Part shown: positions 1 to 64,000 of the stretch, piece by piece
How positions within the stretch are numbered: position 1 is the first letter of the stretch
How the letters are laid out: each line of letters starts with the position of its first letter
Assembly (NCBI GenBank): GCA_011389995.1
Contig: JAABTG010000009.1
Coordinates: 13,482 to 77,481, forward strand
Origin: Thiotrichales bacterium
Lineage (GTDB): Bacteria > Pseudomonadota > Gammaproteobacteria > JAABTG01
DNA length: 64,000 bases
Direction of reading: 5' to 3'
Notes under the pieces: generated by a model
What the model saw: the letters and a program-made list of their open reading frames with translations, nothing else
Told to the model about the DNA's origin: nothing
The model's database searches: none
Translations under genes and position numbers: made by a program

Positions 1-1210
1 CCACCATCACGTTGCTGATGCCCGTGCTCACCAGGGGGAAGTCCTTCTGTACCACCGCCTTCCAGTCGCTGGCGGGCTTCGGCGGCTTGGGTGCCGGGAA
101 CTTGGGCAGCTTCACCTTCTCCTGGTAGTAGTAGCCACCAGGTCGGCCCCATGAACCCAGCAGGGCATTGAGGATGGCGATGGCCCGGCTGCGTTGAGTG
201 TCGTCGCCGTACCAGGTGGTGTGGCGGCCCGGGTGGATGAGGGTGGCCGGCGCGGCGGCGGCCATGGCGCGGGCCGTCTCGCGAATGCGCTGCGGCTCGA
301 TACCGGTCTCGAGGTAGGCCCACTCGGGGTTGAAGGGCTGGACGTGCGCTGCCAGCTCATCGAAACCGCTGCAGTGGTTGGCGACATAGTCCTTGTCGTA
401 GCGCTCCTCGTTGATGAGCACGTTCATCCACGCCAGCAGCAGGGCCATGTCCGTGCCCGGCTTGATGGCAAGCCAGTGCCGGGACTTGGAGGCCGGCACC
501 GAGAAACGCGGATCCACGGTGATCAGATTGACGCCGCGGCCGATGGCCTCGGTGAGGGTCTGGACCTGGCTGTTATGGAGATTTTCGCCGATGTGGGAGC
601 CGATGAGCACGATGCAGCGCGAGTGGCTCATGTCGGTGCGGTCCGGCGACCCCACCCCCTCGCCGTAGGTGAGGCCGAAGCCCGTCTCCCGCGGCCCCCG
701 GCACTGGGCGAAGGAGGGATGGGCATAGGCATCCGAGCCGAAGGCCTGGAGCATGGTCCTGAAGAACTTGCCGCCGCCGCCGTGGGAGAACAGGGCCAGG
801 CGGTCGCGGCCGTGGCGCTCGCCGATGGCCTCCATGCGCCGGGCGATGAAGTCGAAGGCCTCGTCCCAGGACACCGGCTTGAACTCCTGGCCGTCCGCGC
901 CTTCAACCCGCAGCAGCGGCTGGCGCAGGCGGTCCGGGTCCTCATAGCTGCCGATGCCGCCGGTGCCACGGGTACACAGGCGGCCGCGGCAGTGGGGATC
1001 GTCGGGGTGTCCCACCACCTTCCATGGCTTGCCGTCCTCCTGGTACATGGTGCCTGCGCACTGCCAGAAGCAGATGTTGCAGACCGTGGGCGTGGTGGTG
1101 ACCTTGCCGGTACCCGGCAGGGGCTGGCTGGTGCAGCCCCCGAGCAGGCCCGGCATCACCCCGGCGGCACCCAGTGCCCCGGAGATCTTCAGGAACTCCC
1201 GTCTCTTCAT
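1..1210 (-). CDS. Molybdopterin oxidoreductase catalytic subunit, PsrA/PhsA-like (polysulfide/thiosulfate reductase family). N-terminal ~403 aa only; the C-terminus runs off the window start. Tat signal peptide.
   Basis: Own translation of the minus strand from the ATG at ~1210 gives MKRREFLKISGALGAAGVMPGLLG (twin-arginine motif), then a 4Fe-4S Cys cluster (TVCNICFWQCAGTMYQEDGKPWKV ... HCRGRLCTRG) typical of MopB-family N-termini. It is missing from the ORF track because no stop lies inside the window. A rhodanese gene is adjacent. Confidence 0.7.
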   Translation of the reverse strand, partial: MKRREFLKISGALGAAGVMPGLLGGCTSQPLPGTGKVTTTPTVCNICFWQCAGTMYQEDGKPWKVVGHPDDPHCRGRLCTRGTGGIGSYEDPDRLRQPLLRVEGADGQEFKPVSWDEAFDFIARRMEAIGERHGRDRLALFSHGGGGKFFRTMLQAFGSDAYAHPSFAQCRGPRETGFGLTYGEGVGSPDRTDMSHSRCIVLIGSHIGENLHNSQVQTLTEAIGRGVNLITVDPRFSVPASKSRHWLAIKPGTDMALLLAWMNVLINEERYDKDYVANHCSGFDELAAHVQPFNPEWAYLETGIEPQRIRETARAMAAAAPATLIHPGRHTTWYGDDTQRSRAIAILNALLGSWGRPGGYYYQEKVKLPKFPAPKPPKPASDWKAVVQKDFPLVSTGISNVMV

Positions 1211-1223
1211 GACAGCGTCAACC

Positions 1224-2501
1224 TCAGAGCGTGTAGCTGCCGTCCTTGTCGATGGCGATGGTTTCGTTCAGGTAACGGGTCTTGAAACCCATGTTCTTGA
1301 GCATCTGGTAACCCATCTCGGCGCGGATGCCGTTGGCGCAATAAATCAGGATCTCCTTGTCCTTGGGCAGGCTGGTGGCCTTGTCCTCGAGGTCCTCGAG
1401 GGCGATGTGCCGGGCCCCCTCGATTTTGCCGGCCGCTACCTCCTGGTCGGTGCGCACGTCCACCAGCACCACATTCTCACCCTGCTCCTCCAGGGACTTG
1501 AACTCGTTGGGGGCGATGGCGCCGGGGGCGAGCTTCTTCTCGTAGACGATCTGGGTGCTGACGGCACCGGACTCCGTGGGCAGGCTGGCCGCCTGCCAGA
1601 CGTCGAAGCCGCCCTTGAGGATGGAGGCCTTCTTGTAGCCCCAGCTGCGCAGCTCCTTGTAGGCCAGCAGGGCCTCCCTGGAGGTGTGGCTGTCGGCATA
1701 GACGACGACGGGGGCGCGCATGTCACTGACCCCCGGCAGCTGCGGCACGGTCTGCTTGGCGATGAAGCGTTCGGTCATGGCCTGCAACTCGGACACGGGA
1801 AGGGCCACCGCACCCTTGATGTGGGACTGGCCGCTGGCCGCCTCGGGGCGGACATCGAGGACCACGTGCTGCGGGTCGAGGTTCTTGGCCAGCCAGGCGG
1901 CCTCGGAGTGAACGGGCAGCTTGGCCTTCTTCCAGCCGGGCAGGCCGAGCTGATAGCCCTTCAGGTTGGTGTGGCCCACCTTCTCGGCCTTCTCCACCGC
2001 GACGCCGGTATAGGGGCAGGTGGGGCCGCCGCAATAGAACACCAGCAGCGCATTCTTGTCGTCCGGCAGCTTGGCGAGGAAACCCTCCTCCTTGGGGAAG
2101 GCCGACTCGGCGCTGGGGATGTGGGCGGCGCCGAAGCGCTTGGCGGGGCGGGCGTCGTAGAGGTGATAGGGCTGGCCGCCGGTCATGATGCCCAGCAGTT
2201 CCCTGGTGTCGATCTCCACCCCCGGGGGCAGGCCGAAGACCACCTTCTTGATGCTGGCGGCCGCCTTGCCGGGCTCGCGCTGGACCTCGATGAGGTCCGG
2301 GGGGCCGAGTTCCTTGAGGCCTGCCGTACCCTCATACTGGGTGTTGGCGTCGGTACGTACCACGACCTTACCCGCGCCCTTGACGTTGATCTGTATGGTG
2401 CCGGCCTTCTTGGAGATTTCGGCGATGCGTCCCTTCACCGTCTCGGCCTGGGCGACGACGGCGAGGGCGAGGAGAGAAACGAGAAGGATCAGTCTTTTCA
2501 T
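1224..2501 (-). CDS. Periplasmic sulfurtransferase with multiple rhodanese domains (Sud-like polysulfide-sulfur transferase)
   Basis: 425-aa ORF with an N-terminal signal peptide (MKRLILLVSLLALAVVAQA). Repeated rhodanese active-site loops are present (FYCGGPTCPYTG, LIYCANGIRAEMG). It lies immediately upstream of and co-oriented with the PsrA-like gene. Confidence 0.75.
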   Translation of the reverse strand: MKRLILLVSLLALAVVAQAETVKGRIAEISKKAGTIQINVKGAGKVVVRTDANTQYEGTAGLKELGPPDLIEVQREPGKAAASIKKVVFGLPPGVEIDTRELLGIMTGGQPYHLYDARPAKRFGAAHIPSAESAFPKEEGFLAKLPDDKNALLVFYCGGPTCPYTGVAVEKAEKVGHTNLKGYQLGLPGWKKAKLPVHSEAAWLAKNLDPQHVVLDVRPEAASGQSHIKGAVALPVSELQAMTERFIAKQTVPQLPGVSDMRAPVVVYADSHTSREALLAYKELRSWGYKKASILKGGFDVWQAASLPTESGAVSTQIVYEKKLAPGAIAPNEFKSLEEQGENVVLVDVRTDQEVAAGKIEGARHIALEDLEDKATSLPKDKEILIYCANGIRAEMGYQMLKNMGFKTRYLNETIAIDKDGSYTL

Positions 2502-3085
2502 GACTCACTCCATTGGGGTAGAAACAGGAAGAAAAGCTTTATTAGAATTTTCGCTATTTGAATACATCAGGCTTATCAACCGCTTTAATCCAAATCAAGT
2601 TCGCAGTCCAAACTTACCCATTTCGGATGATCTGCGGCAAAAACAACGAGAACGCTGCCAATTCCCGCTTTTTCCCTACAATTAATCGGGCCTTATGTGC
2701 GTTCATGGGGCGCCTCCCGTTGTTCGCAGCATCCGCCTCCCGGGATTATGTTCGCCTCAGGGCATATCCGGCCCCTCGGCGCGACGGTATCCCTCTGCGC
2801 CGTCGACCGTCCCAGGGCCCTGGCGGGCCGACGGCCGTGACGTCGAGGGATCTGAGCTACTCCGGCGGCGCGAAGGATTGCGTGTCGGGGTGGTCGGCCC
2901 GCCGGTCTATGCAGATGTAACCGTGAAACGCAGTCCCAAAGAGCCTCCCGGAGCCTCCTCACACCGCACCAACCGGCTCACCTTCCACGGCTTCGAGCGA
3001 GGACACGTCGCGGTGGTCGCCGCGGGGCTGTCGCCCCTGGTGCGGGAGTCACCACCGGCCGTGAACAGCGGCAGTGGGCGGGGCG

Positions 3086-3727
3086 TCACTCGGCCTCGGA
3101 CAGGGTCACGATGGTGCCGGCCTCCAGGACACGACCCTCGAACAGGTCGTCGTCCATGCGCCCGGAGACGCTCACCTTGTCGCCCACCTCGACCTGCTGG
3201 TAACCCTCATCATCCAGCGGGTCGTAGGCCATCTCGTCCACCTCCACGGTGATGCGCCGGTCACCGGAATCGATGGTGAACTCCTCGTCATTCACCGCGG
3301 TCACGGTGCCCTGGACGATGGTCCCGGAGATGACCACCGGCGTGGTGATGGTAACGAAGGTGTCCTCCTCGTCCACGGCCGAGGCATAGAAATACGTGCC
3401 GATATTCTCCACGTAGACGCTGCTGGCCTCGATGGTGCGGGTCTCGTAGAGGTCGTCGTCGATGATGCCGCTCACCGACACCTTGTCGCCCTCAATCAGC
3501 TTGTAGCCGTCGGCGTCGCGATCGCCGTCGTCCATCTCCACGGTGATGATGCCCTCGCCGTAGTCGAGGACGAAGGCATCCCGGTCGACGCTCTCCACGG
3601 TACCGCTGATGCTGATCCAGGTGTCATCGGGCCTGGTGGCCGGGTCCTCCGCCGCCGTCACCGGCGGCGTCGCGACCAGTCCGAGAATGCCCACCAGTAT
3701 GAAACCCTTCGTTGTCATGACATTCAT
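3086..3727 (-). CDS. Secreted acidic protein with two tandem YgiW/BOF-like OB-fold domains (hypothetical)
   Basis: Signal peptide MNVMTTKGFILVGILGLVATPPVTAAEDP, with a GGGAGA Shine-Dalgarno 5 nt upstream of that ATG. Two ~90-aa internal repeats share the pattern SGTVxSVDxDxFxLDxGxGxITVExDD...GDKVSVSGxxDDDLxExRxxEA, resembling the YgiW/BOF OB fold. The track ORF extends to 3811, but the SD supports the start at 3727. Confidence 0.6.
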   Translation of the reverse strand: MNVMTTKGFILVGILGLVATPPVTAAEDPATRPDDTWISISGTVESVDRDAFVLDYGEGIITVEMDDGDRDADGYKLIEGDKVSVSGIIDDDLYETRTIEASSVYVENIGTYFYASAVDEEDTFVTITTPVVISGTIVQGTVTAVNDEEFTIDSGDRRITVEVDEMAYDPLDDEGYQQVEVGDKVSVSGRMDDDLFEGRVLEAGTIVTLSEAE

Positions 3728-3946
3728 GTCTGTCTCCCGTTGCATGTTCTTTAAATTAACCGGCCTGCGGCACAGTCGGAACGCTGCGCCGGAATAGCAC
3801 AGAAGAGGCAACGGGGATGCCAGGGGCGCGGCAACGGCGAAACAGCCACGCCCACAACGTAAGCCGCCACCAGGGTGGGGCTTTTCAGCCGGGAGAATGG
3901 GGAAATAACCCGCCCCGCCGAGGGGCCGCGAACGGGTTGGCCCGAC

Positions 3947-5380
3947 TCAGCTGGCCGCCAGGGCGGCGACGCACAGGGTCAGCAGGGCCCCGGGAAACAG
4001 GCCGAGGCCCAGCACGGCGAGGCCATTGATGCTGACGGCGGCCTGCAGGTCACCGCCGGCGGTGATGGGGCTGGCGTCCTCGGGCTTGTCGAAGTACATG
4101 AGCTTGACCACCCGCAGGTAATAGAAGGCACCGATGATGGAAAACACCACGGCCACCACGGCGAGCCACACCATGTCCGCCGCCACCACCTCCCGCAGCA
4201 CGGACCACTTGGCCCAGAAACCCACGAAGGGGGGCACGCCTGCCATGGAGAACAGGAACACCATCATGATGAAGGCGAACCACGGGCTGCGCTCATTGAG
4301 GCCCTTGAAGTCCTCCAGGCGGTCCGCCTCGAAGCCGCCGCGGGACAGCAGCACGATCATACCGAAGCCACCGAGGCTCATGATGGCGTAGACGATGGCA
4401 TAGAACATGGAAGCGGCGTAGCCCGCCTCGGTGCCCGACAGCACGCCGAGGATCAGAAAACCCACGTGGGCGATGGTCGAATAGGCGAACATGCGCTTGA
4501 GGTTGGTCTGGGCGATGGCGATGACGTTACCCACCGCCATGGACAGGATGGAGAGGATAACCAGCATGGCCTGCCAGTCGGCCTGCAGGCCCTCCAGGCC
4601 GTCCACCAGCACCCGCATCACCATGGCGAAGGCCGCCATCTTGGGGGCCGAACCGATGAACAGGGTGACGGCGGTGGGGGCGCCGTGATAGACGTCGGGC
4701 AGCCACATGTGAAAGGGCACGGCGCCCAGTTTGAAGGCCAGGCCCACCACCAGGAACACCAGCCCGAACACCAGTACCGTGTCGTCCACGATGTCGCCGC
4801 TGGCCACCACCGCCGCGATCTCCCCCAGGTCCACGGTACCCGTACCGCCGTAGATCATGGAGATACCATAGAGCAGCATTCCCGACGCCAGGGCCCCCAG
4901 TACGAAGTACTTCATGGCCGCCTCGGAGGCATCCGCCGAATCCCGGTGCATGGCCACCATGGCGTAGAGACACAGGGATAGCAACTCCAGGCCCAGGTAG
5001 ATGGTGAGGAGGCTGTGGGCGGACACCATGATCATCATGCCGAGCACCGCGAACAGTCCCAGCACGTAGTACTCGCCCTTGAAGACGTTGCGCTCCCGCA
5101 GGTAGTCCTTGGAATAGGTGAAGGCAAAGAAGGCGATACCGGCGATGAAGGCCTTCAATACCGAACCCATGCCGTCCACCACCGCCGCGCCATGGAACAC
5201 CACCTGGGGCTCGGCGGGATAGAGGGCCACCGTGAGCCCCCCCGTGATGACCAGGGTCATGAGGGCCAGCTGGTAGGTCACCGCGCGATAGGCCTCGGGC
5301 AGGAAGGCATCCACGATGAGCACCACGCAGGCCATGGTGAGGAGAAACAGCTCGGGAGTGATGGCGACGAAGTCGGTCAT
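3947..5380 (-). CDS. nuoN: NADH-quinone oxidoreductase subunit N
   Basis: 477 aa, polytopic membrane protein with NuoN/ND2-type conserved motifs. It is the last gene of the nuo operon. Confidence 0.9.
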
Positions 5381-5391
5381 TGTTGGAAACC

Positions 5392-5419
5392 GGGAATAGG
5401 GAATAGGGAATAGGGAATG
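5392..5419. repeat. Heptanucleotide tandem array (GGGAATA)x4; left arm of the inverted repeat pair flanking the four-helix-bundle gene
   Basis: Direct read: gggaatagggaatagggaatagggaatgg. It lies between the nuoN start codon and the four-helix-bundle gene stop codon. Confidence 0.85.
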
Positions 5420-5422
5420 GCT

Positions 5423-5803
5423 TTAAAGGCGTCTGCGGGCATCCTGGATACTCCGGATGAATCCCGCAAGGAGACGGGACTCATTGGCCACTGTTTGAAA
5501 AATCTCATCATCTCTTTGCAGATATCCCAGTTCGCTCGCAATGATAAGTTGAGTATCCACTTCACTGAGCGAGCCACTTGCCACATCCAGGAACCTCAAC
5601 AATTCCTTATCGCTCCTTCGCGCGACACCCTCCGCAATATTGCTCGGAACAGATACAGACGCCCTGCGAAGCTGCGCGCAAAGGCCATATCGCTCATCTT
5701 TGGGGAACCGTCCAGTTAAATCGTAAACGGCCTTTACAAGAACGATCCCCTGTTTCCATACATCAAGCCTATAGTGGCGTCTCCACTTCACATCGGCATC
5801 CAT
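5423..5803 (-). CDS. Four-helix-bundle protein (TIGR02436, '23S rRNA intervening-sequence protein' family; related to DGR Avd) inserted inside the nuo operon
   Basis: 126 aa: RYGLCAQLRRASVSVPSNIAEGVARRSDKELLRFLDVASGSLSEVDTQLIIASELGYL matches the family signature (QIRRAAxSIxxNIAEG ... GSxxELETQLxIA). A strong SD (GAGGAGGG) sits 6 nt upstream. It is co-oriented with the nuo genes and flanked by inverted heptamer arrays. Confidence 0.85.
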   Translation of the reverse strand: MDADVKWRRHYRLDVWKQGIVLVKAVYDLTGRFPKDERYGLCAQLRRASVSVPSNIAEGVARRSDKELLRFLDVASGSLSEVDTQLIIASELGYLQRDDEIFQTVANESRLLAGFIRSIQDARRRL

Positions 5804-5851
5804 TCCGGTCCCTCCTCGGCCTCACCTGACCCATCCCCGTCCGGCTTCCTG

Positions 5852-5878
5852 CTATTCCCTATTCCCTATTCCCTATTC
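5852..5878. repeat. Heptanucleotide tandem array (TATTCCC)x~4; reverse complement of the (GGGAATA) array
   Basis: Direct read: ctattccctattccctattccctattc, between the nuoM stop (5907) and the four-helix-bundle gene start (5803). It is perfectly complementary to 5392-5419. Confidence 0.85.
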
Positions 5879-5906
5879 ACTCGCCTTTGAATCATTCCCT
5901 TTTCCC

Positions 5907-7424
5907 TCAAAGCTTCGACTGCACCATATGCCCGATCAGATGCTCCACCGTGGGATGCATCACCTCCAGAATGGGCTGGGGCCAGACCCCGAAGAGGATG
6001 ACCACCACGGCCAGGACGCCGAGGATCAGGAACTCCCGGGTGGCGAGGTCGCCGAGTCCGGCCACCTTGTCGTTGGCCACCTTGCCGTAGATGACCCGCT
6101 TGTACATCCACAGGTTGTAGGTGGCCCCCAGCAGCAGGATGCTGGCGGCCAGGAAGGCGTACCAGAAATTGGCCTGGAAGCTGGACAGGATGACCATGAA
6201 CTCACCCACGAAGCCGGAGGTACCCGGCAGGCCCGAGTTGGCCATGATGAACAGCATCATGAAGGCGGCGAATACCGGCATGGGATTGGCCACGCCGCCA
6301 TAGGCACCGATCTCGCGGGTGTGCATGCGGTCGTAGAGCACCCCCACGCACAGGAACAGGGCGCCGGAGATGAAGCCGTGGGAGATCATCTGCATCATCC
6401 CCCCCTCCATACCCAGGGCCGCCCCCTGGATGTCCCCGGTGTTGTCGAGGATGGCGAAGGCCACGAAGAAGCCCAGGGTGACGAAGCCCATGTGGGAGAT
6501 GCTGGAGTAGGCCACCAGCTTCTTGAGGTCCTTCTGGACGATGGCCACGAAGCCGATGTAGACCACGGCGATGAGGGACAGGCCGATCATGAGCCAGTCC
6601 AGCTCGCGGCTGGCATCGGGGGTGATGGGCAGGCTGAAGCGCAGGAAGCCGTAGCCGCCCATCTTGAGCATGATGGCCGCCAGCACCACGGAGCCGCCGG
6701 TGGGGGCCTCCACGTGGGCATCCGGCAGCCAGGTGTGCACCGGCCACATGGGCACCTTCACCGCGAAGGCGATGAGGAAGGCCAGGAAGATGAGAATCTG
6801 CGCCGACAGGCCGATGGAGACCACGTGCATGTCCTGGATGGCGAAGCTGCCGGCCTGACCGTAGAGATAGAGCAGGGCCACCAGCATGAACACCGAGCCC
6901 AGGAAGGTATAGAGAAAAAACTTGATGGTGGCGTAGATGCGGTTGGGCCCGCCCCAGATGCCGATGATGAGAAACATGGGGATGAGCATGGCCTCCCAGA
7001 ACACGTAGAACAGCATGGCGTCCATGGCGGCGAACACGCCGTTCATCAGGCCTTCCATGATGAGGAAGGCCGCCATGTACTGGCCCACCTTGTACTGGAT
7101 GACCTCCCAGGCGGAGATCACCACCAGCACCGTGGTGAAGGTGGTCAGCAGTATCAGGGGCATGGAGAAGCCGTCCACCCCGAGGTGATAGTTGATGCTG
7201 AAGGCCTCGATCCAGGGCATCTTCTCCACGAACTGCATGGCCGGCGTGGTGGTGTCGAAGCCGGTGTAGAGGGGGATGGAGAGCAGGAAGGTGGCCAGGG
7301 ACACCACCAGGGCGATCACCCGTGCACCCTGGGCGTTGCGCTCGCCGGCGGCGAGGATCCACGCGCCACCCAGGATGGGCAGCCACACCAGCAGGCTCAG
7401 AAGGGGCAGTTTCTCGAACAGCAT
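5907..7424 (-). CDS. nuoM: NADH-quinone oxidoreductase subunit M
   Basis: 505 aa; NuoM/ND4 family membrane subunit. Confidence 0.9.
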   Translation of the reverse strand: MLFEKLPLLSLLVWLPILGGAWILAAGERNAQGARVIALVVSLATFLLSIPLYTGFDTTTPAMQFVEKMPWIEAFSINYHLGVDGFSMPLILLTTFTTVLVVISAWEVIQYKVGQYMAAFLIMEGLMNGVFAAMDAMLFYVFWEAMLIPMFLIIGIWGGPNRIYATIKFFLYTFLGSVFMLVALLYLYGQAGSFAIQDMHVVSIGLSAQILIFLAFLIAFAVKVPMWPVHTWLPDAHVEAPTGGSVVLAAIMLKMGGYGFLRFSLPITPDASRELDWLMIGLSLIAVVYIGFVAIVQKDLKKLVAYSSISHMGFVTLGFFVAFAILDNTGDIQGAALGMEGGMMQMISHGFISGALFLCVGVLYDRMHTREIGAYGGVANPMPVFAAFMMLFIMANSGLPGTSGFVGEFMVILSSFQANFWYAFLAASILLLGATYNLWMYKRVIYGKVANDKVAGLGDLATREFLILGVLAVVVILFGVWPQPILEVMHPTVEHLIGHMVQSKL

Positions 7425-7440
7425 GTCTAATTCATCCCCC

Positions 7441-9402
7441 TCACGAACCGCCCACGGCGAACTGCAGCAACAGCAGCAGCCCGATGATCATGGCGAAGGC
7501 ATAGGTATACAGATACCCCGTCTGGATGCGCCGGAAGATGCCGGAGAACCAGGCCACCACCTTCGCCGAGCCGTTCACCACCAGGCCGTCGATGAGGGCC
7601 AGATCCCCCACCCGCCACAACAGCCCCCCGAGACCCCGGGTACCCCCGCCGAAGAACCAGTCGTTGAAGCGGTCGTGTCCGTACTTCTCCACCAGGATGG
7701 TATGGAGGGGCCGCACCCGCGCCACTATCTTCGCCGGCAGATCGGTGCGCTTCATGTACAGGAACCAGGCCGTAAACACCCCGAGGGCCGCCAGCCAGAA
7801 GGGTGGCGCCATGATGCCATGGAGCATGAAGGCCACCAGCCCGTGGTAGCCCTCCCCCAGGCGGGCCAGGGTGTCGTGCTCGGGGGCAACGAAGATGGCC
7901 TCGCCGAAATAGTCGCCGAACAGCATGGGCTCGGCCCACAACCAGCCGATGATCACCGACGGGATGGCCAGCAGGATCAGAGGCACGGTGACCACCCACG
8001 GGGCCTCGTGGAGGTGTTCCCGGGTATGTTCGTCCATGCGTTCCTCGCCGTGGAAGGTCATGAAGAACATGCGGAAGGAATAGAGGGCGGTGATGAATAC
8101 CCCCGAGAGTACTGCCAGGTAGGCGATGTCGGCCCCCCACAGCTCCGAATGGTGCACCGCCTCGATGATGCCGTCCTTGGAAAAGAAGCCGGAGAAACCC
8201 GGAAACCCGATGAGGGCCAGGGAGCCGATGAGGGAGGTGACATAGGTGATGGGCATGTACTTGCGCAATCCGCCCATGCGGCGCATGTCCTGCTCGTGAT
8301 GCATGGCGATGATGACCGCCCCCGCCCCCAGGAACAGCAGGGCCTTGAAGAAGGCGTGGGTGCCGAGATGGAACATGGACGCCGCGTAGGCCGAGGCCCC
8401 CAGGCCCACCGCCATGTAGCCCAGCTGGGACAGGGTGGAGTAGGCCACCACCCGTTTGATGTCGTTCTGCACCAGCCCCAGCAGCCCCATGAAGAAGGCG
8501 GTGATGGCACCAATGATGAGGACGAAGGACAGGGCCGTCTCGGAGAGCTCGAACAGGGGCGACATGCGGCTGACCATGAAGATACCGGCGGTCACCATGG
8601 TGGCGGCGTGGATGAGGGCCGAGATGGGGGTCGGGCCCTCCATGGAATCGGGCAGCCACACGTGCAGCGGCCACTGGGCGGATTTGCCCATGGCACCGAT
8701 GAACAGCAGGATGCAGATGACGGAGAACAGGGACCACTCGGCGCCGGGGATGACCTCCATGGTGGTCCCCACCAGCTCCGGCGCCCTGGCGAAGACCTCG
8801 GCGTAATCCAGGGTGCCGAAGTACATCAGCACCGCGGCGATGCCGAGCAGGAAGCCGAAGTCTCCCGCCCGGTTCACCAGGAAGGCCTTCATGTTGGCGT
8901 AGATGGCCGAGTCCCGCTCGTACCAGAAGCCGATGAGCAGGTAGGACACCAGGCCCACCGCCTCCCAGCCGAAGAACAGCTGGAGGAAGTTGTTGGCCAT
9001 CACCAGCATCAGCATGGCGAAGGTGAACAGGGAGATGTAGCTGAAGAACCGCTGGTAGCCCGGGTCGTCGTGCATGTAACCGATGGTGTAGATGTGGACC
9101 ATCAGGGACACGAAGGTCACCACCACCATCATGGTGGCCGTCAGTTGGTCGACGAGAAAGCCCACCTGGAAGGCGATGCCGTCGCTCACGGCCCAGGTAT
9201 AGACGTTGCCGTTGAAGGCGTCGGCACCCTCCAGCACGTGGTGGTTGTAGACCACGAAGGAGAGCACGGTGGACAGGGCCACGCCGATGATGGTGACCCA
9301 ATGGGCCCCGGCCCTGCCGATGGCCTTGCCCAACAGGCCGGCGATGAGGGCACCCACCAGGGGGGCCAGGGGGATGGCCAGATAGATGTCGAACATGTCC
9401 AT
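7441..9402 (-). CDS. nuoL: NADH-quinone oxidoreductase subunit L
   Basis: 653 aa; NuoL/ND5 family with a long C-terminal extension. Confidence 0.9.
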   Translation of the reverse strand: MDMFDIYLAIPLAPLVGALIAGLLGKAIGRAGAHWVTIIGVALSTVLSFVVYNHHVLEGADAFNGNVYTWAVSDGIAFQVGFLVDQLTATMMVVVTFVSLMVHIYTIGYMHDDPGYQRFFSYISLFTFAMLMLVMANNFLQLFFGWEAVGLVSYLLIGFWYERDSAIYANMKAFLVNRAGDFGFLLGIAAVLMYFGTLDYAEVFARAPELVGTTMEVIPGAEWSLFSVICILLFIGAMGKSAQWPLHVWLPDSMEGPTPISALIHAATMVTAGIFMVSRMSPLFELSETALSFVLIIGAITAFFMGLLGLVQNDIKRVVAYSTLSQLGYMAVGLGASAYAASMFHLGTHAFFKALLFLGAGAVIIAMHHEQDMRRMGGLRKYMPITYVTSLIGSLALIGFPGFSGFFSKDGIIEAVHHSELWGADIAYLAVLSGVFITALYSFRMFFMTFHGEERMDEHTREHLHEAPWVVTVPLILLAIPSVIIGWLWAEPMLFGDYFGEAIFVAPEHDTLARLGEGYHGLVAFMLHGIMAPPFWLAALGVFTAWFLYMKRTDLPAKIVARVRPLHTILVEKYGHDRFNDWFFGGGTRGLGGLLWRVGDLALIDGLVVNGSAKVVAWFSGIFRRIQTGYLYTYAFAMIIGLLLLLQFAVGGS

Positions 9403-9412
9403 GGTCAGCGCC

Positions 9413-9718
9413 CTAGCCTTTCATCGTATCCAGATCGGCGACATTGATGGTCTGACGGTTGCGGAACAGCACCACCAGGATCGCCAGGCCGATGGCCGAC
9501 TCCGCGGCCGCCACCGTGAGAATGAAGAACACGAACACCTGGCCCGCGTTGTCACCGAGATAATGGGAGAAGGCGATGAAGTTCATGTTCACCGACAACA
9601 GCATGAGCTCGATGGACATGAGCAGGATGATCACATTCTTGCGGTTGAGGAAGATGCCGGCCATGGACAGGCAGAACATGATGGCCCCCAGGATAAGTAC
9701 GTAGGACAGGGGGATCAC
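9413..9718 (-). CDS. nuoK: NADH-quinone oxidoreductase subunit K
   Basis: 101 aa, three TM helices; NuoK/ND4L. Confidence 0.9.
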
Positions 9719-10335
9719 GAGCCGTCCTCCCGGCCGTTGCGGGGTTCGGAGGCCATGGAGACGATGCGGATGCGGTCCTCCCGGCGCACCGCCACCTGCA
9801 TCTCGGGCTTCTGGGTTTTCACCGTGTTGCGCCGGCGCATGGTGAGGGAGATGGCCGCCACGATGGCCACCAGCAGGATCACCGCCGCCACCTCGAAGGC
9901 AAAGAGATACTCGGTATAGAGCACCGCCCCCAAGGCCTCGGTGTTGCTGTAGTCGGCGGCCTTGGGCACGGGCTTGGGATAGTCCTCGAGCCCGAAGCGC
10001 TCGCCCCCCACCACCATGATGAGCTGGAAGGCGATGAGCACCGCCACCAGCAGGCCCACGGGCAGGTAGCGGATGAAGCCCTCCTTGAGACGTGCCGTAT
10101 TGACGTCCAGCATCATGACCACGAACAGGAACAGCACCATCACCGCCCCCACGTAGACCAGCACCAGGACGATGGCCAGGAACTCGGCCTCCATGAGCAG
10201 CCAGATGGCCGCACTGGAGAAGAAGGCGAGCACCAGGAACAGGGCGGAATGCACGGCGTTGCGCACGGTGATCACCATGACCCCGGCGAATACCATGATC
10301 GCCGCGAAGACGAAGAAGATGACTAGCTGACTCAT
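9715..10335 (-). CDS. nuoJ: NADH-quinone oxidoreductase subunit J
   Basis: 206 aa; NuoJ/ND6 family. Its stop overlaps the nuoK start. Confidence 0.85.
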
Positions 10336-10420
10336 GTTAACCAGGGCGACGCCGCGGCGTCGCCTTTATTCCCCCCGCCCTGTTGTCGTTTGCGGAACGC
10401 CCTCGCGGCATCCCGCGCAT

Positions 10421-10909
10421 TTAGCGATACCGTGCGTCCTCCGCACGGTCTGCAGCGATCTGGGCCTCCCATTTGTCGCCCACCGCCAGCAGTTTCTCCT
10501 TTGTCATGTAGAGGTCCCCGCGCTTCTCGCCGTGATACTCGTGGATGCGGGTCTCGACGATGGAGTCCACAGGACAGGACTCCTCGCAGAAACCGCAGAA
10601 GATGCACTTGACCAGGTCGATGTCGTAGCGCGTGGTACGCCGGCTGCCATCCTCCCGCACCTCGGAATCGATGGTGATGGCCAGGGCCGGGCACACCGCC
10701 TCGCACAGCTTGCAAGCGATGCACCGCTCCTCGCCGTTGGGGTAACGGCGCAGGGCGTGAAGGCCGCGAAAGCGCGGCGACATGGGGGTCTTCTCTTCCG
10801 GGTACTGCACCGTCACCTTGCGCTTGAACAGGTAGCGTCCGGTGAGGCGCATGCCCACCAGCAGTTCCCACAGCATGAAGCTCTTGAAGAAGTGGCGGAA
10901 TCCGTTCAT
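10421..10909 (-). CDS. nuoI: NADH-quinone oxidoreductase subunit I (2x[4Fe-4S] ferredoxin-type)
   Basis: 162 aa starting [11 protein letters not shown]. Two CxxCxxCxxxCP motifs are present ([24 protein letters not shown]). The track ORF is N-terminally over-extended to 11239. Confidence 0.9.
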
Positions 10910-12060
10910 GGCATGATCACCCCGCTCGGTTTCACCGCCCCCCGGAAAACCACCAGCAGCAGGGTCAACGCCACGGCCAGCAGGCCGAAGCCCGTGAGCC
11001 AGTCCCACAGGGGCGGATACATCACCGCCACGCCCACCACCACCAGCCACACCAGGGTGACGGGTATGAAGACCTTCCAGCCCAGACGCATGATCTGGTC
11101 GTAGCGGTAACGGGGAAAGGTGGCCCGGAACCACAGATAGAGAAACACGAACAGGGCGATCTTCAGCAGCAGCCAATGTATGCCGTTGCCCAGCAGGGGC
11201 AGGGAGGCCAGGGCGGTCCCCTCGAAGGGCGACAGCCACCCCCCCAGGAAGAGGATGGCCGCCAGCGCCGCAATGAGGATCATGTTGGCGTACTCCGCCA
11301 GGAAGAAGACGGCGAAGGCCATGCCCGAGTAGTCCACGTGGAAGCCGGCGACGATCTCCGATTCCCCTTCCGCCACGTCGAAGGGCGCGCGGTTGGTCTC
11401 CGCCACCCCGGAGATGAAATAGACCAGAAACATGGGCAGCAGCGGGGCCCAGAACCAGCCGAGGACACCGCCTTCCTGGGCCAGCACGATGTCACGGATA
11501 TTGAGACTGCCGGCGGCCATCAGCACCACCACCAGGGCGAAACCCATGGCGATCTCGTAGGACACGATCTGGGCGGCGGAGCGCATGGCGCCGAGGAAGG
11601 CGTACTTGGAGTTGGAGGCCCACCCCGCCACGATGACGCCGTAGACCCCGATGGAGGTCATGGCCAGGATGTAGAGCAGGCCGGCGTTGATGTCGGCGAT
11701 GACGAACTCGGCGTTCAGGGGCAGCACCGCCCAGGCCGCCAGGGCCGGGCCGAGGGACAGCATGGGGGCGATGAGGAACAGCACCCGGTTGGCCCCGCTG
11801 GGCAGCACGATCTCCTTGAACAGGAGCTTGACGGCGTCGGCGATGGGCTGGCCGAGACCCCACAGGCTGTGGCCGAAGAAGCCCACCCGGTTCGGTCCGA
11901 TGCGGACCTGGATGCGACCGATGATCTTGCGTTCCGCCAGGGTGACGTAGGCCACCGCCAGCATCAGGGGCCCCACCACCATCATGATCTTGGTGCTGGC
12001 GGCGAGCACGGCGCGCAGGCCCTCGGGCAATGCCATCCACATGTCGGTAAAGAATTCCAT
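10906..12060 (-). CDS. nuoH: NADH-quinone oxidoreductase subunit H
   Basis: NuoH/ND1 membrane subunit. The track ORF starts at a TTG (12066); an ATG at 12058-12060 ([15 protein letters not shown]) is the likelier start. Confidence 0.85.
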
Positions 12061-12066
12061 CGCCAA

Positions 12067-14448
12067 TCAGCCCCTGTCCAGGCTCACCTCGCCATAGGCC
12101 GGACCGGCGAGGCCGGCGGCCGTGGAACCCATGTAGATCAGCACCCCGCCCTCGGCGAGCCGCTCATCGAGGCGTGCGGTGACGGTCACGGCGCCGGCGG
12201 AGCCGGCCATCGTCAGATGGGCGGCATCCCCGTCGCCCAGGCCCAGACGCTCGGCGTCCGCCGGATGCATGTAGACCGCCTTCCCCGCCTTGCGTCCGTC
12301 CAGGGTGTCCTGCAACGAACCGGCACGGCGCACCACCGCGTCCGTGCCATAGATGGCGGGCTCCGGGATGCGGCCCAGCTGCCCCGCCCCTTCTTCCCCG
12401 TCACCCGGTTCCCCCAGGGCGTCGATACCGCGCACCGCCTGGTCATCCACCCCCTTGCGCACCTCGTCGTGGACCTGGCCGCAATTGGTGTAGTCGAAGC
12501 CCTCCAGACCCAGCCGGTTGGCCAGCACCCGCAGCACCTTCCAGGCCGGGCGGGCCTCCCCCACCGGGCGGGCGGCGCCTTCGAAGCGTTGCCACAGGCC
12601 GGCGGCGTTGACGTGGGTGCCCGCGGTCTCGGCAAACACGCCGATGGGCAGCAGCACGTCGGCCTGGGCCTCCAGCTCGGGGGTGCGGTAGGCGCTCAGG
12701 CAGACGGTGAACTCCGCCTCCTGCAGCCGCCGCGCCGCGAGACCTCCGTCCCAGCAGTCGGCCGCCGCTTCCACGCCCACGGTGACGAAGCCCTTGAGGC
12801 CCCTTGCCAACATGGCCGCGGCGTCCAGGCCGGCCACGCCGGCCGCCGCACCCCCCGCCTCCCGCAGGGGCAGGGCCCCCGCCAGATGGCCCCCCACGCT
12901 GTTGGCGGCGGGTAGGTAGCCGCGCACGCCGCCGGTGGCCCGGGCGATGTAACCGGCCAGGGCGCGCAGGGTGGTGAAACGGGGATGGGCCAGGGCCATG
13001 GCACCGAGCAGGATCAGTGGCCGCTCCGCCGCGTTCAGCCCTGCGGCCACGGCGCGATGGTCATCGGTCATCTCGGCCGCGGCGATGAGGTCACCGAGGA
13101 CCCCGTCGGGCAGATCCCTGTCCAGGGCCCGGGCCACGCCGGCCAGGGTGGCAGTCCAGCGAGCGGTGTTGATGCCTGGATTGAAGGCGGTGTCGTAGTT
13201 GAAATCGTAGCGTGCGGGGTTCAGGAACATGGCCCGCGCGCCCCCCTGCACCGCCTTGCGCAGGCGGTGATTGAGGATGGGCACCTCCTTGCGCAGGTGG
13301 GAACCCACCACCAGGAAGGCATCCCGGCCCTCGAACTCTTCAAAGCTCAGGTTGAGCCCCGGAAACAGCGGGTCGTTGCCGGCGTCACCGAAGTCCACCT
13401 GGCGCAAACGATGATCGATGTTGCCCGAGCCCAGTCCGCGCAGCAGACGCTGGGTGAGGTAATGCTCCTCCAGGGTGGCGGCGGGAGATACCAGGGCCCC
13501 CAGTTCGGCGGGCCCGTGGGCCTCCACCACGGCCCGCAGACCGTCGGCCGCCGCCTCCAGGGCCACGTCCCAGTCCGCCTCCTGCCATTTGCCCTTGACC
13601 TTCACGACGGGCCGCTCGAGGCGGTCCTCGGCATAGATCCCCTGGTAGCTGTAGCGGTCGCGGTCCGACAACCAGGTCTCGTTGACCGCCTCGTTGTCCC
13701 GCGGCACCACCCGCATCACGCGACCTTCCCGGGTGTGGAGAAACAGGTTGGAGCCCACGCAGTCGTGGGGCGCGACACTCGCGCGCTGCATCAGCTCCCA
13801 GGCCCGGGCCTTGAAGCGGAAGGGCTTGTTGGTGAGGGCGCCCACCGGGCAGAGGTCGATGACGTTGCCCGACAACTCCGAGTCCATGTTGCGCTCGATG
13901 AAGGTGCCGATGCGCATGTCCTCGCCCCGACCGGTGGCCCCGAGTTCCCGGATCCCCCCGATCTCCTCGCCGAAGCGCACGCAGCGGGTGCAATGGATGC
14001 AGCGGGTCATGTCGGTGGCGATGAGGGGCCCGAGATCCTTGTCGGGCACCACCCGCTTGCGCTCGGAGAAGCGCGACACGTCGCCGCCGTACCCCATGGC
14101 CACGTCCTGCAGCTCGCACTCGCCACCCTGGTCGCAGATGGGGCAGTCCAGGGGATGATTGATGAGCAGGAATTCCATCACCGACTTCTGGGACCGCAGC
14201 GCCTCCTCGGAGCGGGTATAAACGGTCATGCCGTCGTTGACGGGCGTGGCACACGCGGGCAGGGGCTTGGGTGCCTTCTCCACCTCCACCAGGCACATGC
14301 GGCAGTTGGCCGCCACCGACAGCTTCTTGTGGTAACAGAAGCGCGGAATGTGGATGCCCGCCTCGTCCGCCACCTGGATGAGCATGGTGCCGCGGGGGGC
14401 CTTGAGCTCCCGGCCGTCGATATGGATGGTGACGAGGTCTTCGGACAT
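12067..14448 (-). CDS. nuoG: NADH-quinone oxidoreductase subunit G (75-kDa Fe-S subunit)
   Basis: 793 aa. N-terminal 2Fe-2S and 4Fe-4S Cys motifs are present (CYHKKLSVAANCRMCLVEV, CPICDQGGECELQ). MopB-like C-terminal domain. Confidence 0.9.
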   Translation of the reverse strand: MSEDLVTIHIDGRELKAPRGTMLIQVADEAGIHIPRFCYHKKLSVAANCRMCLVEVEKAPKPLPACATPVNDGMTVYTRSEEALRSQKSVMEFLLINHPLDCPICDQGGECELQDVAMGYGGDVSRFSERKRVVPDKDLGPLIATDMTRCIHCTRCVRFGEEIGGIRELGATGRGEDMRIGTFIERNMDSELSGNVIDLCPVGALTNKPFRFKARAWELMQRASVAPHDCVGSNLFLHTREGRVMRVVPRDNEAVNETWLSDRDRYSYQGIYAEDRLERPVVKVKGKWQEADWDVALEAAADGLRAVVEAHGPAELGALVSPAATLEEHYLTQRLLRGLGSGNIDHRLRQVDFGDAGNDPLFPGLNLSFEEFEGRDAFLVVGSHLRKEVPILNHRLRKAVQGGARAMFLNPARYDFNYDTAFNPGINTARWTATLAGVARALDRDLPDGVLGDLIAAAEMTDDHRAVAAGLNAAERPLILLGAMALAHPRFTTLRALAGYIARATGGVRGYLPAANSVGGHLAGALPLREAGGAAAGVAGLDAAAMLARGLKGFVTVGVEAAADCWDGGLAARRLQEAEFTVCLSAYRTPELEAQADVLLPIGVFAETAGTHVNAAGLWQRFEGAARPVGEARPAWKVLRVLANRLGLEGFDYTNCGQVHDEVRKGVDDQAVRGIDALGEPGDGEEGAGQLGRIPEPAIYGTDAVVRRAGSLQDTLDGRKAGKAVYMHPADAERLGLGDGDAAHLTMAGSAGAVTVTARLDERLAEGGVLIYMGSTAAGLAGPAYGEVSLDRG

Positions 14449-14460
14449 TTTCAGGAGCGA

Positions 14461-14490
14461 GGGAATAGGGAATAGGGAATAGGGAATAGC
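14461..14490. repeat. Heptanucleotide tandem array (GGGAATA)x4 in the nuoG-nuoF spacer
   Basis: Direct read: gggaatagggaatagggaatagggaatagc. Same unit as the arrays flanking the four-helix-bundle gene. Confidence 0.85.
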
Positions 14491-14533
14491 AAGCTACCGC
14501 CCCGGGTCGGCCGCGGCGCGGTGCCCCTAACGA

Positions 14534-14563
14534 CCAATGACGAATGACCAGTGACCAATGACA
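14534..14563. repeat. Degenerate heptanucleotide tandem array (CCAATGA/CGAATGA/CCAGTGA)x4 in the nuoG-nuoF spacer
   Basis: Direct read: gaccaatgacgaatgaccagtgaccaatgac, ending at the nuoF stop codon. Confidence 0.8.
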
Positions 14564-15844
14564 TCAGGCGGCGTCCTTCACCAGGCTGCGGCCGTGTTCG
14601 ATGTAGTGTTCGAACTCGGGGCGGAAGTGCTCAAGGAAGCTGCGCACGGGCATGGCGGCGGCGTCCCCCAGGGCACAGATGGTCCGCCCCATGATGTTGT
14701 AGGCCACGTTGTCCAGCAGTTCGAGGTCCTCGGGCCGGCCCTTGCCTTCCACGATGCGCGTCAGCATGCGGTACAGCCAGCCGGTACCCTCGCGGCAGGG
14801 CGTGCACTGGCCGCAGGACTCGGAGAAATAGAAACGGGAGATGCGTCGCAGCACCTGGACCATGTCGGTGGTCTCGTCCATCACCATCACGGCACCGGAG
14901 CCCAGCATGGAGCCCGCCTTGGCGATGGAGTCGTAATCCATGTCGACCTCCATCATCACCTCGCCCGGCACCACGGGCACCGAGGAGCCGCCGGGAATGA
15001 CCGCCTTGATGGTCCGCCCCTTCCAGATCCCGCCCGCCAGCTCCAGCAGCTCCCGGAAGGGCATCCCCAGGGGGACCTCGTAGTTGCCGGGACGCTCCAC
15101 GTGGCCGGAGACGGAGAACAGCTTCTCGCCCCCGCCGTTGTCGCAGCCGAGGCCCTTGAACCACTCACCGCCGTTGCGCATGATGATGGGCACCGAGGCC
15201 AGGGATTCGGTGTTGTTGATGGTGGTGGGGCACCCGTAGAGCCCGTAGTTGGCCGGGAAAGGCGGCTTGAAGCGCGGCTGCCCCTTCTTGCCTTCCAGGG
15301 ATTCCAGCAGGGCCGTCTCCTCGCCGCAGATATAGGCCCCGGCCCCCAGGGTGTCGTAGAGGTCGAAATCCACGCCGCTGCCGAGGATGTCCCGCCCCAG
15401 GTAACCTGCCGCGTAGGCCTCGTCCAGGGCCTGCTTGAAGCGCAGATAAACCTCGTCCAGGAACTCACCCCGCATGTAGTTGTAACCCACCGTGGCACCG
15501 ATGGCGTAGCCGGCGATGGCCATGCCTTCCACCAGGGCATGGGGATTGAAGCGCAGGATGTCGCGGTCCTTGCACGTACCCGGCTCCGACTCGTCGGAAT
15601 TGCACACGATGTAGCTCTGGGCCACCTTGCCCTTGGGCATGAAGCTCCACTTGAGACCGGTGGGGAAACCCGCGCCGCCGCGTCCACGCAGGCCGGATTT
15701 CTTGACCTCCTCGATGACGTCCAGGGGAGTGATCTTGTCCCGCAGAATACGTTCCCAGGCCTCGTAGCCACCGATCCTGCGGTAGGTCTCCAGACTCCAG
15801 GGCTCATCGAAGTCGAGGGTGGTGAAACAGACTTGGTTGGCCAT
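14564..15844 (-). CDS. nuoF: NADH-quinone oxidoreductase subunit F (NADH-binding, FMN, 4Fe-4S)
   Basis: Start [16 protein letters not shown]. Contains [16 protein letters not shown] and [10 protein letters not shown] motifs. The track ORF is over-extended to 15877. Confidence 0.9.
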
Positions 15845-15851
15845 ACTCGCG

Positions 15852-16349
15852 CTACTCCAGTCCGTCCAGGATCTCATCCACCCGGGCGGGAGTGAGGTTC
15901 TCGTAGTAAACGTGATCCACCTGCATCATGGGGGCACCGCAACAGGCCGCCAGACACTCCTCCTCGAGCTTGAGGTAGATGCGTCCGTCGGGGGTGCTCT
16001 GACCCACCGCGATGCCGAGCCTGTTCTCGATGTGGGCGAGGATATCGTCGCCACCCCGCAGCATGCAGGACACGTTGGTGCATACGGATACGCTGTGGCG
16101 GCCCACGGGCTCCAACTCGAACATGGAGTAGAAGCTCGCCACCTCGTAGACGGCGATGGCGGGCATCTCCAGATAGGCCGCCACGGCATCCATCAGGGGC
16201 GTGGTGAGGTAACCCCCGTTCTCGTGCTGCACCTCCCGCAGGGCGGCCAGCACTGCAGACTGCTTCTGGTCGTCCGGATAGCGGGCGAGCCAGCGGTCGA
16301 TCTCCTCCCGGGCATGGGCCGAAAGGACGGTGTCAGGGGTGGCCGTCAT
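15852..16349 (-). CDS. nuoE: NADH-quinone oxidoreductase subunit E (2Fe-2S)
   Basis: ~165 aa from [10 protein letters not shown]. Contains [10 protein letters not shown] ... CLAACCGAP. The track ORF is over-extended to 16709; the real start overlaps the nuoD stop. Confidence 0.85.
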
Positions 16350-17602
16350 CAGCGGTCGATCTCCCCGAATACGATGTCCTGGGTGCCGATGACCGCCACC
16401 ACGTCGGCCAGCATATGCCCCTGAACCATCTCGTTCATGGACGCCAGGTGGGCAAAGCCCGGTGCCCTCACCTTGACCCGGTAGGGCTTGTTGGCACCGT
16501 CGGAGATCATATATACGCCGAACTCGCCTTTGGGGTGTTCCAGGGCGGCATAGACCTCGCCCTCGGGCACGCAGTAGCCCTCGGTAAACAGCTTGAAATG
16601 ATGGATCAGGGACTCCATGTCCTCTTTCATCTCCTCCCGCGTCGGAGGGATGATCTTGTGGTCGTCGATGGCCACCGGGCCGGGGTTCGCCCGCAGCCAC
16701 TCTATGCACTGGCGGACGATGTGGTTCGACTGGCGCATCTCCTCCATGCGCACCAGATAGCGGTCATAACAGTCACCATTGACGCCGACGGGGATATCGA
16801 AGCGCACCCGATCGTAGACCTCGTAGGGCTGCTTCTTGCGCAGATCCCACTCCACCCCGGACCCCCGCAGCATCGGCCCCGAGAAGCCGAGTTGCATGGC
16901 CCGCTCCGGTGACACCACGCCGATGCCCACGGTGCGCTGTTTCCAGATGCGGTTATCCGTGAGCAGGGTCTCGTATTCGTCCACGCAGGCCGGGAAACGG
17001 CCGGTGAAGTCCTCGAGGAAATCCAGCAGGGAGCCCTGACGGGTCTCGTTCATGGCCGCCACCTCGACGTCGCTGTGCCACTTGGAGGCCTGATAGCGGG
17101 GCATGGCGTCCGGCAGGTCCCGGTACACGCCGCCGGGGCGGTAATAGGTGGCGTGCATGCGCGAGCCACTCACCGCCTCATAGCAGTCGATGAGGTCCTC
17201 GCGCTCACGGAAGGCGTAGAGGAACACCGTCATGGCACCGATGTCGAGGCCGTGGGCCCCCAGCCACATGAGATGGTTGAGGATGCGCGTGATCTCATCG
17301 AACATGACCCGGATGTACTGGGCCCGCAGAGGCGGCTCGATGCCCAACAGTTTCTCGATGGCCATCACATAGCCGTGCTCGTTGCACATCATGGACACGT
17401 AGTCCAGGCGGTCCATGTAGCCGATGCTCTGGTTATAGGGTTTGCTTTCCGCCAGCTTCTCGGTGCCCCGGTGGAGCAGCCCGATATGGGGATCGGCGCG
17501 TTCTATGACCTCGCCATCCATCTCCAGCACCAGCCGCAACACCCCGTGGGCCGCCGGATGCTGGGGACCGAAGTTCAGGGTCAGATTCTTGATCTCAGGC
17601 AT
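16349..17602 (-). CDS. nuoD: NADH-quinone oxidoreductase subunit D
   Basis: Start [24 protein letters not shown], the canonical NuoD N-terminus. ~417 aa. Confidence 0.9.
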
Positions 17603-18323
17603 CGCCCGCCTCCTCGGCCCTGGCGGCGGTGGTGGCCCCATCATGCCGGCTCTCACGGATGACCCGCGGCACCAGCACGCGCGGCTCGATGGTGATGGGC
17701 TGGTAGACGACCCGCTGCTTGACGGCGTCGTAGCGCATCTCGACGTGGCCCGAAGTGGGGAAATCCTTGCGCATGGGATGGCCGATGAAGCCGTAGTCCG
17801 TGAGGATCCGCCGCAGGTCCGGGTGGCCCTCGAAGAGGATGCCGAAGAGGTCGAAGGCCTCCCGCTCGAACCAGTCCGCCGAGTTCCAGATCTCCACCAG
17901 GGACTGCACCCGTGGCGGGTCCGTGTCGAGCAGTGTCTTCAACCGCAGGCGGCGATTGTGCTTCAGGGACAGCAGGTGCACGACGACGGCGAAGCGTCCC
18001 GGCGCATCTCCGGAGGGCTCCCAGCTGGTGTGCTCGAAGCCCCGGGAGAAGCCCGCCTCGGTGGCGGTCTCACTCGTCTCCCACTCGGCCTTACCATAGG
18101 CCAGGTAATCGACACCGCACAGGTCCATGAGCTGCTCGAAGGCGAAGTCCGGCTCGTCCCGCAGCACCTGGGCCACCTCGAACCAGTGATCCGCGCCCAC
18201 CATCAGGGTGAGCTGGCCGGCCGCGTCTGTCTCCACCCGGGGTGAAAACCCGGCGAAGCGCTCTTCGAGGCGCATGGCGTAGGTGGGAGCGCTGTCACTC
18301 ATGGGTTTGAAGTCCTGTGCCAC
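17595..18323 (-). CDS. nuoC: NADH-quinone oxidoreductase subunit C
   Basis: NuoC (30-kDa subunit) family. The start may be an internal Met (~18302). Separate nuoC and nuoD genes, not fused. Confidence 0.85.
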
Positions 18324-18422
18324 TCATAAGTTGTTGGTCACTCGTTGGTGTCTCACCGGGGCGGTCCCCGTGGAGACACCTTACCCTCTTCGAGCCGGGG
18401 AGCACCCTCATGCCCGGCGGCC

Positions 18423-18587
18423 CTAGTGTCCTGTCCCGCAAGAATCATTCGATTCTCGCTTGTTCGCAGCCCGCCATGCGGCGTTATTCGTCGTCGCCAT
18501 AGCGGTGCTATGCCTCCTCCTCTTGCCTTGCCTGGCGCACTGCGCCCGGCGCGATTTCTCGAACATTCTTACGGGACAGGACACTAG
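18423..18587. mobile_element. MITE-like element: 23-bp terminal inverted repeats (1 mismatch) enclosing ~119 bp, inserted in the nuoC-nuoB spacer
   Basis: Left arm ctagtgtcctgtcccgcaagaat (18423-18445); right arm attcttacgggacaggacactag (18565-18587), which is its reverse complement at 22 of 23 positions. The terminal CTAG of the right arm supplies the nuoB TAG stop codon. The nuoB-nuoC spacer is 260 bp where these genes are normally near-contiguous. Confidence 0.6.
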
Positions 18588-19060
18588 CGGGCTATGGTGT
18601 TGGTGCGATGGATCTTCTTCTGCAGCTGAAGGATCCCGTACAACAGGGCCTCCGCGGTGGGCGGGCAGCCCGGCACATAGATGTCCACCGGCACGATACG
18701 GTCGCAGCCGCGAACCACGGAGTAAGAGTAGTGGTAGTAACCGCCGCCGTTGGCACACGACCCCATGGAGATCACCCAGCGGGGCTCCGCCATCTGGTCA
18801 TAGACCTTACGCAGAGCGGGTGCCATCTTGTTGACCAGGGTACCCGCCACGATCATCACATCGGACTGGCGCGGGCTGGGCCGAAACACGACCCCGAAGC
18901 GGTCGAGGTCATAGCGGGCAGCCCCCGCATGCATCATCTCCACCGCGCAACAGGCCAGACCGAAAGTCATGGGCCACAGAGAACCGGTGCGCGCCCAGTT
19001 GATGAGCTTGTCGGCAGAGGTGGTGACCACCCCTTCCTTGAGTACGCCTTCTATTCCCAC
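18584..19060 (-). CDS. nuoB: NADH-quinone oxidoreductase subunit B
   Basis: 158 aa; CCAVEMM ... [10 protein letters not shown] ... CPP motifs of NuoB/PSST. Confidence 0.9.
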
Positions 19061-19407
19061 TCAAGGGCTCCCTTCTTCCATTCGTAAATGAAGCCCACCA
19101 CGAGGATCCCGAGAAAAACCATCATGGCCAGGAATCCCTCCATGCCTATCTCGTCCAGGACCACCGCCCACGGAAAGAGAAAGGCGATCTCGAGATCGAA
19201 GATGATGAACAGGATGGCGACCAGGTAATAGCGGACGTCGAACTTCATGCGGGCATCCTCGAAGGCCTCGAAGCCGCACTCATAAGGCGACGTCTTCGCC
19301 TCGTCCGGGCGCCGCGGCCCCAGCGCGAAACCCACGGCGAGGGGGACGATGGCGAAAACAACGCCAATGACGATGAACACGAGAATCGGTAGATACTGTT
19401 CAACCAT
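19051..19407 (-). CDS. nuoA: NADH-quinone oxidoreductase subunit A
   Basis: 118 aa; the PYECGFEAF motif of NuoA/ND3. First gene of the operon. Confidence 0.9.
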
Positions 19408-19543
19408 GGCGTTCTATGCGCTCACATCCTCGCGTTGTTGTACACCCGCAGGTTGCAGGTACTTCCCGTACGTCGCCGGCACAGGAACGGGCCAGCCCGA
19501 GACTTGAGCCCGGGATTTGACCCCGAGACCTAACTCTTTGTTT

Positions 19544-19627
19544 GGTGCCGATGGCCGGAGTCGAACCGGCACGGCTTGCGCCACTGCCCCCTCAAGACAG
19601 CGTGTCTACCAATTCCACCACATCGGC
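19544..19627 (-). tRNA. tRNA-Leu (anticodon GAG)
   Basis: The reverse complement reads GCCGATGTGGTGGAATTGGTAGACACGCTGTCTTGAGGGGGCAGTGGCGCAAGCCGTGCCGGTTCGACTCCGGCCATCGGCACCA. It has an acceptor stem, a D-loop (GGTAGA), anticodon loop TTGAGGG, a long variable arm and a T-loop (GTTCGACTC), plus an encoded CCA. The position after secG is the classic context. Confidence 0.85.
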
Positions 19628-19659
19628 TTGTCCCGCCCCCCTTACGGGGGCGCGGGGAA

Positions 19660-20100
19660 CTACTCGTTCCTCCCGTCGGCGGGGCCCGGAATATTCGGCA
19701 CGTCATCGGTGAAGCCCACACCGGCCCCGCTCCCGTTACCCGCGCCGGGGGCCGCCGGAACGTCACGCGCCGGCCCACCGGAGTCCGAAGGCTCTGCGGG
19801 TATCTCGCTCTCCGGCCCCAGCACTCGCTCGAGAACGCTGGAATCCCGCTCCACGCTGCTGCCGGCGAGTATCGCCAGACCGATACTGTTGAGGAAAAAC
19901 ACAATGGCCAGGGCCGCAGTCGACTTGGTGAGGAAAGACCCCGAGCCGCGCGATCCGAATACGGTTCCGGACGCACCGCTGCCGAAGGCGGCCCCCATGC
20001 CTGCCCCCGGGCCCTGTTGCAGCAGGATCAGCGTTATCAGCCCCACCGCCAGCAGCACGTGCAGGCCGGTGAGGATGGAGACGATCAGGGAGGCATCCAT
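19660..20100 (-). CDS. secG: Preprotein translocase subunit SecG
   Basis: 146 aa; two N-terminal TM helices and a Gly-rich motif (GMGAAFGSGASGTVFGSRGSG). Sits in the tpiA-secG-tRNALeu context. Confidence 0.85.
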   Translation of the reverse strand: MDASLIVSILTGLHVLLAVGLITLILLQQGPGAGMGAAFGSGASGTVFGSRGSGSFLTKSTAALAIVFFLNSIGLAILAGSSVERDSSVLERVLGPESEIPAEPSDSGGPARDVPAAPGAGNGSGAGVGFTDDVPNIPGPADGRNE

Positions 20101-20104
20101 GCAG

Positions 20105-20854
20105 TCAGCCCGCCGCCCGACAGATGGCCACGAAGTCGTCCACCTTCAGCGAAGCGCCGCCGATCAGTCCGCCATCGATATCGGGCTGGCCGAACAGGCC
20201 CTCGGCGTTATCCCCCTTGACGCTGCCACCGTAGAGAATGCGCAGACCCTCGGCCACCGCCCCGTCATACTTCGCCACCCCGGCCCGTATGAAGGCATGG
20301 ACCTCCTGAGCCTGCTCCGGCGTGGCCGTCATGCCCGTCCCGATGGCCCATACCGGCTCGTAGGCGATGACACCGCGGGCGATGCCTGCCGCCCCCACCG
20401 CGTCCAGGACGGCATTCAGCTGCCGGCCCACCACCTCCTCGGTTTTACCCGCCTGGCGTTCCTCCAGCAGCTCCCCCACACATACGATGGGCAAGAGGCC
20501 GTCTGCCAATGCACGTACCGTCTTGGCCGCCACCACGGCATCATCTTCACCGTAGAGGCTGCGGCGCTCCGAATGGCCGAGAATCACGTAGCTGCAACCC
20601 ATGTCCTGCAGCATGGAACCGGCCACTTCGCCGGTGAACGCCCCGGCCTCCTCCCTGGCCATGTTCTGGGCACCCAGCTGGATGGCGGTGCCGTCGATGA
20701 GCCGACCCACCTGCTCCAGGTAGACGAAGGGCGGACATACAACCACTTCGGTAGCCAAGCCGCCGATTCCGGCCGCCACGCCCTTCAGCAGGCCCGTCGC
20801 GCTGTCCCGCGAACCGTTCATCTTCCAGTTGCCGGCTACTAGTGGCTGGCGCAT
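20105..20854 (-). CDS. tpiA: Triosephosphate isomerase
   Basis: Start MRQPLVAGNWKMNG. Contains YVILGHSERR and AYEPVWAIGTG motifs. The track ORF is extended to 20881. Confidence 0.9.
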   Translation of the reverse strand: MRQPLVAGNWKMNGSRDSATGLLKGVAAGIGGLATEVVVCPPFVYLEQVGRLIDGTAIQLGAQNMAREEAGAFTGEVAGSMLQDMGCSYVILGHSERRSLYGEDDAVVAAKTVRALADGLLPIVCVGELLEERQAGKTEEVVGRQLNAVLDAVGAAGIARGVIAYEPVWAIGTGMTATPEQAQEVHAFIRAGVAKYDGAVAEGLRILYGGSVKGDNAEGLFGQPDIDGGLIGGASLKVDDFVAICRAAG

Positions 20855-21025
20855 CGGTGGAACCCCCGGTTTCTGATTCATGAAAATAGCCGCGCAGAAT
20901 AGTGACTGCTCGCAGTAAAATCAATCTCCCTGACGGGAGGCTCGACTCTACTACGGTGGATTTGGTCTTGGCGGCAAGTTCTTGACTATACTCGGAGACC
21001 GACTGACAGGCTATTAAGATTCTTT

Positions 21026-21433
21026 ATGCTGGAATGGATACCGTATGTATTGCTCGGGATCATCCTGATGTTCCCCGTGCTACAGGCAGGCGTCTGGCTC
21101 AACACCCGGCGCCTGCGGGGTCGGCCGGCACCGCAATACGGGGATCTACTGGATGCGGACACGGCGCCGCCGGGTGCGCCCACCCTGTTCTACTTCTACA
21201 GTTCTCATTGCGGGCCCTGCCGTACCATGACCCCGCGCGTCGCGGCCATGACGGCGGATTTCCACAATATCGTCATGGTCGATATCGATAAGCAGGACGA
21301 GCTCACCTGCCGCTTCGGCGTTTCCGCCGTGCCGTCGGTCATTGTGGTCAACGCCGGAAGAATCGAACGGGCGATGCTGGGGAAACAATCTGAAAGGACA
21401 TTGCGCGCCCTCATGAGCGCACTCCAGGATTGA
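21026..21433 (+). CDS. Membrane-anchored thioredoxin-family protein (CGPC active site)
   Basis: 135 aa; one N-terminal TM helix, then FYFYSSHCGPCRTMTP ... AVPSVIVV (thioredoxin fold). Confidence 0.7.
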   Translation: MLEWIPYVLLGIILMFPVLQAGVWLNTRRLRGRPAPQYGDLLDADTAPPGAPTLFYFYSSHCGPCRTMTPRVAAMTADFHNIVMVDIDKQDELTCRFGVSAVPSVIVVNAGRIERAMLGKQSERTLRALMSALQD

Positions 21434-21585
21434 ATAGCCGTCCTGGCTTACCCGGCACAGGCCAAGGGAAGCTCCGGTGCCTGCCCTGGCTTCCCTCCCC
21501 AACACCGTCGCGCCAAGCCGCTTAACGTGAAAGACGCCCCGCCGTTCGATGTCGCCGGGGGCGGCCGACCTTCAGGCCAAGGCTT

Positions 21586-22938
21586 TCAGGGCCCGGCGGC
21601 GATGGCCTGCTCCACGATACCGGCGAGGCTCTCCGCCGCCGCCCGGACTATGGGGGCATGGCGCCCTTCCACCATCACGCGCACCAGGGGCTCCGTACCC
21701 GACAGCCGCAGCAGCACCCGCCCCTCCGTGCCCAGATCCGCCTCCACCTGGCGCACCCCGGATGCCACCGCGGGCAGGCCCACCACGTCCAGCCGCTGTT
21801 CCAGCCTTACGTTGATCATGGTCTGGGGGAACTTGCTCATGCCGGACTTCAACTCGGCCAGGGCCTTGCCGGTACGCACCATGGCGGCCAATACCTGGAG
21901 GGCGGCGACGATGCCGTCGCCGGTGGTGGTGCGATCACGACAGATGATGTGTCCCGAGCTCTCGCCCCCCAGGGACCAACCCGTGTCCTCGAGGCGCTCG
22001 ATGATGTAGCGGTCGCCCACCTTGGTGCGTTCCATGGTCAGCCCGAGCTCGCCGAGGGCGACCTCGAGGCCCAGATTGGACATCAGGGTTCCCACCACGG
22101 CACCCCGCAATTCGCCGAGGTCATATAGGTTGCGGGCGATGATGTAGAGGATCTCGTCGCCGTCCACCACCTCGCCCCGATGGTCCACCATGATCACGCG
22201 GTCCCCGTCGCCGTCCAGGGCCACACCGAGATCCGCACCGTGTTTCAGGACCTCGGCCCGCAGGTTCTCGGGCTGGGTGGCGCCGCAATCCGCGTTGATA
22301 TTCAATCCGTCCGGCTTCACGCCGACGCTCACCACCTCCGCACCCAACTCATCGAATACGCTGGGGGCCACCTTGTACGTGGCGCCGTTGGCGCAGTCCA
22401 CCACGATGCGAAACCCCCGCAGGGTGGCGCCATTGGGAAATGTGCTCTTGCAGTATTCGATATAACGGCCGTCCACATCCGTTACCCGCTCGGCCTTGCC
22501 GAGATCCTTAGAGGGTACGGTAGTCATGGGCCGCTCAAGCTCCGCCTCGATGGCTTGTTCCACCGCATCGGGGAGTTTCCGGCCGCTGGCGGAGAAAAAC
22601 TTGATGCCGTTGTCGCAAAACGGGTTATGGGAGGCACTGATGACGATACCCGCCTGGGCATGCAGCGTCTGGGTCAGGTAGGCAATGGCCGGCGTGGGCA
22701 TGGGGCCCAGAAGGGCGATATCGACACCTGCGGCCGACAGTCCGGCCTCCAGGGCCGACTCGAACATGTAGCCGGAGATGCGGGTGTCCTTGCCGATCAC
22801 CACCTTACCTCCGCCCTCCCGTGCCAACACCTTGCCCGCCGCCCAGCCGAGGCGCAACATGAATTCGGCGGTAATGGGGTAGGTGCCCACTGCGCCGCGA
22901 ATACCGTCTGTCCCGAAATACTTGCGCTCACTGCTCAC
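21586..22938 (-). CDS. glmM: Phosphoglucosamine mutase
   Basis: 450 aa; start [15 protein letters not shown]. Active-site Ser loop [10 protein letters not shown] is present. Confidence 0.9.
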
Positions 22939-23082
22939 GTGTCGATTCTCTCCTTGGCAACCACCATCTCAGTTCCGCCCCGTGTTCCAAACGTTTAGCG
23001 GACGCCCGGCGGGAGATCTTTATGCCAGAAAGGATCGGGGTTGTCACAGGCGACGGCCCCATTTGCGAAGGCTGCACCAAAA

Positions 23083-23113
23083 AAAAGGCCCCCGGCATGC
23101 GGGGGCCTTTCAG
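23083..23113 (-). terminator. Rho-independent terminator of ftsH (bidirectional hairpin)
   Basis: Plus-strand read aaaaaaaaggcccccggcatgcgggggccttt: a GC stem (ggcccccg / cgggggcc) with an A8 run on one side and a T-run on the other. On the minus strand the stem is followed by U8. It lies 3' of ftsH, beyond the 122-bp repeat. Confidence 0.7.
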
Positions 23114-23132
23114 GGTACGCGGACCTGCTTCG

Positions 23133-23250
23133 CCTAACGGACATGGCGCGAGGCCACCCCGAAGGATGAAAGGTGCGCCATGTCCCCCCTCACCCCGGCC
23201 CTCTCCCAGGGGGAGAGGGAGTCCAAAGGTGTCGCTGCGCGACTTTCACG

Positions 23251-23254
<4 letters not shown>
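23133..23254 (+). repeat. 122-bp multi-hairpin intergenic repeat, copy 1, in the ftsH 3'UTR
   Basis: cctaacggacatggcgcgaggccacc...ggtgcgccatgtcc...ccctctcccagggggagaggg...gtcgctgcgcgac...tttcacgttaa. About 95% identical to 42629-42752. Three internal hairpins. The terminal TTAA supplies the ftsH TAA stop codon. Confidence 0.85.
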
Positions 23255-25176
<1,922 letters not shown>

Positions 25177-25225
25177 GTCATTCAACGTGTTAGACCTCTA
25201 CAGCGGCCAAGAATAATTGTCCAAA

Positions 25226-25846
25226 CTATACACCATAGCCCCGTCCGAGCACATAAACCTCTCTCGACCGTGGGCGGGATGCCCTGGGTTTACGCGTCAG
25301 CACCTTGGCAAAGTCCCGACGCATATCCCGGATATATTCATCGAACCCCTCGCCCTGAAACACCTTCGCGAGGAAGCTCCCACCTTCACTTAGCAATTGC
25401 CGGGCCAAGTCCAGTGCGAGTTCTGACAGGAACATGGCCCGGGGCTGATCCACATTCCTTACTCCACTCATATTGGGCGCCAAGTCTGACATTACAAGAT
25501 CAGCGCCGGAATCCCCCACCGTTGTGACTATCTGTGCCACCACGGCATCGTCATGGAAGTCTCCCTGTATGAACTCGACGCCCGCCAGAGGTTCCATTGG
25601 AAGGATGTCGGTCGCCACCACCCGTCCTTTACTGCCAATACGTTCCAGGGCCACCTGGGACCATCCACCGGGCGCCGCCCCCAGGTCCACCACCATCCGC
25701 GCCGCGGCCAGCAGGCGATCCCGATCGTCTATCTCCAGGAGCTTGTAGACCGACCGCGAACGGTAACCGGCGCTCCTTGCCCGTTTGACATAGATGTCAT
25801 CCTGGTGTTCCTTAATCCACCGCTTACTACTATGGGAATGTTGCAT
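25226..25846 (-). CDS. rlmE: 23S rRNA (uridine2552-2'-O)-methyltransferase RlmE/FtsJ
   Basis: Start [14 protein letters not shown]. Contains [11 protein letters not shown], the SAM-binding motif. Synteny with ftsH. The track ORF is extended to 25909. Confidence 0.9.
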
Positions 25847-26120
25847 GTTGTCAGGAAAACACAAGAACGAGCTGCGTGGCCGGGCCCATGCACTGCGCCC
25901 CGTGGTCACCGTGGGTTCCGGCGGTGCCGGCCCCGGTGTGCTGGCGGAACTGGATGCGGCCCTCCAGGCCCATCAGCTGGTCAAGGTCAAGCTGCCCTCG
26001 TCTGATCGATACGAGCGGGCTGCACTGGCGGATCACCTGTGTATCGCCAGTGGTGCGGAGCTGGTACAGGCCATGGGGCGCATGGCGGTGCTGTACCGCG
26101 CCCGCCAGGACCACCCCTGA
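25845..26120 (+). CDS. yhbY: RNA-binding protein YhbY (CRS1/YhbY domain)
   Basis: [27 protein letters not shown] ... LVKVKL is collinear with E. coli YhbY. It is divergent from rlmE and shares the CATG of the two start codons. Confidence 0.85.
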
Positions 26121-26145
26121 TGCACAAACCGGCGACCCGCCGCGA

Positions 26146-26618
26146 TCAGATGTACTCCACCGCGAGCAGTTCGTATTCCTTCTTCCCAGAGGGGGTCTGG
26201 ACGGTCACCTCGTCCCCTTCCCGCTTCCCTATCAGGGCGCGGGCGAAGGGGGAGCCGACGGAGATGAGGCCCGCCTTGATATCGGCCTCGTCCTCTCCCA
26301 CCAGCTGATAGCGCACTTCTTCGTCGGTGGCCAGGTCCAGTAGTTCGACCGTGGCCCCGAACACCACGCGGCCCTTCGCGTCCACCTGAGTCACGTCGAT
26401 GACATGGGCGTGGGACAACTTGCCCTCGATCTCGGCTATGCGACCCTCGATGAAGGACTGCTGCTCCCGCGCCGCGTGATACTCGGCATTCTCCTTGAGG
26501 TCGCCGTGGGCCCGGGCCTCGGCGATGGCCTTGATGACCCGCGGCCGATCCTCCTGCTTGAGGCGTTTGAGCTCCGCCCGCAGACGCTCGGCACCCCGTA
26601 CCGTCATGGGGGATTTGC

Positions 26619-26622
<4 letters not shown>
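26146..26622 (-). CDS. greA: Transcription elongation factor GreA
   Basis: 158 aa; [17 protein letters not shown] ... [22 protein letters not shown]. Confidence 0.9.
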
Positions 26623-29843
<3,221 letters not shown>

Positions 29844-29851
29844 AGGGTGGT

Positions 29852-30997
29852 TCAGCCGGCCGGCCGGCGGTGCTCCCGCATCAGATCAATGAAATGGTCG
29901 AACAGCCGTGCCGCGTCATGGGGCCCCGGGCTCGCCTCGGGGTGTCCCTGGAACGCGAAGGCCGGCCTGTCCGTGCGATGGATACCCTGCAGGGTGCCGT
30001 CGAACAGGGAGCGATGAGTCGGGCGCAGGTTGTCGGGCAGGGTCGCCTCGTCCGCCGCGAAGCCGTGGTTCTGGCTGGTGATCATCACTCGCCCCGTGGC
30101 GATGTCGAGCACCGGATGATTGGCACCGTGATGGCCGAACTTCATCTTCAGCGTGCGGGCACCGCTGGCCAGGGCCAGCAGCTGATGGCCCAGGCAGATG
30201 CCGAAGGTGGGAATGCCCCGCTCCAGGAATTCCGCGATGGCGGCGATGGCGTAATCGCAGGGCTCGGGATCGCCGGGGCCGTTGGACAGGAAGATGCCGT
30301 CGGGCTCGAGGGCCAGGGCATCGGCGGCGCTGGTGCGGGCGGGTACCACGGTGATGCGACAGCCGCGGGCGGCCAGGATGCGCAGGATGTTGCGCTTGGT
30401 GCCGTAATCATAGGCCACCACGTGGTACTCGGCGGTATCGGCCGGGGGCGTGCCGTAGCCCTGGCCGAGCCTCCACTCGCCACCGCTCCAGGTGTAGGGC
30501 TCGGTGACACTCACCTCCTGGGCCAGATCCATGCCGGCGAGGCCCGGAAAGGCCCGGGCCTGGGCCAGGGCCGCATCCACGTTGGGCTCATCTCCCGCCA
30601 TGATACAGCCGTTCTGGGCCCCGCCCTCCCGTAACACCCGGGTCAATTGCCGGGTGTCCACTTCGGCGATGGCCACCACGTTCTGCCCCTTGAGGTAGTC
30701 CACCAGGGAGCCCTCCGAACGCCAGCTGCTCAGCAGCCGGGGGACATCACGCACCACCAGGCCCGCGGCCTGTATCCGGTCCGACTCCTGGTCCTCGGCG
30801 TTGACGCCGGTGTTGCCGATGTGGGGATAGGTCAGGGTGACGATCTGGCGGGCATAAGAGGGGTCCGTCAGTATCTCCTGATAGCCGGTCATGGCAGTAT
30901 TGAAGACCACCTCCCCGACGGTGTTCCCCTCGATGCCCACGGACTCCCCGTTGAACACGGTGCCGTCGGCGAGTACGAGTATGGCAGGCTTACGCAA
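29852..30997 (-). CDS. carA: Carbamoyl-phosphate synthase small subunit (glutamine amidotransferase)
   Basis: 381 aa; [10 protein letters not shown]-terminus, and GATase catalytic Cys in [10 protein letters not shown]. Confidence 0.9.
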
Positions 30998-31150
30998 AAG
31001 CCCCCTCCTGACAAGGAAAGCGGGAGTAAACCCTCATGGGTTAAACTCCCGCCGAATGTGGTTTACAGCCCGGGGACAGCGAGCTTGCGCGCCGCCTCCG
31101 GGCCCCTTAAGTATAGGCCAATATTATAAGAAATCGCTTAAAGCTGTCCA

Positions 31151-31543
31151 TTGATGGATCCCGGCCACCACCACGTCCCTCCTCCCGCCCTGCCCCTCAG
31201 GCTGGCCGCCGTGGAGGAGATCCCCGACGGCGCCTGCCTCGGCATCGAGGCCGGCTTCGGGGGGCTCGCCGCGGGCGTCTTCCTCTACCGGCGTGGTCGC
31301 CAGGTAAGCTGCTACGTCAACAGCTGTCCCCACACCGGGGTGGCTCTGGAATGGCTGCCCCACCGCTTTCTGGACCCCGCGGGTGAACACATCCAGTGCA
31401 AGACCCACGGGGCCCTGTTCCGGCCGCAGGACGGTCTTTGTATCGCGGGTCCCTGCGTCGGCCAGGGCCTGCGTCGCTGTAACATCGGCGTCGAGGACGG
31501 GCTGGTATGGCTGAAGTCACCACCACCGCCGCCTTTCGGCTGA
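31151..31543 (+). CDS. Rieske [2Fe-2S] domain protein
   Basis: 130 aa; CxH...CxxH ligands (CPHTGVALEW ... CKTHGALF). Confidence 0.7.
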   Translation: MMDPGHHHVPPPALPLRLAAVEEIPDGACLGIEAGFGGLAAGVFLYRRGRQVSCYVNSCPHTGVALEWLPHRFLDPAGEHIQCKTHGALFRPQDGLCIAGPCVGQGLRRCNIGVEDGLVWLKSPPPPPFG

Positions 31544-31660
31544 TCTCGCCGGTGCGGTGAATACATCCGGGACAGGCGCAACGGGCCGCCCTTCAGGGGC
31601 ACCTCTCGCGGCCGGGGGATGGCGCCGCGCCAAGGTGTCCCGCCTCGTCGTCGCCGCGCC

Positions 31661-32803
31661 CTAACCATCCCGGTCCCGTCGACCGTCCGCGGTGGCCGGG
31701 GTGGTGACCTCCTCGGAAGCCACCGCTCCCGCATCGGGCACCTCCTCAATGATCCCCAGCAGGCGCGCGCGCCGCTCCCAGGCCCGGCGTGCCAGGCGCT
31801 GCATGTCCTTGGCACTGTCCATCTCGTCCACGATCTCCATGCCCAGCAGGGTCTCGATGACATCCTCCATGGTGACGATACCCGCCATGCCGCCGAAACC
31901 GTCGATGACAAGGGCGATGTGCTCGCGCTTCTCGACGAAGCGGTTGAACAGGTCGGGGATGCGGAAGTCCTCGGCGATGACCATGATCTCACGCCGCAGG
32001 CTGCGTACCTTCTCCGCGTCACCGCCCTCCACCAGCCTGGCCAGCAACTCGTCCTTGAGAACATACCCCGTGATCTGATCCTTGGAGCCATGACGGAAGG
32101 TGGGCAGGCGGGAGAAACGCCACTTGCGCTGGGACTCATAGACCTCCCGGATGGTGACCTCCTCGGGCATCGCCTCCACCACCGTGCGCGGCGTCATCAC
32201 GTCCTCGGCCCGCACGGTATTGAAGCGCAGCAGGCTGTTGAGCATCTTCGACTCGGTGTGGTGGAGCACCCCCTCCTGGGCACCGATCTCGGCCATCACC
32301 AGGAAATCCGAGCGCGACAGCACGCTACCCCCGCCGTCCCGGCGGATGCTGCGGGTGATCATCTGGCTCAGCCACACCAGCGGCGCCAGCAGCCGGGTCA
32401 GCAGGGTCAGGGAGGCCACGGTGAAGGGCGCCAGCTCCTTCCAGAATACCGCCCCCACCGTCTTGGGGATGATCTCGGACAACACCAGGATGGCCATGGT
32501 CATGGCCACCGGGATGGCGAACTGGGTGATGGCGGGATGGGTATCCCCCCAAATGCGCGCCGACTGGTCACCCACCCCCAGCGCCCCCACGGTATGGGCG
32601 ATGGTGTTGAGGGTGAGGATGGCCGCCAGGGGCCGGTCGATGTTCTCCTTGAACTGCTGCAGTCGCCGCCCGGTGCGGGTGCCTTCCCGCAGTTTGATCT
32701 GGGCGTAGGAGGGCGTCACGCTGAGCAGCACCGCCTCCCACAGGGAGCATATGAAGGAGACCAGGATCGCCAGCAGGAAGAAGACAACCAGCAGGGTGTA
32801 CAT
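31661..32803 (-). CDS. CNNM/CorC-HlyC family transporter (DUF21 + CBS pair + CorC_HlyC domain)
   Basis: Start MYTLLVVFFLLAILVSF. Four TM helices of DUF21, then CBS domains, then a C-terminal transporter-associated domain (IALVIDGFGGMAGIVTMEDVIETLLG). The track ORF is extended to 32923. Confidence 0.75.
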   Translation of the reverse strand: MYTLLVVFFLLAILVSFICSLWEAVLLSVTPSYAQIKLREGTRTGRRLQQFKENIDRPLAAILTLNTIAHTVGALGVGDQSARIWGDTHPAITQFAIPVAMTMAILVLSEIIPKTVGAVFWKELAPFTVASLTLLTRLLAPLVWLSQMITRSIRRDGGGSVLSRSDFLVMAEIGAQEGVLHHTESKMLNSLLRFNTVRAEDVMTPRTVVEAMPEEVTIREVYESQRKWRFSRLPTFRHGSKDQITGYVLKDELLARLVEGGDAEKVRSLRREIMVIAEDFRIPDLFNRFVEKREHIALVIDGFGGMAGIVTMEDVIETLLGMEIVDEMDSAKDMQRLARRAWERRARLLGIIEEVPDAGAVASEEVTTPATADGRRDRDG

Positions 32804-32969
32804 GGATTCGCCCTTAAGTGACCGGCACCACGGAAGACCCCGGCCCGGGTGACAGGCAACGGACCCCGAAAGTCGCCGAGGTGCTCCCCGCAGGGTTGCC
32901 CAAGGAATACGGAAGCCCACCATATGCCGTCATGGTAGCCGCACCTTACAGGTGCCGTGACCCGTACCC

Positions 32970-33827
<858 letters not shown>

Positions 33828-33861
33828 TGCTGCACTCAACTCCTTCACTCTGCCGGCCAAG

Positions 33862-33903
33862 AACAAAGGACAAAGGACAAAGGACAAAGGACAAAGGACA
33901 AGG
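33862..33903. repeat. Heptanucleotide tandem array (GGACAAA)x~5, dapB-dnaJ spacer; near-inverted relative to the (TTTGTCA) array
   Basis: Direct read: aacaaaggacaaaggacaaaggacaaaggacaaggacaagg, ending at the dnaJ stop. Confidence 0.8.
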
Positions 33904-33904
33904 A

Positions 33905-35029
33905 TCATATCTTCATGTCCTCGAAAAACTTCTTCACCCCGTCCAGCCACGACGACGCCCGGGGCGAATGGCGGTCGCCGCCATGGGTCATGGTCTCCTC
34001 GAACTCCTTCAGCAGACCCTTCTGCTTCTTGTTGAGGTTCACCGGTGTCTCGACGATGGCCCGGCAGATGAGGTCGCCTTCATATCCCCCCCGCACGGAA
34101 CGCACGCCCCGGCCGCGGATGCGGAAGAGTTTTCCGCTCTGGGTCTCGGCCGGGATCTTCAGGACCACCCGGCCGTCGAGGGTGGGCACCTCGAGCTCAC
34201 CACCGAGGGCCGCCATGGTGAAGCTGATGGGCACCTCACAGTAGAGGTTGTTCTTCTCGCGGCTGAAAATGGGATGGGGACGGATGTTGATCTGGACATA
34301 GAGATCACCGGGCGGTCCGCCGTTCTCCCCCGGCTCCCCTTCCCCCGCCAGACGTATGCGGTCCCCCGTATCCACCCCCGCCGGCACCTTCACCGACAGG
34401 GTCTTCTCGCTCTTGACCCGCCCGGCGCCCCGGCAGGTGGTGCAGGGGTCGTCGATGATGGTGCCCCGCCCGCGGCAGGTGGGGCAGGTCTGCTGGACCG
34501 AGAAGAAGCCCTGTTGCAGGCGCACCTGGCCGGCGCCGTGGCAGGTGGTGCAGGTCACCGGCGACGAACCCTTCCGGGCCCCCGAGCCACCGCAGGTGTC
34601 GCATGTCTCGGCGGTGGGGATACGGATGGAGGCCGTGGTGCCGGCCACTGCCTCCTCCAGGGACAACTCCAGGTCGTAGCGCAGGTCGGCACCGCGATAG
34701 ACACGGCTGCCGCCACGACCGCCACCGCCGAAGATGTCGCCGAACATCTCGTCGAAGATGTCCCTGAATCCGGCACCGCCGCCCCCGCTCATGCCCGCGG
34801 CGCCTTCCACGCCCGCATGACCGAACTGGTCGTAGGCGGCACGCTTGCGGGCATCCGCCAGCACCTCGTAGGCCTCCTTCGCCTCCTTGAACAGGGTCTC
34901 GGACTCCATGTCTCCGGGGTTGCGATCCGGATGGTGCTTCATGGCCAGCCGCCGGTAGGCCTTCTTGATATCGGCCTCGCTGGCATTACGGGTCACGCCC
35001 AGGACTTCGTAGTAATCGCGTTTTGACAT
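33905..35029 (-). CDS. dnaJ: Molecular chaperone DnaJ
   Basis: 374 aa; J domain (DYYEVLGV ... HPDRNP), G/F-rich linker, and four CxxCxGxG zinc-finger repeats. Confidence 0.95.
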
Positions 35030-35152
35030 CTTTTATAGTTCTTCAGGAGTCGGGTATGCGGTCCCGGCGGCCGGCCCACGGCCGGGGACAAACGCGAAAC
35101 GCGGGCCGTGCCCGCGCTCGCTTTCCCCGGCTTCAGGCCAACGGGCCAGGGC

Positions 35153-37105
35153 TCACTTCTTGTCGTCGTTCACCTCTTCGAATTCCGCGTCGACCACATC
35201 GTCTTCGGCACGACCGGAACCCTCCTGGCCGGCCGCCCCACCAGCGGCCCCGCCCCCGGCGGCGCCACCGGCCGTACCGGAGGCCGCCTGTTGCTGGTAG
35301 ACCCGCTCCGCCAGCTTGCCGGAGGCCTCGGCCAGGGCGTTGGTCTTGGCCTCTATTTCGTCCTTGTCGCTGCCCTTCATGGCCTCTTCCACGGCATTGA
35401 TGGCGGACTCGATCTGCTCCTTCTCGCCGGCCTCCACTTGATCCCCCAGATCCGACAGGGATTTGCGGGTGGCATGGATGAGGTTATCCGCCTTGTTGCG
35501 GGCATCCACCGTCTCATGGAACCTCTTATCCTCGTCGGCATGGGCCTCCGCGTCCTTGACCATGTTGTCGATCTCGTCGTCCGACAGGCCGGACGAGGCC
35601 TTGATGACGATGGACTGGGCACGGTTGGTGGCCTTGTCCTTGGCCGACACGTTGAGGATGCCGTTGGCGTCGATGTCGAAGGTGACCTCCACCTGGGGCA
35701 CACCCCGGGGCGCGGGGGGGATGTCCGTGAGGTCGAAACGCCCCAGGGACTTGTTGGCCGAGGCCATCTCCCGCTCACCCTGGAGCACGTGCACCGTCAC
35801 CGCCGTCTGGTTGTCCTCCGCGGTGGAGAACACCTGGTTGGCCTTGGTGGGGATGGTGGTGTTCTTCTCGATGAGCTTGGTCATCACGCCCCCCAGGGTC
35901 TCGATACCCAGGGACAGGGGGGTGACATCCAGCAACAGCACGTCCTTCACCTCACCGGAGAGCACGCCGCCCTGGATGGCGGCGCCCACCGCCACCGCCT
36001 CGTCCGGGTTCACGTCCTTGCGGGGTTCGCGACCGAAGAATTCCTTGACCGCCTCCTGGACCTTGGGCATGCGGGTCTGGCCCCCCACCAGGATCACCTC
36101 GTCGATGTCCGACCCGCTGAGGCCGGCGTCCTTGAGGGCCACGCGGCACGGGTCGATGGTGCGGGTCACCAGATCATCCACCAGGGATTCCAGCTTGGCG
36201 CGGGTGATCTTCATGTTCAGGTGCTTGGGGCCGCTGGCGTCGGCGGTGATATAGGGCAGATTCACCTCCGTCTGCTGACTCGAGGAGAGCTCGATCTTGG
36301 CCTTCTCCGACGCCTCCTTGAGGCGCTGCAGGGCCAGGGGGTCGTTGTGGAGGTCGACGCCACTCGACTTCTTGAACTCGTCGGCCAGGTAATCGATGAG
36401 GCGCAGGTCGAAGTCCTCGCCCCCGAGGAAGGTGTCGCCGTTGGTGGACAGCACCTCGAACTGGTGCTCCCCATCCACATCCGCCACCTCGATGATGGAG
36501 ATATCGAAGGTGCCGCCGCCCAGGTCGTACACGGCGATCTTCTGATCACCCCGCCGCTTGTCCATACCGTAGGCCAGGGCCGCCGCCGTGGGCTCGTTGA
36601 TGATACGCTTGACATCCAGGCCGGCGATGCGCCCGGCATCCTTGGTGGCCTGACGCTGGGAGTCGTTGAAATAGGCCGGCACGGTGATCACCGCCTCCTT
36701 GACCTCTTCGCCCAGGTAATCCTCGGCGGTCTTCTTCATCTTCTGAAGCACCCGGGCGGCGATCTCGGGCGGGGCCATCTTCTTGCCGTTCACCTCGACC
36801 CAGGCATCGCCGTTGTCCGCCTTGGTGATCTTGTAGGGCACCATGGAGATGTCCTTCTGCACCACGTCATCCTCGAAACGCCGTCCGATGAGGCGCTTGA
36901 TGGCGAACAGGGTGTTGGAGGGATTGGTCACCGCCTGACGCTTGGCCGACTGCCCCACCAGGATCTCGTCGTCGCTGGTGAAGGCGACGATGGACGGTGT
37001 GGTACGGTCACCCTCGCTGTTCTCGATGACGCGCGTCTTGTCGCTTTCCATGATGGCCACGCATGAATTGGTGGTCCCGAGGTCTATGCCGATGACTTTG
37101 CCCAT
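35153..37105 (-). CDS. dnaK: Molecular chaperone DnaK (Hsp70)
   Basis: Start [17 protein letters not shown] with a GGAG SD. Full-length Hsp70. The track ORF is extended by 4 codons. Confidence 0.95.
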
Positions 37106-37191
37106 TGTTTTCTCCAAAAACGGTTCGTGTCTGTTACTGAAAGACTTCTATGTTGTTCCATATGGGGCCATGGGGGCCCGATTCAACAGGT

Positions 37192-37845
37192 TCACTCGGG
37201 TTTCTTGGCCACCATCACCAGGGCAGGACGCACCAGTCGGTCGTTCAGCATGTAACCCTTCTGAATCACCGTGGCCACCGTACCGGGAGGCACCTCGTCC
37301 GTCTCCTGCATGGTCATGGCCTGATGGCGTTCCGGATCGAAAGCCGCACCCACCGGATTGATCTGCTGAACCCCCATCTTCTCCAGGGCGCCCGCCAGCA
37401 TCTTGAGGGTGAGTTCCATGCCTTCCCGGACCTTGTGCAGGTCGGCCCCTTCTTCCGACGCCGCACCGAGACCCATCTCCAGGCTGTCCCACACCGGCAG
37501 GATCTCGGCGACATATTGCTCGGCCCCGTATTTGTGGGCCTGCTCAACGTCCCGCGCCGAACGCTTGCGCAGGTTCTCCATCTCGGCCTTGGTCCTCAGC
37601 AGGGCATTCCAATGCTCGTCGGCCCGGTTGCGGGCATCCTCGAGCATCAGGCGCAACTCCTCCGGGGAATTGGATTCCTCGGCCTGGGGCTGCCCCGGGG
37701 AAGCCGGCCCGGACTCGCCCCGCGAGGCCTCCGCCCCGCTCTCCGGCACGCTCTCGGCCGACTGTGCGGAACCTTCGATGGTCTGGGACCCGTCCTCGCT
37801 CTGGTTCATGGCCTCATTGCTGTTCATATCTTTAAACATCCTCAA
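37192..37845 (-). CDS. grpE: Nucleotide exchange factor GrpE
   Basis: Contains LRTKAEMENLRKR and the C-terminal VIQKGYMLNDRLVRPALVMVA. The start among several N-terminal Mets is uncertain. Confidence 0.85.
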   Translation of the reverse strand: MRMFKDMNSNEAMNQSEDGSQTIEGSAQSAESVPESGAEASRGESGPASPGQPQAEESNSPEELRLMLEDARNRADEHWNALLRTKAEMENLRKRSARDVEQAHKYGAEQYVAEILPVWDSLEMGLGAASEEGADLHKVREGMELTLKMLAGALEKMGVQQINPVGAAFDPERHQAMTMQETDEVPPGTVATVIQKGYMLNDRLVRPALVMVAKKPE

Positions 37846-37920
37846 ATCAAATGCTTGCCCGCCCCACCGGCTGCCTGATGAGCGGTGGAACCCGAAAATC
37901 TGTGCCTGCTTGTAGGGCGT

Positions 37921-37950
37921 AGATGGGGAGCGGGCGGCCGAAAATCAACC
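37921..37950 (-). promoter_or_regulatory. Putative sigma32-type heat-shock promoter for grpE-dnaK-dnaJ
   Basis: The reverse complement reads ggTTGATTTtcggccgcccgctCCCCATCT: a -35 TTGATTT and a -10 CCCCATCT separated by 13 nt, compared with the sigma32 consensus CTTGAAA-N13-15-CCCCATNT. It sits ~75 nt upstream of grpE. Pattern match only. Confidence 0.3.
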
Positions 37951-38078
37951 CCGCCGAAAGGCGCGCCAGCGGCGACGCGGGATGGGAGGATTCTAGGGAC
38001 TTGGCGGCCGCAGAACAAACGCCACCGCGGCGTCCTCATCGCGGCGGGGGCCTGTCGGATGGCGGAATGGGCGCGGCT

Positions 38079-39128
38079 TCAGTGGGATTGATGCAGGGCC
38101 GCACCCAGCAGCCGGGCGGTCATATCCACGATGGGGATGACGCGATCGTAGGCCATGCGGGTAGGCCCGATGACGCCGAGCACGCCCACCAGCTGGCCAT
38201 CCACCCGGTAGGGGGCGGTGACCACGCTGCAGTCGTCCAGGGCCTCGTAGCCCGACTCCTCGCCAATGAAGATCTGGATGCCGTCGGCACTGATGGCCCC
38301 GTCCAGCAGGTGCAGGATCTGGCTCTTCTCGTTGAAGACCTCGAACAGCTGACGCAACTTCCCGGTGTCCGCCAACTCCGCCAGCCCCATGAGGTTGGTC
38401 TGGCCTGCCAGCAGGTAATCGTTCTCCTCCGCCGTGGCCAGGGCCTTGTCGGCGATCTCGATGGCGTCCCGCATCAGCTGGTCCATGTGGTCGCGGGTGT
38501 TCTGCATCTCCGTCAGCACCCGCCGGCGGATCTCGAACAGATCGTGACCGGCAAAGGTGGAATTGAGGTAATTCGATGCCTGTTCCAGCTCGCCAGGCGA
38601 ATAATCCCGGTCCACCGTGATGATGCGGTTCTCCACCTCGGAGTTGTTCACCACCAGGATCACCAGCACCCGGCGCTCGGACAGGGGCAGGAATTCCACC
38701 TGACGCAGCCGCAGGCGGTCATGGTGAGGCAGGGTCACCAGCCCCGCCAGGCGCGTGAACTCCGACAGCAGATTCGAGGTGTTGGACATGAGTTCCCGGA
38801 TGGAGACGTCGGGCGCCAGTTTGGCGCGCAGGCGCTCGGCCTCCGAACTATCCAGGGGCTGGACCGTGAGCAGGGAATCGATGAACAACCGCAGGCCCTG
38901 GCTGGTGGGAATACGCCCGGCGGAGGTATGGGGGGAGCGCACCAGGCCCATATCCTCCAGGTCCGACATGACATTACGCACCGTGGCCGGGCTGAGTTCC
39001 AGCCCGGAATCCCGGGACAGGGTGCGCGACCCTACCGGCTGGCCCTCCCGCAGATAGCGCTCTATGAGCACCCGCAGGAGACGCTGGGCCCGTTCATCGA
39101 TGTCGTGTTGGGGGGATACTTCGCCCAT
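38079..39128 (-). CDS. hrcA: Heat-inducible transcription repressor HrcA
   Basis: 349 aa; N-terminal winged helix (ERAQRLLRVLIERYLREGQPVGSRTLS), HrcA family. Sits upstream of grpE-dnaK-dnaJ. Confidence 0.85.
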   Translation of the reverse strand: MGEVSPQHDIDERAQRLLRVLIERYLREGQPVGSRTLSRDSGLELSPATVRNVMSDLEDMGLVRSPHTSAGRIPTSQGLRLFIDSLLTVQPLDSSEAERLRAKLAPDVSIRELMSNTSNLLSEFTRLAGLVTLPHHDRLRLRQVEFLPLSERRVLVILVVNNSEVENRIITVDRDYSPGELEQASNYLNSTFAGHDLFEIRRRVLTEMQNTRDHMDQLMRDAIEIADKALATAEENDYLLAGQTNLMGLAELADTGKLRQLFEVFNEKSQILHLLDGAISADGIQIFIGEESGYEALDDCSVVTAPYRVDGQLVGVLGVIGPTRMAYDRVIPIVDMTARLLGAALHQSH

Positions 39129-39387
39129 GGGTTCTCGCGTCCGTAACAGCCGGGCGGGTTACCCCGCCAGGGTATGGATGATGAGGGCGCCGGCCGGCCA
39201 AAACCCGCAGGTCTCGTGGCAGTAACACCCACTCGATGTGATGGGGCGTCGGAAGACCTGCGGCGTCCTCGGCCTCATCGCCCGAAACTCGCTGGCGACG
39301 GGGCCATCCTCAGGAATCTAGAATTGGGTAATTCTCAGCAAAAGACAAGCCTTCCCTCCCCGTGGCCGCGCCGCTGGTTGGCGACAC

Positions 39388-40329
39388 ATGGGCCCCATGC
39401 TACTTTCGTCACACCTTCGACCCGCCACCCAGGGACCACCTTTGTTCAAACACATCGGGCTCATCGCCAAGACCAATCACGCCAGGGTCCGTGACACCCT
39501 CGAGGCCCTGGTCTCCTATCTGGACCGGCGGGGCATGCCTCACCTGCTCCTCGGCGGCGGCGACCACCCGATGCCGGAGCACGCCGGTCCGGCGGTGGAC
39601 TACGCGACCCTCGGTGCCCAATGCGACCTGGCCATCGTGGTGGGTGGTGATGGCAGCCTGCTGAGGGCCGCCCGCGCCCTCGTGGACTACGATGTCCGGC
39701 TCATGGGCATCAACCTCGGCCGTCTGGGCTTCCTGGCGGACGTCCCGCCGGACGAAATGGAGCAGCGGCTGGATGAGATCCTGGATGGCCGGTTCGTGGA
39801 GGAACGCCGCCTGATGCTGAACGCCGTGGTCCGCCGCGACGGGGCGGCGGTGGAAGAATGCACCGGGCTCAACGATGCCGTGGTGCACAAGTGGCAGTTC
39901 TCCCGTCTCATCGAGTTCGAGGTATGCGTCGACGGCAACTTCGTGAACCGCCAGCGCTCGGACGGTATCATCGTGGCCACCCCCACCGGCTCCACGGCCT
40001 ACGCCCTGTCGGGGGGCGGCCCCATCCTCCAACCCACCCTCGAGGCCATGGTCCTGGTACCCATCTGCCCCCATACCCTGAGCAACCGTCCCATCGTGGT
40101 GGCGGCCGACAGCCGTGTGGAGATCGTGGTGCACACCTCGGATGATAACAGCGCCATGCTCACCTGTGACGGCCAGAACAGTCATCCCCTCAGGCACCTG
40201 GACGAGATCCTGATATACGCCCGGGAACGCCGCCTGCGGGTGATCCACCCGGCGGATCATGACCATTACGGGGTCCTGCGCACCAAGCTCCACTGGGGGC
40301 GGGAGTTCTACGGCCTGCCCCCCGCCTGA
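39388..40329 (+). CDS. nadK: NAD kinase
   Basis: Contains GGDGSLL, NLGRLGFLAD and DGIIVATPTGSTAYALSGGGPI motifs. Divergent from the grpE cluster, as in E. coli. The start may be an internal Met (~39397). Confidence 0.9.
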   Translation: MGPMLLSSHLRPATQGPPLFKHIGLIAKTNHARVRDTLEALVSYLDRRGMPHLLLGGGDHPMPEHAGPAVDYATLGAQCDLAIVVGGDGSLLRAARALVDYDVRLMGINLGRLGFLADVPPDEMEQRLDEILDGRFVEERRLMLNAVVRRDGAAVEECTGLNDAVVHKWQFSRLIEFEVCVDGNFVNRQRSDGIIVATPTGSTAYALSGGGPILQPTLEAMVLVPICPHTLSNRPIVVAADSRVEIVVHTSDDNSAMLTCDGQNSHPLRHLDEILIYARERRLRVIHPADHDHYGVLRTKLHWGREFYGLPPA

Positions 40330-40353
40330 GGAACGCGCGACGGCCCGCCCTCG

Positions 40354-42030
40354 ATGCTCACCAGTCTGCATATCAGGAACTTCGCCATCGTCGATGTCCT
40401 CGACCTCGAGTTCGGCGCCGGCCTGTCGGTGCTTACGGGGGAGACCGGGGCGGGCAAGTCCATCCTCGTGGACGCCCTCGCCCTGGCCCTGGGAGAGCGG
40501 GCCAACAACGCCAACCTGCGGGACGGCGAGCAGCGCACGGAGGTCAGCGCCTGCTTCGATGTGGCGGCGCGCCCGCAGGCCATCAACTGGCTCGCCGAGC
40601 GGGCCCTGGAGCCCACGGAGGAGTGCGTGATGCGGCGGGTCATCGGCACGGACGGTCGTTCCCGGGCCTTCATCAACGGCAGTCCGGTGGCCCTCCAGGA
40701 CCTCCGGGCCCTCGGTGAGTTGTTGGTGGACATCCACGGCCAGCATGCCCATCACGCCCTGCTGAGGCCCGACGTCCAGAGGGCCCTGCTGGACGACTTC
40801 GGCGACCATCGTGACCTGCTGTCCCGGGTGCGGGAGGCCCACCAGGAGTGGCGACGGCTGGAGCGGGAACTGGCGGATACCGGGGGCGACCCGGCCCAGC
40901 GCCATGCCGAACTCGAATTGCTGCGCTTCCACATCGATGAACTCACTCAGCTGGCGGTGACGGCGGGCGAGGCGGCTGGCCTGGACCAGGAGCACCGCCG
41001 TCTGGCCAACGCCGAGCGCCTGCGGGAAGGCGCGGGGGCGGTATATGACGTCCTCTACGGGGACCAGGACGGCGCCGCCCTGCCCGCGGTCCAGGCGGCG
41101 GTGAAGCAACTGGACGTCCTCGCCGCATCCGATGGGGCCCTGGCGCCCATCGGCATCCAGCTGAACGAGGCCGCCATCCAGCTGGCGGAATGTGACCGTG
41201 AGCTGCGCGGCTACGTGGAGACCATGGCCGCGGATCCCCAGCGGCTGGCGGTGGTGGAGCAGCGGCTCGATGCCCTCCATCAGGCCGCCCGCAAGCACCA
41301 GGTGACGCCGGAGGAGCTGCCTGCCCTGCTCGATGGCCTCACGGAACGTCTGGCACGGCTGGAGGATGGCGGCGAGCGGCGGCGTGAACTGGCCGCGCGG
41401 CTGGATCGGGTCAAGGAAGACTACGACGCCCATGCCCGGCGGCTGAGGGACGCCCGCAGCCGGACGGGCCGGCGGCTCGCGGAGGCCGTCACCGCCGATC
41501 TGCATCGCCTCGGCATCGCCCAGGGCACCCTGGCGGTGGAAGTCACCCCGCTGCCCGAACCCCAGGTCACCGCCCACGGCCGGGACCGGGTCGAGTTCCT
41601 GGTCACCACCAATCCCGGGCGCCCCGCCGGGCCCCTCAACAGGGTCGCTTCGGGCGGCGAGTTGTCCCGCATCAGCCTGGCCATCCAGGTGGTGGGTTCG
41701 CGGGACCACGGCATACCCACCCTGGTGTTCGATGAGGTGGACGTGGGGATCGGCGGCGGCGTGGCGGAGATGGTGGGCAACCAGCTCCGCGCCCTGGCTG
41801 CCAACCGTCAGGTGTTGTGCGTCACCCACCTGCCCCAGGTGGCCGCCCAGGGACACCAGCACCTGCGGGTGGTCAAGGCGGCGGACAACGGCGCCACCAC
41901 CACCCGCGTGGAGTCCCTAGAGGGCAGCCATCGCGTCGAGGAGGTGGCACGCATGCTCGGGGGACTCGAGATCACCCGCCACACCCGCGCCCACGCCAAA
42001 GAGATGATCCAGCGTATCGGGGGCCCCTGA
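40354..42030 (+). CDS. recN: DNA repair protein RecN
   Basis: 558 aa; N-terminal Walker A (LTGETGAGKSI), coiled coil, and a C-terminal signature motif. nadK-recN synteny. Confidence 0.9.
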   Translation: MLTSLHIRNFAIVDVLDLEFGAGLSVLTGETGAGKSILVDALALALGERANNANLRDGEQRTEVSACFDVAARPQAINWLAERALEPTEECVMRRVIGTDGRSRAFINGSPVALQDLRALGELLVDIHGQHAHHALLRPDVQRALLDDFGDHRDLLSRVREAHQEWRRLERELADTGGDPAQRHAELELLRFHIDELTQLAVTAGEAAGLDQEHRRLANAERLREGAGAVYDVLYGDQDGAALPAVQAAVKQLDVLAASDGALAPIGIQLNEAAIQLAECDRELRGYVETMAADPQRLAVVEQRLDALHQAARKHQVTPEELPALLDGLTERLARLEDGGERRRELAARLDRVKEDYDAHARRLRDARSRTGRRLAEAVTADLHRLGIAQGTLAVEVTPLPEPQVTAHGRDRVEFLVTTNPGRPAGPLNRVASGGELSRISLAIQVVGSRDHGIPTLVFDEVDVGIGGGVAEMVGNQLRALAANRQVLCVTHLPQVAAQGHQHLRVVKAADNGATTTRVESLEGSHRVEEVARMLGGLEITRHTRAHAKEMIQRIGGP

Positions 42031-42071
42031 TCCCCGCATGTTCTTTTCCGAAACCCCTTGAGGAGACCCCA

Positions 42072-42542
42072 ATGCCAGGCAAAATCGACCAGCGCCTCGC
42101 CGATCTGGGCATCGAGATACCGGTCACCCCGGCCCCCCAGTTCAACTACGTACCGGTACAGTTCAGCGACCATCTCGCCTTCGTGGCCGGCCAGGTGCCC
42201 ATGGCCGACGGCGCGGTCCGCTACAGCGGCCAGGTGGGTACCCATCTGGACGTGGAGGCGGGCCAGGCAGCCGCGCGGCTGTGCGCCATCAACATGCTGG
42301 CGCAATTGAAGACGGCCCTCGATGGCGACCTCGATCGCATCGTCAAGGTGTTGCGGGTGGGGGGCTTCGTGAGTTGTGCAGCGGATTTCACCGCCCAGGG
42401 CCAGGTCATCAACGGCGCGTCCGACCTGTTGGTGGAGGTTTTGGGAGACGCCGGGCGCCACGCCCGCGCCGCCGTGGGCTGCTCGTCCCTGCCCCTCGGG
42501 GCCGCCGTGGAGGTGGAGGGACTGTTCATGGTGGATCGCTGA
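42072..42542 (+). CDS. RidA/YjgF-family (endoribonuclease L-PSP-like) protein
   Basis: ~156 aa from MPGKIDQRLADLGIEIP. YjgF/chorismate-mutase-like fold pattern. The track ORF is N-terminally extended to 41817. Confidence 0.7.
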   Translation: MPGKIDQRLADLGIEIPVTPAPQFNYVPVQFSDHLAFVAGQVPMADGAVRYSGQVGTHLDVEAGQAAARLCAINMLAQLKTALDGDLDRIVKVLRVGGFVSCAADFTAQGQVINGASDLLVEVLGDAGRHARAAVGCSSLPLGAAVEVEGLFMVDR

Positions 42543-42544
42543 AT

Positions 42545-42573
42545 CAAGCCATGCTGGCTTTCTCAGCGCGCCC
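42545..42573. repeat. 29-bp terminator-like palindromic motif (copy in inverse orientation)
   Basis: atcaagccatgctggctttctcagcgcgc. Its reverse complement gcgctgagaaagccagcatggcttgat matches 58994-59022 (gcgctgagaaagccaggatggctttat) at 27 of 29 positions. Confidence 0.6.
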
Positions 42574-42628
42574 GAAGCGCAAAGTGGAGCCTGCAACCAT
42601 CCCGCCCGCCGTCGGCGGGCCCATCCCG

Positions 42629-42752
42629 CCTAACGGACATGGCGCGAGGCCACCCCGAAAGGATGAAAGGTGCGCCATGTCCGTCCCTCACCCCGGCCCT
42701 CTCCCAGGGGGAGAGGGAGTCCAAGGGTGTCGCTGCGCGACTTTCACGTTAA
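42629..42752 (+). repeat. 122-bp multi-hairpin intergenic repeat, copy 2, in the fur 3'UTR
   Basis: About 95% identical to 23133-23254 and in the same orientation. The terminal TTAA supplies the fur TAA stop codon. Confidence 0.85.
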
Positions 42753-43174
42753 CCCTCGTAATGGGGGCACTTGGCGCGGGTACAGTCGCCGTAGATGATG
42801 AGGGAATGGTCGGTGATGTCGAAGCCCGCCTTCTTGGCCACCGTGTGTTGATGCTTCTCGATGGTCTGATCCACGAATTCCTCGATGTAACCGCACTGAT
42901 TACACACGATATGGTCGTGATGCTTGCCTTCATAGAGTTCGAAGACCGCCTGGCCACCCTCGAAGTTATGCCTTTCCACCAGCCCGGCCGTCTCGAACTG
43001 GGTCAACACCCGGTAGACGGTCGCCAGGCCCACCTCTTCGCCGGCATCGAGTAGCGCCCGGTAGACGTCCTCGGCGCTGACGTGGCGCTTTTCCGACTGT
43101 TCGAGGATATTGAGGATGCGGATACGCGGGAGAGTGGCCTTGAGCCCGGCCTTTTTCAGATCATGACGGTCCAT
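42749..43174 (-). CDS. fur: Ferric uptake regulator Fur
   Basis: Start MDRHDLKKAGLKATLPRIRIL. Contains HHDHIVCNQCG and is collinear with E. coli Fur. The track ORF is extended to 43228. Confidence 0.9.
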   Translation of the reverse strand: MDRHDLKKAGLKATLPRIRILNILEQSEKRHVSAEDVYRALLDAGEEVGLATVYRVLTQFETAGLVERHNFEGGQAVFELYEGKHHDHIVCNQCGYIEEFVDQTIEKHQHTVAKKAGFDITDHSLIIYGDCTRAKCPHYEG

Positions 43175-43226
43175 TGGGTTCCTCAGCCGTGCATGGAATG
43201 GGGGGCATGGGATATGATGCCAGCCC

Positions 43227-44624
43227 ATGCCCAGGCACTACGGAATGAATCAGGTAATGCAAAAGCTTCTCATCATATCGTTCCTTTGCGCAAGCTCGTT
43301 CATGAGCGCCTGCAGCAGCACCCAGGTCCCATTCGTCCACCGCATGGAGATCCCCCAGGGCAACGTGGTCACCAAAGACATGGTGGAGAAACTGGAGCCG
43401 GGGCTCACCAAGCGGCAGGTCACCTACATCATGGGCTCGCCCATGCTGGTGGACGTCTTCAACCAGGAGCAGTGGGTCTACATCTACAGCTTCGAGCCGA
43501 GCTCCGGAGAACGGGTCCAGCGACAGCTCTCCCTCGGCTTCGAGGACGATGCCCTGGTGCGGGTAAGCGGCGACGTGGATGTCATCACCGAAACGTCCCT
43601 GGCGGTCCAGAGCGCCCAAGGCAAGAGCCGTTCCGTGGATGTTCCGGAGGGCGTGGGTGCGGGCTACAACGACGGCGGCATCCTCCAGGGGGTTATCGAC
43701 CGCTTCAAGGGCCTGAATCCCTGGTCCGGTAAGGACGGGCAGGAGACCGCCCAAGGCAAAGACCAGGGCAAGGACCAGGGCAAGGACCAGGACAGTGACC
43801 CGGGCAAAGGCTCCGGCGCTCCGCCACCGGCGGCCACGGCGGACACCGGCAGGGACACCATGCAGAAGTTCAGCCTGGAAGAGAAGGACATCGGCACCGT
43901 CAGCCCGCCGGACGCCGCGCGGGAAGCACCCGCGGCCGCCAACGGGGGCGACGGGGAAGAAACCGGGCCCATTGATGACAGCAGCAAGGGCTGGCGGCTC
44001 AAATTCGGCAGTGACGCCAGCAACCAGGCCTTCGCCCCCACACCCCGTGCCGCAGACCCGCCCCGGGAGTCACGCCCGGCGGCATCGGCCCGGGCCCAGG
44101 TCCCGGCCCGGACGGCCACCCCGACGTCGAACCAGCCCCCCCAGGCCGGGCAGGACGGCGATGGGCCGGGCTTTTTCAGCCGCCTGAACTCCACCCTCAA
44201 CCCCTGGGCGGACGACGAGACCACCGGCAGCGGCGGACCGGGGCCGGCCGTCGAGGCCGGCGACGCGGCTGACTCCACGGCAGGCACCGGGGCCGGCCCG
44301 GAGGGCGCGTCCGCGGAGCGCACCGAGACCATACGCCCGGTGTTGCGCCGCTCGCAGCCCGGGGAGCGGGCACCCCTGCCCCAGTTCATGGCGGGTGATC
44401 GGCCGGCCGACGCGGCGGACAGCGACGCGGCCGCGGACGAGTACGACGAGCACCGTCTCATCTTCGACAGCCCCGATCTGGGCGTCGGAGACGGGACTGC
44501 AGGGAGCGGGGAGGACCCTGAGTGGACGATTCGGGTGAAGGGACCCCGGGACGCCAGCCCTCACCAGCCCTTTGCGCCGGCCCCTTCCCAATCGTCTCCC
44601 CAGCCCGACGACAAGTCCGATTAG
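43227..44624 (+). CDS. bamE: Outer-membrane lipoprotein BamE/SmpA with a ~330-aa low-complexity C-terminal extension
   Basis: Lipobox ...SSFMSAC. BamE core LTKRQVTYIMGSPMLVDVFNQEQWVYIY. A G/D/A/P-rich tail follows, with KDQG repeats (AQGKDQGKDQGKDQ). fur-bamE and recN-bamE adjacency are conserved. The true start is probably an internal Met (43245 or 43257). Confidence 0.75.
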   Translation: MPRHYGMNQVMQKLLIISFLCASSFMSACSSTQVPFVHRMEIPQGNVVTKDMVEKLEPGLTKRQVTYIMGSPMLVDVFNQEQWVYIYSFEPSSGERVQRQLSLGFEDDALVRVSGDVDVITETSLAVQSAQGKSRSVDVPEGVGAGYNDGGILQGVIDRFKGLNPWSGKDGQETAQGKDQGKDQGKDQDSDPGKGSGAPPPAATADTGRDTMQKFSLEEKDIGTVSPPDAAREAPAAANGGDGEETGPIDDSSKGWRLKFGSDASNQAFAPTPRAADPPRESRPAASARAQVPARTATPTSNQPPQAGQDGDGPGFFSRLNSTLNPWADDETTGSGGPGPAVEAGDAADSTAGTGAGPEGASAERTETIRPVLRRSQPGERAPLPQFMAGDRPADAADSDAAADEYDEHRLIFDSPDLGVGDGTAGSGEDPEWTIRVKGPRDASPHQPFAPAPSQSSPQPDDKSD

Positions 44625-44670
44625 GGATTTACCCGAGGCCCCGGAGGGACCCACGGGCCCGGGGACGGCA

Positions 44671-45018
44671 TCAAACGGTGGGGTCGGACGACGCCTCCGG
44701 CTCCAGGTCCCCGCCCCCCTTTTTCATGCGCTTGCCTTCCTTCGCCCGCAACCGCCGCACCTCCTTGGGATCCGCGATGAGGGGCCGATAGACCTCCACC
44801 CGGTCGCGGGCCCGCAGCACCTGGTCCGGCTTGGTGACCTTACCGAAGATCCCCAGGCGACTGTTGTCGAGATCCAGCTCGGGGCAGGCCTCCAACAGGC
44901 CGGACGACTCCACCGCCTGGCGCGCCGTGGTGCCCTCCGGGACCTGCAGTTCCAGCAGCCATTGCTGCTCCGGCAGGGCATAGGCCACCTCCACGGTGAT
45001 GGTGTCAGCGTTTCCCAT
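44671..45018 (-). CDS. ratB: RnfH-family ubiquitin-like protein (RatB/YfjF)
   Basis: Start MGNADTITVEVAYALPEQQWL, RnfH family. Overlaps the ratA 3' end as in E. coli. The track ORF is extended to 45114. Confidence 0.75.
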   Translation of the reverse strand: MGNADTITVEVAYALPEQQWLLELQVPEGTTARQAVESSGLLEACPELDLDNSRLGIFGKVTKPDQVLRARDRVEVYRPLIADPKEVRRLRAKEGKRMKKGGGDLEPEASSDPTV

Positions 45019-45463
45019 AGCGCCGGTGGGCCTCCTCGACGAAGGCGTCCACGAGATGGTTGACCATGTTGTTGAACAGGCTGCCGATGGTGCGCTCCAC
45101 CAGACGGCTGGCATAGCCGAATTCGATGTCCATGGTGATCTTGGAGCCCTGGTCGCCGAGGGGAGTGAAGTGCCAGATCCCCTCCAGATGACTGAAGGGG
45201 CCCTCGATCAGGGAAAGCTCCATGCGTTCCTGAGGGAACAGGCGGTTGCGCGTGGTGAACCATCGATGCACCGGTCCCCTGGCCATCTCGATACTGGCCT
45301 TCACCTCCTTGTCGGTGCGCTCCAGCACCTTCACCGCCCGACAGCCGGGCAGAAAGCTGGGGTAGGAATCCACGTCCTCCACCAGCTCATACATGGCGGA
45401 CACCGAATAGGGCACCAGCGCCGTCTTGTGTACTTTGGCCATAGCGAGGCTACTCCCAACCAC
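45005..45463 (-). CDS. ratA: SRPBCC-fold ribosome-association toxin RatA / PasT (type II TA toxin-like)
   Basis: TALVPYSVSAMYELVEDVDSYPSFLPGC is collinear with E. coli RatA. The start is likely an internal Met (~45442). Confidence 0.8.
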   Translation of the reverse strand: MVGSSLAMAKVHKTALVPYSVSAMYELVEDVDSYPSFLPGCRAVKVLERTDKEVKASIEMARGPVHRWFTTRNRLFPQERMELSLIEGPFSHLEGIWHFTPLGDQGSKITMDIEFGYASRLVERTIGSLFNNMVNHLVDAFVEEAHRRYGKR

Positions 45464-45479
45464 GGTTCATCATGTCAGC

Positions 45480-46865
45480 TCAGCGCCCCATCCCCGACAG
45501 CACAGCGAGCACGCCGGTGACGTTCAACATCACCAGCAGGATGGCCAGCGGCACCACGTAACGGGTGAGGAACCGCCACGCCTCGTAGACCGGGCCGGGG
45601 GCCAGGGCGAGTTCCTTCTCGCTCGCGGCACGGGCGAGCTTCCAGCCCGCGAACAGGGCGATGAGCAGCCCGCCCAGGGGCAGCATCACATTGGCCGTGG
45701 TGTAGTCCATGAGGTCGAAGAAGCCCTTGCCGAACAGCGTGTAATCCGACCACAGGTTGAGGGACAGCAGCGACGGTACCCCCAGCAGCCAGGCCAGGCC
45801 GCCGCCCGCCGCCGCGCCCTTGATGCGGTTGACACCGCGGTTCTCCACCAGCCAAGCCACGATGGGCTCCAGCAGCGAGATGGCCGAGGTCCAGGCGGCG
45901 AACAACAACAGCACGAAGAACAGGGTGCCGAAAAACGCGCCCCCGGGCATCTGGCCGAAGGCCACCGGCAGGGTCTTGAAGATGAGCCCCGGTCCCCCGG
46001 CCGGCTCCAGGCCCGCGGCGAAGACGATGGGAAAGATGGCCAGACCGGCCAGCAGGGCCACCAGCGTATCGACCAGGGCGATAATACCCACGGTGCGGGG
46101 TATGGAGGCCTTGGACGACAGATAGGAGCCGTAGATCATGATGGCCCCCATGCCGAGGCTGAGGCTGAAGAAGGCCTGGCCCGCCGCCTCGAGCACACCG
46201 GTTGGCGTCAGCTTGCTGAAATCGGGCGAGAACAGGTACTCCAGACCCCGGGCGAACTCGCCGTTGCCCATGGCATATCCCACCATGGCCACCAGCAACA
46301 CGAACAGCGCCGGCATGAGAAAGCGCACCGCCTGCTCCAGGCCGCTCTTGACGCCCCGCGCCACCACCACCGTGACCATGATCATGAACACGGTGTGCCA
46401 GGCCAGCAGACGTTCCGGGTCGCTCACCAGGGAATCGAAGGCCATGCTGATGGCCTCGGCATCCATGGCGGCAAACATGCCGGAGGCGGAGCGAAAGACG
46501 TAGGCCAGGGTCCAGCCCGCCACCACGGAGTAGAAGGACAGGATCATGAATCCGGCCAGGATCCCCAGCCACCCCAGGTACTCCCAGCGCGGGTTGTGCC
46601 CCTCGTCGCGGGCCAGGGCGCGCATGGTGTTGATGGGGCTGCGCCGGCCGCGCCGCCCCAGCATCACCTCCGCGATCATGATGGGCACACCGATGAGGGC
46701 AACGCATAGCAGGTAGACGATAACGAATGCACCGCCGCCGTTCTCCCCCGCGACGTAGGGAAAACGCCAGATATTCCCCAGGCCCACGGCCGAGCCGGTG
46801 GCCGCGAGGATGAAGACGAGGCGTGACGACCACTGACCGTGGATGGATGTTCTCTGCGACGACAT
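45480..46865 (-). CDS. Sodium-dependent transporter, NSS (SNF) family
   Basis: 461 aa; GSAVGLGNIWRFPY, the NSS signature in TM1. 11-12 TM helices. Confidence 0.85.
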   Translation of the reverse strand: MSSQRTSIHGQWSSRLVFILAATGSAVGLGNIWRFPYVAGENGGGAFVIVYLLCVALIGVPIMIAEVMLGRRGRRSPINTMRALARDEGHNPRWEYLGWLGILAGFMILSFYSVVAGWTLAYVFRSASGMFAAMDAEAISMAFDSLVSDPERLLAWHTVFMIMVTVVVARGVKSGLEQAVRFLMPALFVLLVAMVGYAMGNGEFARGLEYLFSPDFSKLTPTGVLEAAGQAFFSLSLGMGAIMIYGSYLSSKASIPRTVGIIALVDTLVALLAGLAIFPIVFAAGLEPAGGPGLIFKTLPVAFGQMPGGAFFGTLFFVLLLFAAWTSAISLLEPIVAWLVENRGVNRIKGAAAGGGLAWLLGVPSLLSLNLWSDYTLFGKGFFDLMDYTTANVMLPLGGLLIALFAGWKLARAASEKELALAPGPVYEAWRFLTRYVVPLAILLVMLNVTGVLAVLSGMGR

Positions 46866-47090
46866 ATTCGTTTCCGTTATTGATGTTTTGCCGCACCGGC
46901 CGTAAAAATGCCCGTTCAGTCCAGCGCGAGCCTGATGGGCCTTTGCCGTCTCGCGAGGGCGCAGTATAACCCAATGATTCTTAATGAGAACCGGCGCACG
47001 ACGGCACGCAATGATTTAGTCATTCAAAGGGATTACCATTGCATTCTTCTGTCCGCGGAACACCCACGAGAGACCCCGTCAGCAACCACC

Positions 47091-47642
47091 ATGGCTCCTA
47101 CGGCCCCCCTCCAGACGCCACGGGCCACCCCCCTGGGGCGCCGCAACGGCTTCACCCTCATCGAGATGATGGTGGTGCTCATCATCGTGGGCGTCATCGC
47201 CAGCCTCGCCATGGTGCGCCTGACCACCGACGATGATGCCGCCCAGGCCCGGCGCGAGGCCGAACGCCTCAGCGCCCTCCTTCACCTCGCCCGCGACGAG
47301 GCCATCGTGCGGGCCCGCTCCATGGGCCTGCGCCTGGCCCCCGACGGCTACCGCTTCGCCCTGTATGACGGCGGTCGCTGGCGCGACCTCGACGACGACG
47401 GGGTGTTTCGCGCCCGCCGGCTGCCCGATCACCTGCGCCTCGCCGTCCATGGCGTGAACCGGGGGACCGCCGATGGCGACCCCCGGGATGGCCGGGAACC
47501 GCCGCCCCAGGTGATCCTCACCCCCGGTGGCGAGGCCACCCCCTTCGAACTCTCCATCGCCGGGCTGGACGGCGGCGGCGCCCAGCGCATCCACGGCGGG
47601 GCCATGGGCCGCTTCACCATCGAGACGGGCGATGAGAGCTGA
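47091..47642 (+). CDS. gspH: Type II secretion minor pseudopilin GspH
   Basis: Prepilin motif GFTLIEMMVVLIIVGVIA. Start MAPTAPLQT within track ORF 46908..47642. Confidence 0.75.
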   Translation: MAPTAPLQTPRATPLGRRNGFTLIEMMVVLIIVGVIASLAMVRLTTDDDAAQARREAERLSALLHLARDEAIVRARSMGLRLAPDGYRFALYDGGRWRDLDDDGVFRARRLPDHLRLAVHGVNRGTADGDPRDGREPPPQVILTPGGEATPFELSIAGLDGGGAQRIHGGAMGRFTIETGDES

Positions 47643-48024
47643 CCACCGCAGAACAGGAGGCTTCACCCTGCTGGAGATCCTGGTGGCCCTCACCATCGTG
47701 GCCCTGGCCCTCGGCGCCGCCATCAGCGGCACGGGCGGCCACGTGGAGAGCACAGACCACCTGCGCAACAAGACCATCGCCCACTGGGTGGCCCTCAACC
47801 GCGTCACCGAACTCCAGGTGGCCGAGCCCTGGCCCGCCCTCGGCGCGAGTTCCGGCTCGGAGGAGATGACCCACCGTGAGTGGCGCTGGACCGCGGACGT
47901 GAAGCAGACCCCGGACGCCGGCGTACGACGCCTGGAGGTGGCGGTGACGCCGGCGGCCTCCCCCGACGCCGTGCTGGCCCGGGTCACCGCCTTCACCACC
48001 GCCCCTGCCGGGGCCACGCCATGA
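47632..48024 (+). CDS. gspI: Type II secretion minor pseudopilin GspI
   Basis: MRADHRRTGGFTLLEILVALTIVALALGAAI. Overlaps the gspH stop. Confidence 0.75.
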   Translation: MRADHRRTGGFTLLEILVALTIVALALGAAISGTGGHVESTDHLRNKTIAHWVALNRVTELQVAEPWPALGASSGSEEMTHREWRWTADVKQTPDAGVRRLEVAVTPAASPDAVLARVTAFTTAPAGATP

Positions 48025-48644
48025 CCTGCCCTGCCGCCAGCCGTCGGCGCCCCCGCGCCCAGGGCGGTTTCACCCTGCTGGAGCTCATCGTGGCCACGGG
48101 GATCTTCGCCCTGCTCTCCCTCATGGCCTTCGGCGGTCTGCGCAGCGTACTGGACACCGAGGCCGCCTCCCGCGACACCGGCACCCGGCTCGCCGATCTC
48201 CAGACCACCCTGTGGTTCATGGGCCGTGACATGAGTCAGATGGCCCCCCGGGACATCCGCGACGCCTTCGGCGATCCCCGGCCCGCCCTGGTGGGCACCT
48301 CCGGCACCCCGGGGGCCCTGGAGTTCACCCACGGCGGCTGGGACAATCCCCTGGGCCAGGCCCGCAGCAACCTGCGCCGGGTGGCCTACCGGGTGCGGGA
48401 CGGCGGCCTGGAACGGCTGACCTGGGCGACCCTCGACCGGGTCCAGGGCAGCGAGCCCGTTACCGAGACACTGCTGGAGGGGGTGGCGGACCTGGCGCTG
48501 CGCTATCTGGACGGGCAACGGGAGTGGGGCCCTGCCTGGCCGCCCGCCGGAGGGGCCGCCCATGCCCTGCCCGTGGCGGTGGAGGTGGTACTGGAGCTCG
48601 AGGACTGGGGCCCGGTGAGGCGCGTGTTCCGGGTGGCGGGCTGA
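48020..48644 (+). CDS. gspJ: Type II secretion minor pseudopilin GspJ
   Basis: MTCPAASRRRPRAQGGFTLLELIVATGIFALLS. Start at the ATG overlapping the gspI stop. Confidence 0.75.
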
Positions 48645-49618
48645 TGGCGGCCAGGCTCCCCCGCCGGCCAACGGTCGTGGTCCGGCCTGCGGCCGGCGTG
48701 GCCCTCATCACGGCCCTGCTGGTGGTGGCCGTGACCACGGTGGCCATGGTGGGCATGACCTCCCGGCTGATGGTGGAACTGCGCCGCACCGAGAACATCC
48801 TCCACGGCGAGCAGGCCGTGGCCCTGCTGTCGGGGGTGGAGGGATGGGCCCACGGGCAACTCGTCGCCGACCTCGAGGAGGGCGGGGCCGTCGACCATCC
48901 CGGCGAGAACTGGGCCCGTCCTCTGCCCCCCACGGAACTGGAGAACGGCTACGCCCAGGGTCGTATCGTGGATCTGCAGGGCCGCTTCAACATCAACACC
49001 CTGGTGGATGACGCCGCCCAGGTGAACGCCGTGGCCCGGCAGCGCTTCGAGCGCCTGCTGGCCTATCTGGACCTGCCGGCGCGCCTGGTCCCCGCCCTGC
49101 TGGACTGGCTGGACAAGGATCAGGCCATCCGCTTTCCGGGGGGGGCCGAGGACGATTACTACAGCCGCCTCACGCCCCCCTACCGCCCCGCCAACCGCCC
49201 GCTGCTGACGGTGTCGGAGTTGCGCCTGGTGGCGGGCTTCGAAGAGGCCATCTACCAGACCCTGCGGCCCCACGTGAGCGCCCTGCCCGGGGTCACCACC
49301 ATCAACGTCAACAGCGCCCCGGTGGCGGTGCTCATGGCCCTCGCCGACGGCCTCGCGGCCACCGACATGGAGGCCCTGGTGAAGGGCCGCCAGGAACAGC
49401 CCTTCGTGGACGTGGAGACCTTTCTGCGCCACCCCGCCCTGGCGGGCACCACGGTGGACGCCGCGGGCCTCGGCGTGACCAGTGACCACTTCGCCGTCCA
49501 CGGCACCGCCACCGTGGGCCGCGCCGAGGCCCGCCTCACCGGCTTTCTGCAGCGCCGGGGCGGGGCCGACCGGGGCGTGCTGATGCGCTACCGCCACTAC
49601 GGCAGCGGCGGGCCGTGA
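48644..49618 (+). CDS. gspK: Type II secretion minor pseudopilin GspK
   Basis: MAARLPRRPTVVVRPAAGVALITALLVVAV. GspK family, ~324 aa. Confidence 0.75.
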   Translation: MAARLPRRPTVVVRPAAGVALITALLVVAVTTVAMVGMTSRLMVELRRTENILHGEQAVALLSGVEGWAHGQLVADLEEGGAVDHPGENWARPLPPTELENGYAQGRIVDLQGRFNINTLVDDAAQVNAVARQRFERLLAYLDLPARLVPALLDWLDKDQAIRFPGGAEDDYYSRLTPPYRPANRPLLTVSELRLVAGFEEAIYQTLRPHVSALPGVTTINVNSAPVAVLMALADGLAATDMEALVKGRQEQPFVDVETFLRHPALAGTTVDAAGLGVTSDHFAVHGTATVGRAEARLTGFLQRRGGADRGVLMRYRHYGSGGP

Positions 49619-50832
49619 GCGACCTCGCCTTCATCCGTCTCGCCGCCCGCGGCGATGATCCCGTGACCTGGTGGCCCGCCGCCGACACCGGGGCCGTGGG
49701 CAGCGGCACCCTCCAGGAGGCCGCCGCCGCCGTCGGACAGCGCGAGGTGGTGGTGCTGGTCCCCACCGAGCAGGTGCTGCTCGCCACCGCCCGGGTACCG
49801 GGCCGCCATCGCGCCCAGCGCGCCCGCGCCGTGCCCTACAGCATGGAGGACGACATGGCCCGCGACGTGGAGGACAGCCACTTCGCCCTGCCGGCCGGCG
49901 GCGGCCCCAGCCCCCTGCCCGTCTGCGTGGCCGACCGCGAGCGCATGGACGACTGGACGTCGGCCCTGCAGGAGGCCGGCCTGCGCCCCGCCGCCCTGGT
50001 GCCCGACGCCCTCGTACTGCCCCTCGTCGAAGATTCGTGGACGGTGGCCCGCGTCAACGGCCACGCCCTGGTGCGCACCGCCGTCAACGCCGGTTTCATG
50101 GCCGACGAGGACAACCTGCCCACCCTCCTCGCCCTGGCCCTGGAGGCGCACGACGGCCGGCCCCCGGCACGTCTCATGGTACTGGCGGACGACGAGCCCG
50201 CCGCGGCCGGGGCCCTCGCCGGGGCCGCGGCGGGCCTGGAGATCACGGTGGACGAGCCGCCGCGCCCCCTGCTGGCGCGGGCGGCGGCGGGCTACGACCG
50301 GCGCACCACCCTCAACCTGTTGCAGGGTGAATACGCCCCGGGCGGCGAAGACGGCGAACGCTGGCGGCCATGGCTGGTGGTGGCCGCCCTCGCCGTGCTG
50401 TGGCTCGCCATGGAAGGGGCCATCCAGGTGGCGGACTTCTCCCGCCTCAAGCAGCAGGAGGCCCGCCTCGATGCCGGCATCGAGGCCACCTTCCGGGACG
50501 CCCTGCCCGGCGTGACGCGCATGGTCAATCCGCGGGTCCAGATGGAGCGCCGACTGGCGTTCCTGGAAGGCCGGGAGAGCGGCGCCACGGGCCTGCTGCC
50601 TTTGCTCCACGCGGCCGGTGGCGTGCTCCGGGACGAGGCCGATATCAAGCTGACGGCCCTCAGTTACCGCGGTGACGCCCTCTACCTCGATCTGCAGTTG
50701 CCCAACCTTCAACGCCTGGACCGGTTGAAATCATCCCTCGCCGAGGACGGCCGCGCCGTGGAAATCCAGAACGCCTCGTCCGAGGGCGGCCGCGTGCGCG
50801 CCCGCATCCTGGTGCGGGAGGGCGCCCCATGA
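49615..50832 (+). CDS. gspL: Type II secretion inner-membrane protein GspL
   Basis: 405 aa; cytoplasmic actin-like domain, one TM helix and a periplasmic domain. Position between gspK and gspM. Confidence 0.75.
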   Translation: MSDLAFIRLAARGDDPVTWWPAADTGAVGSGTLQEAAAAVGQREVVVLVPTEQVLLATARVPGRHRAQRARAVPYSMEDDMARDVEDSHFALPAGGGPSPLPVCVADRERMDDWTSALQEAGLRPAALVPDALVLPLVEDSWTVARVNGHALVRTAVNAGFMADEDNLPTLLALALEAHDGRPPARLMVLADDEPAAAGALAGAAAGLEITVDEPPRPLLARAAAGYDRRTTLNLLQGEYAPGGEDGERWRPWLVVAALAVLWLAMEGAIQVADFSRLKQQEARLDAGIEATFRDALPGVTRMVNPRVQMERRLAFLEGRESGATGLLPLLHAAGGVLRDEADIKLTALSYRGDALYLDLQLPNLQRLDRLKSSLAEDGRAVEIQNASSEGGRVRARILVREGAP

Positions 50833-51347
50833 GGGCCTGGTTCGACAGCCTCGCGCCCCGGGAGCGCCGCGTGGTCGTGGCCGGCGGCACCGTGTTGGTG
50901 GTGGTACTGCTGTGGGCCCTGGTGTGGGCGCCCTTCCGGGACCGCTACCTGGCCCTGCAGGACGCGGTGGCCGGCAAGCAGGAACTCGCGACCTGGATGA
51001 GCCGCACGGCGGCCCGCATCCAGGCCCTGGAGGGCGACCGCGCCCCGGCGCCCGCGGGGGACGGCAACCGCTCCCTCCTCGCCACCGTGGACCAGACCTC
51101 CAGGCAGTCCGGCCTCGGCCCCCACATCAAGCGCATCGAGCCCGACGGCCAGGGCGCGGTGCGGCTGTGGCTGGAGGAGGCCCCCTTCGATCCCATGGTG
51201 CGCTGGCTGGTGGCCCTCGCCGAGGGCCACGGCATCCACGCCCGTCAGGCGGGGGTGGATGCCCGGGACGCCGCAGGCCGGGTGAACGCCCGCCTGACCC
51301 TGGAGCGGGATGCCGCCGCCGGCAGCGACGGAGGCCTCACGCCATGA
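50829..51347 (+). CDS. gspM: Type II secretion protein GspM
   Basis: 172 aa; N-terminal TM (VVVAGGTVLVVVLLWALVW), bitopic like GspM. Confidence 0.7.
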   Translation: MRAWFDSLAPRERRVVVAGGTVLVVVLLWALVWAPFRDRYLALQDAVAGKQELATWMSRTAARIQALEGDRAPAPAGDGNRSLLATVDQTSRQSGLGPHIKRIEPDGQGAVRLWLEEAPFDPMVRWLVALAEGHGIHARQAGVDARDAAGRVNARLTLERDAAAGSDGGLTP

Positions 51348-51910
51348 AGGCCGGCGGCGCACGCCTGGCGGTGGTGGCGACGAGCCTGCTGTTGCTGGTG
51401 GTCATGGGCTGGCGCGGCTGGAGCGGCTACCGGCAGCTCTCCCAGCCACCGCCGGCCCTGCCCGCAACCACCCTGGCGGTGGACCCCGCCGCCCCGGGCC
51501 GCCCCGAACGGCGGCTGGCGGACCTGGCCCACTGGCACCTGTTCGGTAACGCCGCGGGACCCGCCGCGCCGGCGCCACAACCCCGGCCGGTGGATGCCCC
51601 GGCCACCCGCCTGGACCTCAAACTGGTGGGGGTACTGGCCTCCGACGACCGCGGCGACGCGCGGGCCATCATCGGCGCCCCCGGGGTACCGGATCGCCAC
51701 TACCGCCTCGGTGACACCGTCCCCGCCGGCGCCGAACTGGCCGCCATCCGCCGGGACCATGTGCTGCTCAAGCGCAACGGCCGCTTCGAGACCCTGGCCC
51801 TGGCCCGTGAAGACAATGCCGCCACCGACACCAACGTCTCCCGGGCCCCGGCCCTGGCGAGGCCGGCCCCCGGCCGCTCCGCCCGCGCCCCTGTAGTTCC
51901 CGATGACTGA
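51344..51910 (+). CDS. gspC: Type II secretion protein GspC (XpsN-like)
   Basis: Start MKAGGARLAVVATSLLLLVV (TM helix). The C-terminal secretin-interacting HR-like region is present (LKLVGVLASDDRGDARAIIGAPGVPDRHYRLGDTVPAGAELAAIRRDHVLLKRNGRFETL). It lies immediately upstream of gspD, as Xanthomonas XpsN does. Confidence 0.65.
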   Translation: MKAGGARLAVVATSLLLLVVMGWRGWSGYRQLSQPPPALPATTLAVDPAAPGRPERRLADLAHWHLFGNAAGPAAPAPQPRPVDAPATRLDLKLVGVLASDDRGDARAIIGAPGVPDRHYRLGDTVPAGAELAAIRRDHVLLKRNGRFETLALAREDNAATDTNVSRAPALARPAPGRSARAPVVPDD

Positions 51911-53915
51911 TGCCACCCTGCCCGAAGGCCCAACCACCATGCGTAATATGAAGCCCGCCCTCCCCGCCCTGTTCCTGCTCCTGCTGCTGTACGCCGGCAC
52001 GGCGTTGCTGGCCCCCGCGGCGCGGGCGGAACCCGTCACCCTCAACCTGGAGGAGGCGGAGATCGGCACCCTCATCGCCACGGTATCCGAGGTCACGGGA
52101 CGCAACTTCGTCGTCGACCCGCGGGTGAAGGGCAAGGTCAGCGTGGTCTCCTCCATGGCCATGGAGAAGGAGGAGCTCTACCAGGTATTCCTGTCCATCC
52201 TCGAGGTCCACGGCTTCGCCGCCGTACCCTCGGGCAACGTCGTCAAGATCGTGCCGGACGCCAACGCCAAGCACATCGACACCCCGCTGGCCAGCGATAG
52301 GGCACCCGGGGTCGGCGACGAGATCGTGACCCGGGTGGTGCAGGTGGAGAACGTCTCCGCCTCCCAGCTGGTACCCATCCTGCGGCCCCTGGTGCCCCAG
52401 CAGGGCCACCTCGCCGCCTATCCGGCCACCAACGTCCTGGTGGTATCGGACCGCGCCGGCAACATCGAGCGGCTGGTGAAGATCATCACCCGCATCGATC
52501 AGAAGACCGACGCCGAGATCGAGGTCATCAACCTGCAGCATGCGACGGCCGCCGAGGTGGTGCGGGTGATCACCGCCCTGCAGCGGCCCGCCCAGGGCCA
52601 GGCCGCGGTGGAAGGCGGCCAGGGCCTGCCCAGCCTGGTGGCCGACGAGCGCACCAACAGCATCCTCATGAGCGGCGACCAGCTGGCCCGCCTGCGCGTC
52701 CGCGCCCTCATCACCCACCTGGACACCCCCCTGGAGTCCACCGGCAACACCCACGTGGTCTATCTGCGCTATGCCCGGGCGGCCGAGCTCGCCGACGTCC
52801 TCACGGACATCAGCAGCGACATCCAGCAGGATGAAGGGGCCGGCAACGCCGCCGGCGGCGCCAACAACCAGCGCGGCAACGACATAGGTATCCGTGCCGA
52901 CGAGGCCTCCAACGCCCTGGTGATCACGGCTCCGCCCGAGGCCTACGCCTCCCTGCGCCAGGTCATCTCCCAGCTGGATATCCGCCGCGCCCAGGTACTG
53001 GTGGAGGCCATCATCGCCGAGGTGCGAAGCGAGAATGCGGCCGAAATGGGGGTGCAGCTTCGCGACCTGGTGGGCGGCAGCGACGGCAGTTTCGTCATCA
53101 GCAATCCCCAGGGCCCCAACAGCCCCTTCGTCGGTGCCGATGGCGCCTCCACCCTCTCCGGCCTGACCCTGGGCCTGGTACGCAACGGCGACATCCGCGG
53201 CCTGTTGCGGGCCCTCGCCACCTCATCGGACACCAATCTCATCGCCACTCCCACCCTCCTCACCCTGGACAACGAGGAGGCCGCCATCGTGGTGGGCCAG
53301 AACGTGCCCTTCCTCACCGGCAGCTTCACCAACGACTCCACCACACCGGACAATCCCTTCCAGACCATCGAGCGCCGGGACGTGGGGCTGGAACTCACCG
53401 TCACCCCCCAGATCAACGAAGGCGACGCCATGTCCCTGGTGATCTCCCAGGAGGTCTCCAGCATCGACGACAGCGCCCAGGCGGTGGACCTCATCACCAC
53501 CACCCGCTCCATCAACACCACCGTACTGGTGGACGACGGCGAGATAGTGGTACTGGGAGGACTCATCCGCGACGACTTTCAGACCACGGAACAGAAGGTG
53601 CCTGTGCTCGGGGACCTGCCGGTGCTGGGCAACCTGTTTCGCAGCACCAGCAGCGACAGCACCAAGAACAACCTGATGGTGTTCATCAAGCCCACCATCG
53701 TCCGTAACCGCGCGGATATCGCCCACATCACCAGCAGCAAGTACAACTTCCTGCGGGCCAAGCAGCTGGAGCAGCCGAAATCCCGGGTGCTGTTCGAGCC
53801 GGCCATGCAGGTGCCATTGCTGGCCCCCTTCGAAGAGGCACCGAAGCCCCCTGGACGACAGGAGAACCCCCCTGCCCCCGAGGAAGAGCCCAGGGCCCTC
53901 TTCGAGTACGACTGA
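51903..53915 (+). CDS. gspD: Type II secretion secretin GspD
   Basis: 670 aa; signal peptide, N0-N3 domains, and a secretin C-domain (VVLGGLIRDDFQTTEQKVPVLGDLPVLGNLFRS). Confidence 0.9.
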   Translation: MTDATLPEGPTTMRNMKPALPALFLLLLLYAGTALLAPAARAEPVTLNLEEAEIGTLIATVSEVTGRNFVVDPRVKGKVSVVSSMAMEKEELYQVFLSILEVHGFAAVPSGNVVKIVPDANAKHIDTPLASDRAPGVGDEIVTRVVQVENVSASQLVPILRPLVPQQGHLAAYPATNVLVVSDRAGNIERLVKIITRIDQKTDAEIEVINLQHATAAEVVRVITALQRPAQGQAAVEGGQGLPSLVADERTNSILMSGDQLARLRVRALITHLDTPLESTGNTHVVYLRYARAAELADVLTDISSDIQQDEGAGNAAGGANNQRGNDIGIRADEASNALVITAPPEAYASLRQVISQLDIRRAQVLVEAIIAEVRSENAAEMGVQLRDLVGGSDGSFVISNPQGPNSPFVGADGASTLSGLTLGLVRNGDIRGLLRALATSSDTNLIATPTLLTLDNEEAAIVVGQNVPFLTGSFTNDSTTPDNPFQTIERRDVGLELTVTPQINEGDAMSLVISQEVSSIDDSAQAVDLITTTRSINTTVLVDDGEIVVLGGLIRDDFQTTEQKVPVLGDLPVLGNLFRSTSSDSTKNNLMVFIKPTIVRNRADIAHITSSKYNFLRAKQLEQPKSRVLFEPAMQVPLLAPFEEAPKPPGRQENPPAPEEEPRALFEYD

Positions 53916-54004
53916 GGCCGCGCCGCTGCGCCACCCTCGGGGCGGCCCGTCAAGCCGCCGCCCGACGGGCCGCTATGTAGGGTACCCGCCCCACCGGTAC
54001 CCTC

Positions 54005-56353
54005 ATGGCCGCCAAGCCCTCCACCCGCCCCCGCCCCCATCCCACCCGTATCGGTCGCTACGTGGTGGGAGGGATCCTGGGCCGCGGTGCCCAGGGGGTG
54101 GTCTACCTGGCCACGGATCCGGAACTCGACCGGGAGGTGGCCATCAAGACCCTGACCCGCCGCACCCGGGATGCCGCCACCCTCCTCAAGGAGGCCCAGC
54201 TGGTGGGACGCATGAAACACCCCGGCATCGTGCCGGTATACGACGCCGGGCGCCTGGGGGACGTGCCCTACGTGGTCTACGAGCGGGTCAGGGGGCGCAC
54301 CCTGGACCAGGTGCTCGCGGAGGAGCCCCGCCTGCCCCTGCCCCGCATCGTGGCCTGGATGACGCAGATCCTGGACGCCCTGGAATACGCCCATGGCCAG
54401 CAGGTGGTGCATCGCGACATCAAACCCGCCAACGTGGTGATTCAGGACGACGACTCCCCGCGGGTGCTGGATTTCGGCATCGCGCTCCCCAGCGGTACCG
54501 AGACCCGGGTCATGGAGGGCCTGTGGGGCACCTTCCAGTACCTGGCACCGGAGATGGTGGACAAGGGGCGGGCCACGGCGGCCACGGACATCTTCTCCCT
54601 GGGGCTCATCCTGTTCGAAATGCTCACCGGCCGGCGCGCCATCGCCGAAGACGACCCCATGGCGGCCATGTACCACATCGCCCATCGGCCGGTACCCCCG
54701 CCGTCATCCATCCGTCCCGAGGTGGCCCCCGGCCTCGACGGCATCGTGTCCCGGGCCCTGCAGAAGCGGCCCGACGCCCGTTACTCCGATGCCGGCGAGA
54801 TGCGGGACGCCCTGGCGGTATTCGCCGAACCCGAGGTGCACGAGCATGAGCCACGCCGCCAGTCGACCCTGAATTTCCTGTTGCGGCGCATGCGCCAGAA
54901 GCCGGATTTTCCCGCCATCGGGCGCCACATCTCGGAGATCAGCCAGAAGACCGCCGCCATCGATCGCGCATCGGTGGACGAGCTCACCAACCTGATCCTG
55001 GAAGACTATGCCCTCACCACCAAGCTGCTGCGGCTGGTGAACTCCTCCTACTACGGCCAGTACGGTGGTTCCATCAGCACCGTATCCCGGGCGGTGGTGA
55101 TCCTCGGCTTCAACCAGGTGCGCATGGCGGCCCTGAGCCTGCTGCTGTTCGAGCACATCGCCGACAAGCCCAACGTGCCGGTGCTCAAGGAGGTGGGCGG
55201 ACGGGCCTTCTTCAGCGGCCTCATCAGCCGCCGCCTGGCCGCCGACATGGCCCACGCCGACGCCGAACAGGGCTTCGTGAGCGCCATGTTCCACACCCTG
55301 GGACGCTATCTGTCGGCCTATTATTTTCCCGACGAGGACGAGGAGATCGGCCGTCTCATGGACAACCAGGGCCTGTCCGAGGAGGCCGCCGCCGTGGCAG
55401 TGCTCGGCCTCACCTTCGAGGCCCTGGGCATCGGCGTGGGCAGGGAGTGGCATCTGCCCTCCGAACTCCTGGAAGGCATGCGCACCCTGGGTGTCGACGA
55501 GATGCCGCGGCGTCCCGCCAACCCCCGGCAGGCCATGCGCCTGCTGTCCTGTTTCGCCAACGAGGTGGCCATGGCCATGGGCGGCGACGACCCCGGCGCA
55601 TGCCACGAACGCCTGTCACAGCTGGAGCAGCGTTACGGTCAGGCGGTGCGGCTGGCGCCGGACCGCATGCAACAGGTGATCGCCGAGGGCGTGGAGGATA
55701 TCCAGCGCTTCTCCCGCGCCGCCGCCATCGACCTCGGCGACAATGCCATCCTGCGCAACGCCCGCCGCCTGGGGCGGCAGGAGGAGGACTCGGAGGACGA
55801 GGACCCTCGGGAAGGTGCCGCCGTGGAGGACAGCGGCCAAAACGACGCACCATCGACCCAGACCACGCTGCTGAGCGGCATTCAGGACATCAGCCAGGCC
55901 CTGGTGGACAACTACGGCATCAACGACATTCTCATCATGATCCTCGAGACCCTGTTCCGGGGTCTCGGCTTCACGCGGGTGGTGCTGTTCATCAACAACT
56001 CCCGGCAGGCCGAGATGAACGCCCGCTTCGGCCTCGGTCGCGACATCGACAAGCTGCTGCCCCGCCTCAAGTTCTCCACCACCAGGGCCCAGGACATATT
56101 CGGCCGGGCGGTGCGCGAACACGAGGACATCATCCAGGTCCAGGGGCCCCGGGGGGGAGACATACCGGCCTGGCACCGCGACCTGCTCTCTCCCAGCACC
56201 TTCGCCCTCTACCCGGTAATCATCGGCAACAAGTGCCTCGGCCTCATCTACGCCGATCGCGACGAACGCAACCGCCCCATCACCGAAGCCGAGCGCAATT
56301 ACCTCAACACCCTGCGCAACCAGGCGGCCCTGGCGATTCGGCAAAGATCATAG
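54005..56353 (+). CDS. Hanks-type Ser/Thr protein kinase fused to HDOD and C-terminal GAF domains
   Basis: N-terminus has GxGxxG (ILGRGAQGVVY), catalytic HRDIKPANV, DFGIA and APE. The middle has the HDOD signature (LRLVNSSYYGQYGGSISTVSRAVVILGFNQVR). The C-terminal ~180 aa are GAF-like. Confidence 0.8.
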   Translation: MAAKPSTRPRPHPTRIGRYVVGGILGRGAQGVVYLATDPELDREVAIKTLTRRTRDAATLLKEAQLVGRMKHPGIVPVYDAGRLGDVPYVVYERVRGRTLDQVLAEEPRLPLPRIVAWMTQILDALEYAHGQQVVHRDIKPANVVIQDDDSPRVLDFGIALPSGTETRVMEGLWGTFQYLAPEMVDKGRATAATDIFSLGLILFEMLTGRRAIAEDDPMAAMYHIAHRPVPPPSSIRPEVAPGLDGIVSRALQKRPDARYSDAGEMRDALAVFAEPEVHEHEPRRQSTLNFLLRRMRQKPDFPAIGRHISEISQKTAAIDRASVDELTNLILEDYALTTKLLRLVNSSYYGQYGGSISTVSRAVVILGFNQVRMAALSLLLFEHIADKPNVPVLKEVGGRAFFSGLISRRLAADMAHADAEQGFVSAMFHTLGRYLSAYYFPDEDEEIGRLMDNQGLSEEAAAVAVLGLTFEALGIGVGREWHLPSELLEGMRTLGVDEMPRRPANPRQAMRLLSCFANEVAMAMGGDDPGACHERLSQLEQRYGQAVRLAPDRMQQVIAEGVEDIQRFSRAAAIDLGDNAILRNARRLGRQEEDSEDEDPREGAAVEDSGQNDAPSTQTTLLSGIQDISQALVDNYGINDILIMILETLFRGLGFTRVVLFINNSRQAEMNARFGLGRDIDKLLPRLKFSTTRAQDIFGRAVREHEDIIQVQGPRGGDIPAWHRDLLSPSTFALYPVIIGNKCLGLIYADRDERNRPITEAERNYLNTLRNQAALAIRQRS

Positions 56354-56385
56354 TTCGAGCCGAAGATGGGCCAGTATTGTTCAAT

Positions 56386-56449
56386 GCCGAGATGGGCCAT
56401 CCATGGCCCACTTCGGCGCGGCAGGGGAAAACGCGGTTTTCCCCTGCCT
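56386..56449 (+). repeat. 64-bp direct repeat, copy A, with a perfect 12-bp-stem hairpin (GCAGGGGAAAAC-GCG-GTTTTCCCCTGC)
   Basis: gccgagatgggccatccatggcccacttcggcgcggcaggggaaaacgcggttttcccctgcct. Repeated 160 bp downstream with 1 mismatch. Confidence 0.85.
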
Positions 56450-56545
56450 ACATGGGTCGCGCCGGGCGCGCCCCATGGCGAGGCTCCTGCCTCGCGGGGA
56501 CTTCCGGCTTCGCAGCTCTATGCCGGGATGGGGCGGATCGTTCAA

Positions 56546-56630
56546 GCCGGGATGGGCCATCCATGGCCCACTTCGGCGCGGCAGGGGAAAACGCGGTTTT
56601 CCCCTGCCTCGCGGGGGCTTCCGGCCAAAG
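56546..56630 (+). repeat. 64-bp direct repeat, copy B, plus the shared tail ctcgcgggg(a/g)cttccgg
   Basis: Identical to copy A apart from g/a at position 5. Copy A carries an extra 38-bp GC-palindromic insert before the shared tail. Confidence 0.85.
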
Positions 56631-56704
56631 CTCATGCGGCTAGGGCGCGTAGCCGAGCGGGGGTCGGGAGTCGGGGGTGGACCAGCACTAAGGGCATCAC
56701 AATT

Positions 56705-56751
56705 AAAAATTCAAAATTCAAAATTCAAAATTGAAACCGCATAGCGGTTTC
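56705..56751. repeat. Heptanucleotide tandem array (AAAATTC)x~4 followed by an 8-bp-stem hairpin (gaaaccgc-ata-gcggtttc)
   Basis: Direct read: aaaaattcaaaattcaaaattcaaaattgaaaccgcatagcggtttc. AT-rich island ~260 bp upstream of fdhD. Confidence 0.8.
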
Positions 56752-57006
56752 CTGCCGTGGTGAGGACCAAGGATGTGGAAAATTGTGCCAAGAGTGCTCA
56801 CATTCCTAGCCATATTGTCCTATCCATGAGGAATGCAGGGACAAAATGCGGCAATCTCCGGTGGTTTTGCCGACGACGACGGGGCTTTGCGCCCCGTAAC
56901 CGCGGTCCCCGGGGCGCTGCCGGCCCGATGGGAATGGTTCTTGCTTGGACTTTGGGAGGCCGCCGCGGCAGGCGGCCATCGGCTTACCCAGGAGTACCCC
57001 AGCCCC

Positions 57007-57910
57007 CATGAAAGACACCCCTCCCCGTTACGTGCCGGAAATGAGCGACGCCGGCCTGCGCCCCTCCCACGAGGTGGTGGCCATCGACGAATACGGTACG
57101 TCCCGGGCCGGCTTCGTGGCCGGTGAGCGTGCCCTCGCCCTGGTGCTGGACGACCGCGAGGTGGTCACCCTCATGACCCTCGGCAGCCACCCGGAGCTCC
57201 TGACCCTGGGTTACCTCCTCAACCAGCGCCTGGTGCCCTGTCTCGAATCCGTCGATGCCATCACCGTCGACTGGGACAAGGCCATCGTGAAGGTGGACAC
57301 CTTCGAACGCATCAGCGACCTCGAGGAGAAGATGAAGCACCGCACCGTCACCAGCGGTTGCGGCCAGGGCACGGTGTTCGGACGCATGGCGGAACAGATA
57401 GAGAACATCCGCCTGACCCCGCGCACCGTCGCCCAGTCGGAGATCTACGCCCTCCTGGAACACCTGACGGATTACAACGAGGTCTACAAGCAGGCCGGCG
57501 CGGTGCATGGCTGCGCGCTGTGTGAGGTCCATCCCCGGGAGGGCCCGCGCATCCACCTGTTCGTGGAGGACGTGGGGCGCCACAACGCAGCAGACGCCAT
57601 CAGCGGCTACATGTGGCTGAACGGCGTGGACGGCGGCGACAAGTGCTTCTATACCACCGGGCGTCTCACCTCCGAGATGGTCATCAAGGTGGCCCAGATG
57701 GGCATCTCGGTGCTGCTGTCCCGCTCCGGCGTCACCTTCAAGGGCCTCGAACTCGCCCGCACCATCGGCGTCACCATGATCGCCCGCGCCAAGGGACGGC
57801 ATTTTCTCGTCTACAACGGCGCCGAGCACATCGTCTTCGACGCCATCCCGCCGGCGCGTCCGGCGGGCGCCGGCGGTACGCGGCGCCGGAGCACGGCCGA
57901 CGTGGGCTGA
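57007..57910 (+). CDS. fdhD: Formate dehydrogenase accessory sulfurtransferase FdhD
   Basis: Start MKDTPPRYVPEM. Contains SGCGQGTVFG and HNAADAISGYMWLNG motifs of FdhD. The track ORF is extended to 56945. Confidence 0.85.
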
Positions 57911-57915
57911 ACACC

Positions 57916-58833
57916 ATGAGCGCCGTCATGACCACCGACACGCCCGCCGTCTTCATGAACGTCAAGCAGGTGGCCAGTTATCTCCACCTCAACGAAAAGA
58001 AGATCTACGCCATGGCCAGCGAGGGGCGGATCCCGGCCACCAAGATCACCGGCAAATGGATGTTCCCCCGGGAACTCATCGACCGCTGGATACTGGACTC
58101 GGCCCACGGCGGCCTGCTGGTGGACCGCCTGGCCATCGCCGGCAGCGATGACCCCCTCCTCTACCGGGTGGTGACGGGCTTCACCCGCGACCTCAAGGCC
58201 CACGCCCAGATCAGCTACACCCCCACGGGCACGCGCCTCGGCCTGGACCTGCTGCAGTCCCAGCGCATCGACGTGGGCGGGCTGCACTGGGGGCCCGGCA
58301 CCGAGAGCCATACCCGCCATCCCGCCCTGCTGCGCCAGTATTCCCAGCACCGCAACTGGGTGCTGATCCGCGCCTTCTCCCGGGAGCAGGGGCTGATGGC
58401 CCGGGCCTCGGTGCTCAGCCGCACCAGGGACCCCGCGGAACTCGCCGCATCCCGCTTTCGCTGGGTGCAGCGCCAGTCCGGTTCCGGCGCCCAGCGTTTC
58501 CTCATGGAGATGTACAACCAGCCCGGGGCCTGGCCCCACAGCCTCAACGTCACCACCACCGCCCTGTCGGAGCGCGAGGCGGCCACCGCCATCGTCATGG
58601 ATCAGGCGGACGTCGCCCCCGGCTCGCGGGCCGCCGCCAACGAGGCCGGCCTCGGCTTCGTCTCCTTCGGCTGGGAATCCTTCGACTTCGCCCTGCCCCG
58701 CAACATCTGGTTCCGGCGCCTGTTCCAGGAGCTGCTGTCGCGTCTCAACTGCGGCGAGGGCCGCCGCCTGGCGGACACCCTCGGGGGCTACGAGATGAAG
58801 GGCACGGGGGAACTGGTGTGGGCCCACGAATAG
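57916..58833 (+). CDS. Excisionase/MerR-type HTH DNA-binding protein fused to a periplasmic-binding-protein-like (molybdate/tungstate-type) domain
   Basis: N-terminus VKQVASYLHLNEKKIYAMASEGRIPATKITGKWMF (HTH_17-like). The ~250-aa C-terminal domain has PBP-fold-like alternating pattern. Located between fdhD and mobAB. Confidence 0.55.
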   Translation: MSAVMTTDTPAVFMNVKQVASYLHLNEKKIYAMASEGRIPATKITGKWMFPRELIDRWILDSAHGGLLVDRLAIAGSDDPLLYRVVTGFTRDLKAHAQISYTPTGTRLGLDLLQSQRIDVGGLHWGPGTESHTRHPALLRQYSQHRNWVLIRAFSREQGLMARASVLSRTRDPAELAASRFRWVQRQSGSGAQRFLMEMYNQPGAWPHSLNVTTTALSEREAATAIVMDQADVAPGSRAAANEAGLGFVSFGWESFDFALPRNIWFRRLFQELLSRLNCGEGRRLADTLGGYEMKGTGELVWAHE

Positions 58834-58962
58834 AACCGCCGCGCCAGCCACCCCAGCCATGCCGGGTTTCGCGTCCCTCAACCCGGCCTGCGGAGCTTTC
58901 AACGCGTCCTGCGGCCCAGGGATGGGCCGCCATTCTCGGACCCGCCAGGGTTCGAGAATGAC

Positions 58963-58993
58963 GCCCAGGGAAAATCGCATTTTCCCTGGGCGT
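58963..58993. promoter_or_regulatory. Perfect palindrome CGCCCAGGGAAAAT-CGC-ATTTTCCCTGGGCG, related to the 56386/56546 hairpin
   Basis: Shares the core GGGAAAAnCGCnTTTTCCC with the hairpin in the tandem repeat upstream of fdhD. Confidence 0.5.
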
Positions 58994-59034
58994 GCGCTGA
59001 GAAAGCCAGGATGGCTTTATTCAGCGCTTTTATT
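58994..59034 (+). terminator. Rho-independent terminator (hairpin plus TTTTATT) shared by convergent fdhD-HTH and sigma54-activator transcripts
   Basis: gcgctgagaaagccaggatggctttattcagcgc followed by ttttatt. The T-run overlaps the stop codon of the minus-strand regulator gene. Confidence 0.65.
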
Positions 59035-60493
59035 ATGAACTCCCCCAGGCCTGACACTTGCGCTCCAGGGTCTTGCGGGATATCCCGAGCCGCCGTGCCG
59101 CCGCGGACTTGTTGCCGTCCTCCATGGCCAGCACCCTGAGGATGTGGCGGCGCTCCACGCTCTCGAGGGACAGGTCGTCCTCCTGGCCCGCCACCGCCTC
59201 CTCCGGGGTGCCCCGATATCCGGACAGGCACTGGGACGGCCGGCTGTTGAGCAACAGGGCGCGTTCGATGACGTTGCGCAATTCCCGGATGTTGCCCGGC
59301 CACTCGTAACGGGCCAGCCGATCCAGCTCGGCGTCGCCGATGGCCGGGGCCTCCACCCCCAGTTCGGTGGCCAACAGGCCGCAGAAGTAATGCACCAGTT
59401 CGGGCAGGTCCGCCGCCCGCTCCCGCAGGGCCGGCATACGAATGCTGAGGACGTTGAGGCGGTAGTACAGGTCCTCGCGGAACCTGCCCTCGGCCACCTC
59501 CTGTTGGAGTTGACGGTTGGTGGCGGCCACCAGACGCACGTCCACGGTGACCTGGGAATTGCCTCCCATGGGCCGCACCGCCCGTTCCTCCATCACCCGC
59601 AGCAGATGGGTCTGCATGGTCAGCGGCATCTCGCCGATCTCATCCAGGAACAGGGTGCCGCCGTCGGCGTAGGAGAACAGGCCTTCCCGCGCCTGACTCG
59701 CCCCCGTGAAGGCCCCTTTGACGTGGCCGAACAACTCGCTTTCCAGCAACTCGCCGTTCATGGAACCGCAGTTCACCGGCACGAAGGCCCCGTTTCGGCC
59801 GCTCCAACGGTGCAGGGCCCGGGCCGCCAACTCCTTTCCGGTGCCGGACTCGCCCTCGATGAGCACCGTGGAGGGCCTGGGGGCCACCCGCTTGATGACG
59901 TCACATATGCCCTTGATGGCCTCGCAGGAACCCACCATGCCACTGCTGTCATAGAGGTGATCCACCTGGCGATGGAGGGCATAGTTCTCCTGCTCCATGC
60001 GCCGACGCTCCAGGGTGCGCGTCAGGGCCTCTTCCATCTGCTCCATGGTGAAGGGCTTGAGGATCAGGTCCGAGCCCCCGGAGCGCAGGGCCTCGATGGC
60101 GGTCTTCACGTCGGCGTCGGCGGCCATGAAGATCACCGGCGTGCCGCAATCGCGGGCCCGCAGATCAAAGACCCAGTCCACCCCGGAACGGTCCGGCAGA
60201 CCCACCGCGACGATGATGAGATCGAAATGGCAGCGGGCCAGCAGTTCGTCGGCGGTGCTGCTGTTCTCCACTACTTCCACGAGGCTGAAGCGGGGGAGGA
60301 GCCCTTTGCGCAGCAGGTTGATGGTGGCCGTGTCGCCGTCCACCACGAGGACCGAGCTGAGACGTGCGTTGGGGGTCGTGGAGGCCTGGGGGCTCGCCGC
60401 GTCAGTCACCGCGGCCGCCTCGACCCGCCGGGTATGAACCCTGGAATCGCGTCGAACATGCTCTCTCCTTGGCTGGGGACAGAAGAAACCCAA
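59033..60493 (-). CDS. Sigma54-dependent two-component response regulator (NtrC family: receiver + AAA+ sigma54-activation + Fis HTH)
   Basis: Receiver domain (VLVVDGD ... [14 protein letters not shown]). AAA+ domain with Walker A GESGTGKE, the GAFTGA motif ([11 protein letters not shown]) and ELFGH. C-terminal HTH ([20 protein letters not shown]). The N-terminus is uncertain: the track start is a TTG and there is no early ATG. Confidence 0.85.
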
Positions 60494-60537
60494 AGGGGCC
60501 GGGATGCCCAGGGTTACTCCTCAGGACAGGTGAAAAT

Positions 60538-60552
60538 AGGACATTCTGTCCT
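60538..60552. promoter_or_regulatory. Palindromic putative enhancer-binding site AGGACA-TTC-TGTCCT
   Basis: A perfect 6-bp inverted repeat with a 3-bp spacer, plus an adjacent half-site (caggacagg). It lies ~175 bp upstream of the sigma54 promoter, in the divergent regulator/mobA intergenic region. Confidence 0.4.
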
Positions 60553-60718
60553 GCGCATTCAACCCGAATTGGTCAATTTGCCCCACATCGTCGGCGGCCT
60601 GACGGATCCGGTTCCCTCGCTCGGGTGGAGCACCGGGGTCCATGCGGGACACCGGCGCCGGACGATCCACCGTCCCGGCATCCGCCCCACGCCCGTGGCC
60701 GCGCCAAAGGAGCGCCCA

Positions 60719-60735
60719 TGGCACCGGTATTGCTT
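60719..60735 (+). promoter_or_regulatory. Sigma54 (-24/-12) promoter for mobA-mobB-moeA
   Basis: TGGCACcggtaTTGCTt matches TGGCAC-N5-TTGCW exactly. It lies 180 bp upstream of the mobA ATG on the coding strand. Confidence 0.65.
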
Positions 60736-60915
60736 ATGCAACAATCTCTTTAGAACGTGCTCCCATCCCGTGACGCCTGGAACCATGCCCCTTACCGCCC
60801 TGTCCCTCCACCTCCGCCCCCGCCTCACGGCCCCGCCATGGCCTCCCGCGGCCACCGGCGCCGGGGGTTTGAACCCCGTCACCGTGTCTCCCGCTGGCCA
60901 CAAGGTGTCCGGGGC

Positions 60916-61548
60916 ATGACCCGCGGGCGGACCAACGGTATCACCGCCCTGGTGCTCGCAGGGGGGCGCGGCCGGCGCATGGGCGGCAGGGACAAGGGCC
61001 TGGTGGAACTCCGGGGACGCCCCCTGGTGGCCCATGTCCTGGACGCCATCGCCCCCCAGGTGGAGGCGGTGCTCATCAACGCCAACCGCAACGGCGACCG
61101 CTACGCCGCCTTCGGCTGGCCCGTGGTATCGGATGCCCTGACGGACTACCAGGGCCCCCTGGCGGGCTTCGCCGTGGGCATGGCGGCGAGCACCACCCCC
61201 CTGCTTCTCACCCTGCCCTGCGACGGCCCCATGGTGGCGCCCCATCTGGCCGAGCGCCTGGCCGGCGCCCTCGAAGGGGCCGGGGCGGATATCGCCGTGG
61301 CCCATGACGGCAACCGTATGCAGCCCGTTTACGCCCTCCTGCGCTGCACCCTGCTGCCGAGCCTGGAGGCCTTCCTGGCCGCCGGCGACCGCAAGATCGA
61401 CCTGTGGTACGAAGGGCACCATACCGTCAACGTGGATTTCTCCGATTTCCCGGAGCAGTTCACCAACGTCAACACCCCGGAAGAGCGGGCCCGCCTCGAA
61501 GGTGAGGCAACAGGCGACGCCCAGGTGGCCCAGCATGGCGCAGATTGA
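60916..61548 (+). CDS. mobA: Molybdenum cofactor guanylyltransferase MobA
   Basis: Start MTRGRTNGITALVLAGGRGRRMGG ... DKGL (LAGGxxxRMG motif). The track ORF is extended upstream to 60757. Confidence 0.85.
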   Translation: MTRGRTNGITALVLAGGRGRRMGGRDKGLVELRGRPLVAHVLDAIAPQVEAVLINANRNGDRYAAFGWPVVSDALTDYQGPLAGFAVGMAASTTPLLLTLPCDGPMVAPHLAERLAGALEGAGADIAVAHDGNRMQPVYALLRCTLLPSLEAFLAAGDRKIDLWYEGHHTVNVDFSDFPEQFTNVNTPEERARLEGEATGDAQVAQHGAD

Positions 61549-62098
61549 GTATCCGGTCCCCCTCATGGGCTTCGCGGCCTTCAGCGGCACGGGCAAGACC
61601 ACGCTGCTGGCCCGCCTGTTGCCGGCCCTCACGGCCCAGGGCCTGCGCATAGCCGTGGTCAAGCACGCCCATCACAGCTTCGACATTGACCATCCGGGCA
61701 AGGACAGCCACACCCTGCGTCAGGCGGGGGCCGAGCGCATCCTGGTGGCCTCCCGCCATCGCATGGCCCTCATCGTCGAGCAGGCCGAGCGGCGGGACGA
61801 CGTCTACCTGGCCGATGCCCTGGCCATGCTGGACCCCGCGGGACTGGACCTGGTGGTGGTGGAGGGCTTCAAGCATGAGTCCTTCCCCAAGATAGAGCTG
61901 CATCGCCCCGCCCTGGGCAAGCCCCTGCTCCACCCCGACGACCCCACCATCGTGGCCATCGCCACCGACGGCGAAGGGCCCGGCAGCGGCTACGGCATCC
62001 CCCACCTGCCCCTCAACGGGCCCGCGGACATCGCCGCCTTCGTCATCACCCACCTCGGCCTGACACCGCGCCCCTCACCGACGCCCCCCAGGGCCTGA
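61535..62098 (+). CDS. mobB: Molybdopterin-guanine dinucleotide biosynthesis adapter MobB
   Basis: Start MAQIEYPVPLMGFAAFSGTGKTTLL (P-loop). MobB family. Overlaps the mobA end. Confidence 0.8.
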   Translation: MAQIEYPVPLMGFAAFSGTGKTTLLARLLPALTAQGLRIAVVKHAHHSFDIDHPGKDSHTLRQAGAERILVASRHRMALIVEQAERRDDVYLADALAMLDPAGLDLVVVEGFKHESFPKIELHRPALGKPLLHPDDPTIVAIATDGEGPGSGYGIPHLPLNGPADIAAFVITHLGLTPRPSPTPPRA

Positions 62099-62102
62099 AG
62101 CC

Positions 62103-63380
62103 ATGTCGCCTTCCGATGCCATCCGCAATGCCACCCCGTCCTGTGCCGACGACTCGGATCCCGGGGCCCTCGCCATCGACGAGGCCCGCCGGCGCATCGC
62201 CGCCCTCGCCGTCCCCGTCGCCGGTGGCGTGCGGGTGGCCCTGCGCAGCGCCCTGGGGCGCGTGCTGGATGCCGATGTGGTGTCGCCCCGCGATGTCCCC
62301 AACCACACCAACTCCGCGGTGGACGGGTATGCCCTGGCGGGCTCGGACCTGCCGCCGTCGGGCACCCGGGAGCTCACCGTGGCGGGCGCGGCCCTGGCGG
62401 GTACGCCCTTCGCCGGGCGATGGCAGGCCGGCGCCTGCGTGCGCATCATGACCGGCGCGGCCATGCCCGCCGGCACGGACACGGTGGTGATGCAGGAGCA
62501 CGTCGACGCGGCGGGGGAAGGGCGCATCCGCATCGACGATCGCCACCGGCCCGGCCAGAACGTGCGCCAGGCCGGCGAGGACATCGCCGCCCACAGCGTG
62601 GTGCTGCCCGCCGGGCGCCGCCTGACGCCGGCGGACATGGGGGTCATGGCCTCCCTGGGCCTCGGCGAGGTCACGGTGCATCGCCCGGTGCGGGTGGCCT
62701 TCTTCTCCACCGGCGACGAGCTGCGCGCCGTGGGGGATCCCCTGGGGCCCGGGGATGTCTACGACAGCAATCGCTACACCCTGTTCGGCATGCTCGAACG
62801 GCTGGGGGTGGAGGTCCTGGACCTCGGCGTGGTGCGGGACTCCGCCGCGGAGCTGGCCCGGGCCTTCAGCCGGACCTCCGCCATGGCCGACGTGGTGATC
62901 ACCTCGGGTGGGGTGTCCGTGGGCGAGGCGGACCACATCGGCGCCGTGCTGGGGGACCGGGGCCGGGTGGAATTCCGCAAGCTGGCCATGAAACCCGGCC
63001 GGCCCTTCACCTTCGGCCGGCTCGGGGACGCCCTGTTCTTCGGCCTGCCCGGCAACCCGGTGGCGGTGATGGTCACCTTCTACCTGCTGGTGCAACCCAC
63101 CCTCGGCCAACTGGCCGGCGCCGGCTGGCAGGAGCCCCTCACCCTGCGGGCCACCAGCACCGGCCGTATCCGCAAACGCCCGGGGCGCTTCGAATGCGCC
63201 CGCGGCATCCTCGACCACGCCGCCGCCGGCGGCCCGACGGTTGCGGTGACGGGCAGCCAGGGCTCCGGCATGCTCACCTCCATGAGCCGCGCCGACTGCT
63301 TCATCCTGCTCCCCGAATCCCAGGGCACGGTGGAGGCGGGGGAGACGGTCACCGTGGCACCCTTCGCCGCCTTCGTCTGA
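62103..63380 (+). CDS. moeA: Molybdopterin molybdotransferase MoeA
   Basis: 425 aa; MoeA N- and C-domains. The MoCF-biosynthesis domain is present (VVITSGGVSVGEADH). Confidence 0.85.
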   Translation: MSPSDAIRNATPSCADDSDPGALAIDEARRRIAALAVPVAGGVRVALRSALGRVLDADVVSPRDVPNHTNSAVDGYALAGSDLPPSGTRELTVAGAALAGTPFAGRWQAGACVRIMTGAAMPAGTDTVVMQEHVDAAGEGRIRIDDRHRPGQNVRQAGEDIAAHSVVLPAGRRLTPADMGVMASLGLGEVTVHRPVRVAFFSTGDELRAVGDPLGPGDVYDSNRYTLFGMLERLGVEVLDLGVVRDSAAELARAFSRTSAMADVVITSGGVSVGEADHIGAVLGDRGRVEFRKLAMKPGRPFTFGRLGDALFFGLPGNPVAVMVTFYLLVQPTLGQLAGAGWQEPLTLRATSTGRIRKRPGRFECARGILDHAAAGGPTVAVTGSQGSGMLTSMSRADCFILLPESQGTVEAGETVTVAPFAAFV

Positions 63381-63472
63381 CGCCCCCGTCCCTTTCGCCA
63401 CGGCCCCCCGTGCCGTAGGCAAGGCGCGGGCGCGGTGTGTATAGTAGTTCGTTTTTCCCCACCCACAGTGCC

Positions 63473-63946
63473 ATGGCCACCAAGAAAAAAGCCGCTCCCT
63501 CCAACCTCATCGCCGCCAACAAGAAGGCGGGCCACGACTACAGCTTCACCGACAAGCTGGAGGCGGGGCTGGTGCTGGAAGGCTGGGAGGTGAAGAGCCT
63601 GCGGGCCGGGCGGGCCCAGCTGCGGGACAGCTATGTGCTGGTGAAGGACGGCGAGGCCTGGCTGCTGGGGGCCCACATCACGCCCCTGCCCACCGCTTCC
63701 ACCCACATCAAGCCGGAGCCCGACCGCACCCGCAAGCTGCTGCTCCACCGCAGCCAGCTGGACACCCTCATCGGCGCCGTGGAGCGCAAGGGCTTCACGG
63801 TGGTGCCCACCCGCATGTACTGGAAGAAGGGCCGCGCCAAGGTGGAAGTCGCCCTGGCCAAGGGCAAGAAGCTCCACGACAAGCGGGCCACCGAGAAGGA
63901 GCGGGACTGGCAGCGGGACAAGCAGCGCATCCTCAAGAACAACTGA
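63473..63946 (+). CDS. smpB: SsrA-binding protein SmpB
   Basis: Start [25 protein letters not shown] ... GWEVKSL. Collinear with E. coli SmpB. The track ORF is extended to 63437. Confidence 0.9.
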
Positions 63947-64000
63947 CACGCCGGGCCCCTCGGGGCACCGCCGTCAGAACCCCTCGTCCACCACCAGCCG

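Follow-up and report, generated by a model that had tools for sequence, protein, structure and literature searches.

The nuoM and nuoN genes of the Complex I operon in a Thiotrichales bacterium are separated by 526 bp (5381–5906 of the 64,000-nucleotide stretch analysed here, hereafter the window), which raises the question of what occupies this spacer and how it came to be there. Both flanking open reading frames lie on the minus strand and match PF00361: nuoM (5907–7424, 505 aa, 261 bits, with an additional PF01059 match) is located upstream of the spacer and nuoN (3947–5380, 477 aa, 260 bits) downstream. The operon upstream of the spacer was confirmed from nuoC to nuoL. As the original prediction stated, the spacer contains a gene that is co-oriented with the nuo genes and has its own Shine-Dalgarno (SD) sequence. 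The gene (5423–5803, minus strand) encodes a 126-aa four-helix-bundle (4HB) protein of the PF05635/TIGR02436 ("S23p") family, and the SD GAGGAGG (5811–5817, minus strand), recognized by reading the sequence, is located 7 nt 5′ of its ATG. In mRNA sense, the gene is preceded by a purine-rich heptamer array, (GAAUAGG)~4 (the 5′ arm, 5851..5881, minus strand), and followed by a pyrimidine-rich one, (CUAUUCC)~4 (the 3′ arm, 5392..5421, minus strand). The 3′ arm begins 1 nt past the stop codon of the gene and finishes approximately 11 nt before the nuoN ATG, and our reading of the sequence from the 3′ arm to this ATG revealed no SD-like motif for nuoN. On the other side, degenerate heptamer-like units (GGGAAAAGGGAATG in mRNA sense; 5893..5906, minus strand) adjoin the nuoM stop codon. 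They match GGGAATAGGGAATA with two mismatches and form weaker inverted-repeat pairs with the 3′ array (I5, I7, and I10); they represent the decayed outer margin of the 5′ array. Since no promoter-like or terminator-like site was found in a scan of positions 5200–6100, the gene and its arrays, referred to below as the cassette, are probably transcribed within the nuo mRNA. No Rfam family matched the spacer at E ≤ 1, and the single match at gathering score across the window was a tRNA; no rRNA was found in it.

Three analyses agree that complementary arrays bracket the cassette gene in inverted orientation. Tandem Repeats Finder reported 3.9 copies of GGGAATA at 5392–5418 and 3.9 copies of CTATTCC at 5852–5878, both at 100%. 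As an inverted repeat (I1), the two arrays extend over 28 nt with 96% complementarity or, after a register shift of one unit, over 22 nt with 100% complementarity. In the minimum free energy fold of the mRNA-sense sequence of 5371–5916 (−206.7 kcal/mol, z = −4.15, with none of 100 shuffles as stable), the stem is formed by the arrays, which pair over 25 + 2 bp around one mismatch, and the open reading frame and its SD are wholly enclosed in the loop. The perfect duplex of about 27 bp that had been proposed is instead a duplex of 25 bp when perfect or of 28 bp with one mismatch. The heptamers are also found elsewhere in the window. With up to two mismatches, GGGAATAGGGAATA occurs 11 times in it versus 0.13 expected by chance, and none of 100 shuffles reached 11. 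A third GGGAATA-type array is located at 14461–14488, and a heptamer hairpin that contains no open reading frame is located at 33788–33910; another hairpin of this kind was found at a further locus (L144). Solo arrays and ORF-less hairpins exist far from any 4HB gene.

The family assignment of the 126-aa protein is secure, because both curated cut-offs are far exceeded (113.6 versus 33.8 bits for PF05635 and 110.7 versus 24 bits for TIGR02436). Its residues 7–125 are homologous in sequence to XCC0516 (PDB 2GSC, E = 3e-31), a pentameric 4HB protein. The residues R47-x3-S51-x3-N55-x2-E58 are invariant in an alignment of 23 sequences (A1); this pattern is the core of the family motif GxxRxxxSxxxNxxE (PMC3936711). 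Between the window and a close relative (L001), the dN/dS of the cassette gene is 0.12, and the protein is under purifying selection. The "four helix bundle protein" family comprises 21,135 clusters (50% identity, E ≤ 1e-3), and no second 4HB gene was found in the window. A defence-system reading is without support, as phage genomes contained no homologue of the protein at E ≤ 1e-5 and PADLOC gave no match. The protein resembles Avd in its small, homologous four-helix-bundle fold, its weak matches to NF033474, PF22296, and PHROG 3206, and its pentameric relative 2GSC. However, the Avd models remain far below their cut-offs (NF033474, 21.9 versus 80; PF22296, 17.3 versus 40). Ten large minus-strand open reading frames were scanned between 1224 and 18323; they encode nuo subunits, a rhodanese protein, a BOF/DUF5666 protein, and one protein without a Pfam match, and no reverse transcriptase was found among them. 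The only repeats in the nuoM–nuoN spacer are the heptamer arrays, and no TR/VR pair is present. The Avd scores and the gene neighbourhood exclude the cassette from the DGRs, as had been anticipated.

The history of the cassette was examined in relatives reached via homologues of the 126-aa protein. It is present at the same nuoM–nuoN site in three close relatives (L001, L002, and L003), which gives four close genomes including the window. The original prediction had named relatives that carry the gene without inverted arrays as evidence against it, and the opposite was observed: all three have inverted arrays with differing heptamers. The arrays consist of GGGAATA/GTGAATA units in L001, of GTGAATA upstream and CTATTCA downstream in L002, and of GGGAAAA upstream and ATTTCCC downstream in L003. 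In the comparison of the four same-site cassettes, pairing was retained in 93% of cells, and both sides have changed in 6 of the 18 pairs. Only one of 500 shuffles matched this result, and slid controls were 40–51% paired with 0–1 compensatory pairs. The two arms have evolved by compensatory change.

The genes on either side of the cassette are closely similar in these genomes (NuoM 95–99% identical to that of L001 and L002; NuoN 89–98% identical in L001–L003), and the cassette gene is not always so. In L002, NuoM and NuoN are 98–99% identical to those of the window, with dS values of 0.17 for nuoM and 0.25 for nuoN, whereas the cassette proteins share only 64% amino acid identity and the synonymous sites of their genes are saturated (pS 0.84); the cassette of L002 has therefore been exchanged in place. 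A similar disparity was observed for L003, whose cassette was likewise exchanged, with a dS of 2.0 in the cassette gene versus 0.45 in nuoN, and the dS values for L001 are concordant (0.27–0.40). The sequence identity drops sharply at the 5′ array and recovers at the nuoN ATG. The cassette has been replaced in place, with breakpoints at the arrays, whose mosaic composition would be most simply explained by recombination inside them. Among approximately 70 more distant metagenomic relatives (NuoN 55–70% identical), the nuoM–nuoN gaps are 4–151 nt and contain no 4HB gene. This comparison with empty sites identifies the cassette as an insertion into the nuoM–nuoN spacer of one gammaproteobacterial clade.

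These observations also bear on the idea that the gene is an ancestral, domesticated accessory gene of Complex I with a respiratory function and that the repeats are an ordinary intercistronic stabilizer. Four related genomes do hold the co-oriented gene at exactly this position under purifying selection. However, the gene is missing from the nuo operons of the roughly 70 more distant relatives, a synonymous-saturated version took its place in a near-identical background, its GC3 is 0.51 versus 0.90–0.94 in nuoM and nuoN, and its family is found in unrelated operons of all kinds; we therefore consider this explanation extremely unlikely. The low GC3 was at first read as a sign of recent horizontal transfer. 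This reading was weakened, because in 81 of 81 loci the cassette gene proved AT-shifted while following the GC content of its host with a slope of 0.95, so that low GC alone does not indicate recent transfer.

To place the nuo cassette in its family, we used a sample of 80 homologous loci from many phyla; they are the matches most similar to the query, so the results below apply to its subfamily. The median best arm-to-arm stem score was 38 in these loci, compared with 24 at pseudo-gene positions and 23 after the arms of different loci had been shuffled. A score of 40 was reached by 48% of the real loci versus 4% with shuffled arms and 1% at pseudo-gene positions (Mann-Whitney p ~1e-23). The complementarity of the arms thus holds inside one locus and not between loci, and no more than roughly half of the homologues in the sample have a clear stem. 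Arrays with a period of 7 adjoin 55% of the 4HB genes versus 1.3% of control windows, other periods being near zero, and 43 of the 51 strong stems have this period. The 5′ arm has a conserved 4-nt core, G(T/G)GA, alongside three variable positions; GTGA occurs in 17 of 38 units versus 7% expected. The polarity is also constant, as the purine content exceeds 60% in 39 of 51 5′ arms and is below 40% in only 2. This architecture is also seen around homologues in operon spacers across phyla, including those of dnaK–dnaJ, gmd–epimerase, ahcY–metF, hemCD–hemE, leuB–asd, and HlyD–ABC, and it is found beside the nrd genes of a Nostoc plasmid. The cassettes occur in both orientations relative to the host operon. 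Both neighbours were co-oriented in 48 of 73 loci, a count that is indicative only because the open reading frame calls were crude (L001 and L002 were mis-assigned).

The heptamers have a counterpart in the literature. The GGGAATC repeats of Xanthomonas and the GGGGA(C/T)T repeats of Nostoc were described by Rehm et al. (2015) as G-quadruplex-forming simple sequence repeats (SSRs) without an assigned function; (GGGANTN)n oligonucleotides form G-quadruplexes in vitro, and approximately 70 inverted pairs are present per Xanthomonas genome (PMC4692102). Such SSRs were defined as at least two tandem GGGANTN units, intergenic and often in convergent pairs, and the paper does not mention the 4HB gene family, rRNA intervening sequences (IVSs), or RNase III (PMC4692102). 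The window arrays fall within this definition, with GGGAATA in 3.9 copies twice in inverted orientation and the additional array at 14461–14488. They share with the Xanthomonas and Nostoc repeats an intergenic position between co-oriented genes, a usual length of about 4 units, frequent occurrence as inverted pairs, and a length that differs among close relatives. The difference is that the pair of arrays at the nuo locus forms the arms of a gene cassette. Xanthomonas and Nostoc themselves contain 4HB genes flanked by such repeats (L068, L072, L167, and L168). It could accordingly be proposed, as for GGGAATC of Xanthomonas, that (GGGAATA)4 forms a G-quadruplex that modulates transcription or translation and that the enclosed gene is unrelated. 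The G3 tracts with 4-nt loops and the fit to the published (GGGANTN)n consensus (PMC4692102) agree with this proposal, whereas the same-site cassette of L002 has GTGAATA, which lacks G tracts, and the GTGA core in most arrays of the family is unable to form a G-quadruplex. The proposal also predicts neither conserved complementarity nor polarity relative to the gene. It is very unlikely for the nuo locus, and as a general principle it is ruled out, because G tracts are absent from most arrays.

The strict 7-nt period, with its conserved 4-nt core and three variable positions, suggests another possibility, in which the arrays would chiefly serve as tandem binding sites, with each subunit of the pentameric 4HB protein bound to one unit. 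The protein would then control the translation or stability of its own or neighbouring messages as an autoregulatory ribonucleoprotein, and the fact that the arms are complementary would be of secondary importance. The nearest relative with a solved structure, 2GSC, has been described as homopentameric, the cassette protein is under purifying selection, and the related Avd, which binds nucleic acid, is the accessory protein of the DGR reverse-transcription system. However, the arm-to-arm complementarity is specifically kept through compensatory changes, which binding sites alone do not need, and solo arrays and ORF-less hairpins are found far from any 4HB gene. As a complete explanation, this one appears decidedly unlikely.

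The closest known parallel to the nuo cassette is the IVS of 23S rRNA that carries an S23p open reading frame. In Coxiella burnetii, the helix-45 IVS contains such an open reading frame, a 28-bp terminal stem, and tandem GACAGAT heptamers whose copy number varies between strains (PMC4990558). Its stem is cut by RNase III in vitro, its ends were mapped by RACE within the stem, and its open reading frame is decaying and apparently untranslated (PMC4990558). According to the same paper, the 23S rRNA IVS of Leptospira is also of the S23p-bearing type (PMC4990558). The nuo cassette shares with these IVSs the PF05635 gene, a unit of approximately 430–530 nt, an open reading frame enclosed by a terminal stem of about 28 bp, tandem heptamers of variable copy number in the 5′ arm, and a sporadic, horizontally patterned distribution. 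In contrast, it is located in the spacer of an mRNA operon and not in rRNA helix 9, 25, or 45, and its gene, with a strong SD in the loop, evolves under purifying selection (dN/dS 0.12). For this reason, the analogy to Coxiella is imperfect, since the IVS protein there is apparently not made. The cassette had been described as the architecture of an rRNA IVS transplanted into an mRNA. The IVS-like design stands, but its position is no oddity: similarity to 23S rRNA was found neither in the window nor in any of 83 related loci, and for this reason operon spacers look like the usual habitat of the family and the rRNA IVS like a special case.

The duplex could also act in DNA. The arrays would then serve as terminal inverted repeats or as sites that form hairpins or cruciforms in single-stranded DNA, recognized by a trans-acting recombinase or transposase or by the 4HB protein, and the RNA hairpin would be incidental. 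The empty nuoM–nuoN sites and the exchange of cassettes in place are as expected for such an element, and the conserved G(T/G)GA core with its fixed polarity suggests recognition by a protein over mere pairing. The mismatches in the stems show no excess of G:U (31 G:U-compatible versus 49 A:C types), so that nothing in them places the selection for pairing in RNA over DNA, and the cassettes lie either way to the host transcripts, which makes this comparison still less informative. The ORF-less hairpins at L144 and at 33788–33910 of the window resemble MITEs and REP palindromes, which are likewise inverted repeats in intergenic spacers. However, the cassette has neither the target-site duplication nor the cognate transposase by which MITEs and IS elements are recognized, and its array unit varies by locus, with no conserved terminal sequence. 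The longest word shared outside the arms averages 3.44 nt compared with 3.35 nt in shuffled pairs, and no transposase or integrase was found in the neighbourhood; because of these results, the mobility of the cassette is left without a mechanism. The swapping of cassettes between near-identical genomes hints at an unrecognized mechanism of exchange. Moreover, no catalytic motif is known in the 4HB family, and the sole experimentally studied member of this design, the Coxiella IVS, is processed as RNA. We consider a DNA-level element unlikely as the explanation of the locus, although it is compatible with an IVS-type cassette and the two are not exclusive.

Taken together, we favour, with a probability of about 0.6, the explanation that the nuo spacer holds a resident copy of an IVS-type cassette, self-contained and polar, that was inserted in one clade and later exchanged for divergent versions. 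In the cassette, a purine-rich heptamer array is followed by the SD and the PF05635 gene and then by the complementary pyrimidine-rich array, and the arms of the nuo transcript would close a duplex of 25–28 bp around the whole gene. By analogy with the Coxiella 23S rRNA IVS, RNase III would cut this duplex, which would free the cassette RNA and split nuoA–M from nuoN. Hairpins processed by RNase III are familiar between cistrons, as in phage T7 early mRNA and rpsO–pnp, and as stems of rRNA precursors, where a long near-perfect duplex forms in one transcript. The nuo duplex differs from these examples in that it encloses a whole translated gene, consists of tandem heptamers, and travels with the gene between loci. 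The hairpin may make the insertion tolerable in essential transcripts, whether rRNA or operon. A protein that reads the repeats is suggested by their conserved G(T/G)GA core and strict period of 7 nt, and the obvious candidate would be the 4HB protein itself, which would be pentameric and is Avd-like. The suggestion that the cassette is a selfish element of IVS type, capable of invading loci other than rRNA, is supported by the empty sites, the replacement in place, the unrelated operons occupied by the family, and the Coxiella IVS.

A broader reading can be put forward more tentatively, at somewhat under even odds. PF05635 4HB genes with inverted arrays of G(T/G)GA-core heptamers may constitute one pan-bacterial class of cassettes, polar and self-contained, that colonize spacers in essential operons and, as a special case, rRNA helices, are exchanged in place, and leave behind ORF-less hairpins and solo arrays. 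Reading of the repeats would fall to the pentameric 4HB protein. Such a class would explain the origin of the ORF-bearing rRNA IVSs and much of the excess of heptanucleotide repeats, including Xanthomonas GGGAATC and the cyanobacterial STRRs, whose original heptamers are CCCCAGT, TTGGTCA, and CAACAGT.

This locus and its relatives suggest one object behind three puzzles that have been treated separately until now: the nature and origin of ORF-bearing rRNA IVSs, the function of the very large 4HB family, and the excess of heptanucleotide tandem repeats. It is accessible to study in hosts that can be cultivated, among them Xanthomonas, Nostoc, Zoogloea, and Oryzomonas. A package of gene and repeats in the housekeeping operons of many phyla links rRNA IVSs with the 7-base repeats of bacteria. 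If this reading is true, the transcripts of core operons, such as those of Complex I, dnaK–dnaJ, and the haem and methionine genes, bear a built-in duplex that could split or re-time the expression of the downstream cistrons.

The nuoM–nuoN spacer of the window measures 526 bp on the minus strand (nuoM end, 5907; nuoN start, 5380) and follows the genes from nuoC to nuoL. It holds a single co-oriented ORF of 126 aa (5423–5803, minus strand), with GAGGAGG located 7 nt ahead of the ATG. The protein scored 113.6 bits against PF05635 (cut-off 33.8) and 110.7 bits against TIGR02436 (cut-off 24), and its scores against the models of Avd, the DGR accessory protein, were far under threshold. The closest solved structure is that of XCC0516 from Xanthomonas campestris (2GSC, E 3e-31), which is reported to be a pentamer of four-helix bundles (4HB). 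Tandem Repeats Finder located perfect period-7 arrays on the two sides of the gene, GGGAATA ×3.9 at 5392–5418 and CTATTCC ×3.9 at 5852–5878, which constitute a 28-nt inverted repeat with 96% complementarity. The heptamer motif is about 80 times commoner in the window than in shuffles. When the mRNA sense is folded, the arrays pair as 25 + 2 bp flanking one mismatch (z = −4.15), and the stem encloses the Shine-Dalgarno (SD) sequence and the entire ORF. Promoter-like sites, terminator-like sites, and Rfam families were all absent from the spacer. The GC3 of the cassette gene is 0.51 vs 0.90–0.94 for nuoM and nuoN. The gap with its SD-bearing gene, the family assignment, the complementary arrays, and their pairing in the mRNA had all been proposed in the original prediction and are confirmed by these profile, repeat, and fold analyses.

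We searched the 126-aa protein against a database of 5.8 billion proteins. The genes of the top three homologues (90%, 73%, and 65% identical) are all located between nuoM and nuoN. Relatives with the gene and without inverted arrays had been named as evidence against the original prediction; inverted heptamer arrays flank the gene in all three, and the heptamers are not the same. The upstream and downstream arrays are a GTGAATA/GGGAATA mosaic and CTATTCC ×2 in L001, (GGGAATA)3, GTGAATA ×6, and GTGAATG ×2 with CCATTCA/CTATTCA units in L002, and (GGGAAAA)8 with ATTTCCC-type units in L003. When the four stems were aligned over their 18 innermost pairs for a covariation test, standard pairs occupied 93% of the cells and both sides had changed in 6 of the 18 pairs, a level equalled by 1 of 500 shuffles. 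Sliding the partner by 1–3 columns gave 40–51% pairing and 0–1 compensatory pairs. Therefore, the complementarity of the arms has been kept despite sequence drift, by compensatory evolution. In the 5′ array of L002 (L002:3563–3650), the order of units is GGGAATA ×3, the type of the window, then GGGACTA, GTGAATA ×6, and GTGAATG ×2, and a match to the 3′ arm is confined to the units nearest the gene; the mosaic resembles a scar left by exchange within the array.

The comparison of nuoM–nuoN spacers suggested in the original prediction was made with 80 metagenomic contigs in which NuoN is 55–70% identical. The 4HB gene was found in none of the 80, and the gap is 4–151 nt in the approximately 70 contigs that reach the end of nuoM. 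The nuo cassette is an insertion. A separate observation concerns a more distant relative (L144, NuoN 61% identical), in which the gene-less 112-nt spacer (L144:1889–2000) is itself a heptamer-array hairpin of TAGTCGT-type units paired with TAACGAC units (z −4.3). Its unit is similar to some units of 4HB cassettes (GTTAG-type), and the hairpin may be a remnant or a precursor, or may have reached this site independently.

Between the window and L001, the synonymous divergence is concordant (nuoM 0.27, nuoN 0.31, cassette gene 0.40), and a dN/dS of 0.12 for the cassette gene shows purifying selection on the protein. In L002, NuoM and NuoN are 98–99% identical to those of the window (dS 0.17 and 0.25), and the cassette gene is just 64% identical, with saturated synonymous sites (pS 0.84). 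The comparison with L003 is likewise discordant (dS of 0.45 for nuoN vs 2.0 for the cassette gene). At the nucleotide level, the window and L002 are 91% identical where nuoM ends and 25–65% identical from the 5′ array through the 3′ arm, and identity is back at 98% precisely at the nuoN ATG. The cassette has been exchanged in place. On the simplest reading of these alignments, it was probably replaced or converted with breakpoints within or adjoining the arrays; the array mosaics in L001 and L002 are consistent with this.

The flanking-array design is a property of the gene family and not of nuo. We sampled 80 loci with homologues 45–62% identical from genomes of many groups, including Proteobacteria, Bacteroidota, Acidobacteriota, Nitrospirota, Planctomycetota, Chloroflexota, Omnitrophota, and Margulisbacteria. 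Period-7 arrays (at least 3 units, within 150 nt of the gene) accompany 55% of the homologue genes vs 1.3% of control windows drawn from those loci; arrays of period 5, 6, 8, 9, or 10 were essentially absent beside these genes. The median score of the best upstream–downstream stem is 38, compared with 23 for arms re-paired between loci and 24 for equally spaced positions elsewhere; a score of at least 40 was reached by 48%, 4%, and 1%, respectively (Mann-Whitney p ~1e-23). Period 7 occurs in 43 of the 51 strong stems, GTGA is contained in 17 of 38 heptamer units (7% expected), and the in-phase consensus is G-(T/G)-G-A-N-N-N. The cassette is polar: the upstream arm is more than 60% purine in 39 of 51 cases and less than 40% in 2. 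The median distances are 22 nt from the 5′ arm to the start codon and 11 nt from the stop codon to the 3′ arm. In 81 of 81 loci (L004–L083 and L001–L003 set), the GC content of the 4HB ORF is ~6–9 points below that of the flanks and follows host GC with a slope of 0.95; such a consistent shift toward AT is typical of genes that are mobile or expressed weakly. One 4HB gene (L012:190–1050, which includes a masked stretch) is preceded by two sets of GTGAACG/GTAAACG arrays and followed by two sets complementary to them, and may represent a nested or duplicated cassette.

Pfam annotation of the neighbors placed strong-stem cassettes within conserved operons: dnaK–dnaJ (L022), GDP-mannose dehydratase–epimerase (L042), ahcY–metF (L067), hemCD–hemE (L059), leuB–asd (L060), and HlyD–ABC transporter (L065). 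Together with the empty sites and the in-place exchange, this shared design agrees with the proposal of an IVS-type element at non-rRNA loci. Nearly all plasmid matches are from heterocystous cyanobacteria. The cassette of a Nostoc edaphicum plasmid (L167:1486–1854), with (GGGAGTA)8 and (TCCCTAC)4–5 arms, lies antisense between the ribonucleotide reductase genes nrd beta and alpha; therefore, orientation relative to the operon is not fixed. A Calothrix plasmid cassette (L166:1483–1863) is also antisense, between co-oriented HlyD and ABC exporter genes of one operon. An inverted repeat gives the same hairpin in either transcript; these antisense 4HB genes would need their own promoter, and the host transcript would still form the hairpin.

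The intervening sequence (IVS) in helix 45 of Coxiella burnetii 23S rRNA carries an S23p (PF05635) ORF and ends in a 28-bp stem, whose 5′ arm contains two or three tandem GACAGAT heptamers depending on the strain. RNase III cuts inside this stem, as demonstrated in vitro and mapped by RACE, and the element is regarded as selfish and horizontally acquired, with an unknown origin (PMC4990558). The nuo cassette resembles it in its PF05635 ORF, 28-nt terminal stem, and tandem heptamers. The cassette would be co-transcribed with nuo, its arms would pair as a duplex, and, by analogy with Coxiella, RNase III may cut this duplex. The nuoN segment would then start with a residual half-stem ~11 nt ahead of the nuoN ATG; none of the four carriers has an SD-like motif in the stretch from the stem to the nuoN start. 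The strict 7-nt period and conserved core argue for a repeat-reading protein, for which the 4HB pentamer would be the obvious candidate. The arrays might instead act in DNA, as inverted repeats or recognition sites. We retain this alternative since the stem mismatch spectrum has no RNA-specific signal and a search for target-site duplications found none, and consider it unlikely. The original interpretation, an IVS-type cassette with an RNA hairpin, is supported, with RNase III processing suggested by the Coxiella analogy. Its description as an rRNA device transplanted into mRNA did not hold, as similarity to 23S rRNA was found in none of the 80 homologue loci or the window.

Other heptamer arrays occur in the window. 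The dnaJ–dapB spacer (33788–33910, minus-strand genes) forms an ORF-less hairpin of (GTCATTT)n and (AAGGACA)n arrays, ~86% complementary with a mismatch each 7 nt (MFE −47.5 kcal/mol, z −5.2); its pyrimidine arm comes first, the polarity opposite to 4HB cassettes. A third perfect (GGGAATA)4 array (14461–14488) lies in the nuoF–nuoG spacer (14449–14563) and reads CUAUUCC in nuo mRNA, identical to the cassette 3′ arm. It does not pair with the adjoining, unrelated (GACCAAT)-type array at 14532–14562 (z +0.9); it could in principle pair with the cassette 5′ arm, located 8.6 kb further down this transcript, or could be an arm left behind by a lost cassette. A (TCAAAAT)5.7 array (56697–56736), strongly AT-rich in a genome of 66% GC, precedes a short GC hairpin (gaaaccgc...gcggtttc) and adjoins no 4HB gene. 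A tRNA gene just upstream of the nuo operon (19546–19627, minus strand; RF00005, 50.7 bits) is the sole Rfam match at gathering score within the window.

Rehm et al. described ~186 (GGGANTN)n arrays per Xanthomonas genome, including ~70 convergent pairs, mainly between co-oriented genes and of species-variable length. They suggested that the arrays act as G-quadruplexes, without settling on a function, and neither four-helix-bundle genes nor IVSs nor RNase III appear in their text (PMC4692102). Scattered 23S_rRNA_IVP genes in cas loci were reported by Zhang and Ye (PMC3936711). A full-text search of incomplete coverage returned no paper linking PF05635 with heptamer arrays, and an earlier description elsewhere is possible. 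The PF05635 family comprises 21,135 clusters at 50% identity. As a lead, the present finding would join ORF-bearing IVSs, this very large family, and bacterial heptanucleotide repeats, all three unexplained. The nuo copy typifies a widespread class of cassettes, of which the rRNA IVS appears to be an unusual case.

Follow-up and report, generated by a model that had tools for sequence, protein, structure and literature searches.

Short tandem arrays of heptanucleotides recur between the genes of a 64,000-nt stretch of DNA from a Thiotrichales bacterium (GCA_011389995.1, contig JAABTG010000009.1, positions 13,482-77,481 of the forward strand), hereafter the window, and raise the question of what these arrays are and why they lie inside housekeeping operons. 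All seven arrays reported in an initial annotation of this DNA were recovered at the positions given there, and its placement of them in operon spacers (nuoF/G, nuoM/N and dapB/dnaJ) holds, every array being intergenic. The period-7 arrays, of which six are perfect and two imperfect, span 3.9-6.1 units and lie in four intergenic spacers, namely nuoM/IVP/nuoN, nuoF/nuoG, dnaJ/dapB and one downstream of a kinase gene (Table 1). Three of these four sites fall within minus-strand operons, where the distance from array to stop or start codon is 0-13 nt. Perfect arrays of at least three units number six for period 7 and zero for each of the periods 5, 6 and 8-12, 100 first-order Markov simulations of the window yielded no perfect period-7 array, and GGGAATAGGGAATA, with up to two mismatches, has 11 matches in the window against 0.13 expected; the frequency of the arrays is thus far from random. 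Nor are they artefacts of assembly, because independent assemblies of relatives (L001, L086, L175, L176 and L163-L165) have arrays at the same junctions.

Table 1. Heptanucleotide arrays of the window and the features associated with them
Feature	Positions	Strand	Unit and copies	Remarks
Cassette, downstream terminal array	5392..5418	-	(UAUUCCC)x3.9; perfect run of GGGAATA x3.9 at 5392-5418	3' arm of closing stem; ends 11 nt before nuoN start
IVP gene	5423..5803	-		126-aa four-helix-bundle protein, TIGR02436 / PF05635 (23S_rRNA_IVP)
Cassette leader	5804..5851	-		Shine-Dalgarno-like GAGGAGGGA, 6 nt upstream of IVP AUG
Cassette, upstream terminal array	5852..5878	-	(GGGAAUA)x3.9 on transcribed strand; perfect run at 5852-5878, reverse complement of the 5392-5418 run	5' arm of closing stem
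Degenerate heptamers	5879..5906	-	GGGAAAA GGGAATG ATTCAAA GGCGAGT	Span nuoM stop codon to perfect array
nuoF-nuoG, array before nuoG	14460..14489	-	(CUAUUCC)x4.3; perfect run of GGGAATA x4.3 at 14460-14489	Ends 11 nt before nuoG start; same unit as downstream array of cassette
nuoF-nuoG core	14490..14531	-		42 nt, G+C-rich, small predicted hairpin; partly conserved in L001 (GTTAGGGGCAC...GGTAGC)
nuoF-nuoG, array after nuoF	14532..14562	-	(GUCAUUG-like)x4.4; imperfect, GACCAAT x4.4, 83% matches	Begins 2 nt past nuoF stop; L001 has the same unit there
dnaJ-dapB, array before dapB	33792..33818	-	(GACAAAU)x3.9 (TRF); perfect run of TTTGTCA x3.3 at 33796-33818	Reaches dapB start region; hairpin 3' arm, 6 of 7 positions pair per unit
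dnaJ-dapB core	33819..33858	-		Orientation relative to flanking genes inverted versus L163
dnaJ-dapB, array after dnaJ	33859..33901	-	(UUUGUCC)x6.1 (TRF); perfect run of GGACAAA x5.6 at 33863-33901	Directly after dnaJ stop; 5' arm of imperfect hairpin
Possible weak eighth array	56659-56679		GGGRGTC x3 (GGGGGTC GGGAGTC GGGGGTG)	Spotted by eye, no TRF call
Array at 56.7 kb	56697..56736	.	(AAAATTC)x5.7 (TRF); perfect run x3.9 at 56706-56732	Followed by hairpin AAACCGC-ATA-GCGGTTT

The spacer between nuoM and nuoN is occupied by a cassette of 487 nt (about 490 nt) in which two arrays enclose a gene of the IVP family. Its product matches TIGR02436 (3.9e-32) and PF05635 (6.2e-33), both above cut-off, has 2GSC/XCC0516 as the closest solved structure, and carries the invariant polar motif (R47, S51, N55 and E58 among others). 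Weak matches to Avd (NF033474, 1.6e-4; PF22296, 0.007; phrog_3206, 1.5e-5) all fall below the family cut-offs, the Avd model giving 21.9 bits against a cut-off of 80. The gene stands apart in composition, with a GC content of 51% as against 63-64% for nuoN and nuoM and 66% for the window, and a GC3 of 51% as against a host GC3 of about 90%. Relative to L001 its dN/dS is 0.12, and the protein is thus under purifying selection. The two arrays are reverse complements of each other and form a perfect 27-bp stem around the gene (z = -5.0); in the divergent allele of L175 a stem of about 32 bp is built from different units (z = -4.4). One of the degenerate heptamers next to the upstream array, GGGAAAA, is the unit of the L176 allele. 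No promoter-like or terminator-like site was found in the cassette, Rfam detected no rRNA in the window, and PADLOC returned no matches. On paired arrays being reverse complements that close a stem the initial annotation had been silent.

Comparison of related strains reveals that both this cassette and the gene-less array pair between nuoF and nuoG are lineage-specific insertions: elsewhere, the same junctions are 0-156 nt long and free of arrays. The cassette is missing from every relative with a NuoM identity of 84% or less, and 77 other nuoM-nuoN junctions measure 8-156 nt and contain no arrays; the nuoF-nuoG insertion amounts to about 115 nt, the corresponding junctions of relatives being array-free spacers of 0-64 nt. 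In the closest strains the cassette has been swapped for a divergent allele: between the window and L086 or L175 the flanks are 94-95% identical and the IVP 66%, as compared with 92-93% and 89%, respectively, for L001. The phylogeny of the IVP disagrees with that of the flanks and, taken together with the absences and the low GC, marks the cassette as sporadically distributed and horizontally acquired. At the same junctions relatives have arrays of other copy numbers and units, and unit numbers differ even among strains with 99-100% identical flanks, so that the comparison of copy numbers suggested earlier does uncover a length polymorphism. The core between the dnaJ-dapB arrays is inverted between the window and L163. 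These comparisons lend good support to the earlier proposal that the arrays are ends of small mobile cassettes, the nuoM-nuoN arrays being the inverted ends of a TIGR02436 cassette.

We also surveyed a sample of 80 IVP loci from many phyla, in which perfect arrays of period 7 number 45 as against 0-8 for other periods. Up to 200 nt from the IVP gene, period-7 arrays occur at 3.4 per kb, as against 0.13 per kb elsewhere, a 26-fold enrichment; arrays thus co-occur with TIGR02436 genes at other loci. Arrays are present upstream in 54, downstream in 60 and on both sides in 45 of the 80 loci, and the upstream and downstream units are complementary at six or seven of the seven positions in 34/40 loci, versus 12% for mismatched partners. 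IVP loci on viral contigs, which serve as an independent replicate, have arrays in 28 of 33 cases, and divergent IVP paralogues are likewise flanked by them. This architecture recurs in proteobacteria, Bacteroidota, Acidobacteriota, Chloroflexota, Actinomycetota and phage-like contigs, and includes the Xanthomonas gene for the crystallised protein XCC0516, which lies between GGGAATC-type arrays at an accB-like/accC junction. Four units is the modal length (60 of 106 arrays). The IVP gene shows a bias towards sense orientation, both neighbours being co-oriented with it in 37 of 63 loci and opposed in three by crude ORF calls, with a median spacer of 489 nt. Gene-less arrays are also found at these loci, and 18 of 59 have the exact unit of the same locus's IVP flanks (0.7% in a cross-locus control). 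Mismatches in 38 array-array stems comprise 10 G.U, 32 A.C and 63 other pairs; as G.U is not in excess over A.C in these stems, there is no specific sign that selection acts on the sense RNA, and complementarity of the arms could be maintained at the DNA level. None of the 80 loci matches 23S rRNA, and hence the link to true intervening sequences (IVSs) is drawn through protein homology and the description of the Coxiella element (see below).

The gene-less array pairs had been interpreted as empty or remnant versions of the nuoM-nuoN cassette, which is only partly supported. The lineage-specific insertion between nuoF and nuoG favours this interpretation, as do the variable contents of the dnaJ-dapB pair, whose arrays in different relatives enclose 40, about 150 and about 230 nt. 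Against it, none of the gene-less spacers has a detectable remnant of an IVP reading frame, the two nuoF-nuoG arrays show no complementarity to each other, and the purine/pyrimidine polarity of the dnaJ-dapB pair is opposite to that of most IVP cassettes. In L001 the counterpart of the array at 14460..14489 is (TTCACCA)x4.7. The array at 56697..56736 has no complementary partner; at nuoF-nuoG and at 56.7 kb, two of the window's four sites, the arrays therefore do not pair mutually, which speaks against a stem model. Similarly, since 44 of 60 gene-less arrays near other IVP loci are single, the stem cannot be the whole story.

We consider it probable that these are selfish cassettes of the IVS type which ride on host operon transcripts, accompanied by gene-less arrays of the same family. 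A complete element of about 490 nt would comprise an array of some four heptamers, a leader with its own ribosome-binding site, the gene and a reverse-complement array; the gene would code for a four-helix bundle of 120-130 aa of the type (TIGR02436 / PF05635) first found inside 23S rRNA intervening sequences. Given its sense orientation between the co-directional host genes nuoM and nuoN, and that no promoter or terminator is recognisable, the cassette is likely to be transcribed within the host operon. In the host transcript the arrays would pair in a stem of about 27-32 bp, loop out the insert and juxtapose the nuoM stop and the nuoN start. By analogy with the IVSs of 23S rRNA, the closing stem is probably processed by RNase III, or may at least form an insulating hairpin. 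Either cutting or insulation would render insertion into essential operons tolerable, and a required length of double-stranded RNA (4 x 7 = 28 bp) might account for the preference for four units. In DNA the arrays are unstable and recombinogenic: they gain and lose units, their unit sequence changes jointly on both arms, and they permit replacement of the enclosed cassette and inversion of the intervening segment. The nuoF-nuoG and dnaJ-dapB inserts and the single array at 56.7 kb would then be non-autonomous or decayed members of the family.

The order of events might instead be the reverse. Polymerase slippage is believed to favour units of 7 nt, heptamer arrays are abundant in some lineages, and IVP genes sit in hairpin tips of 23S rRNA; the arrays could thus be autonomous repeats made by slippage, with IVP genes inserting into, or being kept inside, pre-existing array hairpins. 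According to Mrazek (2007, cited in PMC4679880), the long simple repeats of most genomes are most often heptanucleotides, and Xanthomonas has about 185 GGGAATC arrays, with 70-75 convergent pairs, but far fewer IVP genes (PMC4692102). The predominance of single arrays among the gene-less ones, the retention of the dnaJ-dapB arrays across relatives while the enclosed content changes, and the outer (GGGAATA) array which in L086 and L175 stays outside the new cassette's own arrays are also consistent with arrays coming first. However, at both nuo junctions arrays are missing in all relatives that lack the insert, which indicates a joint arrival of arrays and insert. The units are also inherited with the protein, being shared by 78-100% of pairs at 70% protein identity or more and by 24% at 60-70%. 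Related nuo operons have four arrays in 359 kb, two of which are those of the L086 cassette, and arrays are about 20 times rarer where there is no cassette. An origin of the arrays ahead of the gene is hence unlikely.

Another interpretation, which we regard as rather improbable, is that an oligomeric protein binds the arrays as periodic sites, on RNA or single-stranded DNA, and tunes translation of the flanking cistrons. This protein would be a pentameric IVP that holds one heptamer on each subunit, or else a factor acting generally after transcription (S1, CsrA or a cold-shock protein, for example). Consistent with this, 11-13 nt separate the arrays from the start codons of nuoN and nuoG, which lack a Shine-Dalgarno sequence, a placement shared by the TAACTGA repeats of Beggiatoaceae (PMC4679880), and the usual four to five units match a five-subunit ring, the homologue XCC0516 being described as five four-helix bundles by the title of Lin (2006). 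The invariant polar motif of the IVP and the purifying selection on it fit as well. On the other hand, at least four or five unrelated units are found in one 64-kb window that has a single IVP gene, cassettes with the same invariant protein motif differ in their units, and single-strand binding does not predict complementarity of the arms. For the binding iterons listed as a candidate in the initial annotation, the data speak neither for nor against. A variant that concerns the cassettes themselves makes the IVP the specific partner of the arrays: its pentameric ring would bind single-stranded RNA or DNA, each subunit taking about one heptamer, and would help array-bounded cassettes to spread, become homogenised or be exchanged; this too we advance as a quite unlikely, speculative role.

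It is highly improbable that the arrays are G-quadruplex (and i-motif) regulatory repeats, as suggested for GGGAATC in Xanthomonas, with four units supplying four G-tracts. The unit of three window arrays, GGGAATA x4, is indeed one base from GGGAATC x4, which forms G-quadruplexes in vitro (PMC4692102). However, in the window only these three arrays offer at least four G3 tracts spaced 7 nt apart, and the other five of the eight lack any G3 or C3 tract (GTCATTG, TTTGTCA/GGACAAA and AAAATTC). The four-unit mode is as strong for units without GGG/CCC (34/70) as overall, and the authors of that study saw no regulatory role; as a general explanation the quadruplex fails. Finally, phase-variable contingency loci or unrelated neutral slippage products are scarcely credible: near-identical strains do differ in copy number, so that the slipped-strand variability initially proposed stands as a property, but not as a function, because the tracts lie between the stop and start codons of housekeeping operons and not in promoters, promoter spacers or reading frames (no promoter-like site being present at the cassette), period 7 is not a multiple of three, and unrelated repeats would not be expected to show pairing, complementarity and a tie to one gene family.

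If the unlikely partnership between a pentameric IVP and the arrays outlined above is real, it would constitute a widespread selfish system, unrecognised before, which resembles RAYT/REP but employs an unrelated protein, and would explain both the long-noted surplus of heptanucleotide repeats in bacteria and where ORF-bearing rRNA IVSs come from. Heptamer arrays and IVSs were each known already, and a general link between them was not found in the searchable literature. Two puzzles have stood since about 1990, namely the intergenic heptanucleotide arrays (STRR, GGGAATC and TAACTGA) and the nature of the rRNA IVSs with their conserved ORF. The present data join them, in that the arrays are inverted ends of cassettes bearing the IVS ORF, which insert into essential operons and undergo exchange among close strains, and both puzzles are now open to experiment. 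There are practical consequences too: arrays break assemblies (the L176 contig begins within one) and mislead the annotation of start codons, as in dapB, whose ORF runs into the array in the window, and in the crystallised XCC0516, whose first residues are array-encoded. For IVP genes in cas operons, hitch-hiking is a simpler explanation than a cas function.

Among known systems, the diversity-generating retroelements are related through Avd, which is a distant homologue of the IVP in the same four-helix-bundle fold family; the 487-nt cassette itself is too small to hold a reverse transcriptase or template and variable repeats and is not such an element. The resemblance to REP/REPIN sequences and their RAYTs is one of organisation: a short repeat with a genome-specific repertoire and hairpin-forming pairs is dispersed over intergenic and intra-operon sites, and inverted copies of it stand on either side of a single-copy gene (GGGAATA recurs at nuoF-nuoG). 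However, the IVP is a small four-helix bundle without the HUH/Y1 (IS200/IS605-like) transposase signature, its matches being PF05635 and, weakly, Avd, and the repeats are tandem heptamers instead of 20-40-nt palindromes. It is therefore not a REP/RAYT system.

The closest parallel is with the IVSs of 23S rRNA. An IVS with an S23p/IVP ORF is reportedly present in the 23S rRNA of Leptospira, in work attributed to Ralph and McClelland in 1993. Like these IVSs, the cassette combines a PF05635 protein without known function, a sense ORF in a host transcript, inverted-repeat termini that form a stem, and a sporadic distribution suggestive of horizontal transfer. In the 23S IVS of Coxiella burnetii two to three copies of GACAGAT, strain-variable in number, make up the 5' terminus and precede the S23p ORF; the terminal inverted repeats form a stem, which RNase III cuts at the first of these copies (PMC4990558). 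Tandem heptamers at a terminus, varying in number among strains, are thus common to both. RNase III excision is demonstrated only for rRNA IVSs, and the authors judged the Coxiella ORF to be decaying (PMC4990558), unlike the IVP gene with its dN/dS of 0.12. The cassette further differs in lying between the protein-coding genes of nuo and not in helix 9, 25 or 45 of 23S rRNA.

The arrays themselves belong to the STRR / LSSR / GGGNATC class. The cyanobacterial STRR heptamer arrays are said to have been described by Mazel in 1990, and the nuoF-nuoG unit, when read as TTGGTCA, is presumably STRR2. Arrays of GGGAATC/GGGGAYT are known from Xanthomonas and Nostoc (PMC4692102) and of TAACTGA from Beggiatoaceae (PMC4679880), GGGAATA being one base off the Xanthomonas unit. 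The window arrays share with all of these a 7-nt tandem unit with a preference for about four copies, an intergenic location near stop or start codons, mostly between co-oriented ORFs and frequently in convergent pairs, and a position that is kept while length and sequence vary between related strains. Neither of these two papers links the arrays to PF05635, the terms "S23", "intervening" and "four helix" being absent from both texts, and their proposals are G-quadruplexes or sites for translational regulators (PMC4692102, PMC4679880). In contrast to these readings, the present data show the arrays as the inverted ends of IVP cassettes.

Every one of the short period-7 arrays that the initial annotation had listed at seven places was re-found in the window by TRF and a direct scan (see table), and a weak run of a related kind may represent an eighth. 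A direct scan of the whole window recovered no perfect arrays of three units for periods 5, 6 or 8-12, and first-order Markov simulations of the window (n=100) yielded zero period-7 arrays. With two mismatches at most, GGGAATAGGGAATA has 11 matches in the window, where 0.13 would be expected. All arrays are intergenic, with three of the sites lying within minus-strand operons of a host that is a gammaproteobacterium near Thioalkalivibrio (NuoF identity 80-82%), and an Rfam scan of the whole window returned no match in any of the spacers. All the tested features of the heptanucleotide-array class are present in these arrays. A role in DNA curvature was ruled out, since repeats 7 bp apart do not keep phase with the helix; integron attC and CRISPR-like readings were dropped on inspection, as the units are contiguous without spacers, no single site holds an array of cassettes and no integrase is adjacent.

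Heptanucleotide arrays and neighboring genes in the window
Feature	Position	Strand	Location, unit or remark	Detection
nuoN	3947-5380	minus
Perfect period-7 array	5392-5418		nuoM-nuoN spacer	TRF + direct scan
IVP gene	5423-5803	minus	between nuoM and nuoN
Perfect period-7 array	5852-5878		nuoM-nuoN spacer	TRF + direct scan
nuoM	5907-7424	minus
nuoG	12067-14448	minus
Perfect period-7 array	14460-14489		nuoF-nuoG spacer	TRF + direct scan
Imperfect period-7 array	14532-14562		nuoF-nuoG spacer
nuoF	14564-15877	minus
tRNA gene	19546-19627	minus	sole Rfam match in whole window
dapB	32970-33782	minus	longest ORF extends to 33803, into array
Perfect period-7 array	33796-33818		dnaJ-dapB spacer	TRF + direct scan
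Perfect period-7 array	33863-33901		dnaJ-dapB spacer	TRF + direct scan
dnaJ	33905-35029	minus
Weak GGGRGTC x3 run	56659-56679		possible eighth array
Perfect period-7 array	56706-56732		AAAATTC unit	TRF + direct scan

The arrays form the inverted termini of a cassette that lacks a promoter, has a foreign composition and lies in sense orientation in the host operon. Between nuoM and nuoN they bracket the gene for a small protein (hereafter IVP) of 126 aa that matches TIGR02436 (3.9e-32) and PF05635, "23S rRNA-intervening sequence protein" (6.2e-33). IVP is a four-helix-bundle protein, with XCC0516 (PDB 2GSC) as the nearest solved structure; a defence-system search with PADLOC gave no match, and the sole match in a phage library was a weak one to the Avd PHROG. 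A look-up of the IVP protein by exact sequence gave no match, and relatives were identified by homology instead. On the transcribed strand the nuoM stop codon is followed by degenerate heptamers, (GGGAAUA)x3.9 and a 48-nt leader containing a GAGGAGGGA ribosome-binding run ahead of the IVP gene, after which come 4 nt, (UAUUCCC)x3.9, 11 nt and the nuoN AUG. Each array is the precise reverse complement of the other, and in the predicted fold they form a 27-bp closing stem that encloses the entire insert (z = -5.0). A scan of the cassette for promoters and terminators found neither type of site, and its GC and GC3 are both 51%, against a host GC3 of about 90%. The start codons of nuoN and nuoG have no recognizable Shine-Dalgarno sequence (5381-5391, 14449-14459), with pyrimidine-rich arrays stopping 11 nt upstream, unlike the IVP gene with its strong GAGGAGGGA run.

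The cassette inserts at operon junctions and is exchanged among close strains. Scanning metagenomes for the NuoM C-terminus yielded 80 nuoM-nuoN junctions. Among these junctions the cassette is present only in the homologous locus L086 (NuoM identity 98%), and the others (NuoM identity <=84%) have spacers of 8-156 nt with zero arrays (77 loci with nuoN located). Related nuo operons (359 kb) contain only 4 period-7 arrays, 2 of them belonging to the L086 cassette; the density in the window is about 0.125 per kb. Four alleles of this one site were recognized, namely those of the window, of the homologous loci L001 and L176, and of L086, which is shared by L175. The window and L086/L175 share 94-95% identity in the flanks but only 66% in the IVP genes, which implies that the cassette was replaced inside conserved flanks; the corresponding values for L001 are 92-93% and 89%. 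The dN/dS of 0.12 between the IVP genes of the window and L001 shows that the protein is maintained by purifying selection. The L086/L175 allele has its own mutually complementary arms, GUGAAUR and YAUUCAC, which form a closing stem (z = -4.4), while an outer (GGGAAUA) array remains unpaired. Variation in unit number between strains, which the initial annotation had envisaged for slipped-strand loci, is apparent between L086 (4+2+2) and L175 (3+1+5+2), whose flanks and gene are 99-100% identical. In L176, (GGGAAAA) is present in at least 8 units at the contig end (1-55), with (TTTCCCA)x3.5 downstream. The number and sequence of the units change quickly, yet both arms remain complementary. Heptamer arrays also appear to break short-read assemblies, the L176 contig beginning within one, and unit counts in draft genomes are therefore lower bounds.

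The initial annotation had also raised the co-occurrence of such arrays with TIGR02436 genes elsewhere, and this is borne out in 80 IVP loci collected by a pattern search (one genome per species, 666 kb in total), which span proteobacteria, Bacteroidota, Acidobacteriota, Chloroflexota, Actinomycetota, Planctomycetota and others. Perfect period-7 arrays number 45 in these loci, compared with 0-8 for each of the other periods, and 28 of them are no more than 300 nt away from the IVP gene; TRF period-7 arrays reach a density of 3.4 per kb at distances of up to 200 nt from the gene versus 0.13 per kb elsewhere. An upstream array is found in 54/80 loci, a downstream one in 60/80 and both in 45/80, with octamer units in place of heptamers in a minority. 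The unit sequence varies among loci. Upstream and downstream units are reverse-complementary in 34/40 loci (6 or 7 of 7 positions), as opposed to 12% when partners are swapped between loci. Upstream arrays are purine-rich (68%), downstream arrays pyrimidine-rich, and the modal unit number is four (60/106 arrays). Divergent IVP paralogues outside the matches of the first profile are likewise bracketed by arrays, as are 28/33 IVP loci in an independent set of viral contigs (IMG/VR, L177-L209), where the heptamer arrays are again complementary. The presence of these cassettes on contigs classed as viral suggests either a route of horizontal spread or the inclusion of host regions or prophages in the collection. 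Based on crude ORF calls, both neighbors are co-oriented with the IVP gene in 37/63 loci and opposed in only 3, and the median total spacer around the gene is 489 nt, so that the cassette is essentially the spacer. A blastn search of all 80 loci with E. coli 23S rRNA gave zero matches. The unit is shared in 78-100% of comparisons at IVP identities >=70%, 24% at 60-70% and 11% at 50-60%; this co-variation was not taken as proof of specific recognition, since common descent of the whole cassette accounts for it equally well.

The Xanthomonas IVP loci contain the orthologue of the crystallized XCC0516; its neighbors are an accB-like gene and accC, and on either side it has the GGGAATC-type arrays that were studied by Rehm et al. 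In Xanthomonas arboricola (L043, 4966-5010) the initial XCC0516 residues (ENRESA...) are encoded by the array itself, and the true start may be a downstream ATG (MNAWR...). In Vreelandella sedimenti (L004) a perfect (ACTCACA) array of 94 copies (5361-6018, 658 nt) lies directly downstream of an IVP gene, with a second IVP gene 4.3 kb beyond it (9678-10034).

Arrays without an IVP gene were viewed in the initial annotation as empty or remnant cassettes at nuoF-nuoG and dnaJ-dapB. For nuoF-nuoG the junctions of relatives (NuoF identity 83-88%) measure 0, 8, 14 and 64 nt and are without arrays, implying that the 115-nt array-core-array is also an insertion. Its downstream array has a unit identical to that of the nuoM-nuoN cassette, and L001 retains the pair, the first unit as in the window and the second TTCACCA versus CTATTCC. 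The remnant part of the proposal fared less well, as a tblastn search with 120+ IVP sequences, run on the gene-less spacers of the window and of L001, L163 and L166 to detect decayed IVP genes, gave nothing above noise (best E = 0.013, with a tiny database). Of the gene-less arrays in the vicinity of IVP loci, 18/59 have exactly the unit that flanks the local IVP gene versus 0.7% in cross-locus controls, and the majority of gene-less arrays at loci elsewhere are single. At L081 (Acetothermia UBA3571) local array density is very high: eight more gene-less arrays (1505-9194) are found no further than 10 kb from a single IVP gene, and their units, CGTCACG and ACGCGTT, also flank that gene.

In predicted folds, no array-array pairing is seen at nuoF-nuoG or at 56.7 kb; the dnaJ-dapB arrays form a long predicted hairpin in which every unit has a single mismatch (z = -4.7). 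In relatives whose DapB is 94% identical, this spacer consists of (GTCCTTT)x2, some 110 additional nt, the core and then (GACCAAT/GACAAAG)x5, and one at 81% has a 286-nt spacer with degenerate heptamers at either end. A segment bounded by inverted arrays is able to flip: the core, about 45 nt long, has opposite orientations in the window and at the homologous locus L163. The flipped alignment scores 71 (68 nt), whereas the unflipped one scores 41 and covers just the 23-nt array. Such an inversion would be the expected product of recombination between inverted arrays. The longest dapB ORF begins at an ATG (33803) within the heptamer array (33783-33803), whereas the conserved N-terminus starts at 33782, in agreement with the genes called in relatives (270 aa); hence, arrays can mislead start-codon annotation. 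Behind a kinase gene, a 590-nt gap just upstream of the AAAATTC array contains two copies, 98% identical, of a 64-nt REP-like element (56386-56449, 56546-56609), each with a GGCAGGGGAAAAC-GCG-GTTTTCCCCTGCC hairpin; the 3' part of the element recurs as a further, third and partial copy (56486-56508 and 56603-56625). A perfect hairpin, AAACCGC-ATA-GCGGTTT (56737-56756), directly adjoins this array; together with the U-rich array on the minus strand it resembles an intrinsic terminator, but a nearby minus-strand gene end is absent.

In the operon transcript the arms of the cassette would pair as a duplex of about 28 bp with the insert looped out. By analogy with 23S rRNA intervening sequences (IVSs), this duplex is probably a substrate of RNase III, and such processing of the stem would account both for the tolerance of a 0.5-kb insert between nuoM and nuoN and for the preference for about four units, with or without a G tract in the unit. 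Mismatches in array-array stems (G.U 10, A.C 32, other 63), counted to distinguish selection on RNA from selection on DNA, show no excess of G.U and no sign of wobble tolerance in a sense RNA.

Intergenic heptanucleotide arrays are a described class, and heptanucleotide repeats are the commonest long simple repeats according to Mrazek (2007), as summarized in PMC4679880. Xanthomonas has about 185 GGGAATC arrays, with four units preferred and 70-75 in convergent pairs, located between co-oriented ORFs; they fold into G-quadruplexes in vitro, and the study identified no function (Rehm 2015, PMC4692102). TAACTGA arrays adjoin start codons without ribosome-binding sites (MacGregor 2015, PMC4679880). 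S23p, intervening sequences and four-helix bundles are all absent from both of the latter texts. The 5' end of the Coxiella 23S IVS consists of GACAGAT heptamers in strain-variable number, with RNase III cleaving at the first repeat inside the terminal stem (PMC4990558); in the searchable literature, which excludes subscription journals and the notes of database curators, this paper alone links the PF05635 family with heptamer repeats, and a general array-IVP link appears undescribed there. ORF-bearing IVSs have already been described, their protein still being termed functionally uncharacterized, and IVP genes were previously noticed within cas operons, which fits with operon hitch-hiking. 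The observation made in the initial annotation is confirmed and its interpretation supported in part. What is new is the identification of the arrays as the ends and gene-less kin of IVS-protein cassettes, together with direct evidence that the elements insert, exchange alleles, invert and gain or lose units by slippage. The cassette resembles REP/RAYT systems in being a gene flanked by its own dispersed repeat, although it does not belong to them. It shares the tested features of 23S rRNA IVSs except for the rRNA location, with RNase III excision inferred here by analogy, and would work likewise without being a member of that class. The identification of the arrays joins two old open questions, those of the heptanucleotide arrays and of the IVSs.

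Follow-up and report, generated by a model that had tools for sequence, protein, structure and literature searches.

Ends of ftsH and fur share a folded repeat

Two genes of a Thiotrichales bacterium, ftsH and fur, end in the same strongly folded repeat, and the terminus of that repeat supplies their stop codons. What kind of element is this, and how did it come to lie there? We analyzed a 64,000-nt stretch of contig JAABTG010000009.1 (the window), in which copy 1 occupies positions 23134-23254 (121 nt; forward-strand coordinates, read on the minus strand; TTAACGTGAAAG ... CCATGTCCGTTAG), between the ftsH stop codon and the ftsH terminator. Copy 2 occupies 42630-42752 (123 nt, likewise read on the minus strand), directly 3' of the fur stop codon. 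The copies have the same orientation and are identical at 119 of 123 aligned positions (97%), the differences being two 1-nt indels and two substitutions. An earlier note on this DNA had found both copies but put their identity at ~95% and their starts one base too early, at 23133 and 42629. Diagnostic 25-27-mers occur exactly twice in the window, against 0 expected from shuffled sequence. The block common to both copies runs from CTAACGG through CACGTTAA, with a sharp drop in similarity at each end. The CGC to its left (23131-23133 and 42627-42629) is also common to both copies, which each contain CGCCTAACGG, and probably belongs to the flank rather than to the element.

The product of ftsH (23251..25185, minus strand) is 100% identical to a database protein (P0001) with FtsH_ext, AAA and Peptidase_M41 domains, and fur (42749..43174, minus strand) has a Pfam FUR match; the other window genes with Pfam matches are PGM_PMM (glmM), Thioredoxin, TIM, SecG, FtsJ and YjgF. 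The TAA stops of ftsH (complement of 23251-23253) and fur (complement of 42749-42751) coincide with the first three bases of the terminal TTAA of the respective copy, as had been noticed before.

Three hairpins are found in each copy, in line with the earlier description. In copy 1, the long hairpin pairs GGACATGGCGC (23139-23149) with GCGCCATGTCC (23175-23185) across a loop of 25 nt, the central hairpin CCCTCTCCC-AGG-GGGAGAGGG spans 23199-23219, and a third hairpin near the left end (LE) spans 23231-23243 and reads GTCGC-TGC-GCGAC on the plus and GTCGC-GCA-GCGAC on the minus strand. None of 200 shuffles folds as well as the element on either strand (z-scores of -2.9 to -5.1). The intrinsic terminator of ftsH, a 12-bp stem followed by T8 on the minus strand (23083-23111), lies outside the element. 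Because this terminator sits beyond copy 1, the copy is transcribed as part of the ftsH 3'UTR; the position proposed for it, between stop codon and terminator, is correct. No consensus terminator was found downstream of fur and copy 2.

Conserved ends define a wider family

To place the unit among its relatives, we compared the two window copies with one copy in Thioalkalivibrio sulfidiphilus ALJ17 and with one (L021) and three (L028) units in metagenomes. A scan of the genome collection with the exact long hairpin gave one true match, the ALJ17 member (L009 3525-3651), which is 81% identical and is flanked by the atpC terminator and glmU; the seven other matches, from Actinobacteria and others, were rejected as chance palindromes. 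A metagenome scan with a 21-mer from the LE returned two true members, L021 and L028, and eight matches that were discarded as coding sequences (for example ..VSLRDFH..). The L021 member lies precisely in the gap that separates the stop of a gene for T2SS-E from the start of one for T2SS-F (Pfam assignments); it carries a variant of the BoxC motif (next section) followed by a different hairpin and terminates in ..CATGGCTGTTAG. L028 holds three head-to-tail units of ~160 nt, each starting TTAC|CGTGAARGT. Units 1 and 2 end in ..CCATGGCCGTTAC, the right end of unit 3 is degenerate (..GCCCGCTAC), and the units are joined as ..CCGTTAC|CGTGAAAG... The interiors of the L028 units consist of unrelated hairpins, with BoxC absent. 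On a Methylococcus plasmid, the LE hairpin is found beside a BoxC-like motif. Blastn of LE plus right end (RE) against plasmids yielded chance matches only, and four scans of viral contigs gave nothing or one coding chance match.

What the members have in common is their ends; the interior differs from one to another. The LE of copy 1 (23228-23254, minus strand; TTA|ACGTGAAAGTCGCGCAGCGACACC), which includes the hairpin GTCGC-GCA-GCGAC, is identical at 27/27 positions in L021 and one base off in L009 and L028 unit 2. The conserved left end of the family is TTA|ACGTGAAAGTCGCGCAGCGAC, or TTA(A/C)CGTGAARGT(CGCGCAGCGACACC) in the alignment of members. The RE block of copy 1 (23134-23176, minus strand; CACCTTTCATCCTTCGGGGTGGCCTCGCGCCATGTCCGTTAG) comprises the loop and the 3' arm of the long hairpin. 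Its aligned form, ~45 nt, reads GGACyTTTCATsyTTC(C)GGGGTGGC..GCGCCATGkCCGTTA and is kept in L021 and L028. When an RE profile was built from L028 alone, its best non-self matches were the two window copies, at the expected place and on the expected strand, with E = 0.06 and 0.4 in 0.58 Mb; these matches are significant because the search is effectively limited to ~150 nt beside a left end that was located independently. Units of this composite build, with their conserved ends, appear to form a small and hitherto undescribed family, ordinary in kind.

A further trace of the LE lies near glmM. The 12-mer TTAACGTGAAAG has three matches in the window against 0.07 expected, and the solo copy is located at 21522-21533 on the plus strand, that is, in the opposite orientation, in the spacer that separates a thioredoxin gene from the convergent glmM, whose stop is 53 nt away. 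The recurrence of this 12-mer had been noted correctly, its position (given as 21529-21546) had not. Both the RE block and BoxC are absent from this locus; an RE-like stretch beside the 12-mer falls within the glmM coding sequence, is missed by the RE profile and was rejected. The solo 12-mer probably represents what is left of a unit, or else a member that has diverged.

The middle third of the unit is a BoxC/TMECO motif

The CCCTCTCC hairpin and C-rich tracts that the earlier note had singled out are BoxC, a G/C-rich motif later named PIT and then TMECO (PMC4666352). The module covers 23186-23219 in copy 1 and 42684-42717 in copy 2 (34 nt each, minus strand); in copy 1 it reads CCCTCTCCC CCT GGGAGAGGG CCG GGGTGAGGG G, with the type B loop CCG. 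Both window copies and L009 match exactly the TMECO consensus 5'-CCCTCNCCC N3-6 GGGNGAGGG N3 GGGNGAGGG[GTC-]-3' (Holder et al. 2015, PMC4666352), and the L021 variant has a 25-nt hairpin within loop 2. Holder et al. (2015, PMC4666352) counted 3610 occurrences of TMECO across 262 genomes of Proteobacteria, and their supplementary table lists nine of its motifs for Thioalkalivibrio HL-EbGr7. E. coli oligonucleotides, the only ones analyzed, form an intrastrand purine-motif triplex in single-stranded DNA according to CD and NMR data, and the motif marks unstable intergenic loci in E. coli (PMC4666352). Holder et al. found it not to be associated with mobile elements (PMC4666352). By its match to the consensus, the combination of central hairpin and C-tracts is the published BoxC triplex motif.

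Like BoxC elsewhere, the motif is intergenic (both window copies), repeated and common to Proteobacteria. The unit as a whole is not an E. coli BoxC repeat. When the full-length element was compared by blastn with 5426 complete E. coli genomes, only bases 34-85 aligned; such module matches occur in 4518 of the 5426 genomes, at a median of six places each, and the module is also found in many plasmids. LE and RE are absent at the E. coli BoxC loci. We therefore reject the equation of the 121-nt element with the E. coli BoxC repeat, as only a ~50-nt module is in common. In contrast to the E. coli repeat, the motif here takes up only the central third of a larger unit, which has conserved ends of its own, and the related L028 units carry other cargo and no BoxC.

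Filled and empty sites point to a discrete insertion

One site is found in both states among T. sulfidiphilus strains. In ALJ17 it is filled and reads ..GCGTCCC|TTAACGTG...CCGTTC|GGTCGGG.. (in a longer reading ..GGGCGTCCC|TTAACGTGTAAG...CATGTCCGTTC|GGTCGGGCTTCAGCCCGAC..). In at least seven other assemblies (L040-L046, L048, L049), whose AtpC is the same or 99% identical, it is empty and reads ..GCGTCCC GTA GGTCGGG.. (also ..GCGTCCC or GCGTCAT GTA GGTCGGGC..). The difference in length is exactly 124 nt, and this pair sets the same boundaries as had been deduced from copies 1 and 2. When empty, the site forms the GTAG head of a REP of the GTAG type, a separate family present nearby; the ALJ17 copy is inserted at GTA|G of this head. 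The ALJ17 junctions, TTA .. TTC as opposed to GTA at the empty site, do not match exactly in this one filled/empty pair. An insertion without duplication requires one substitution (G to T before TA), and a 3-bp duplication at least two; intergenic divergence among these strains is ~10%, and because the spacers differ to this extent the substitution counts do not decide between the two.

Breaks in short-read contigs also point to a repeat. Logan contigs with an identical fur end inside the element after 30 nt (L002), 27 nt (L003) or 58 nt (L006, L008). Logan assembly uses k=31. A stop at 30 nt is explained by k=31 assembly of a multi-copy repeat that starts at the T of TTAACG, and a stop at 58 nt corresponds to the polymorphic position 27 plus 31. 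These contigs therefore come from populations with at least two or three copies, which makes 2-3 a lower bound for the copy number in the source genome.

Relatives lack the element at both window loci. It is absent after fur in L001, L004, L005 and L007, which are fur-identical and whose genes end GGC TGA, and after ftsH in L032, which ends CAC TAG, and in L033 and L034, which end CAC TGA. The spacers of these relatives are unalignable and hence demonstrate absence rather than exact boundaries. The proposed link with folP, whose usual place between ftsH and glmM the repeat was thought to occupy, is not supported. The gene is absent from the whole window; the order ftsH-folP-glmM is found in L030, L031 and L032, and in L033-L037 ftsH is followed directly by glmM with the element also absent. 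Loss of folP is a lineage trait unrelated to the repeat.

Sharp boundaries, absence in relatives, the filled/empty pair and the contig breaks uphold the earlier comparison with REP, BIME and MITE sequences and support the conclusion that the unit behaves as a discrete insertion. They also bear on the idea that nothing was transposed, and that the repeat is a DNA-structure element of the host, a BoxC-type triplex or BIME-like mosaic arising and spreading by replication slippage, recombination or gene conversion and serving as a site of protein binding or instability. Its core is indeed TMECO, which forms a triplex in vitro, marks unstable E. coli loci and was found by Holder et al. to have no link to mobile elements (PMC4666352), and its make-up is that of a modular mosaic. 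Yet what comes and goes is the whole unit of 121-127 nt rather than the motif alone, its boundaries agree among four unrelated loci and in the filled/empty pair, the conserved ends persist without BoxC cargo in L028, and the flanking trinucleotide is constant. We consider this explanation very improbable.

Insertion at T-TA|G would rebuild the stop codon

The sites that preceded insertion can be reconstructed. Removal of the stretch ACGTG...CCGTTA restores ..CAT TAG GCGAAGC.. at the end of ftsH, where the GCGAAGC flank is common to L032, and ..GGT TAG GCGGGAT.. at the end of fur; the reconstructed ancestral L021 site is gspE ..GAC TAA GCCG ATG gspF. From these reconstructions it follows that the element entered T-TA|G(G) directly behind its TA. 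The target had been proposed to be TTAA; TTA stands at both ends, and the empty T. sulfidiphilus site has a single GTA. On the reconstructed sequences, T-TA|G(G) is the more fitting description of the target, rather than a TTAA that was duplicated. Read in this way, the present TAA stop is composed of the old TA and the first A of the element, and the old TAG is found at the far end (..CCGT TAG G); for ftsH, the displaced TAG is the complement of 23134-23136. The fur stop is built as that of ftsH.

In the window, with its G+C content of 66%, TTAA occurs 21 times, and CGTTAA three times, all of them left ends of the element. The window offers few targets at which insertion does no harm, stop codons being among them. 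At this base composition, insertion into T-TA|G(G) would mostly hit TAG stops and the heads of GTAG REPs. Since the element's first base is A, a TAG stop would be rebuilt as TAA in place; the gene product would remain unchanged and the copy would therefore be tolerated. GTAG REPs have been described as providing neighboring ORFs with TAG stops (PMC3733652), and the present unit resembles them in that the terminus of the repeat supplies the stop codon.

Effects on the transcript are probably incidental

Could the unit have been selected in place as a functional RNA that stabilizes the 3'UTR or blocks exonucleases, stands in for a terminator at fur or gives rise to a 3'UTR-derived sRNA? Both window copies and that of ALJ17 are in the sense orientation immediately downstream of a gene, the three stem-loops are stable (z -3 to -5), and fur is followed by no consensus terminator. 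REPs are known to stabilize upstream mRNA. Against such a role, a search of the whole window at the Rfam gathering threshold assigned no family to the element; with E<=10 at the locus, the best sub-threshold hits lay on the ftsH terminator and not on the element. Orientation relative to local transcription is evenly split over six loci, with three sense (window copies, ALJ17) and three antisense (L021, L028 and the Methylococcus locus L029). The member alignment reveals conserved stem sequences and variable loops, and no compensatory changes; other members carry unrelated interior hairpins. The ftsH gene has a strong terminator of its own, the ALJ17 copy lies beyond the atpC terminator and is missing from the other strains examined, and relatives do without the element at both ftsH and fur. 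We judge selection for an RNA function to be improbable.

The suggestion of a 3'UTR-derived sRNA or mRNA-stabilizing module thus loses its footing: the missing Rfam match, the 3:3 orientation, the lack of compensatory changes and the strains without the element all speak against it, and a dedicated RNA role is not supported by the sequences. A local effect is a different matter and may exist, because all three Thioalkalivibrio-type copies are sense and lie just after a gene. Their stem-loops could incidentally slow 3' exonucleases or, in the case of fur, help to define the 3' end.

The element is non-coding. Owing to the indels, its plus-strand frames are out of register between the two copies, and when its open frame was translated and searched against proteins, no candidate emerged, in agreement with the anticipated lack of codon-level conservation. 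Other known types of structured sequence were also considered and rejected. Sites of the attC type have the core sites RYYYAAC ... GTTRRRY, paired L''/L' arms and adjoining cassette genes; here, one end fits (GTTAGGC), the other is GTTAATG or GTTAACC, the arms are unpaired and the flanking genes are core genes. A hammerhead or other ribozyme, a retron and a terminator were dismissed on sequence grounds together with the Rfam result.

The ends suggest single-strand mobilization

How might such a unit move? The best terminal inverted repeat is TTAACG/CGTTAG, 5/6 bases with the target included, and the ends are in fact direct, TTA..TTA. Hairpins lie 8-9 nt from the end at LE and 4-8 nt at RE and are only loosely alike (GTCGC/GCGAC versus GGCGC/GCGCC). 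The absence of terminal inverted repeats combined with hairpins near both ends suggests single-strand mobilization of the HUH type. For IS608, insertion takes place 3' of TTAC and neither adds nor removes nucleotides, imperfect palindromes lie near the ends, and an RE-LE junction is formed (PMC3201880). The unit is like IS608 and the IS200/IS605-derived PATEs in lacking terminal inverted repeats, in having hairpins near both ends, in the short target 5' of the left end (TTA here, TTAC in IS608) and in a similar RE terminus. The empty site has one xTA, and the arrays share an RE-TTAC-LE junction. The unit differs from IS608 in that the hairpin-to-end distances are 19 and 10 nt in the latter, and in that the LE and RE hairpins here are not near-identical. 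By analogy, the element would work like a PATE.

The main rival is a MITE moved by cut-and-paste through a DDE transposase, with IS-derived ends (LE and RE) and a 3-bp TTA/TAA target duplication. Such duplications are made by elements of the IS5 group (IS1031) and of the PIF/Harbinger type, and the TTA at both ends of every copy, the single GTA at the empty T. sulfidiphilus site, the size of the unit, its non-coding nature and its presence/absence polymorphism would all fit. However, once TTA is set aside there is no terminal inverted repeat (ACGTGAAAGTC.. versus CGGACATGGCG..), the L028 ends are direct (TTAC..TTAC) and not inverted, at least two substitutions are needed to reconcile the ALJ17 junctions with a GTA duplication, and plasmid and viral-contig searches did not turn up a parent IS. 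We regard this route as unlikely. The same plasmid and viral-contig searches revealed no TnpA (Y1) transposase, autonomous partner or full-length parent of the unit.

Other small repeats share some of these features. The resemblance to REPs, BIMEs and REPINs lies in the short G+C-rich hairpins, the short conserved 'head', the mosaic structure and the location near gene 3' ends. In contrast to those RAYT-associated sequences of 20-40 nt, the present units have no GTAG or CGTC tag and measure 121-170 nt. Unlike those of a REPIN, the end hairpins are unrelated and form no doublet, and in the L028 array the units follow one another head-to-tail, with no alternation. REPs occur at more than 100 copies per genome, and for the present unit 2-3 copies is a lower bound. 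With bacterial MITEs (Correia/NEMIS, ERIC, RUP, Nezha) the unit has in common a size of 100-170 bp, non-coding sequence, an intergenic location with co-transcription, strong folding and polymorphism; those elements, however, possess terminal inverted repeats of 15-30 bp and clear target duplications.

The reading that we favor, and hold to be probable, is a non-coding, non-autonomous mobile repeat that inserts into T-TA|G sites, the HUH-type mode of mobilization being our inference. On the minus strand, its anatomy would comprise the target TTA, the left end ACGTGAAAG, a 5-bp hairpin, variable cargo (here BoxC/TMECO) and an RE block of ~45 nt that ends in ..GCGCCATGTCCGTTA and folds into the long hairpin. 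An enzyme acting in trans, most likely an HUH/Y1 transposase working by 'peel-and-paste' as for IS200/IS605-derived PATEs, would move it; this route is preferred because real terminal inverted repeats are missing, hairpins mark the ends, the RE ends in the TTA of the target and the arrays are head-to-tail. After insertion, the copy would be co-transcribed passively as 3'UTR. Any effect of the extra 3' stem-loops on ftsH and fur mRNA, or of the triplex on DNA stability, would be a by-product.

GC skew suggests that the minus strand, on which both window copies are read, is the leading-strand sequence, an observation with n=2 and confounded with gene direction; such placement is compatible with the strand bias of IS200/IS605 elements, and the ALJ17 locus is uninformative in this respect. 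A compensatory pairing between LE and RE block (GTGAAAG/CTTTCAT) was considered and rejected, as the ALJ17 changes are out of register.

Implications for annotation and for the spread of BoxC

Units of this family can mislead genome analysis. They may be mistaken for ORFs, as illustrated by the 124-aa ORF 23022..23396 in the window and by L009 3163..3603 in ALJ17, whose translation contains 'PHPNPLPLGEG..CRCATYTL', and they break short-read assemblies. A mobile repeat that regenerates the stop codon it hits would explain why copies accumulate exactly at the 3' termini of essential genes, ftsH and fur among them.

To our knowledge, the present case is the first hint that a BoxC/TMECO motif is carried by a discrete unit whose ends resemble those of a transposon and which is polymorphic between filled and empty sites. 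We know of no mechanism by which BoxC/TMECO motifs spread. It is conceivable, if doubtful, that in some lineages BoxC/TMECO is the cargo of unnamed hairpin-ended, TA|G-targeting elements moved by an HUH-type transposase, and triplex-forming cargo might favor the single-stranded state needed for transposition. If BoxC and mobility are not linked, the present units are one more small intergenic repeat family; if they are, the origin of these widespread motifs would become testable, and should the motif indeed travel as cargo of HUH-mobilized elements, the spread of BoxC would become a question for experiment.

Small repeats in the atpC-glmU spacer and variants of the core

The stretch between atpC and glmU is a small-repeat hot spot. 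In the Thioalkalivibrio sulfidiphilus assemblies that lack the element there, the empty site is a GTAG-type REP, GTAGGTCGGGCTTCAGCCCGAC (L040 10550-10580; likewise L041-L046, L048 and L049), which belongs to a family distinct from the element. The spacer of a relative, L047 (AtpC 93%), is enlarged to 630 nt (10430-11060) and carries two copies of another GTAG REP, GTAGGATGGGCAAAGCGCwGCGTGCCCATC, together with a GGTGAGGGGTGAGGGGG tract.

A variant of BoxC, the intrastrand-triplex motif that forms the core of the element, lies at 1564-1625 of metagenome contig L021. In it a 25-nt hairpin, GCCATCGGC GGAT GCCGATGGC, takes the place of the second loop, which is otherwise 3 nt long. All three 9-10-nt blocks are retained alongside this loop-2 hairpin, a hint that the arrangement of three blocks is itself what is being preserved. 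Another metagenome contig, L028, contains a mosaic array of three head-to-tail units (10573-11045), flanked by an AlbA_2-domain gene on one side and a DUF3782/PD-(D/E)XK gene on the other. All three have the junction CCATGGCCGTTAC|CGTGAAAGT in common. A GTCAGGGCTGGAAGCCCTGAC hairpin is present in units 1 and 3, which show 87% identity to each other; the hairpin of unit 2 is 28 bp long.

Other features of the window

The window also holds a repeat family other than the BoxC-carrying element, at 56360-56640. Two copies of a 64-nt unit (56386-56449 and 56546-56609; 98% identity) are accompanied by an incomplete third head at 56360-56385. The unit reads GCCGrGATGGGCCATCCATGGCCCACTTCGGC followed by GGCAGGGGAAAACGCGGTTTTCCCCTGCC and comprises two hairpins, the second of which is terminator-like. 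A long non-coding stretch occupies 56640-56940, and an A+T-rich island with about four tandem copies of the heptamer AAAATTC, reported just upstream, is located at 56690-56740 inside surroundings of 66-71% G+C.

The coding motif GFTLIEMMVVLIIVG.. occurs twice, at 47148-47212 and 47659-47723. This motif marks the N-terminus of type II secretion pseudopilins or type IV pilins, and its repetition points to several consecutive pseudopilin genes within the window's 71% G+C part.

No folP was found between ftsH and glmM (22939-23250), and tblastn gave no folP match in the whole 64-kb window. The gene order of relatives is of two types, ftsH-folP-glmM (L030-L032) and ftsH-glmM (L033-L037).

Gene calls across the element

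On the minus strand of the T. sulfidiphilus ALJ17 locus (L009 3163-3603), a 146-aa ORF, the translation of which includes ..PHPNPLPLGEGDDIRCRCATYTLRD.., passes through the element. This ORF exemplifies the spurious gene calls that repeats of this type can produce.

Follow-up and report, generated by a model that had tools for sequence, protein, structure and literature searches.

A gene for a 782-aa protein that joins a Ser/Thr kinase to HDOD and GAF domains lies immediately downstream of a type II secretion system (T2SS) gene cluster in the stretch of DNA analyzed here (64 kb, hereafter the window), which raises the question of whether this protein serves secretion or belongs to another regulatory context. 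The first-pass annotation of this DNA had considered the fusion rare and possibly co-regulated with secretion. The ORF is complete, begins with ATG and has no earlier in-frame start, because it already opens at the first start codon past the upstream stop. Its product is 100% identical to P0001 and shares 91% identity with MDZ7753711.1, which is named 'HDOD domain-containing protein' at its source. The features of the locus are compiled in Table 1.

Table 1. Coordinates within the window of the kinase gene, the domains of its product and the neighboring features.
Feature	Position	Strand	Evidence
SNF-family Na+ symporter gene, ancestral divergent neighbor of the kinase gene	45480..46865	-	Pfam SNF
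T2SS block gspH-(I)-J-K-L-M-C/N-D, between the SNF and kinase genes	46908..53915	+	Pfam
GspD secretin gene (N0, Secretin_N and Secretin domains)	51903..53915	+	Pfam
G+C-rich hairpin, 10-bp stem, no T-run, overlapping the promoter-like box	53942..53973	+	Folding
Sigma-28 (FliA)-type promoter-like box, TCAAG-N14-GCCGCTAT	53950..53976	+	Sequence match; ends 28 nt before the ATG
Hanks kinase-HDOD-acidic linker-GAF protein	54005..56353	+	Complete ORF, 782 aa
Hanks-type Ser/Thr kinase domain, residues 19-261	54059..54787	+	Pfam; motifs; Foldseek
Extended all-helical HDOD module, residues ~292-595 (Pfam core 310-493)	54878..55789	+	Pfam; PDB matches; AF2
Acidic disordered linker, residues 596-615, EDSEDEDPREGAAVEDSGQN	55790..55849	+	AF2 pLDDT <50; sequence
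GAF domain, residues 618-781	55856..56347	+	Pfam; AF2; Foldseek; conserved columns

The kinase domain matches Pkinase (PF00069, residues 19-261) with an E-value of 7e-46 and 157 bits (cut-off 31.7), and it superposes on PknB of M. tuberculosis with a TM score of 0.85 at 35% identity (Foldseek). The motifs G26xG28xxG31, VAIK48, E63, H136-R-D138-I-K140-xx-N143 and D156-F-G158 are present, as are A-P182-E183, D195 of subdomain IX and R259 of subdomain XI, and most of them are invariant or nearly so across 58 family members. As read from the sequence, all Hanks catalytic motifs are thus intact, and residues 11-270 are modeled by AF2 mostly with a pLDDT above 90. Candidate autophosphorylation sites in the activation loop are T165, T167 and T176, the last being kept in 50 of the 58 members.

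The HDOD module that follows opens at a conserved LLRRMRxKxDFPA segment, and its helices span residues 282-594 in the AF2 model. HDOD (PF08668) matches residues 310-493 with an E-value of 4e-33 and 115 bits (cut-off 22.9), and the region has sequence matches to six solved HDOD proteins in the PDB, the best being SadB (9QZK; E 1e-11, ~260 aligned residues), while 3HC1 is aligned over residues 19-203 of the module with an E-value of 5e-7. In 3HC1, an HDOD protein of Geobacter sulfurreducens, five His and one Asp bind two Fe ions, and SadB has a single His, does not bind c-di-GMP and functions as an adaptor (PMC12075610). The LWAH, HD and TSH positions of 3HC1 correspond in the present protein to R400, H430-T431 and F471, and family-wide to R/T/G/S, H, T/N/R/K and Y/F, meaning that H430 is the only one kept, in the protein and in the family, among the four His/Asp positions that the alignment covers. 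The H...HD...H...D signature of catalytic HD and HD-GYP phosphohydrolases is absent. The earlier reading of this domain as a degenerate HD fold therefore stands, and by analogy with SadB we consider a role in interaction or regulation, without catalysis, probable for it.

At the C-terminus, GAF (PF01590) matches residues 640-778 with 28.7 bits (cut-off 22.4), and the AF2 model of residues 605-782 has a pLDDT of 92. Compared with the PDB by Foldseek, this C-terminal model has GAF domains for all its best matches, with the PtsP GAF structures 3ci6 and 3trc at a TM score of 0.80, and the top 50 matches are almost all GAF or GAF-fold proteins, for example free methionine-R-sulfoxide reductase; the modeled C-terminal domain thus has the GAF fold. 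Residues conserved in this domain across the family include ARFGLG (673-678), D697, P721-x-W723, Y749-x-D751 and Q773, and the polar ones among the conserved residues (R674, D697, W723, Y749 and D751) suggest a ligand pocket. The NK...Y...DE string of this protein (residues 744-754) is absent from the family consensus. It is plausible that the GAF domain would mediate gating of the kinase by a ligand.

All three domains of the protein therefore score above their Pfam cut-offs, and together with the AF2 and Foldseek results this agrees with the first-pass annotation, which had placed a kinase, an HDOD and a GAF domain in one soluble protein devoid of transmembrane segments. The highest hydrophobicity over 19 residues (Kyte-Doolittle 1.82, residues 461-479) falls on a buried core helix of the HDOD domain, modeled with a pLDDT above 90, and not on a membrane helix. 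The full-length AF2 model has a pTM of 0.57, and its packing of the domains is therefore not reliably readable.

The best 120 of 7588 matches to the protein are all full-length proteins of ~800 aa with Pkinase and HDOD, with or without GAF. A search with a full-length alignment of 10 sequences as the query showed relatives to be encoded in 253 species-representative genomes of Gammaproteobacteria, Betaproteobacteria and Desulfobacterota. The kinase-HDOD-GAF design is thus common in environmental Proteobacteria, and the rarity attributed to it by the first-pass annotation does not hold. Our literature search returned no paper tying HDOD to a Ser/Thr kinase and none on the kinase-HDOD-GAF architecture, and the main text of a preprint atlas of bacterial Ser/Thr kinases mentions neither HDOD nor GAF. 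The gene is an ordinary member of a large family that has not been studied experimentally.

The HDOD-GAF module is also found on its own. A profile of the module retrieved 3957 proteins at E<=1e-30, and at the same threshold the module alone comprises at least 809 cluster representatives (50% identity). Kinase-less forms make up 59 of the best 150 HDOD-GAF representatives, the stand-alone protein being ~520 aa long, and one of them (P0121) occupies the Fur-BamE-RnfH-RatA position. As judged from these sequences, the module is self-contained and occurs without the kinase, in one case at the same chromosomal position. A neighbor-joining tree of the module with 147 tips scatters the forms with a kinase among those without one, with at least 35 changes of state. 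Because this tree is unsupported and some of the short forms may be truncated gene calls, it gives only a weak indication that the kinase was gained or lost more than once.

The position of the gene, which lies downstream of gspD in the same orientation at a distance of 89 nt (53916-54004), is as described in the first-pass annotation, gspD being preceded by gspH, J, K, L, M and C/N. This arrangement is, however, exceptional within the family. When linkage was scored by tblastn with GspD, H, J, K, L, M and C over 87 related loci, T2SS genes were found within 10 kb of the kinase gene in one locus only, that of the 91% relative (L001, assembly GCA_034522055.1); the block is missing from the remaining 86, including the locus of a 72% relative (L007). 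The latter has the same backbone, i.e., SNF, kinase and FdhD genes, and in the window the T2SS block is flanked on each side by a retained edge of the former spacer between the SNF and kinase genes, into which it was therefore inserted. The 29 loci in which the SNF and kinase genes are separated by ~160 nt likewise identify the T2SS block as the derived state. On the basis of this sequence comparison, the adjacency to the T2SS is lineage-specific and stems from a recent insertion.

The gspD-kinase gap contains a sequence resembling a sigma-28 (FliA)-type promoter. TCAAG-N14-GCCGCTA has a single match in the window, both strands counted, where 0.03 would be expected. Of 83 family loci, 28 have a perfect box upstream and 13 more a match at 11 of 12 positions, compared to no perfect match and two to four at 11/12 in the controls. 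The position of the box is constant in relatives irrespective of the upstream gene, in clades with different neighbors. In the clade of the window the -10 element is GCCG(C/T)TA and not GCCGATA, the missing A belonging to the CGA core, the segment that matters most to E. coli sigma-28. The Desulfobacterota have the form TAAAGwTTT...GCCGATC/GTCGATA/GACGATA, and Desulfatibacillum carries the box. It also precedes stand-alone HDOD-GAF genes and, at two loci (L002 and L003), genes for PilZ-domain proteins, the kind of protein that is encoded by ycgR. Since ycgR is a FliA target in E. coli (PMC4183435), the presence of the box before PilZ genes fits a flagellar regulon by analogy. ChIP-seq in E. 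coli has identified FliA promoters of flgKL and fliL with TCAAG-N14-GCCGATAA, and a weak FliA site at cvrA with GCCGCTAA (PMC4183435).

About half of the loci are without the box, and it is missing in all Betaproteobacteria checked (Gallionellaceae, Nitrosomonadales, Azoarcus olearius and Dechloromonas denitrificans). The neighbors at box-less loci are genes for a thioredoxin, an EttA-like ABC-F protein, a lipase-like protein and a LysR regulator. Flagellar or chemotaxis genes adjoin the kinase gene in none of the related loci, and the window contains no flagellar genes. The whole gap folds with -54 kcal/mol (z -2.5), and the hairpin that overlaps the box was considered as a conserved RNA element or terminator and rejected, as its stem is lost in A+T-rich relatives while both promoter half-sites are kept. 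A search of the whole window with Rfam at the gathering threshold gave a tRNA (19546-19627) as the sole match, with no riboswitch or leader near the kinase gene. A 122-aa ORF just 3' of the kinase gene (56366-56734) was rejected as a partner gene: it has no Pfam match, lies over palindromic repeats and is neither called nor conserved in the 91% relative. A PP2C phosphatase or an FHA protein as a conserved partner was likewise discarded, being seen at a single locus, in Endothiovibrio, and not in general.

The neighborhood invites two other explanations of what the kinase does. It could be co-transcribed with gspH-D and, gated by a ligand of its GAF domain, regulate the assembly or activity of the T2SS. 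The arrangement with gspD is shared with the 91% relative, and a scan for sigma-70 promoters and terminators between 53600 and 57100 detected no promoter and no terminator in the gspD-kinase gap; as a canonical terminator is missing after gspD, read-through into the kinase gene is possible in this organism. However, the distribution of T2SS genes among the related loci and the T2SS-less 72% ortholog speak against a functional tie, and this ortholog retains the ~55 nt leading up to the ATG, with the promoter-like box among them. The proposed co-regulation with secretion thus finds no support in the comparison of loci, and we regard a role in secretion as unlikely. The ancestral neighbor offers a hardly better candidate, namely that the kinase is the partner of the SNF Na+ symporter, with the GAF domain sensing an imported solute (e.g., an amino acid) or a metabolite and the kinase tuning transport or metabolism. 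In 29-31 of the 87 loci an SNF gene is the divergent upstream neighbor, with a median distance of 158 nt to the kinase gene, and the pair persists in the lineage of the window despite the change of the downstream gene from SmpB to FdhD. In addition, GAF domains of PtsP (EI-Ntr), which sense glutamine and 2-oxoglutarate, are among the nearest GAF structures. The pair is nevertheless part of a long housekeeping synteny block, in which RecN-Fur-BamE-RnfH-RatA-SNF precede and SmpB follows the kinase, and the adjacency may therefore be merely inherited. Other clades have other neighbors (HTS/EamA, thioredoxin, EttA-like and GGDEF genes), a kinase-less ortholog is found at the same locus without the SNF gene, and the Foldseek results do not discriminate between PtsP and cNMP- or bilin-binding GAF domains, all being matched at E-values of 1e-9 to 1e-8 and 12-18% identity. 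We therefore consider a partnership with the symporter rather improbable.

Two further explanations concern the activity of the protein itself. The HDOD domain belongs to the HD superfamily, and a survey from 2010 proposed a dinucleotide phosphohydrolase activity for it (PMC2952852), so the protein could be a bifunctional kinase and metal-dependent phosphohydrolase acting on c-di-GMP, pGpG or another nucleotide in second-messenger turnover. Conservation of H430, H384, E383, E421 and E444 in the family and the occurrence of GGDEF or HD-GYP genes near some of its members would agree with this. The single His retained family-wide at the aligned 3HC1 positions makes such an activity very unlikely, all the more so because SadB is equally degenerate and acts as an adaptor, and our literature search found no demonstrated catalytic activity of an HDOD domain. 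Even less credible is a single-gene anti-phage defense kinase of the PD-T4-6 or Stk2 type, although the PADLOC models of PD-T4-6 match with E-values down to 5e-80 and the NCBIfam models of the MADS6 and PglW kinases match as well. None of these matches extends beyond the generic kinase domain (residues ~14-298), and with NCBIfam the curated cut-offs are missed by a wide margin (e.g., 164 vs 460). The surroundings are a housekeeping backbone (nuo, ftsH, carAB, dnaKJ, recN, fur and bamE) instead of a defense island, and the position of the gene is constant over dozens of species. As no full-length model matched and the context of a defense island is lacking, we rejected this candidate.

Considering the domain composition, the family and the promoter-like box, we propose, with a probability of roughly 55%, that the protein is a cytoplasmic Hanks kinase with an HDOD-GAF regulatory module, that it represents a widespread and unstudied family, and that its gene has its own predicted sigma-28-type promoter. 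In this scheme the kinase would be the output, and the HDOD-GAF part would set its activity or its targets. The HDOD domain may provide a non-catalytic surface for protein interaction, as in SadB, while the GAF domain could act as a ligand-binding and/or dimerizing element that pairs two kinase domains, which may then autophosphorylate their activation loops as in PknB-like kinases. If a sigma-28 (FliA)-type promoter of its own drives the gene, the protein would be made together with late flagellar and chemotaxis genes in this lineage, and it might act on motility or on the switch from the motile to the sessile state and not on secretion. The family lacks a studied member, and its activity, ligand and substrates are accordingly all inferred. 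The whole picture is a prediction from sequence.

A broader hypothesis, which we put forward only tentatively and consider doubtful at present, is that in many Gammaproteobacteria and Desulfobacterota the HDOD-GAF module, with or without the kinase, belongs unrecognized to the sigma-28 regulon of late flagellar genes, and that the form with the kinase adds a branch of Ser/Thr phosphorylation to the control of motility or of the motile-to-sessile transition. If this were true, the HDOD domain would have a concrete task, that is, to recruit a kinase to the flagellar or chemotaxis machinery or to gate it there. HDOD proteins recur in motility screens without a mechanism, and a kinase-bearing HDOD protein under FliA control would be a tractable entry point. 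Several thousand soluble Hanks kinases carry an HDOD-GAF tail without a single studied member, and culturable hosts exist both with the box (Desulfatibacillum, where ACL05449.1 of D. aliphaticivorans is a family member) and without it (Azoarcus and Dechloromonas). The first description of the locus as an odd fusion tied to secretion does not stand, as the fusion is common and the adjacency to the T2SS recent.

Compared to known systems, the kinase domain resembles those of the PknB-type kinases M. tuberculosis PknB and S. aureus Stk1/PknB (32-36% identity, TM 0.80-0.87), and the protein is likewise an RD kinase with all Hanks motifs. It differs from them by the absence of a transmembrane helix and of extracellular PASTA repeats, its regulatory part being the cytoplasmic HDOD-GAF module; as the NCBIfam model PknB_PASTA_kin matches the kinase part only, with 261 bits and thus below the equivalog cut-off of 450, the protein is not a PknB ortholog. 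The GAF domain shares its fold (TM 0.66-0.80) with those of PtsP/EI-Ntr (3ci6, 3trc), PDE10A GAF-B (2zmf), the cAMP-binding GAF domain of Lcd1 (5w10) and NifA-type proteins, and as in known GAF-regulated enzymes it would be a regulatory domain beside a catalytic output. The identity to these proteins is, however, 12-18%, and the GAF domain lies C-terminal to the output here and N-terminal to it there. With the sigma-28 class 3/4 flagellar promoters (consensus TAAAGTTT-N11-GCCGATAA) the promoter-like box shares its -35 element (TCAAG), a spacing of 14 nt and a -10 element of the form GCCGnTA, and its position is kept across orthologs. It differs from them in that its -10 element reads GCCGCTAT, with C for a conserved A, and agrees with GCCGATAA at 6 of 8 positions, and the downstream gene is neither flagellar structural nor a chemotaxis gene.

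The HDOD domain belongs to the same domain family as 3HC1, from whose di-iron site the protein and its family have kept H430 only at the aligned positions. With SadB of Pseudomonas aeruginosa, a non-catalytic adaptor linked to motility and biofilm, it shares the extended helical HDOD fold and the single His left in the pocket, whereas SadB has an N-terminal YbaK-like domain, contains neither kinase nor GAF domain, and has AmrZ and its protease as partner. Besides SadB, the HDOD proteins reported to affect flagellar motility include PSPTO_4229, PFL_0554, PFL_5871, GsmR and Cj0248. These five are small single-domain proteins or response-regulator (REC-HDOD) fusions without kinase or GAF domain, and their deletion or overexpression alters flagellar swimming, which is consistent with a sigma-28-type promoter at the kinase gene.

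The first-pass annotation of a Hanks-type kinase, an HDOD and a GAF domain in a single 782-aa protein was confirmed by Pfam searches (table below) and by structural comparison. The AlphaFold2 model, for which 58 family sequences were used, reaches a mean pLDDT of 86, with disordered segments at residues 276-283 and 596-615, the latter an acidic linker. Its kinase part superposes on Mycobacterium tuberculosis PknB with a TM score of 0.85 (35% identity), while residues 605-782, modelled separately (pLDDT 92), have exclusively GAF domains as best PDB matches in Foldseek (PtsP, PDE10A, Lcd1, Nlh2 and phytochrome-type), with scores that do not separate GAF subtypes and so assign no ligand class. 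NCBIfam returned only generic kinase similarity, well under all equivalog cut-offs. The single markedly hydrophobic stretch (461-479) is confidently modelled as an HDOD core helix, thus the protein is soluble, in line with the earlier view that it has no transmembrane segment. All Hanks motifs are present, and K48, E63, H136, D138, N143, D156-F-G158, P182-E183, D195 and R259 are invariant or near-invariant in 58 relatives; judging from these residues, the domain should be an active RD kinase.

Coordinates of the kinase gene, its domains and surrounding features (window positions unless a locus is named)
Feature	Position	Strand	Details
SNF-family Na+ symporter gene	45480-46865	-
T2SS block	46908-53915	+	gspH, (I), J, K, L, M, C/N, D only
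AGTATAACCCAA box	~46960-46975; L007 (72% relative) ~7895-7910		~100 nt from SNF start codon; conserved in both close relatives (L001, L007)
Sigma-28-type box	53950-53975/6		TCAAG CCGCCGCCCGACGG GCCGCTA T
Kinase gene	54005..56353	+	ATG start, 782 aa
Protein kinase domain	residues 19-261		Pfam, E 7e-46
HDOD domain	residues 310-493		Pfam, E 4e-33
GAF domain	residues 640-778		Pfam, 28.7 bits (cut-off 22.4)
Catalytic-loop K140	54422-54424		Lys of HRDxKxxN
Kinase-fdhD spacer	56354-57008
64-nt repeat	56386-56449; 56546-56609		two copies, palindrome-rich
122-aa ORF	56366-56734	+	13 nt past kinase stop
(AAAATTC)n run	56697-56738
Palindrome	56733-56751		GAAACCGC-TA-GCGGTTTC
Molybdenum-cofactor cluster	56945-63946; L001 (91% relative) 12929-19205
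PilZ-gene boxes	L002 17320-17346; L003 15559-15585		TAAAG-N15-GTCGATA
P0121 gene	L089 2178-3788		kinase-less HDOD-GAF
P0154 gene	L088 6001-7566		kinase-less HDOD-GAF

The catalytic-loop Lys is canonical in the window protein; N, S or T takes its place in 40/58 family sequences, an uncommon deviation among Ser/Thr kinases.

The architecture had been considered rare, which the searches contradict. The whole protein retrieved 7588 proteins at E<=1e-10, and the best 120 of these all carry Pkinase and HDOD, with GAF wherever Pfam detects it; when the window's own GAF region was the query, GAF was present in 120/120. These best 120 are ~750-890 aa long (except one of 1135 aa and one partial sequence), with a query coverage of about 96-100%, but 78% and 85% in two. 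The C-terminal 498 residues, compared with 1.84 billion cluster representatives, gave 809 matches at E<=1e-30 and 3506 at E<=1e-10, a profile of the HDOD-GAF module found 3957 proteins at E<=1e-30 in a 90%-clustered collection, and relatives are encoded in 253 stretches of species-representative genomes, the best 80 nearly all being full-length matches. Members occur in Gammaproteobacteria (Ectothiorhodospiraceae, Thiotrichaceae, Thioalkalivibrio, Legionellales), Betaproteobacteria (Gallionellaceae, Nitrosomonadales, Azoarcus olearius, Dechloromonas denitrificans, Azospira) and Desulfobacterota (Desulfatibacillum, Desulfatiglans, Syntrophaceae). The main text of a recent STK family atlas for bacteria mentions neither HDOD nor GAF. 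In their sources, members are labelled 'HDOD domain-containing protein', 'serine/threonine protein kinase' or 'Protein kinase:GAF', and our literature search for a kinase-HDOD protein found no describing paper; we therefore regard the family as recorded in databases yet unstudied, and the window protein as an ordinary member of it.

A kinase domain is present in 91 of the module's best 150 cluster representatives and missing from 59. Of the latter, 53 begin with Met, and most kinase-less forms are 500-570 aa long, with a short variable N-terminus ahead of the LLRRMR..DFPA segment; a few module members have an extra N-terminal zinc ribbon or an extended linker. The gene of kinase-less P0121, 46% identical to the window's module, shares the chromosomal position of the window kinase gene (after Fur, BamE, RnfH and RatA) and has only 134 nt upstream, thus it is not a truncated gene call. 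The existence of such forms makes the kinase an optional output on a module able to work alone. Kinase-bearing and kinase-less forms are intermixed on a rough neighbour-joining tree, from which we conclude only, and weakly, that the kinase domain may have been gained or lost more than once. The gene of P0154, also kinase-less, is convergent with an HD-GYP-type gene (DUF3391 + HD_5).

The HDOD region comprises ~300 residues, all helical, starting at a conserved LLRRMRxKxDFPA segment. Among solved structures, SadB (9QZK) comes closest to it in sequence with E 1e-11, followed by 3HC1 from Geobacter (E 5e-7). The SadB structure paper describes five His and one Asp holding two iron ions in 3HC1; SadB itself retains a single His, shows no c-di-GMP binding and is an adaptor for AmrZ proteolysis (PMC12075610). 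In the alignment to 3HC1, its LWAH, HD and TSH positions correspond to R400, H430-T431 and F471 in the window protein, and in the family to R/T/G/S, to His (53/58) followed by T/N/R/K, and to Y/F. Based on this loss of ligand residues the pocket is degenerate, and catalysis is unlikely. The conserved GAF residues specific to the family (ARFGLG, D697, PxW723, Y749-A-D751, Q773) are common to kinase-bearing and kinase-less forms.

Co-regulation of the kinase with type II secretion was suggested by gene order: the secretin gene gspD does lie immediately upstream, following gspH, J, K, L, M and C/N and leaving a gap of 89 nt. The window is core chromosome, with nuo genes, tRNA, glmM, ftsH, carAB, dapB, dnaJ, dnaK, hrcA, NAD kinase, recN, fur, bamE, ratA and the SNF gene ahead of the gsp block and kinase, and fdhD, an HTH_17/PBP-like gene, a sigma-54 response regulator and moeA behind. 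Gene order is identical in the 91% relative (GCA_034522055.1). When 87 related loci, taken with flanks of up to 10 kb per side, were searched by tblastn with the window's Gsp proteins, matches came from this relative only. The 72% relative reads HrcA-NADK-RecN-Fur-BamE-RnfH-RatA-SNF, kinase, FdhD, without gsp genes and with only about 160 nt between SNF and kinase. Both sides of this old intergenic region survive in the window, as the AGTATAACCCAA box adjoining SNF and the ~55 nt directly ahead of the kinase ATG, thus the gsp block is a lineage-specific insertion between the two genes. Lying inside the relatives' ~160-nt region, it looks like an inserted partial cluster; gspE, F, G and O occur nowhere in the 64-kb window. 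On these gene orders, adjacency gives no comparative support for a functional link to secretion, and the suggested co-regulation was not sustained. A partnership with the SNF transporter could be read from the divergent SNF gene beside the kinase gene in 29-31 of the 87 loci (median 158 nt). The RatA/RnfH/BamE/Fur/RecN block also recurs upstream, SmpB lies downstream in 24 loci, and other neighbours are HTS and EamA (one clade), a CHASE2-kinase/PP2C/FHA group (Endothiovibrio), a Pkinase-cNMP gene (Desulfatibacillum), a dCache-GGDEF gene (Azoarcus) and a thioredoxin or EttA-like gene (further loci). None of the four rivals, i.e., secretion control, SNF partnership, a catalytic HDOD or phage defence, has more support than a cytoplasmic sensor kinase.

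The divergent SNF gene, noted in the window, L007 and L011-L046, belongs to a RecN-Fur-BamE-RnfH-RatA ... SmpB synteny block, and its link to the kinase gene may be functional or simply inherited. The AGTATAACCCAA box may be a -10 element of SNF (TATACT, minus strand) or of plus-strand genes. Downstream of the kinase gene, the spacer, treated as RNA, gives a much stronger fold than its shuffled versions (z -6.0). The core of the 64-nt repeat, which may be a REP/MITE-like element, is absent from 89/89 related loci compared, including the 91% relative. The ORF over the repeats has no Pfam match, is uncalled in the 91% relative and is probably not a gene. The molybdenum-cofactor cluster beyond comprises fdhD, the HTH_17 + PBP-like (molybdate-binding type) regulator, the divergent sigma-54 response regulator, mobA, mobB and moeA.

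Alignment of the regions upstream of SNF-linked kinase genes revealed a conserved two-part box, (C/T)TCA(A/G)G-N14-GCCG(C/T)TA, mostly ~30-75 nt upstream of the protein-match start (around residue 13). In the window it precedes the kinase ATG by about 28-29 nt and is the single match to TCAAG-N13-15-GCCGNTA on both strands of the 64 kb, versus 0.03 expected. In 83 loci, a scan for T[CA]A[AG]G-N13-15-G[CT]CG[ACT]TA over the 400 nt preceding the kinase gene gave 28 perfect boxes and 13 at 11/12, whereas controls of equal length (inside the gene or reverse complement) gave 0 perfect and 2-4 at 11/12; only 16 other perfect matches occur in 1.43 Mb of locus sequence, both strands. The box is found in clades with differing neighbours, as TCAAG-N15-GCCGATA in the HTS/EamA clade and Desulfatibacillum and as TAAAGwTTT-...-GCCGATC/GTCGATA/GACGATA in other Desulfobacterota. 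Kinase-less P0121 has a perfect box 27 nt upstream (TCAAG-N14-GCCGCTA, as in the window), and P0154 has TAAAG-N15-GCCGAAA. The box is built like sigma-28 (FliA) promoters, with the published consensus TAAAGTTT-N11-GCCGATAA and E. coli ChIP-seq examples at flgKL and fliL (TCAAG-N14-GCCGATAA) and cvrA (with GCCGCTAA) (PMC4183435), although C or T replaces the A of the CGA core in the window's clade. Judging from sequence, the kinase gene of the window's lineage probably carries a sigma-28-type promoter of its own. A G+C-rich hairpin in the gap was rejected as terminator or leader element; it overlaps the box and is not kept in A+T-rich relatives.

The box is absent from about half of the 83 loci, including all Betaproteobacteria checked, and flagellar genes adjoin the kinase gene in none of the loci examined. 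The family genes of two cultured Rhodocyclales, Azoarcus olearius (L090, AM406670.1) and Dechloromonas denitrificans (L091, CP178449.1), have no sigma-28-like box, and that of Dechloromonas shares 26 nt with the DUF3293 gene before it and probably belongs to one operon with rmuC; the clades thus differ in regulation. Two of the 16 other perfect matches stand ahead of PilZ-domain genes, at a distance of 44-47 nt; the ycgR product is a PilZ protein. In E. coli, ycgR is a listed FliA target (PMC4183435). These PilZ genes (L002, L003) are small, ~7 kb from the kinase gene and adjoined by REC and REC-guanylate-cyclase genes. Motility phenotypes recur among HDOD proteins (PSPTO_4229, PFL_0554, PFL_5871, GsmR, Cj0248 and SadB).

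We propose that the window protein acts as a cytoplasmic sensor kinase with the HDOD-GAF module as regulatory core. HDOD would provide a non-catalytic interaction surface and GAF a ligand-binding and/or dimerising element, jointly setting the activity of the kinase domain or its choice of the targets that it would phosphorylate. In the window's lineage, the gene would be transcribed from its own sigma-28-type promoter and the protein made alongside late motility genes. Our confidence in the anatomy, the family size and the non-linkage to the T2SS is above 0.9; the odds that the promoter is functional seem slightly favourable, while a role in motility or lifestyle control is tentative and rather doubtful. 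Overall, the box, the autonomous module and the recurring HDOD-motility connection offer a concrete, testable lead. Compared with known systems, the protein belongs with the Hanks kinases with cytoplasmic sensor domains, a known kind, and it resembles SadB in its degenerate HDOD pocket.
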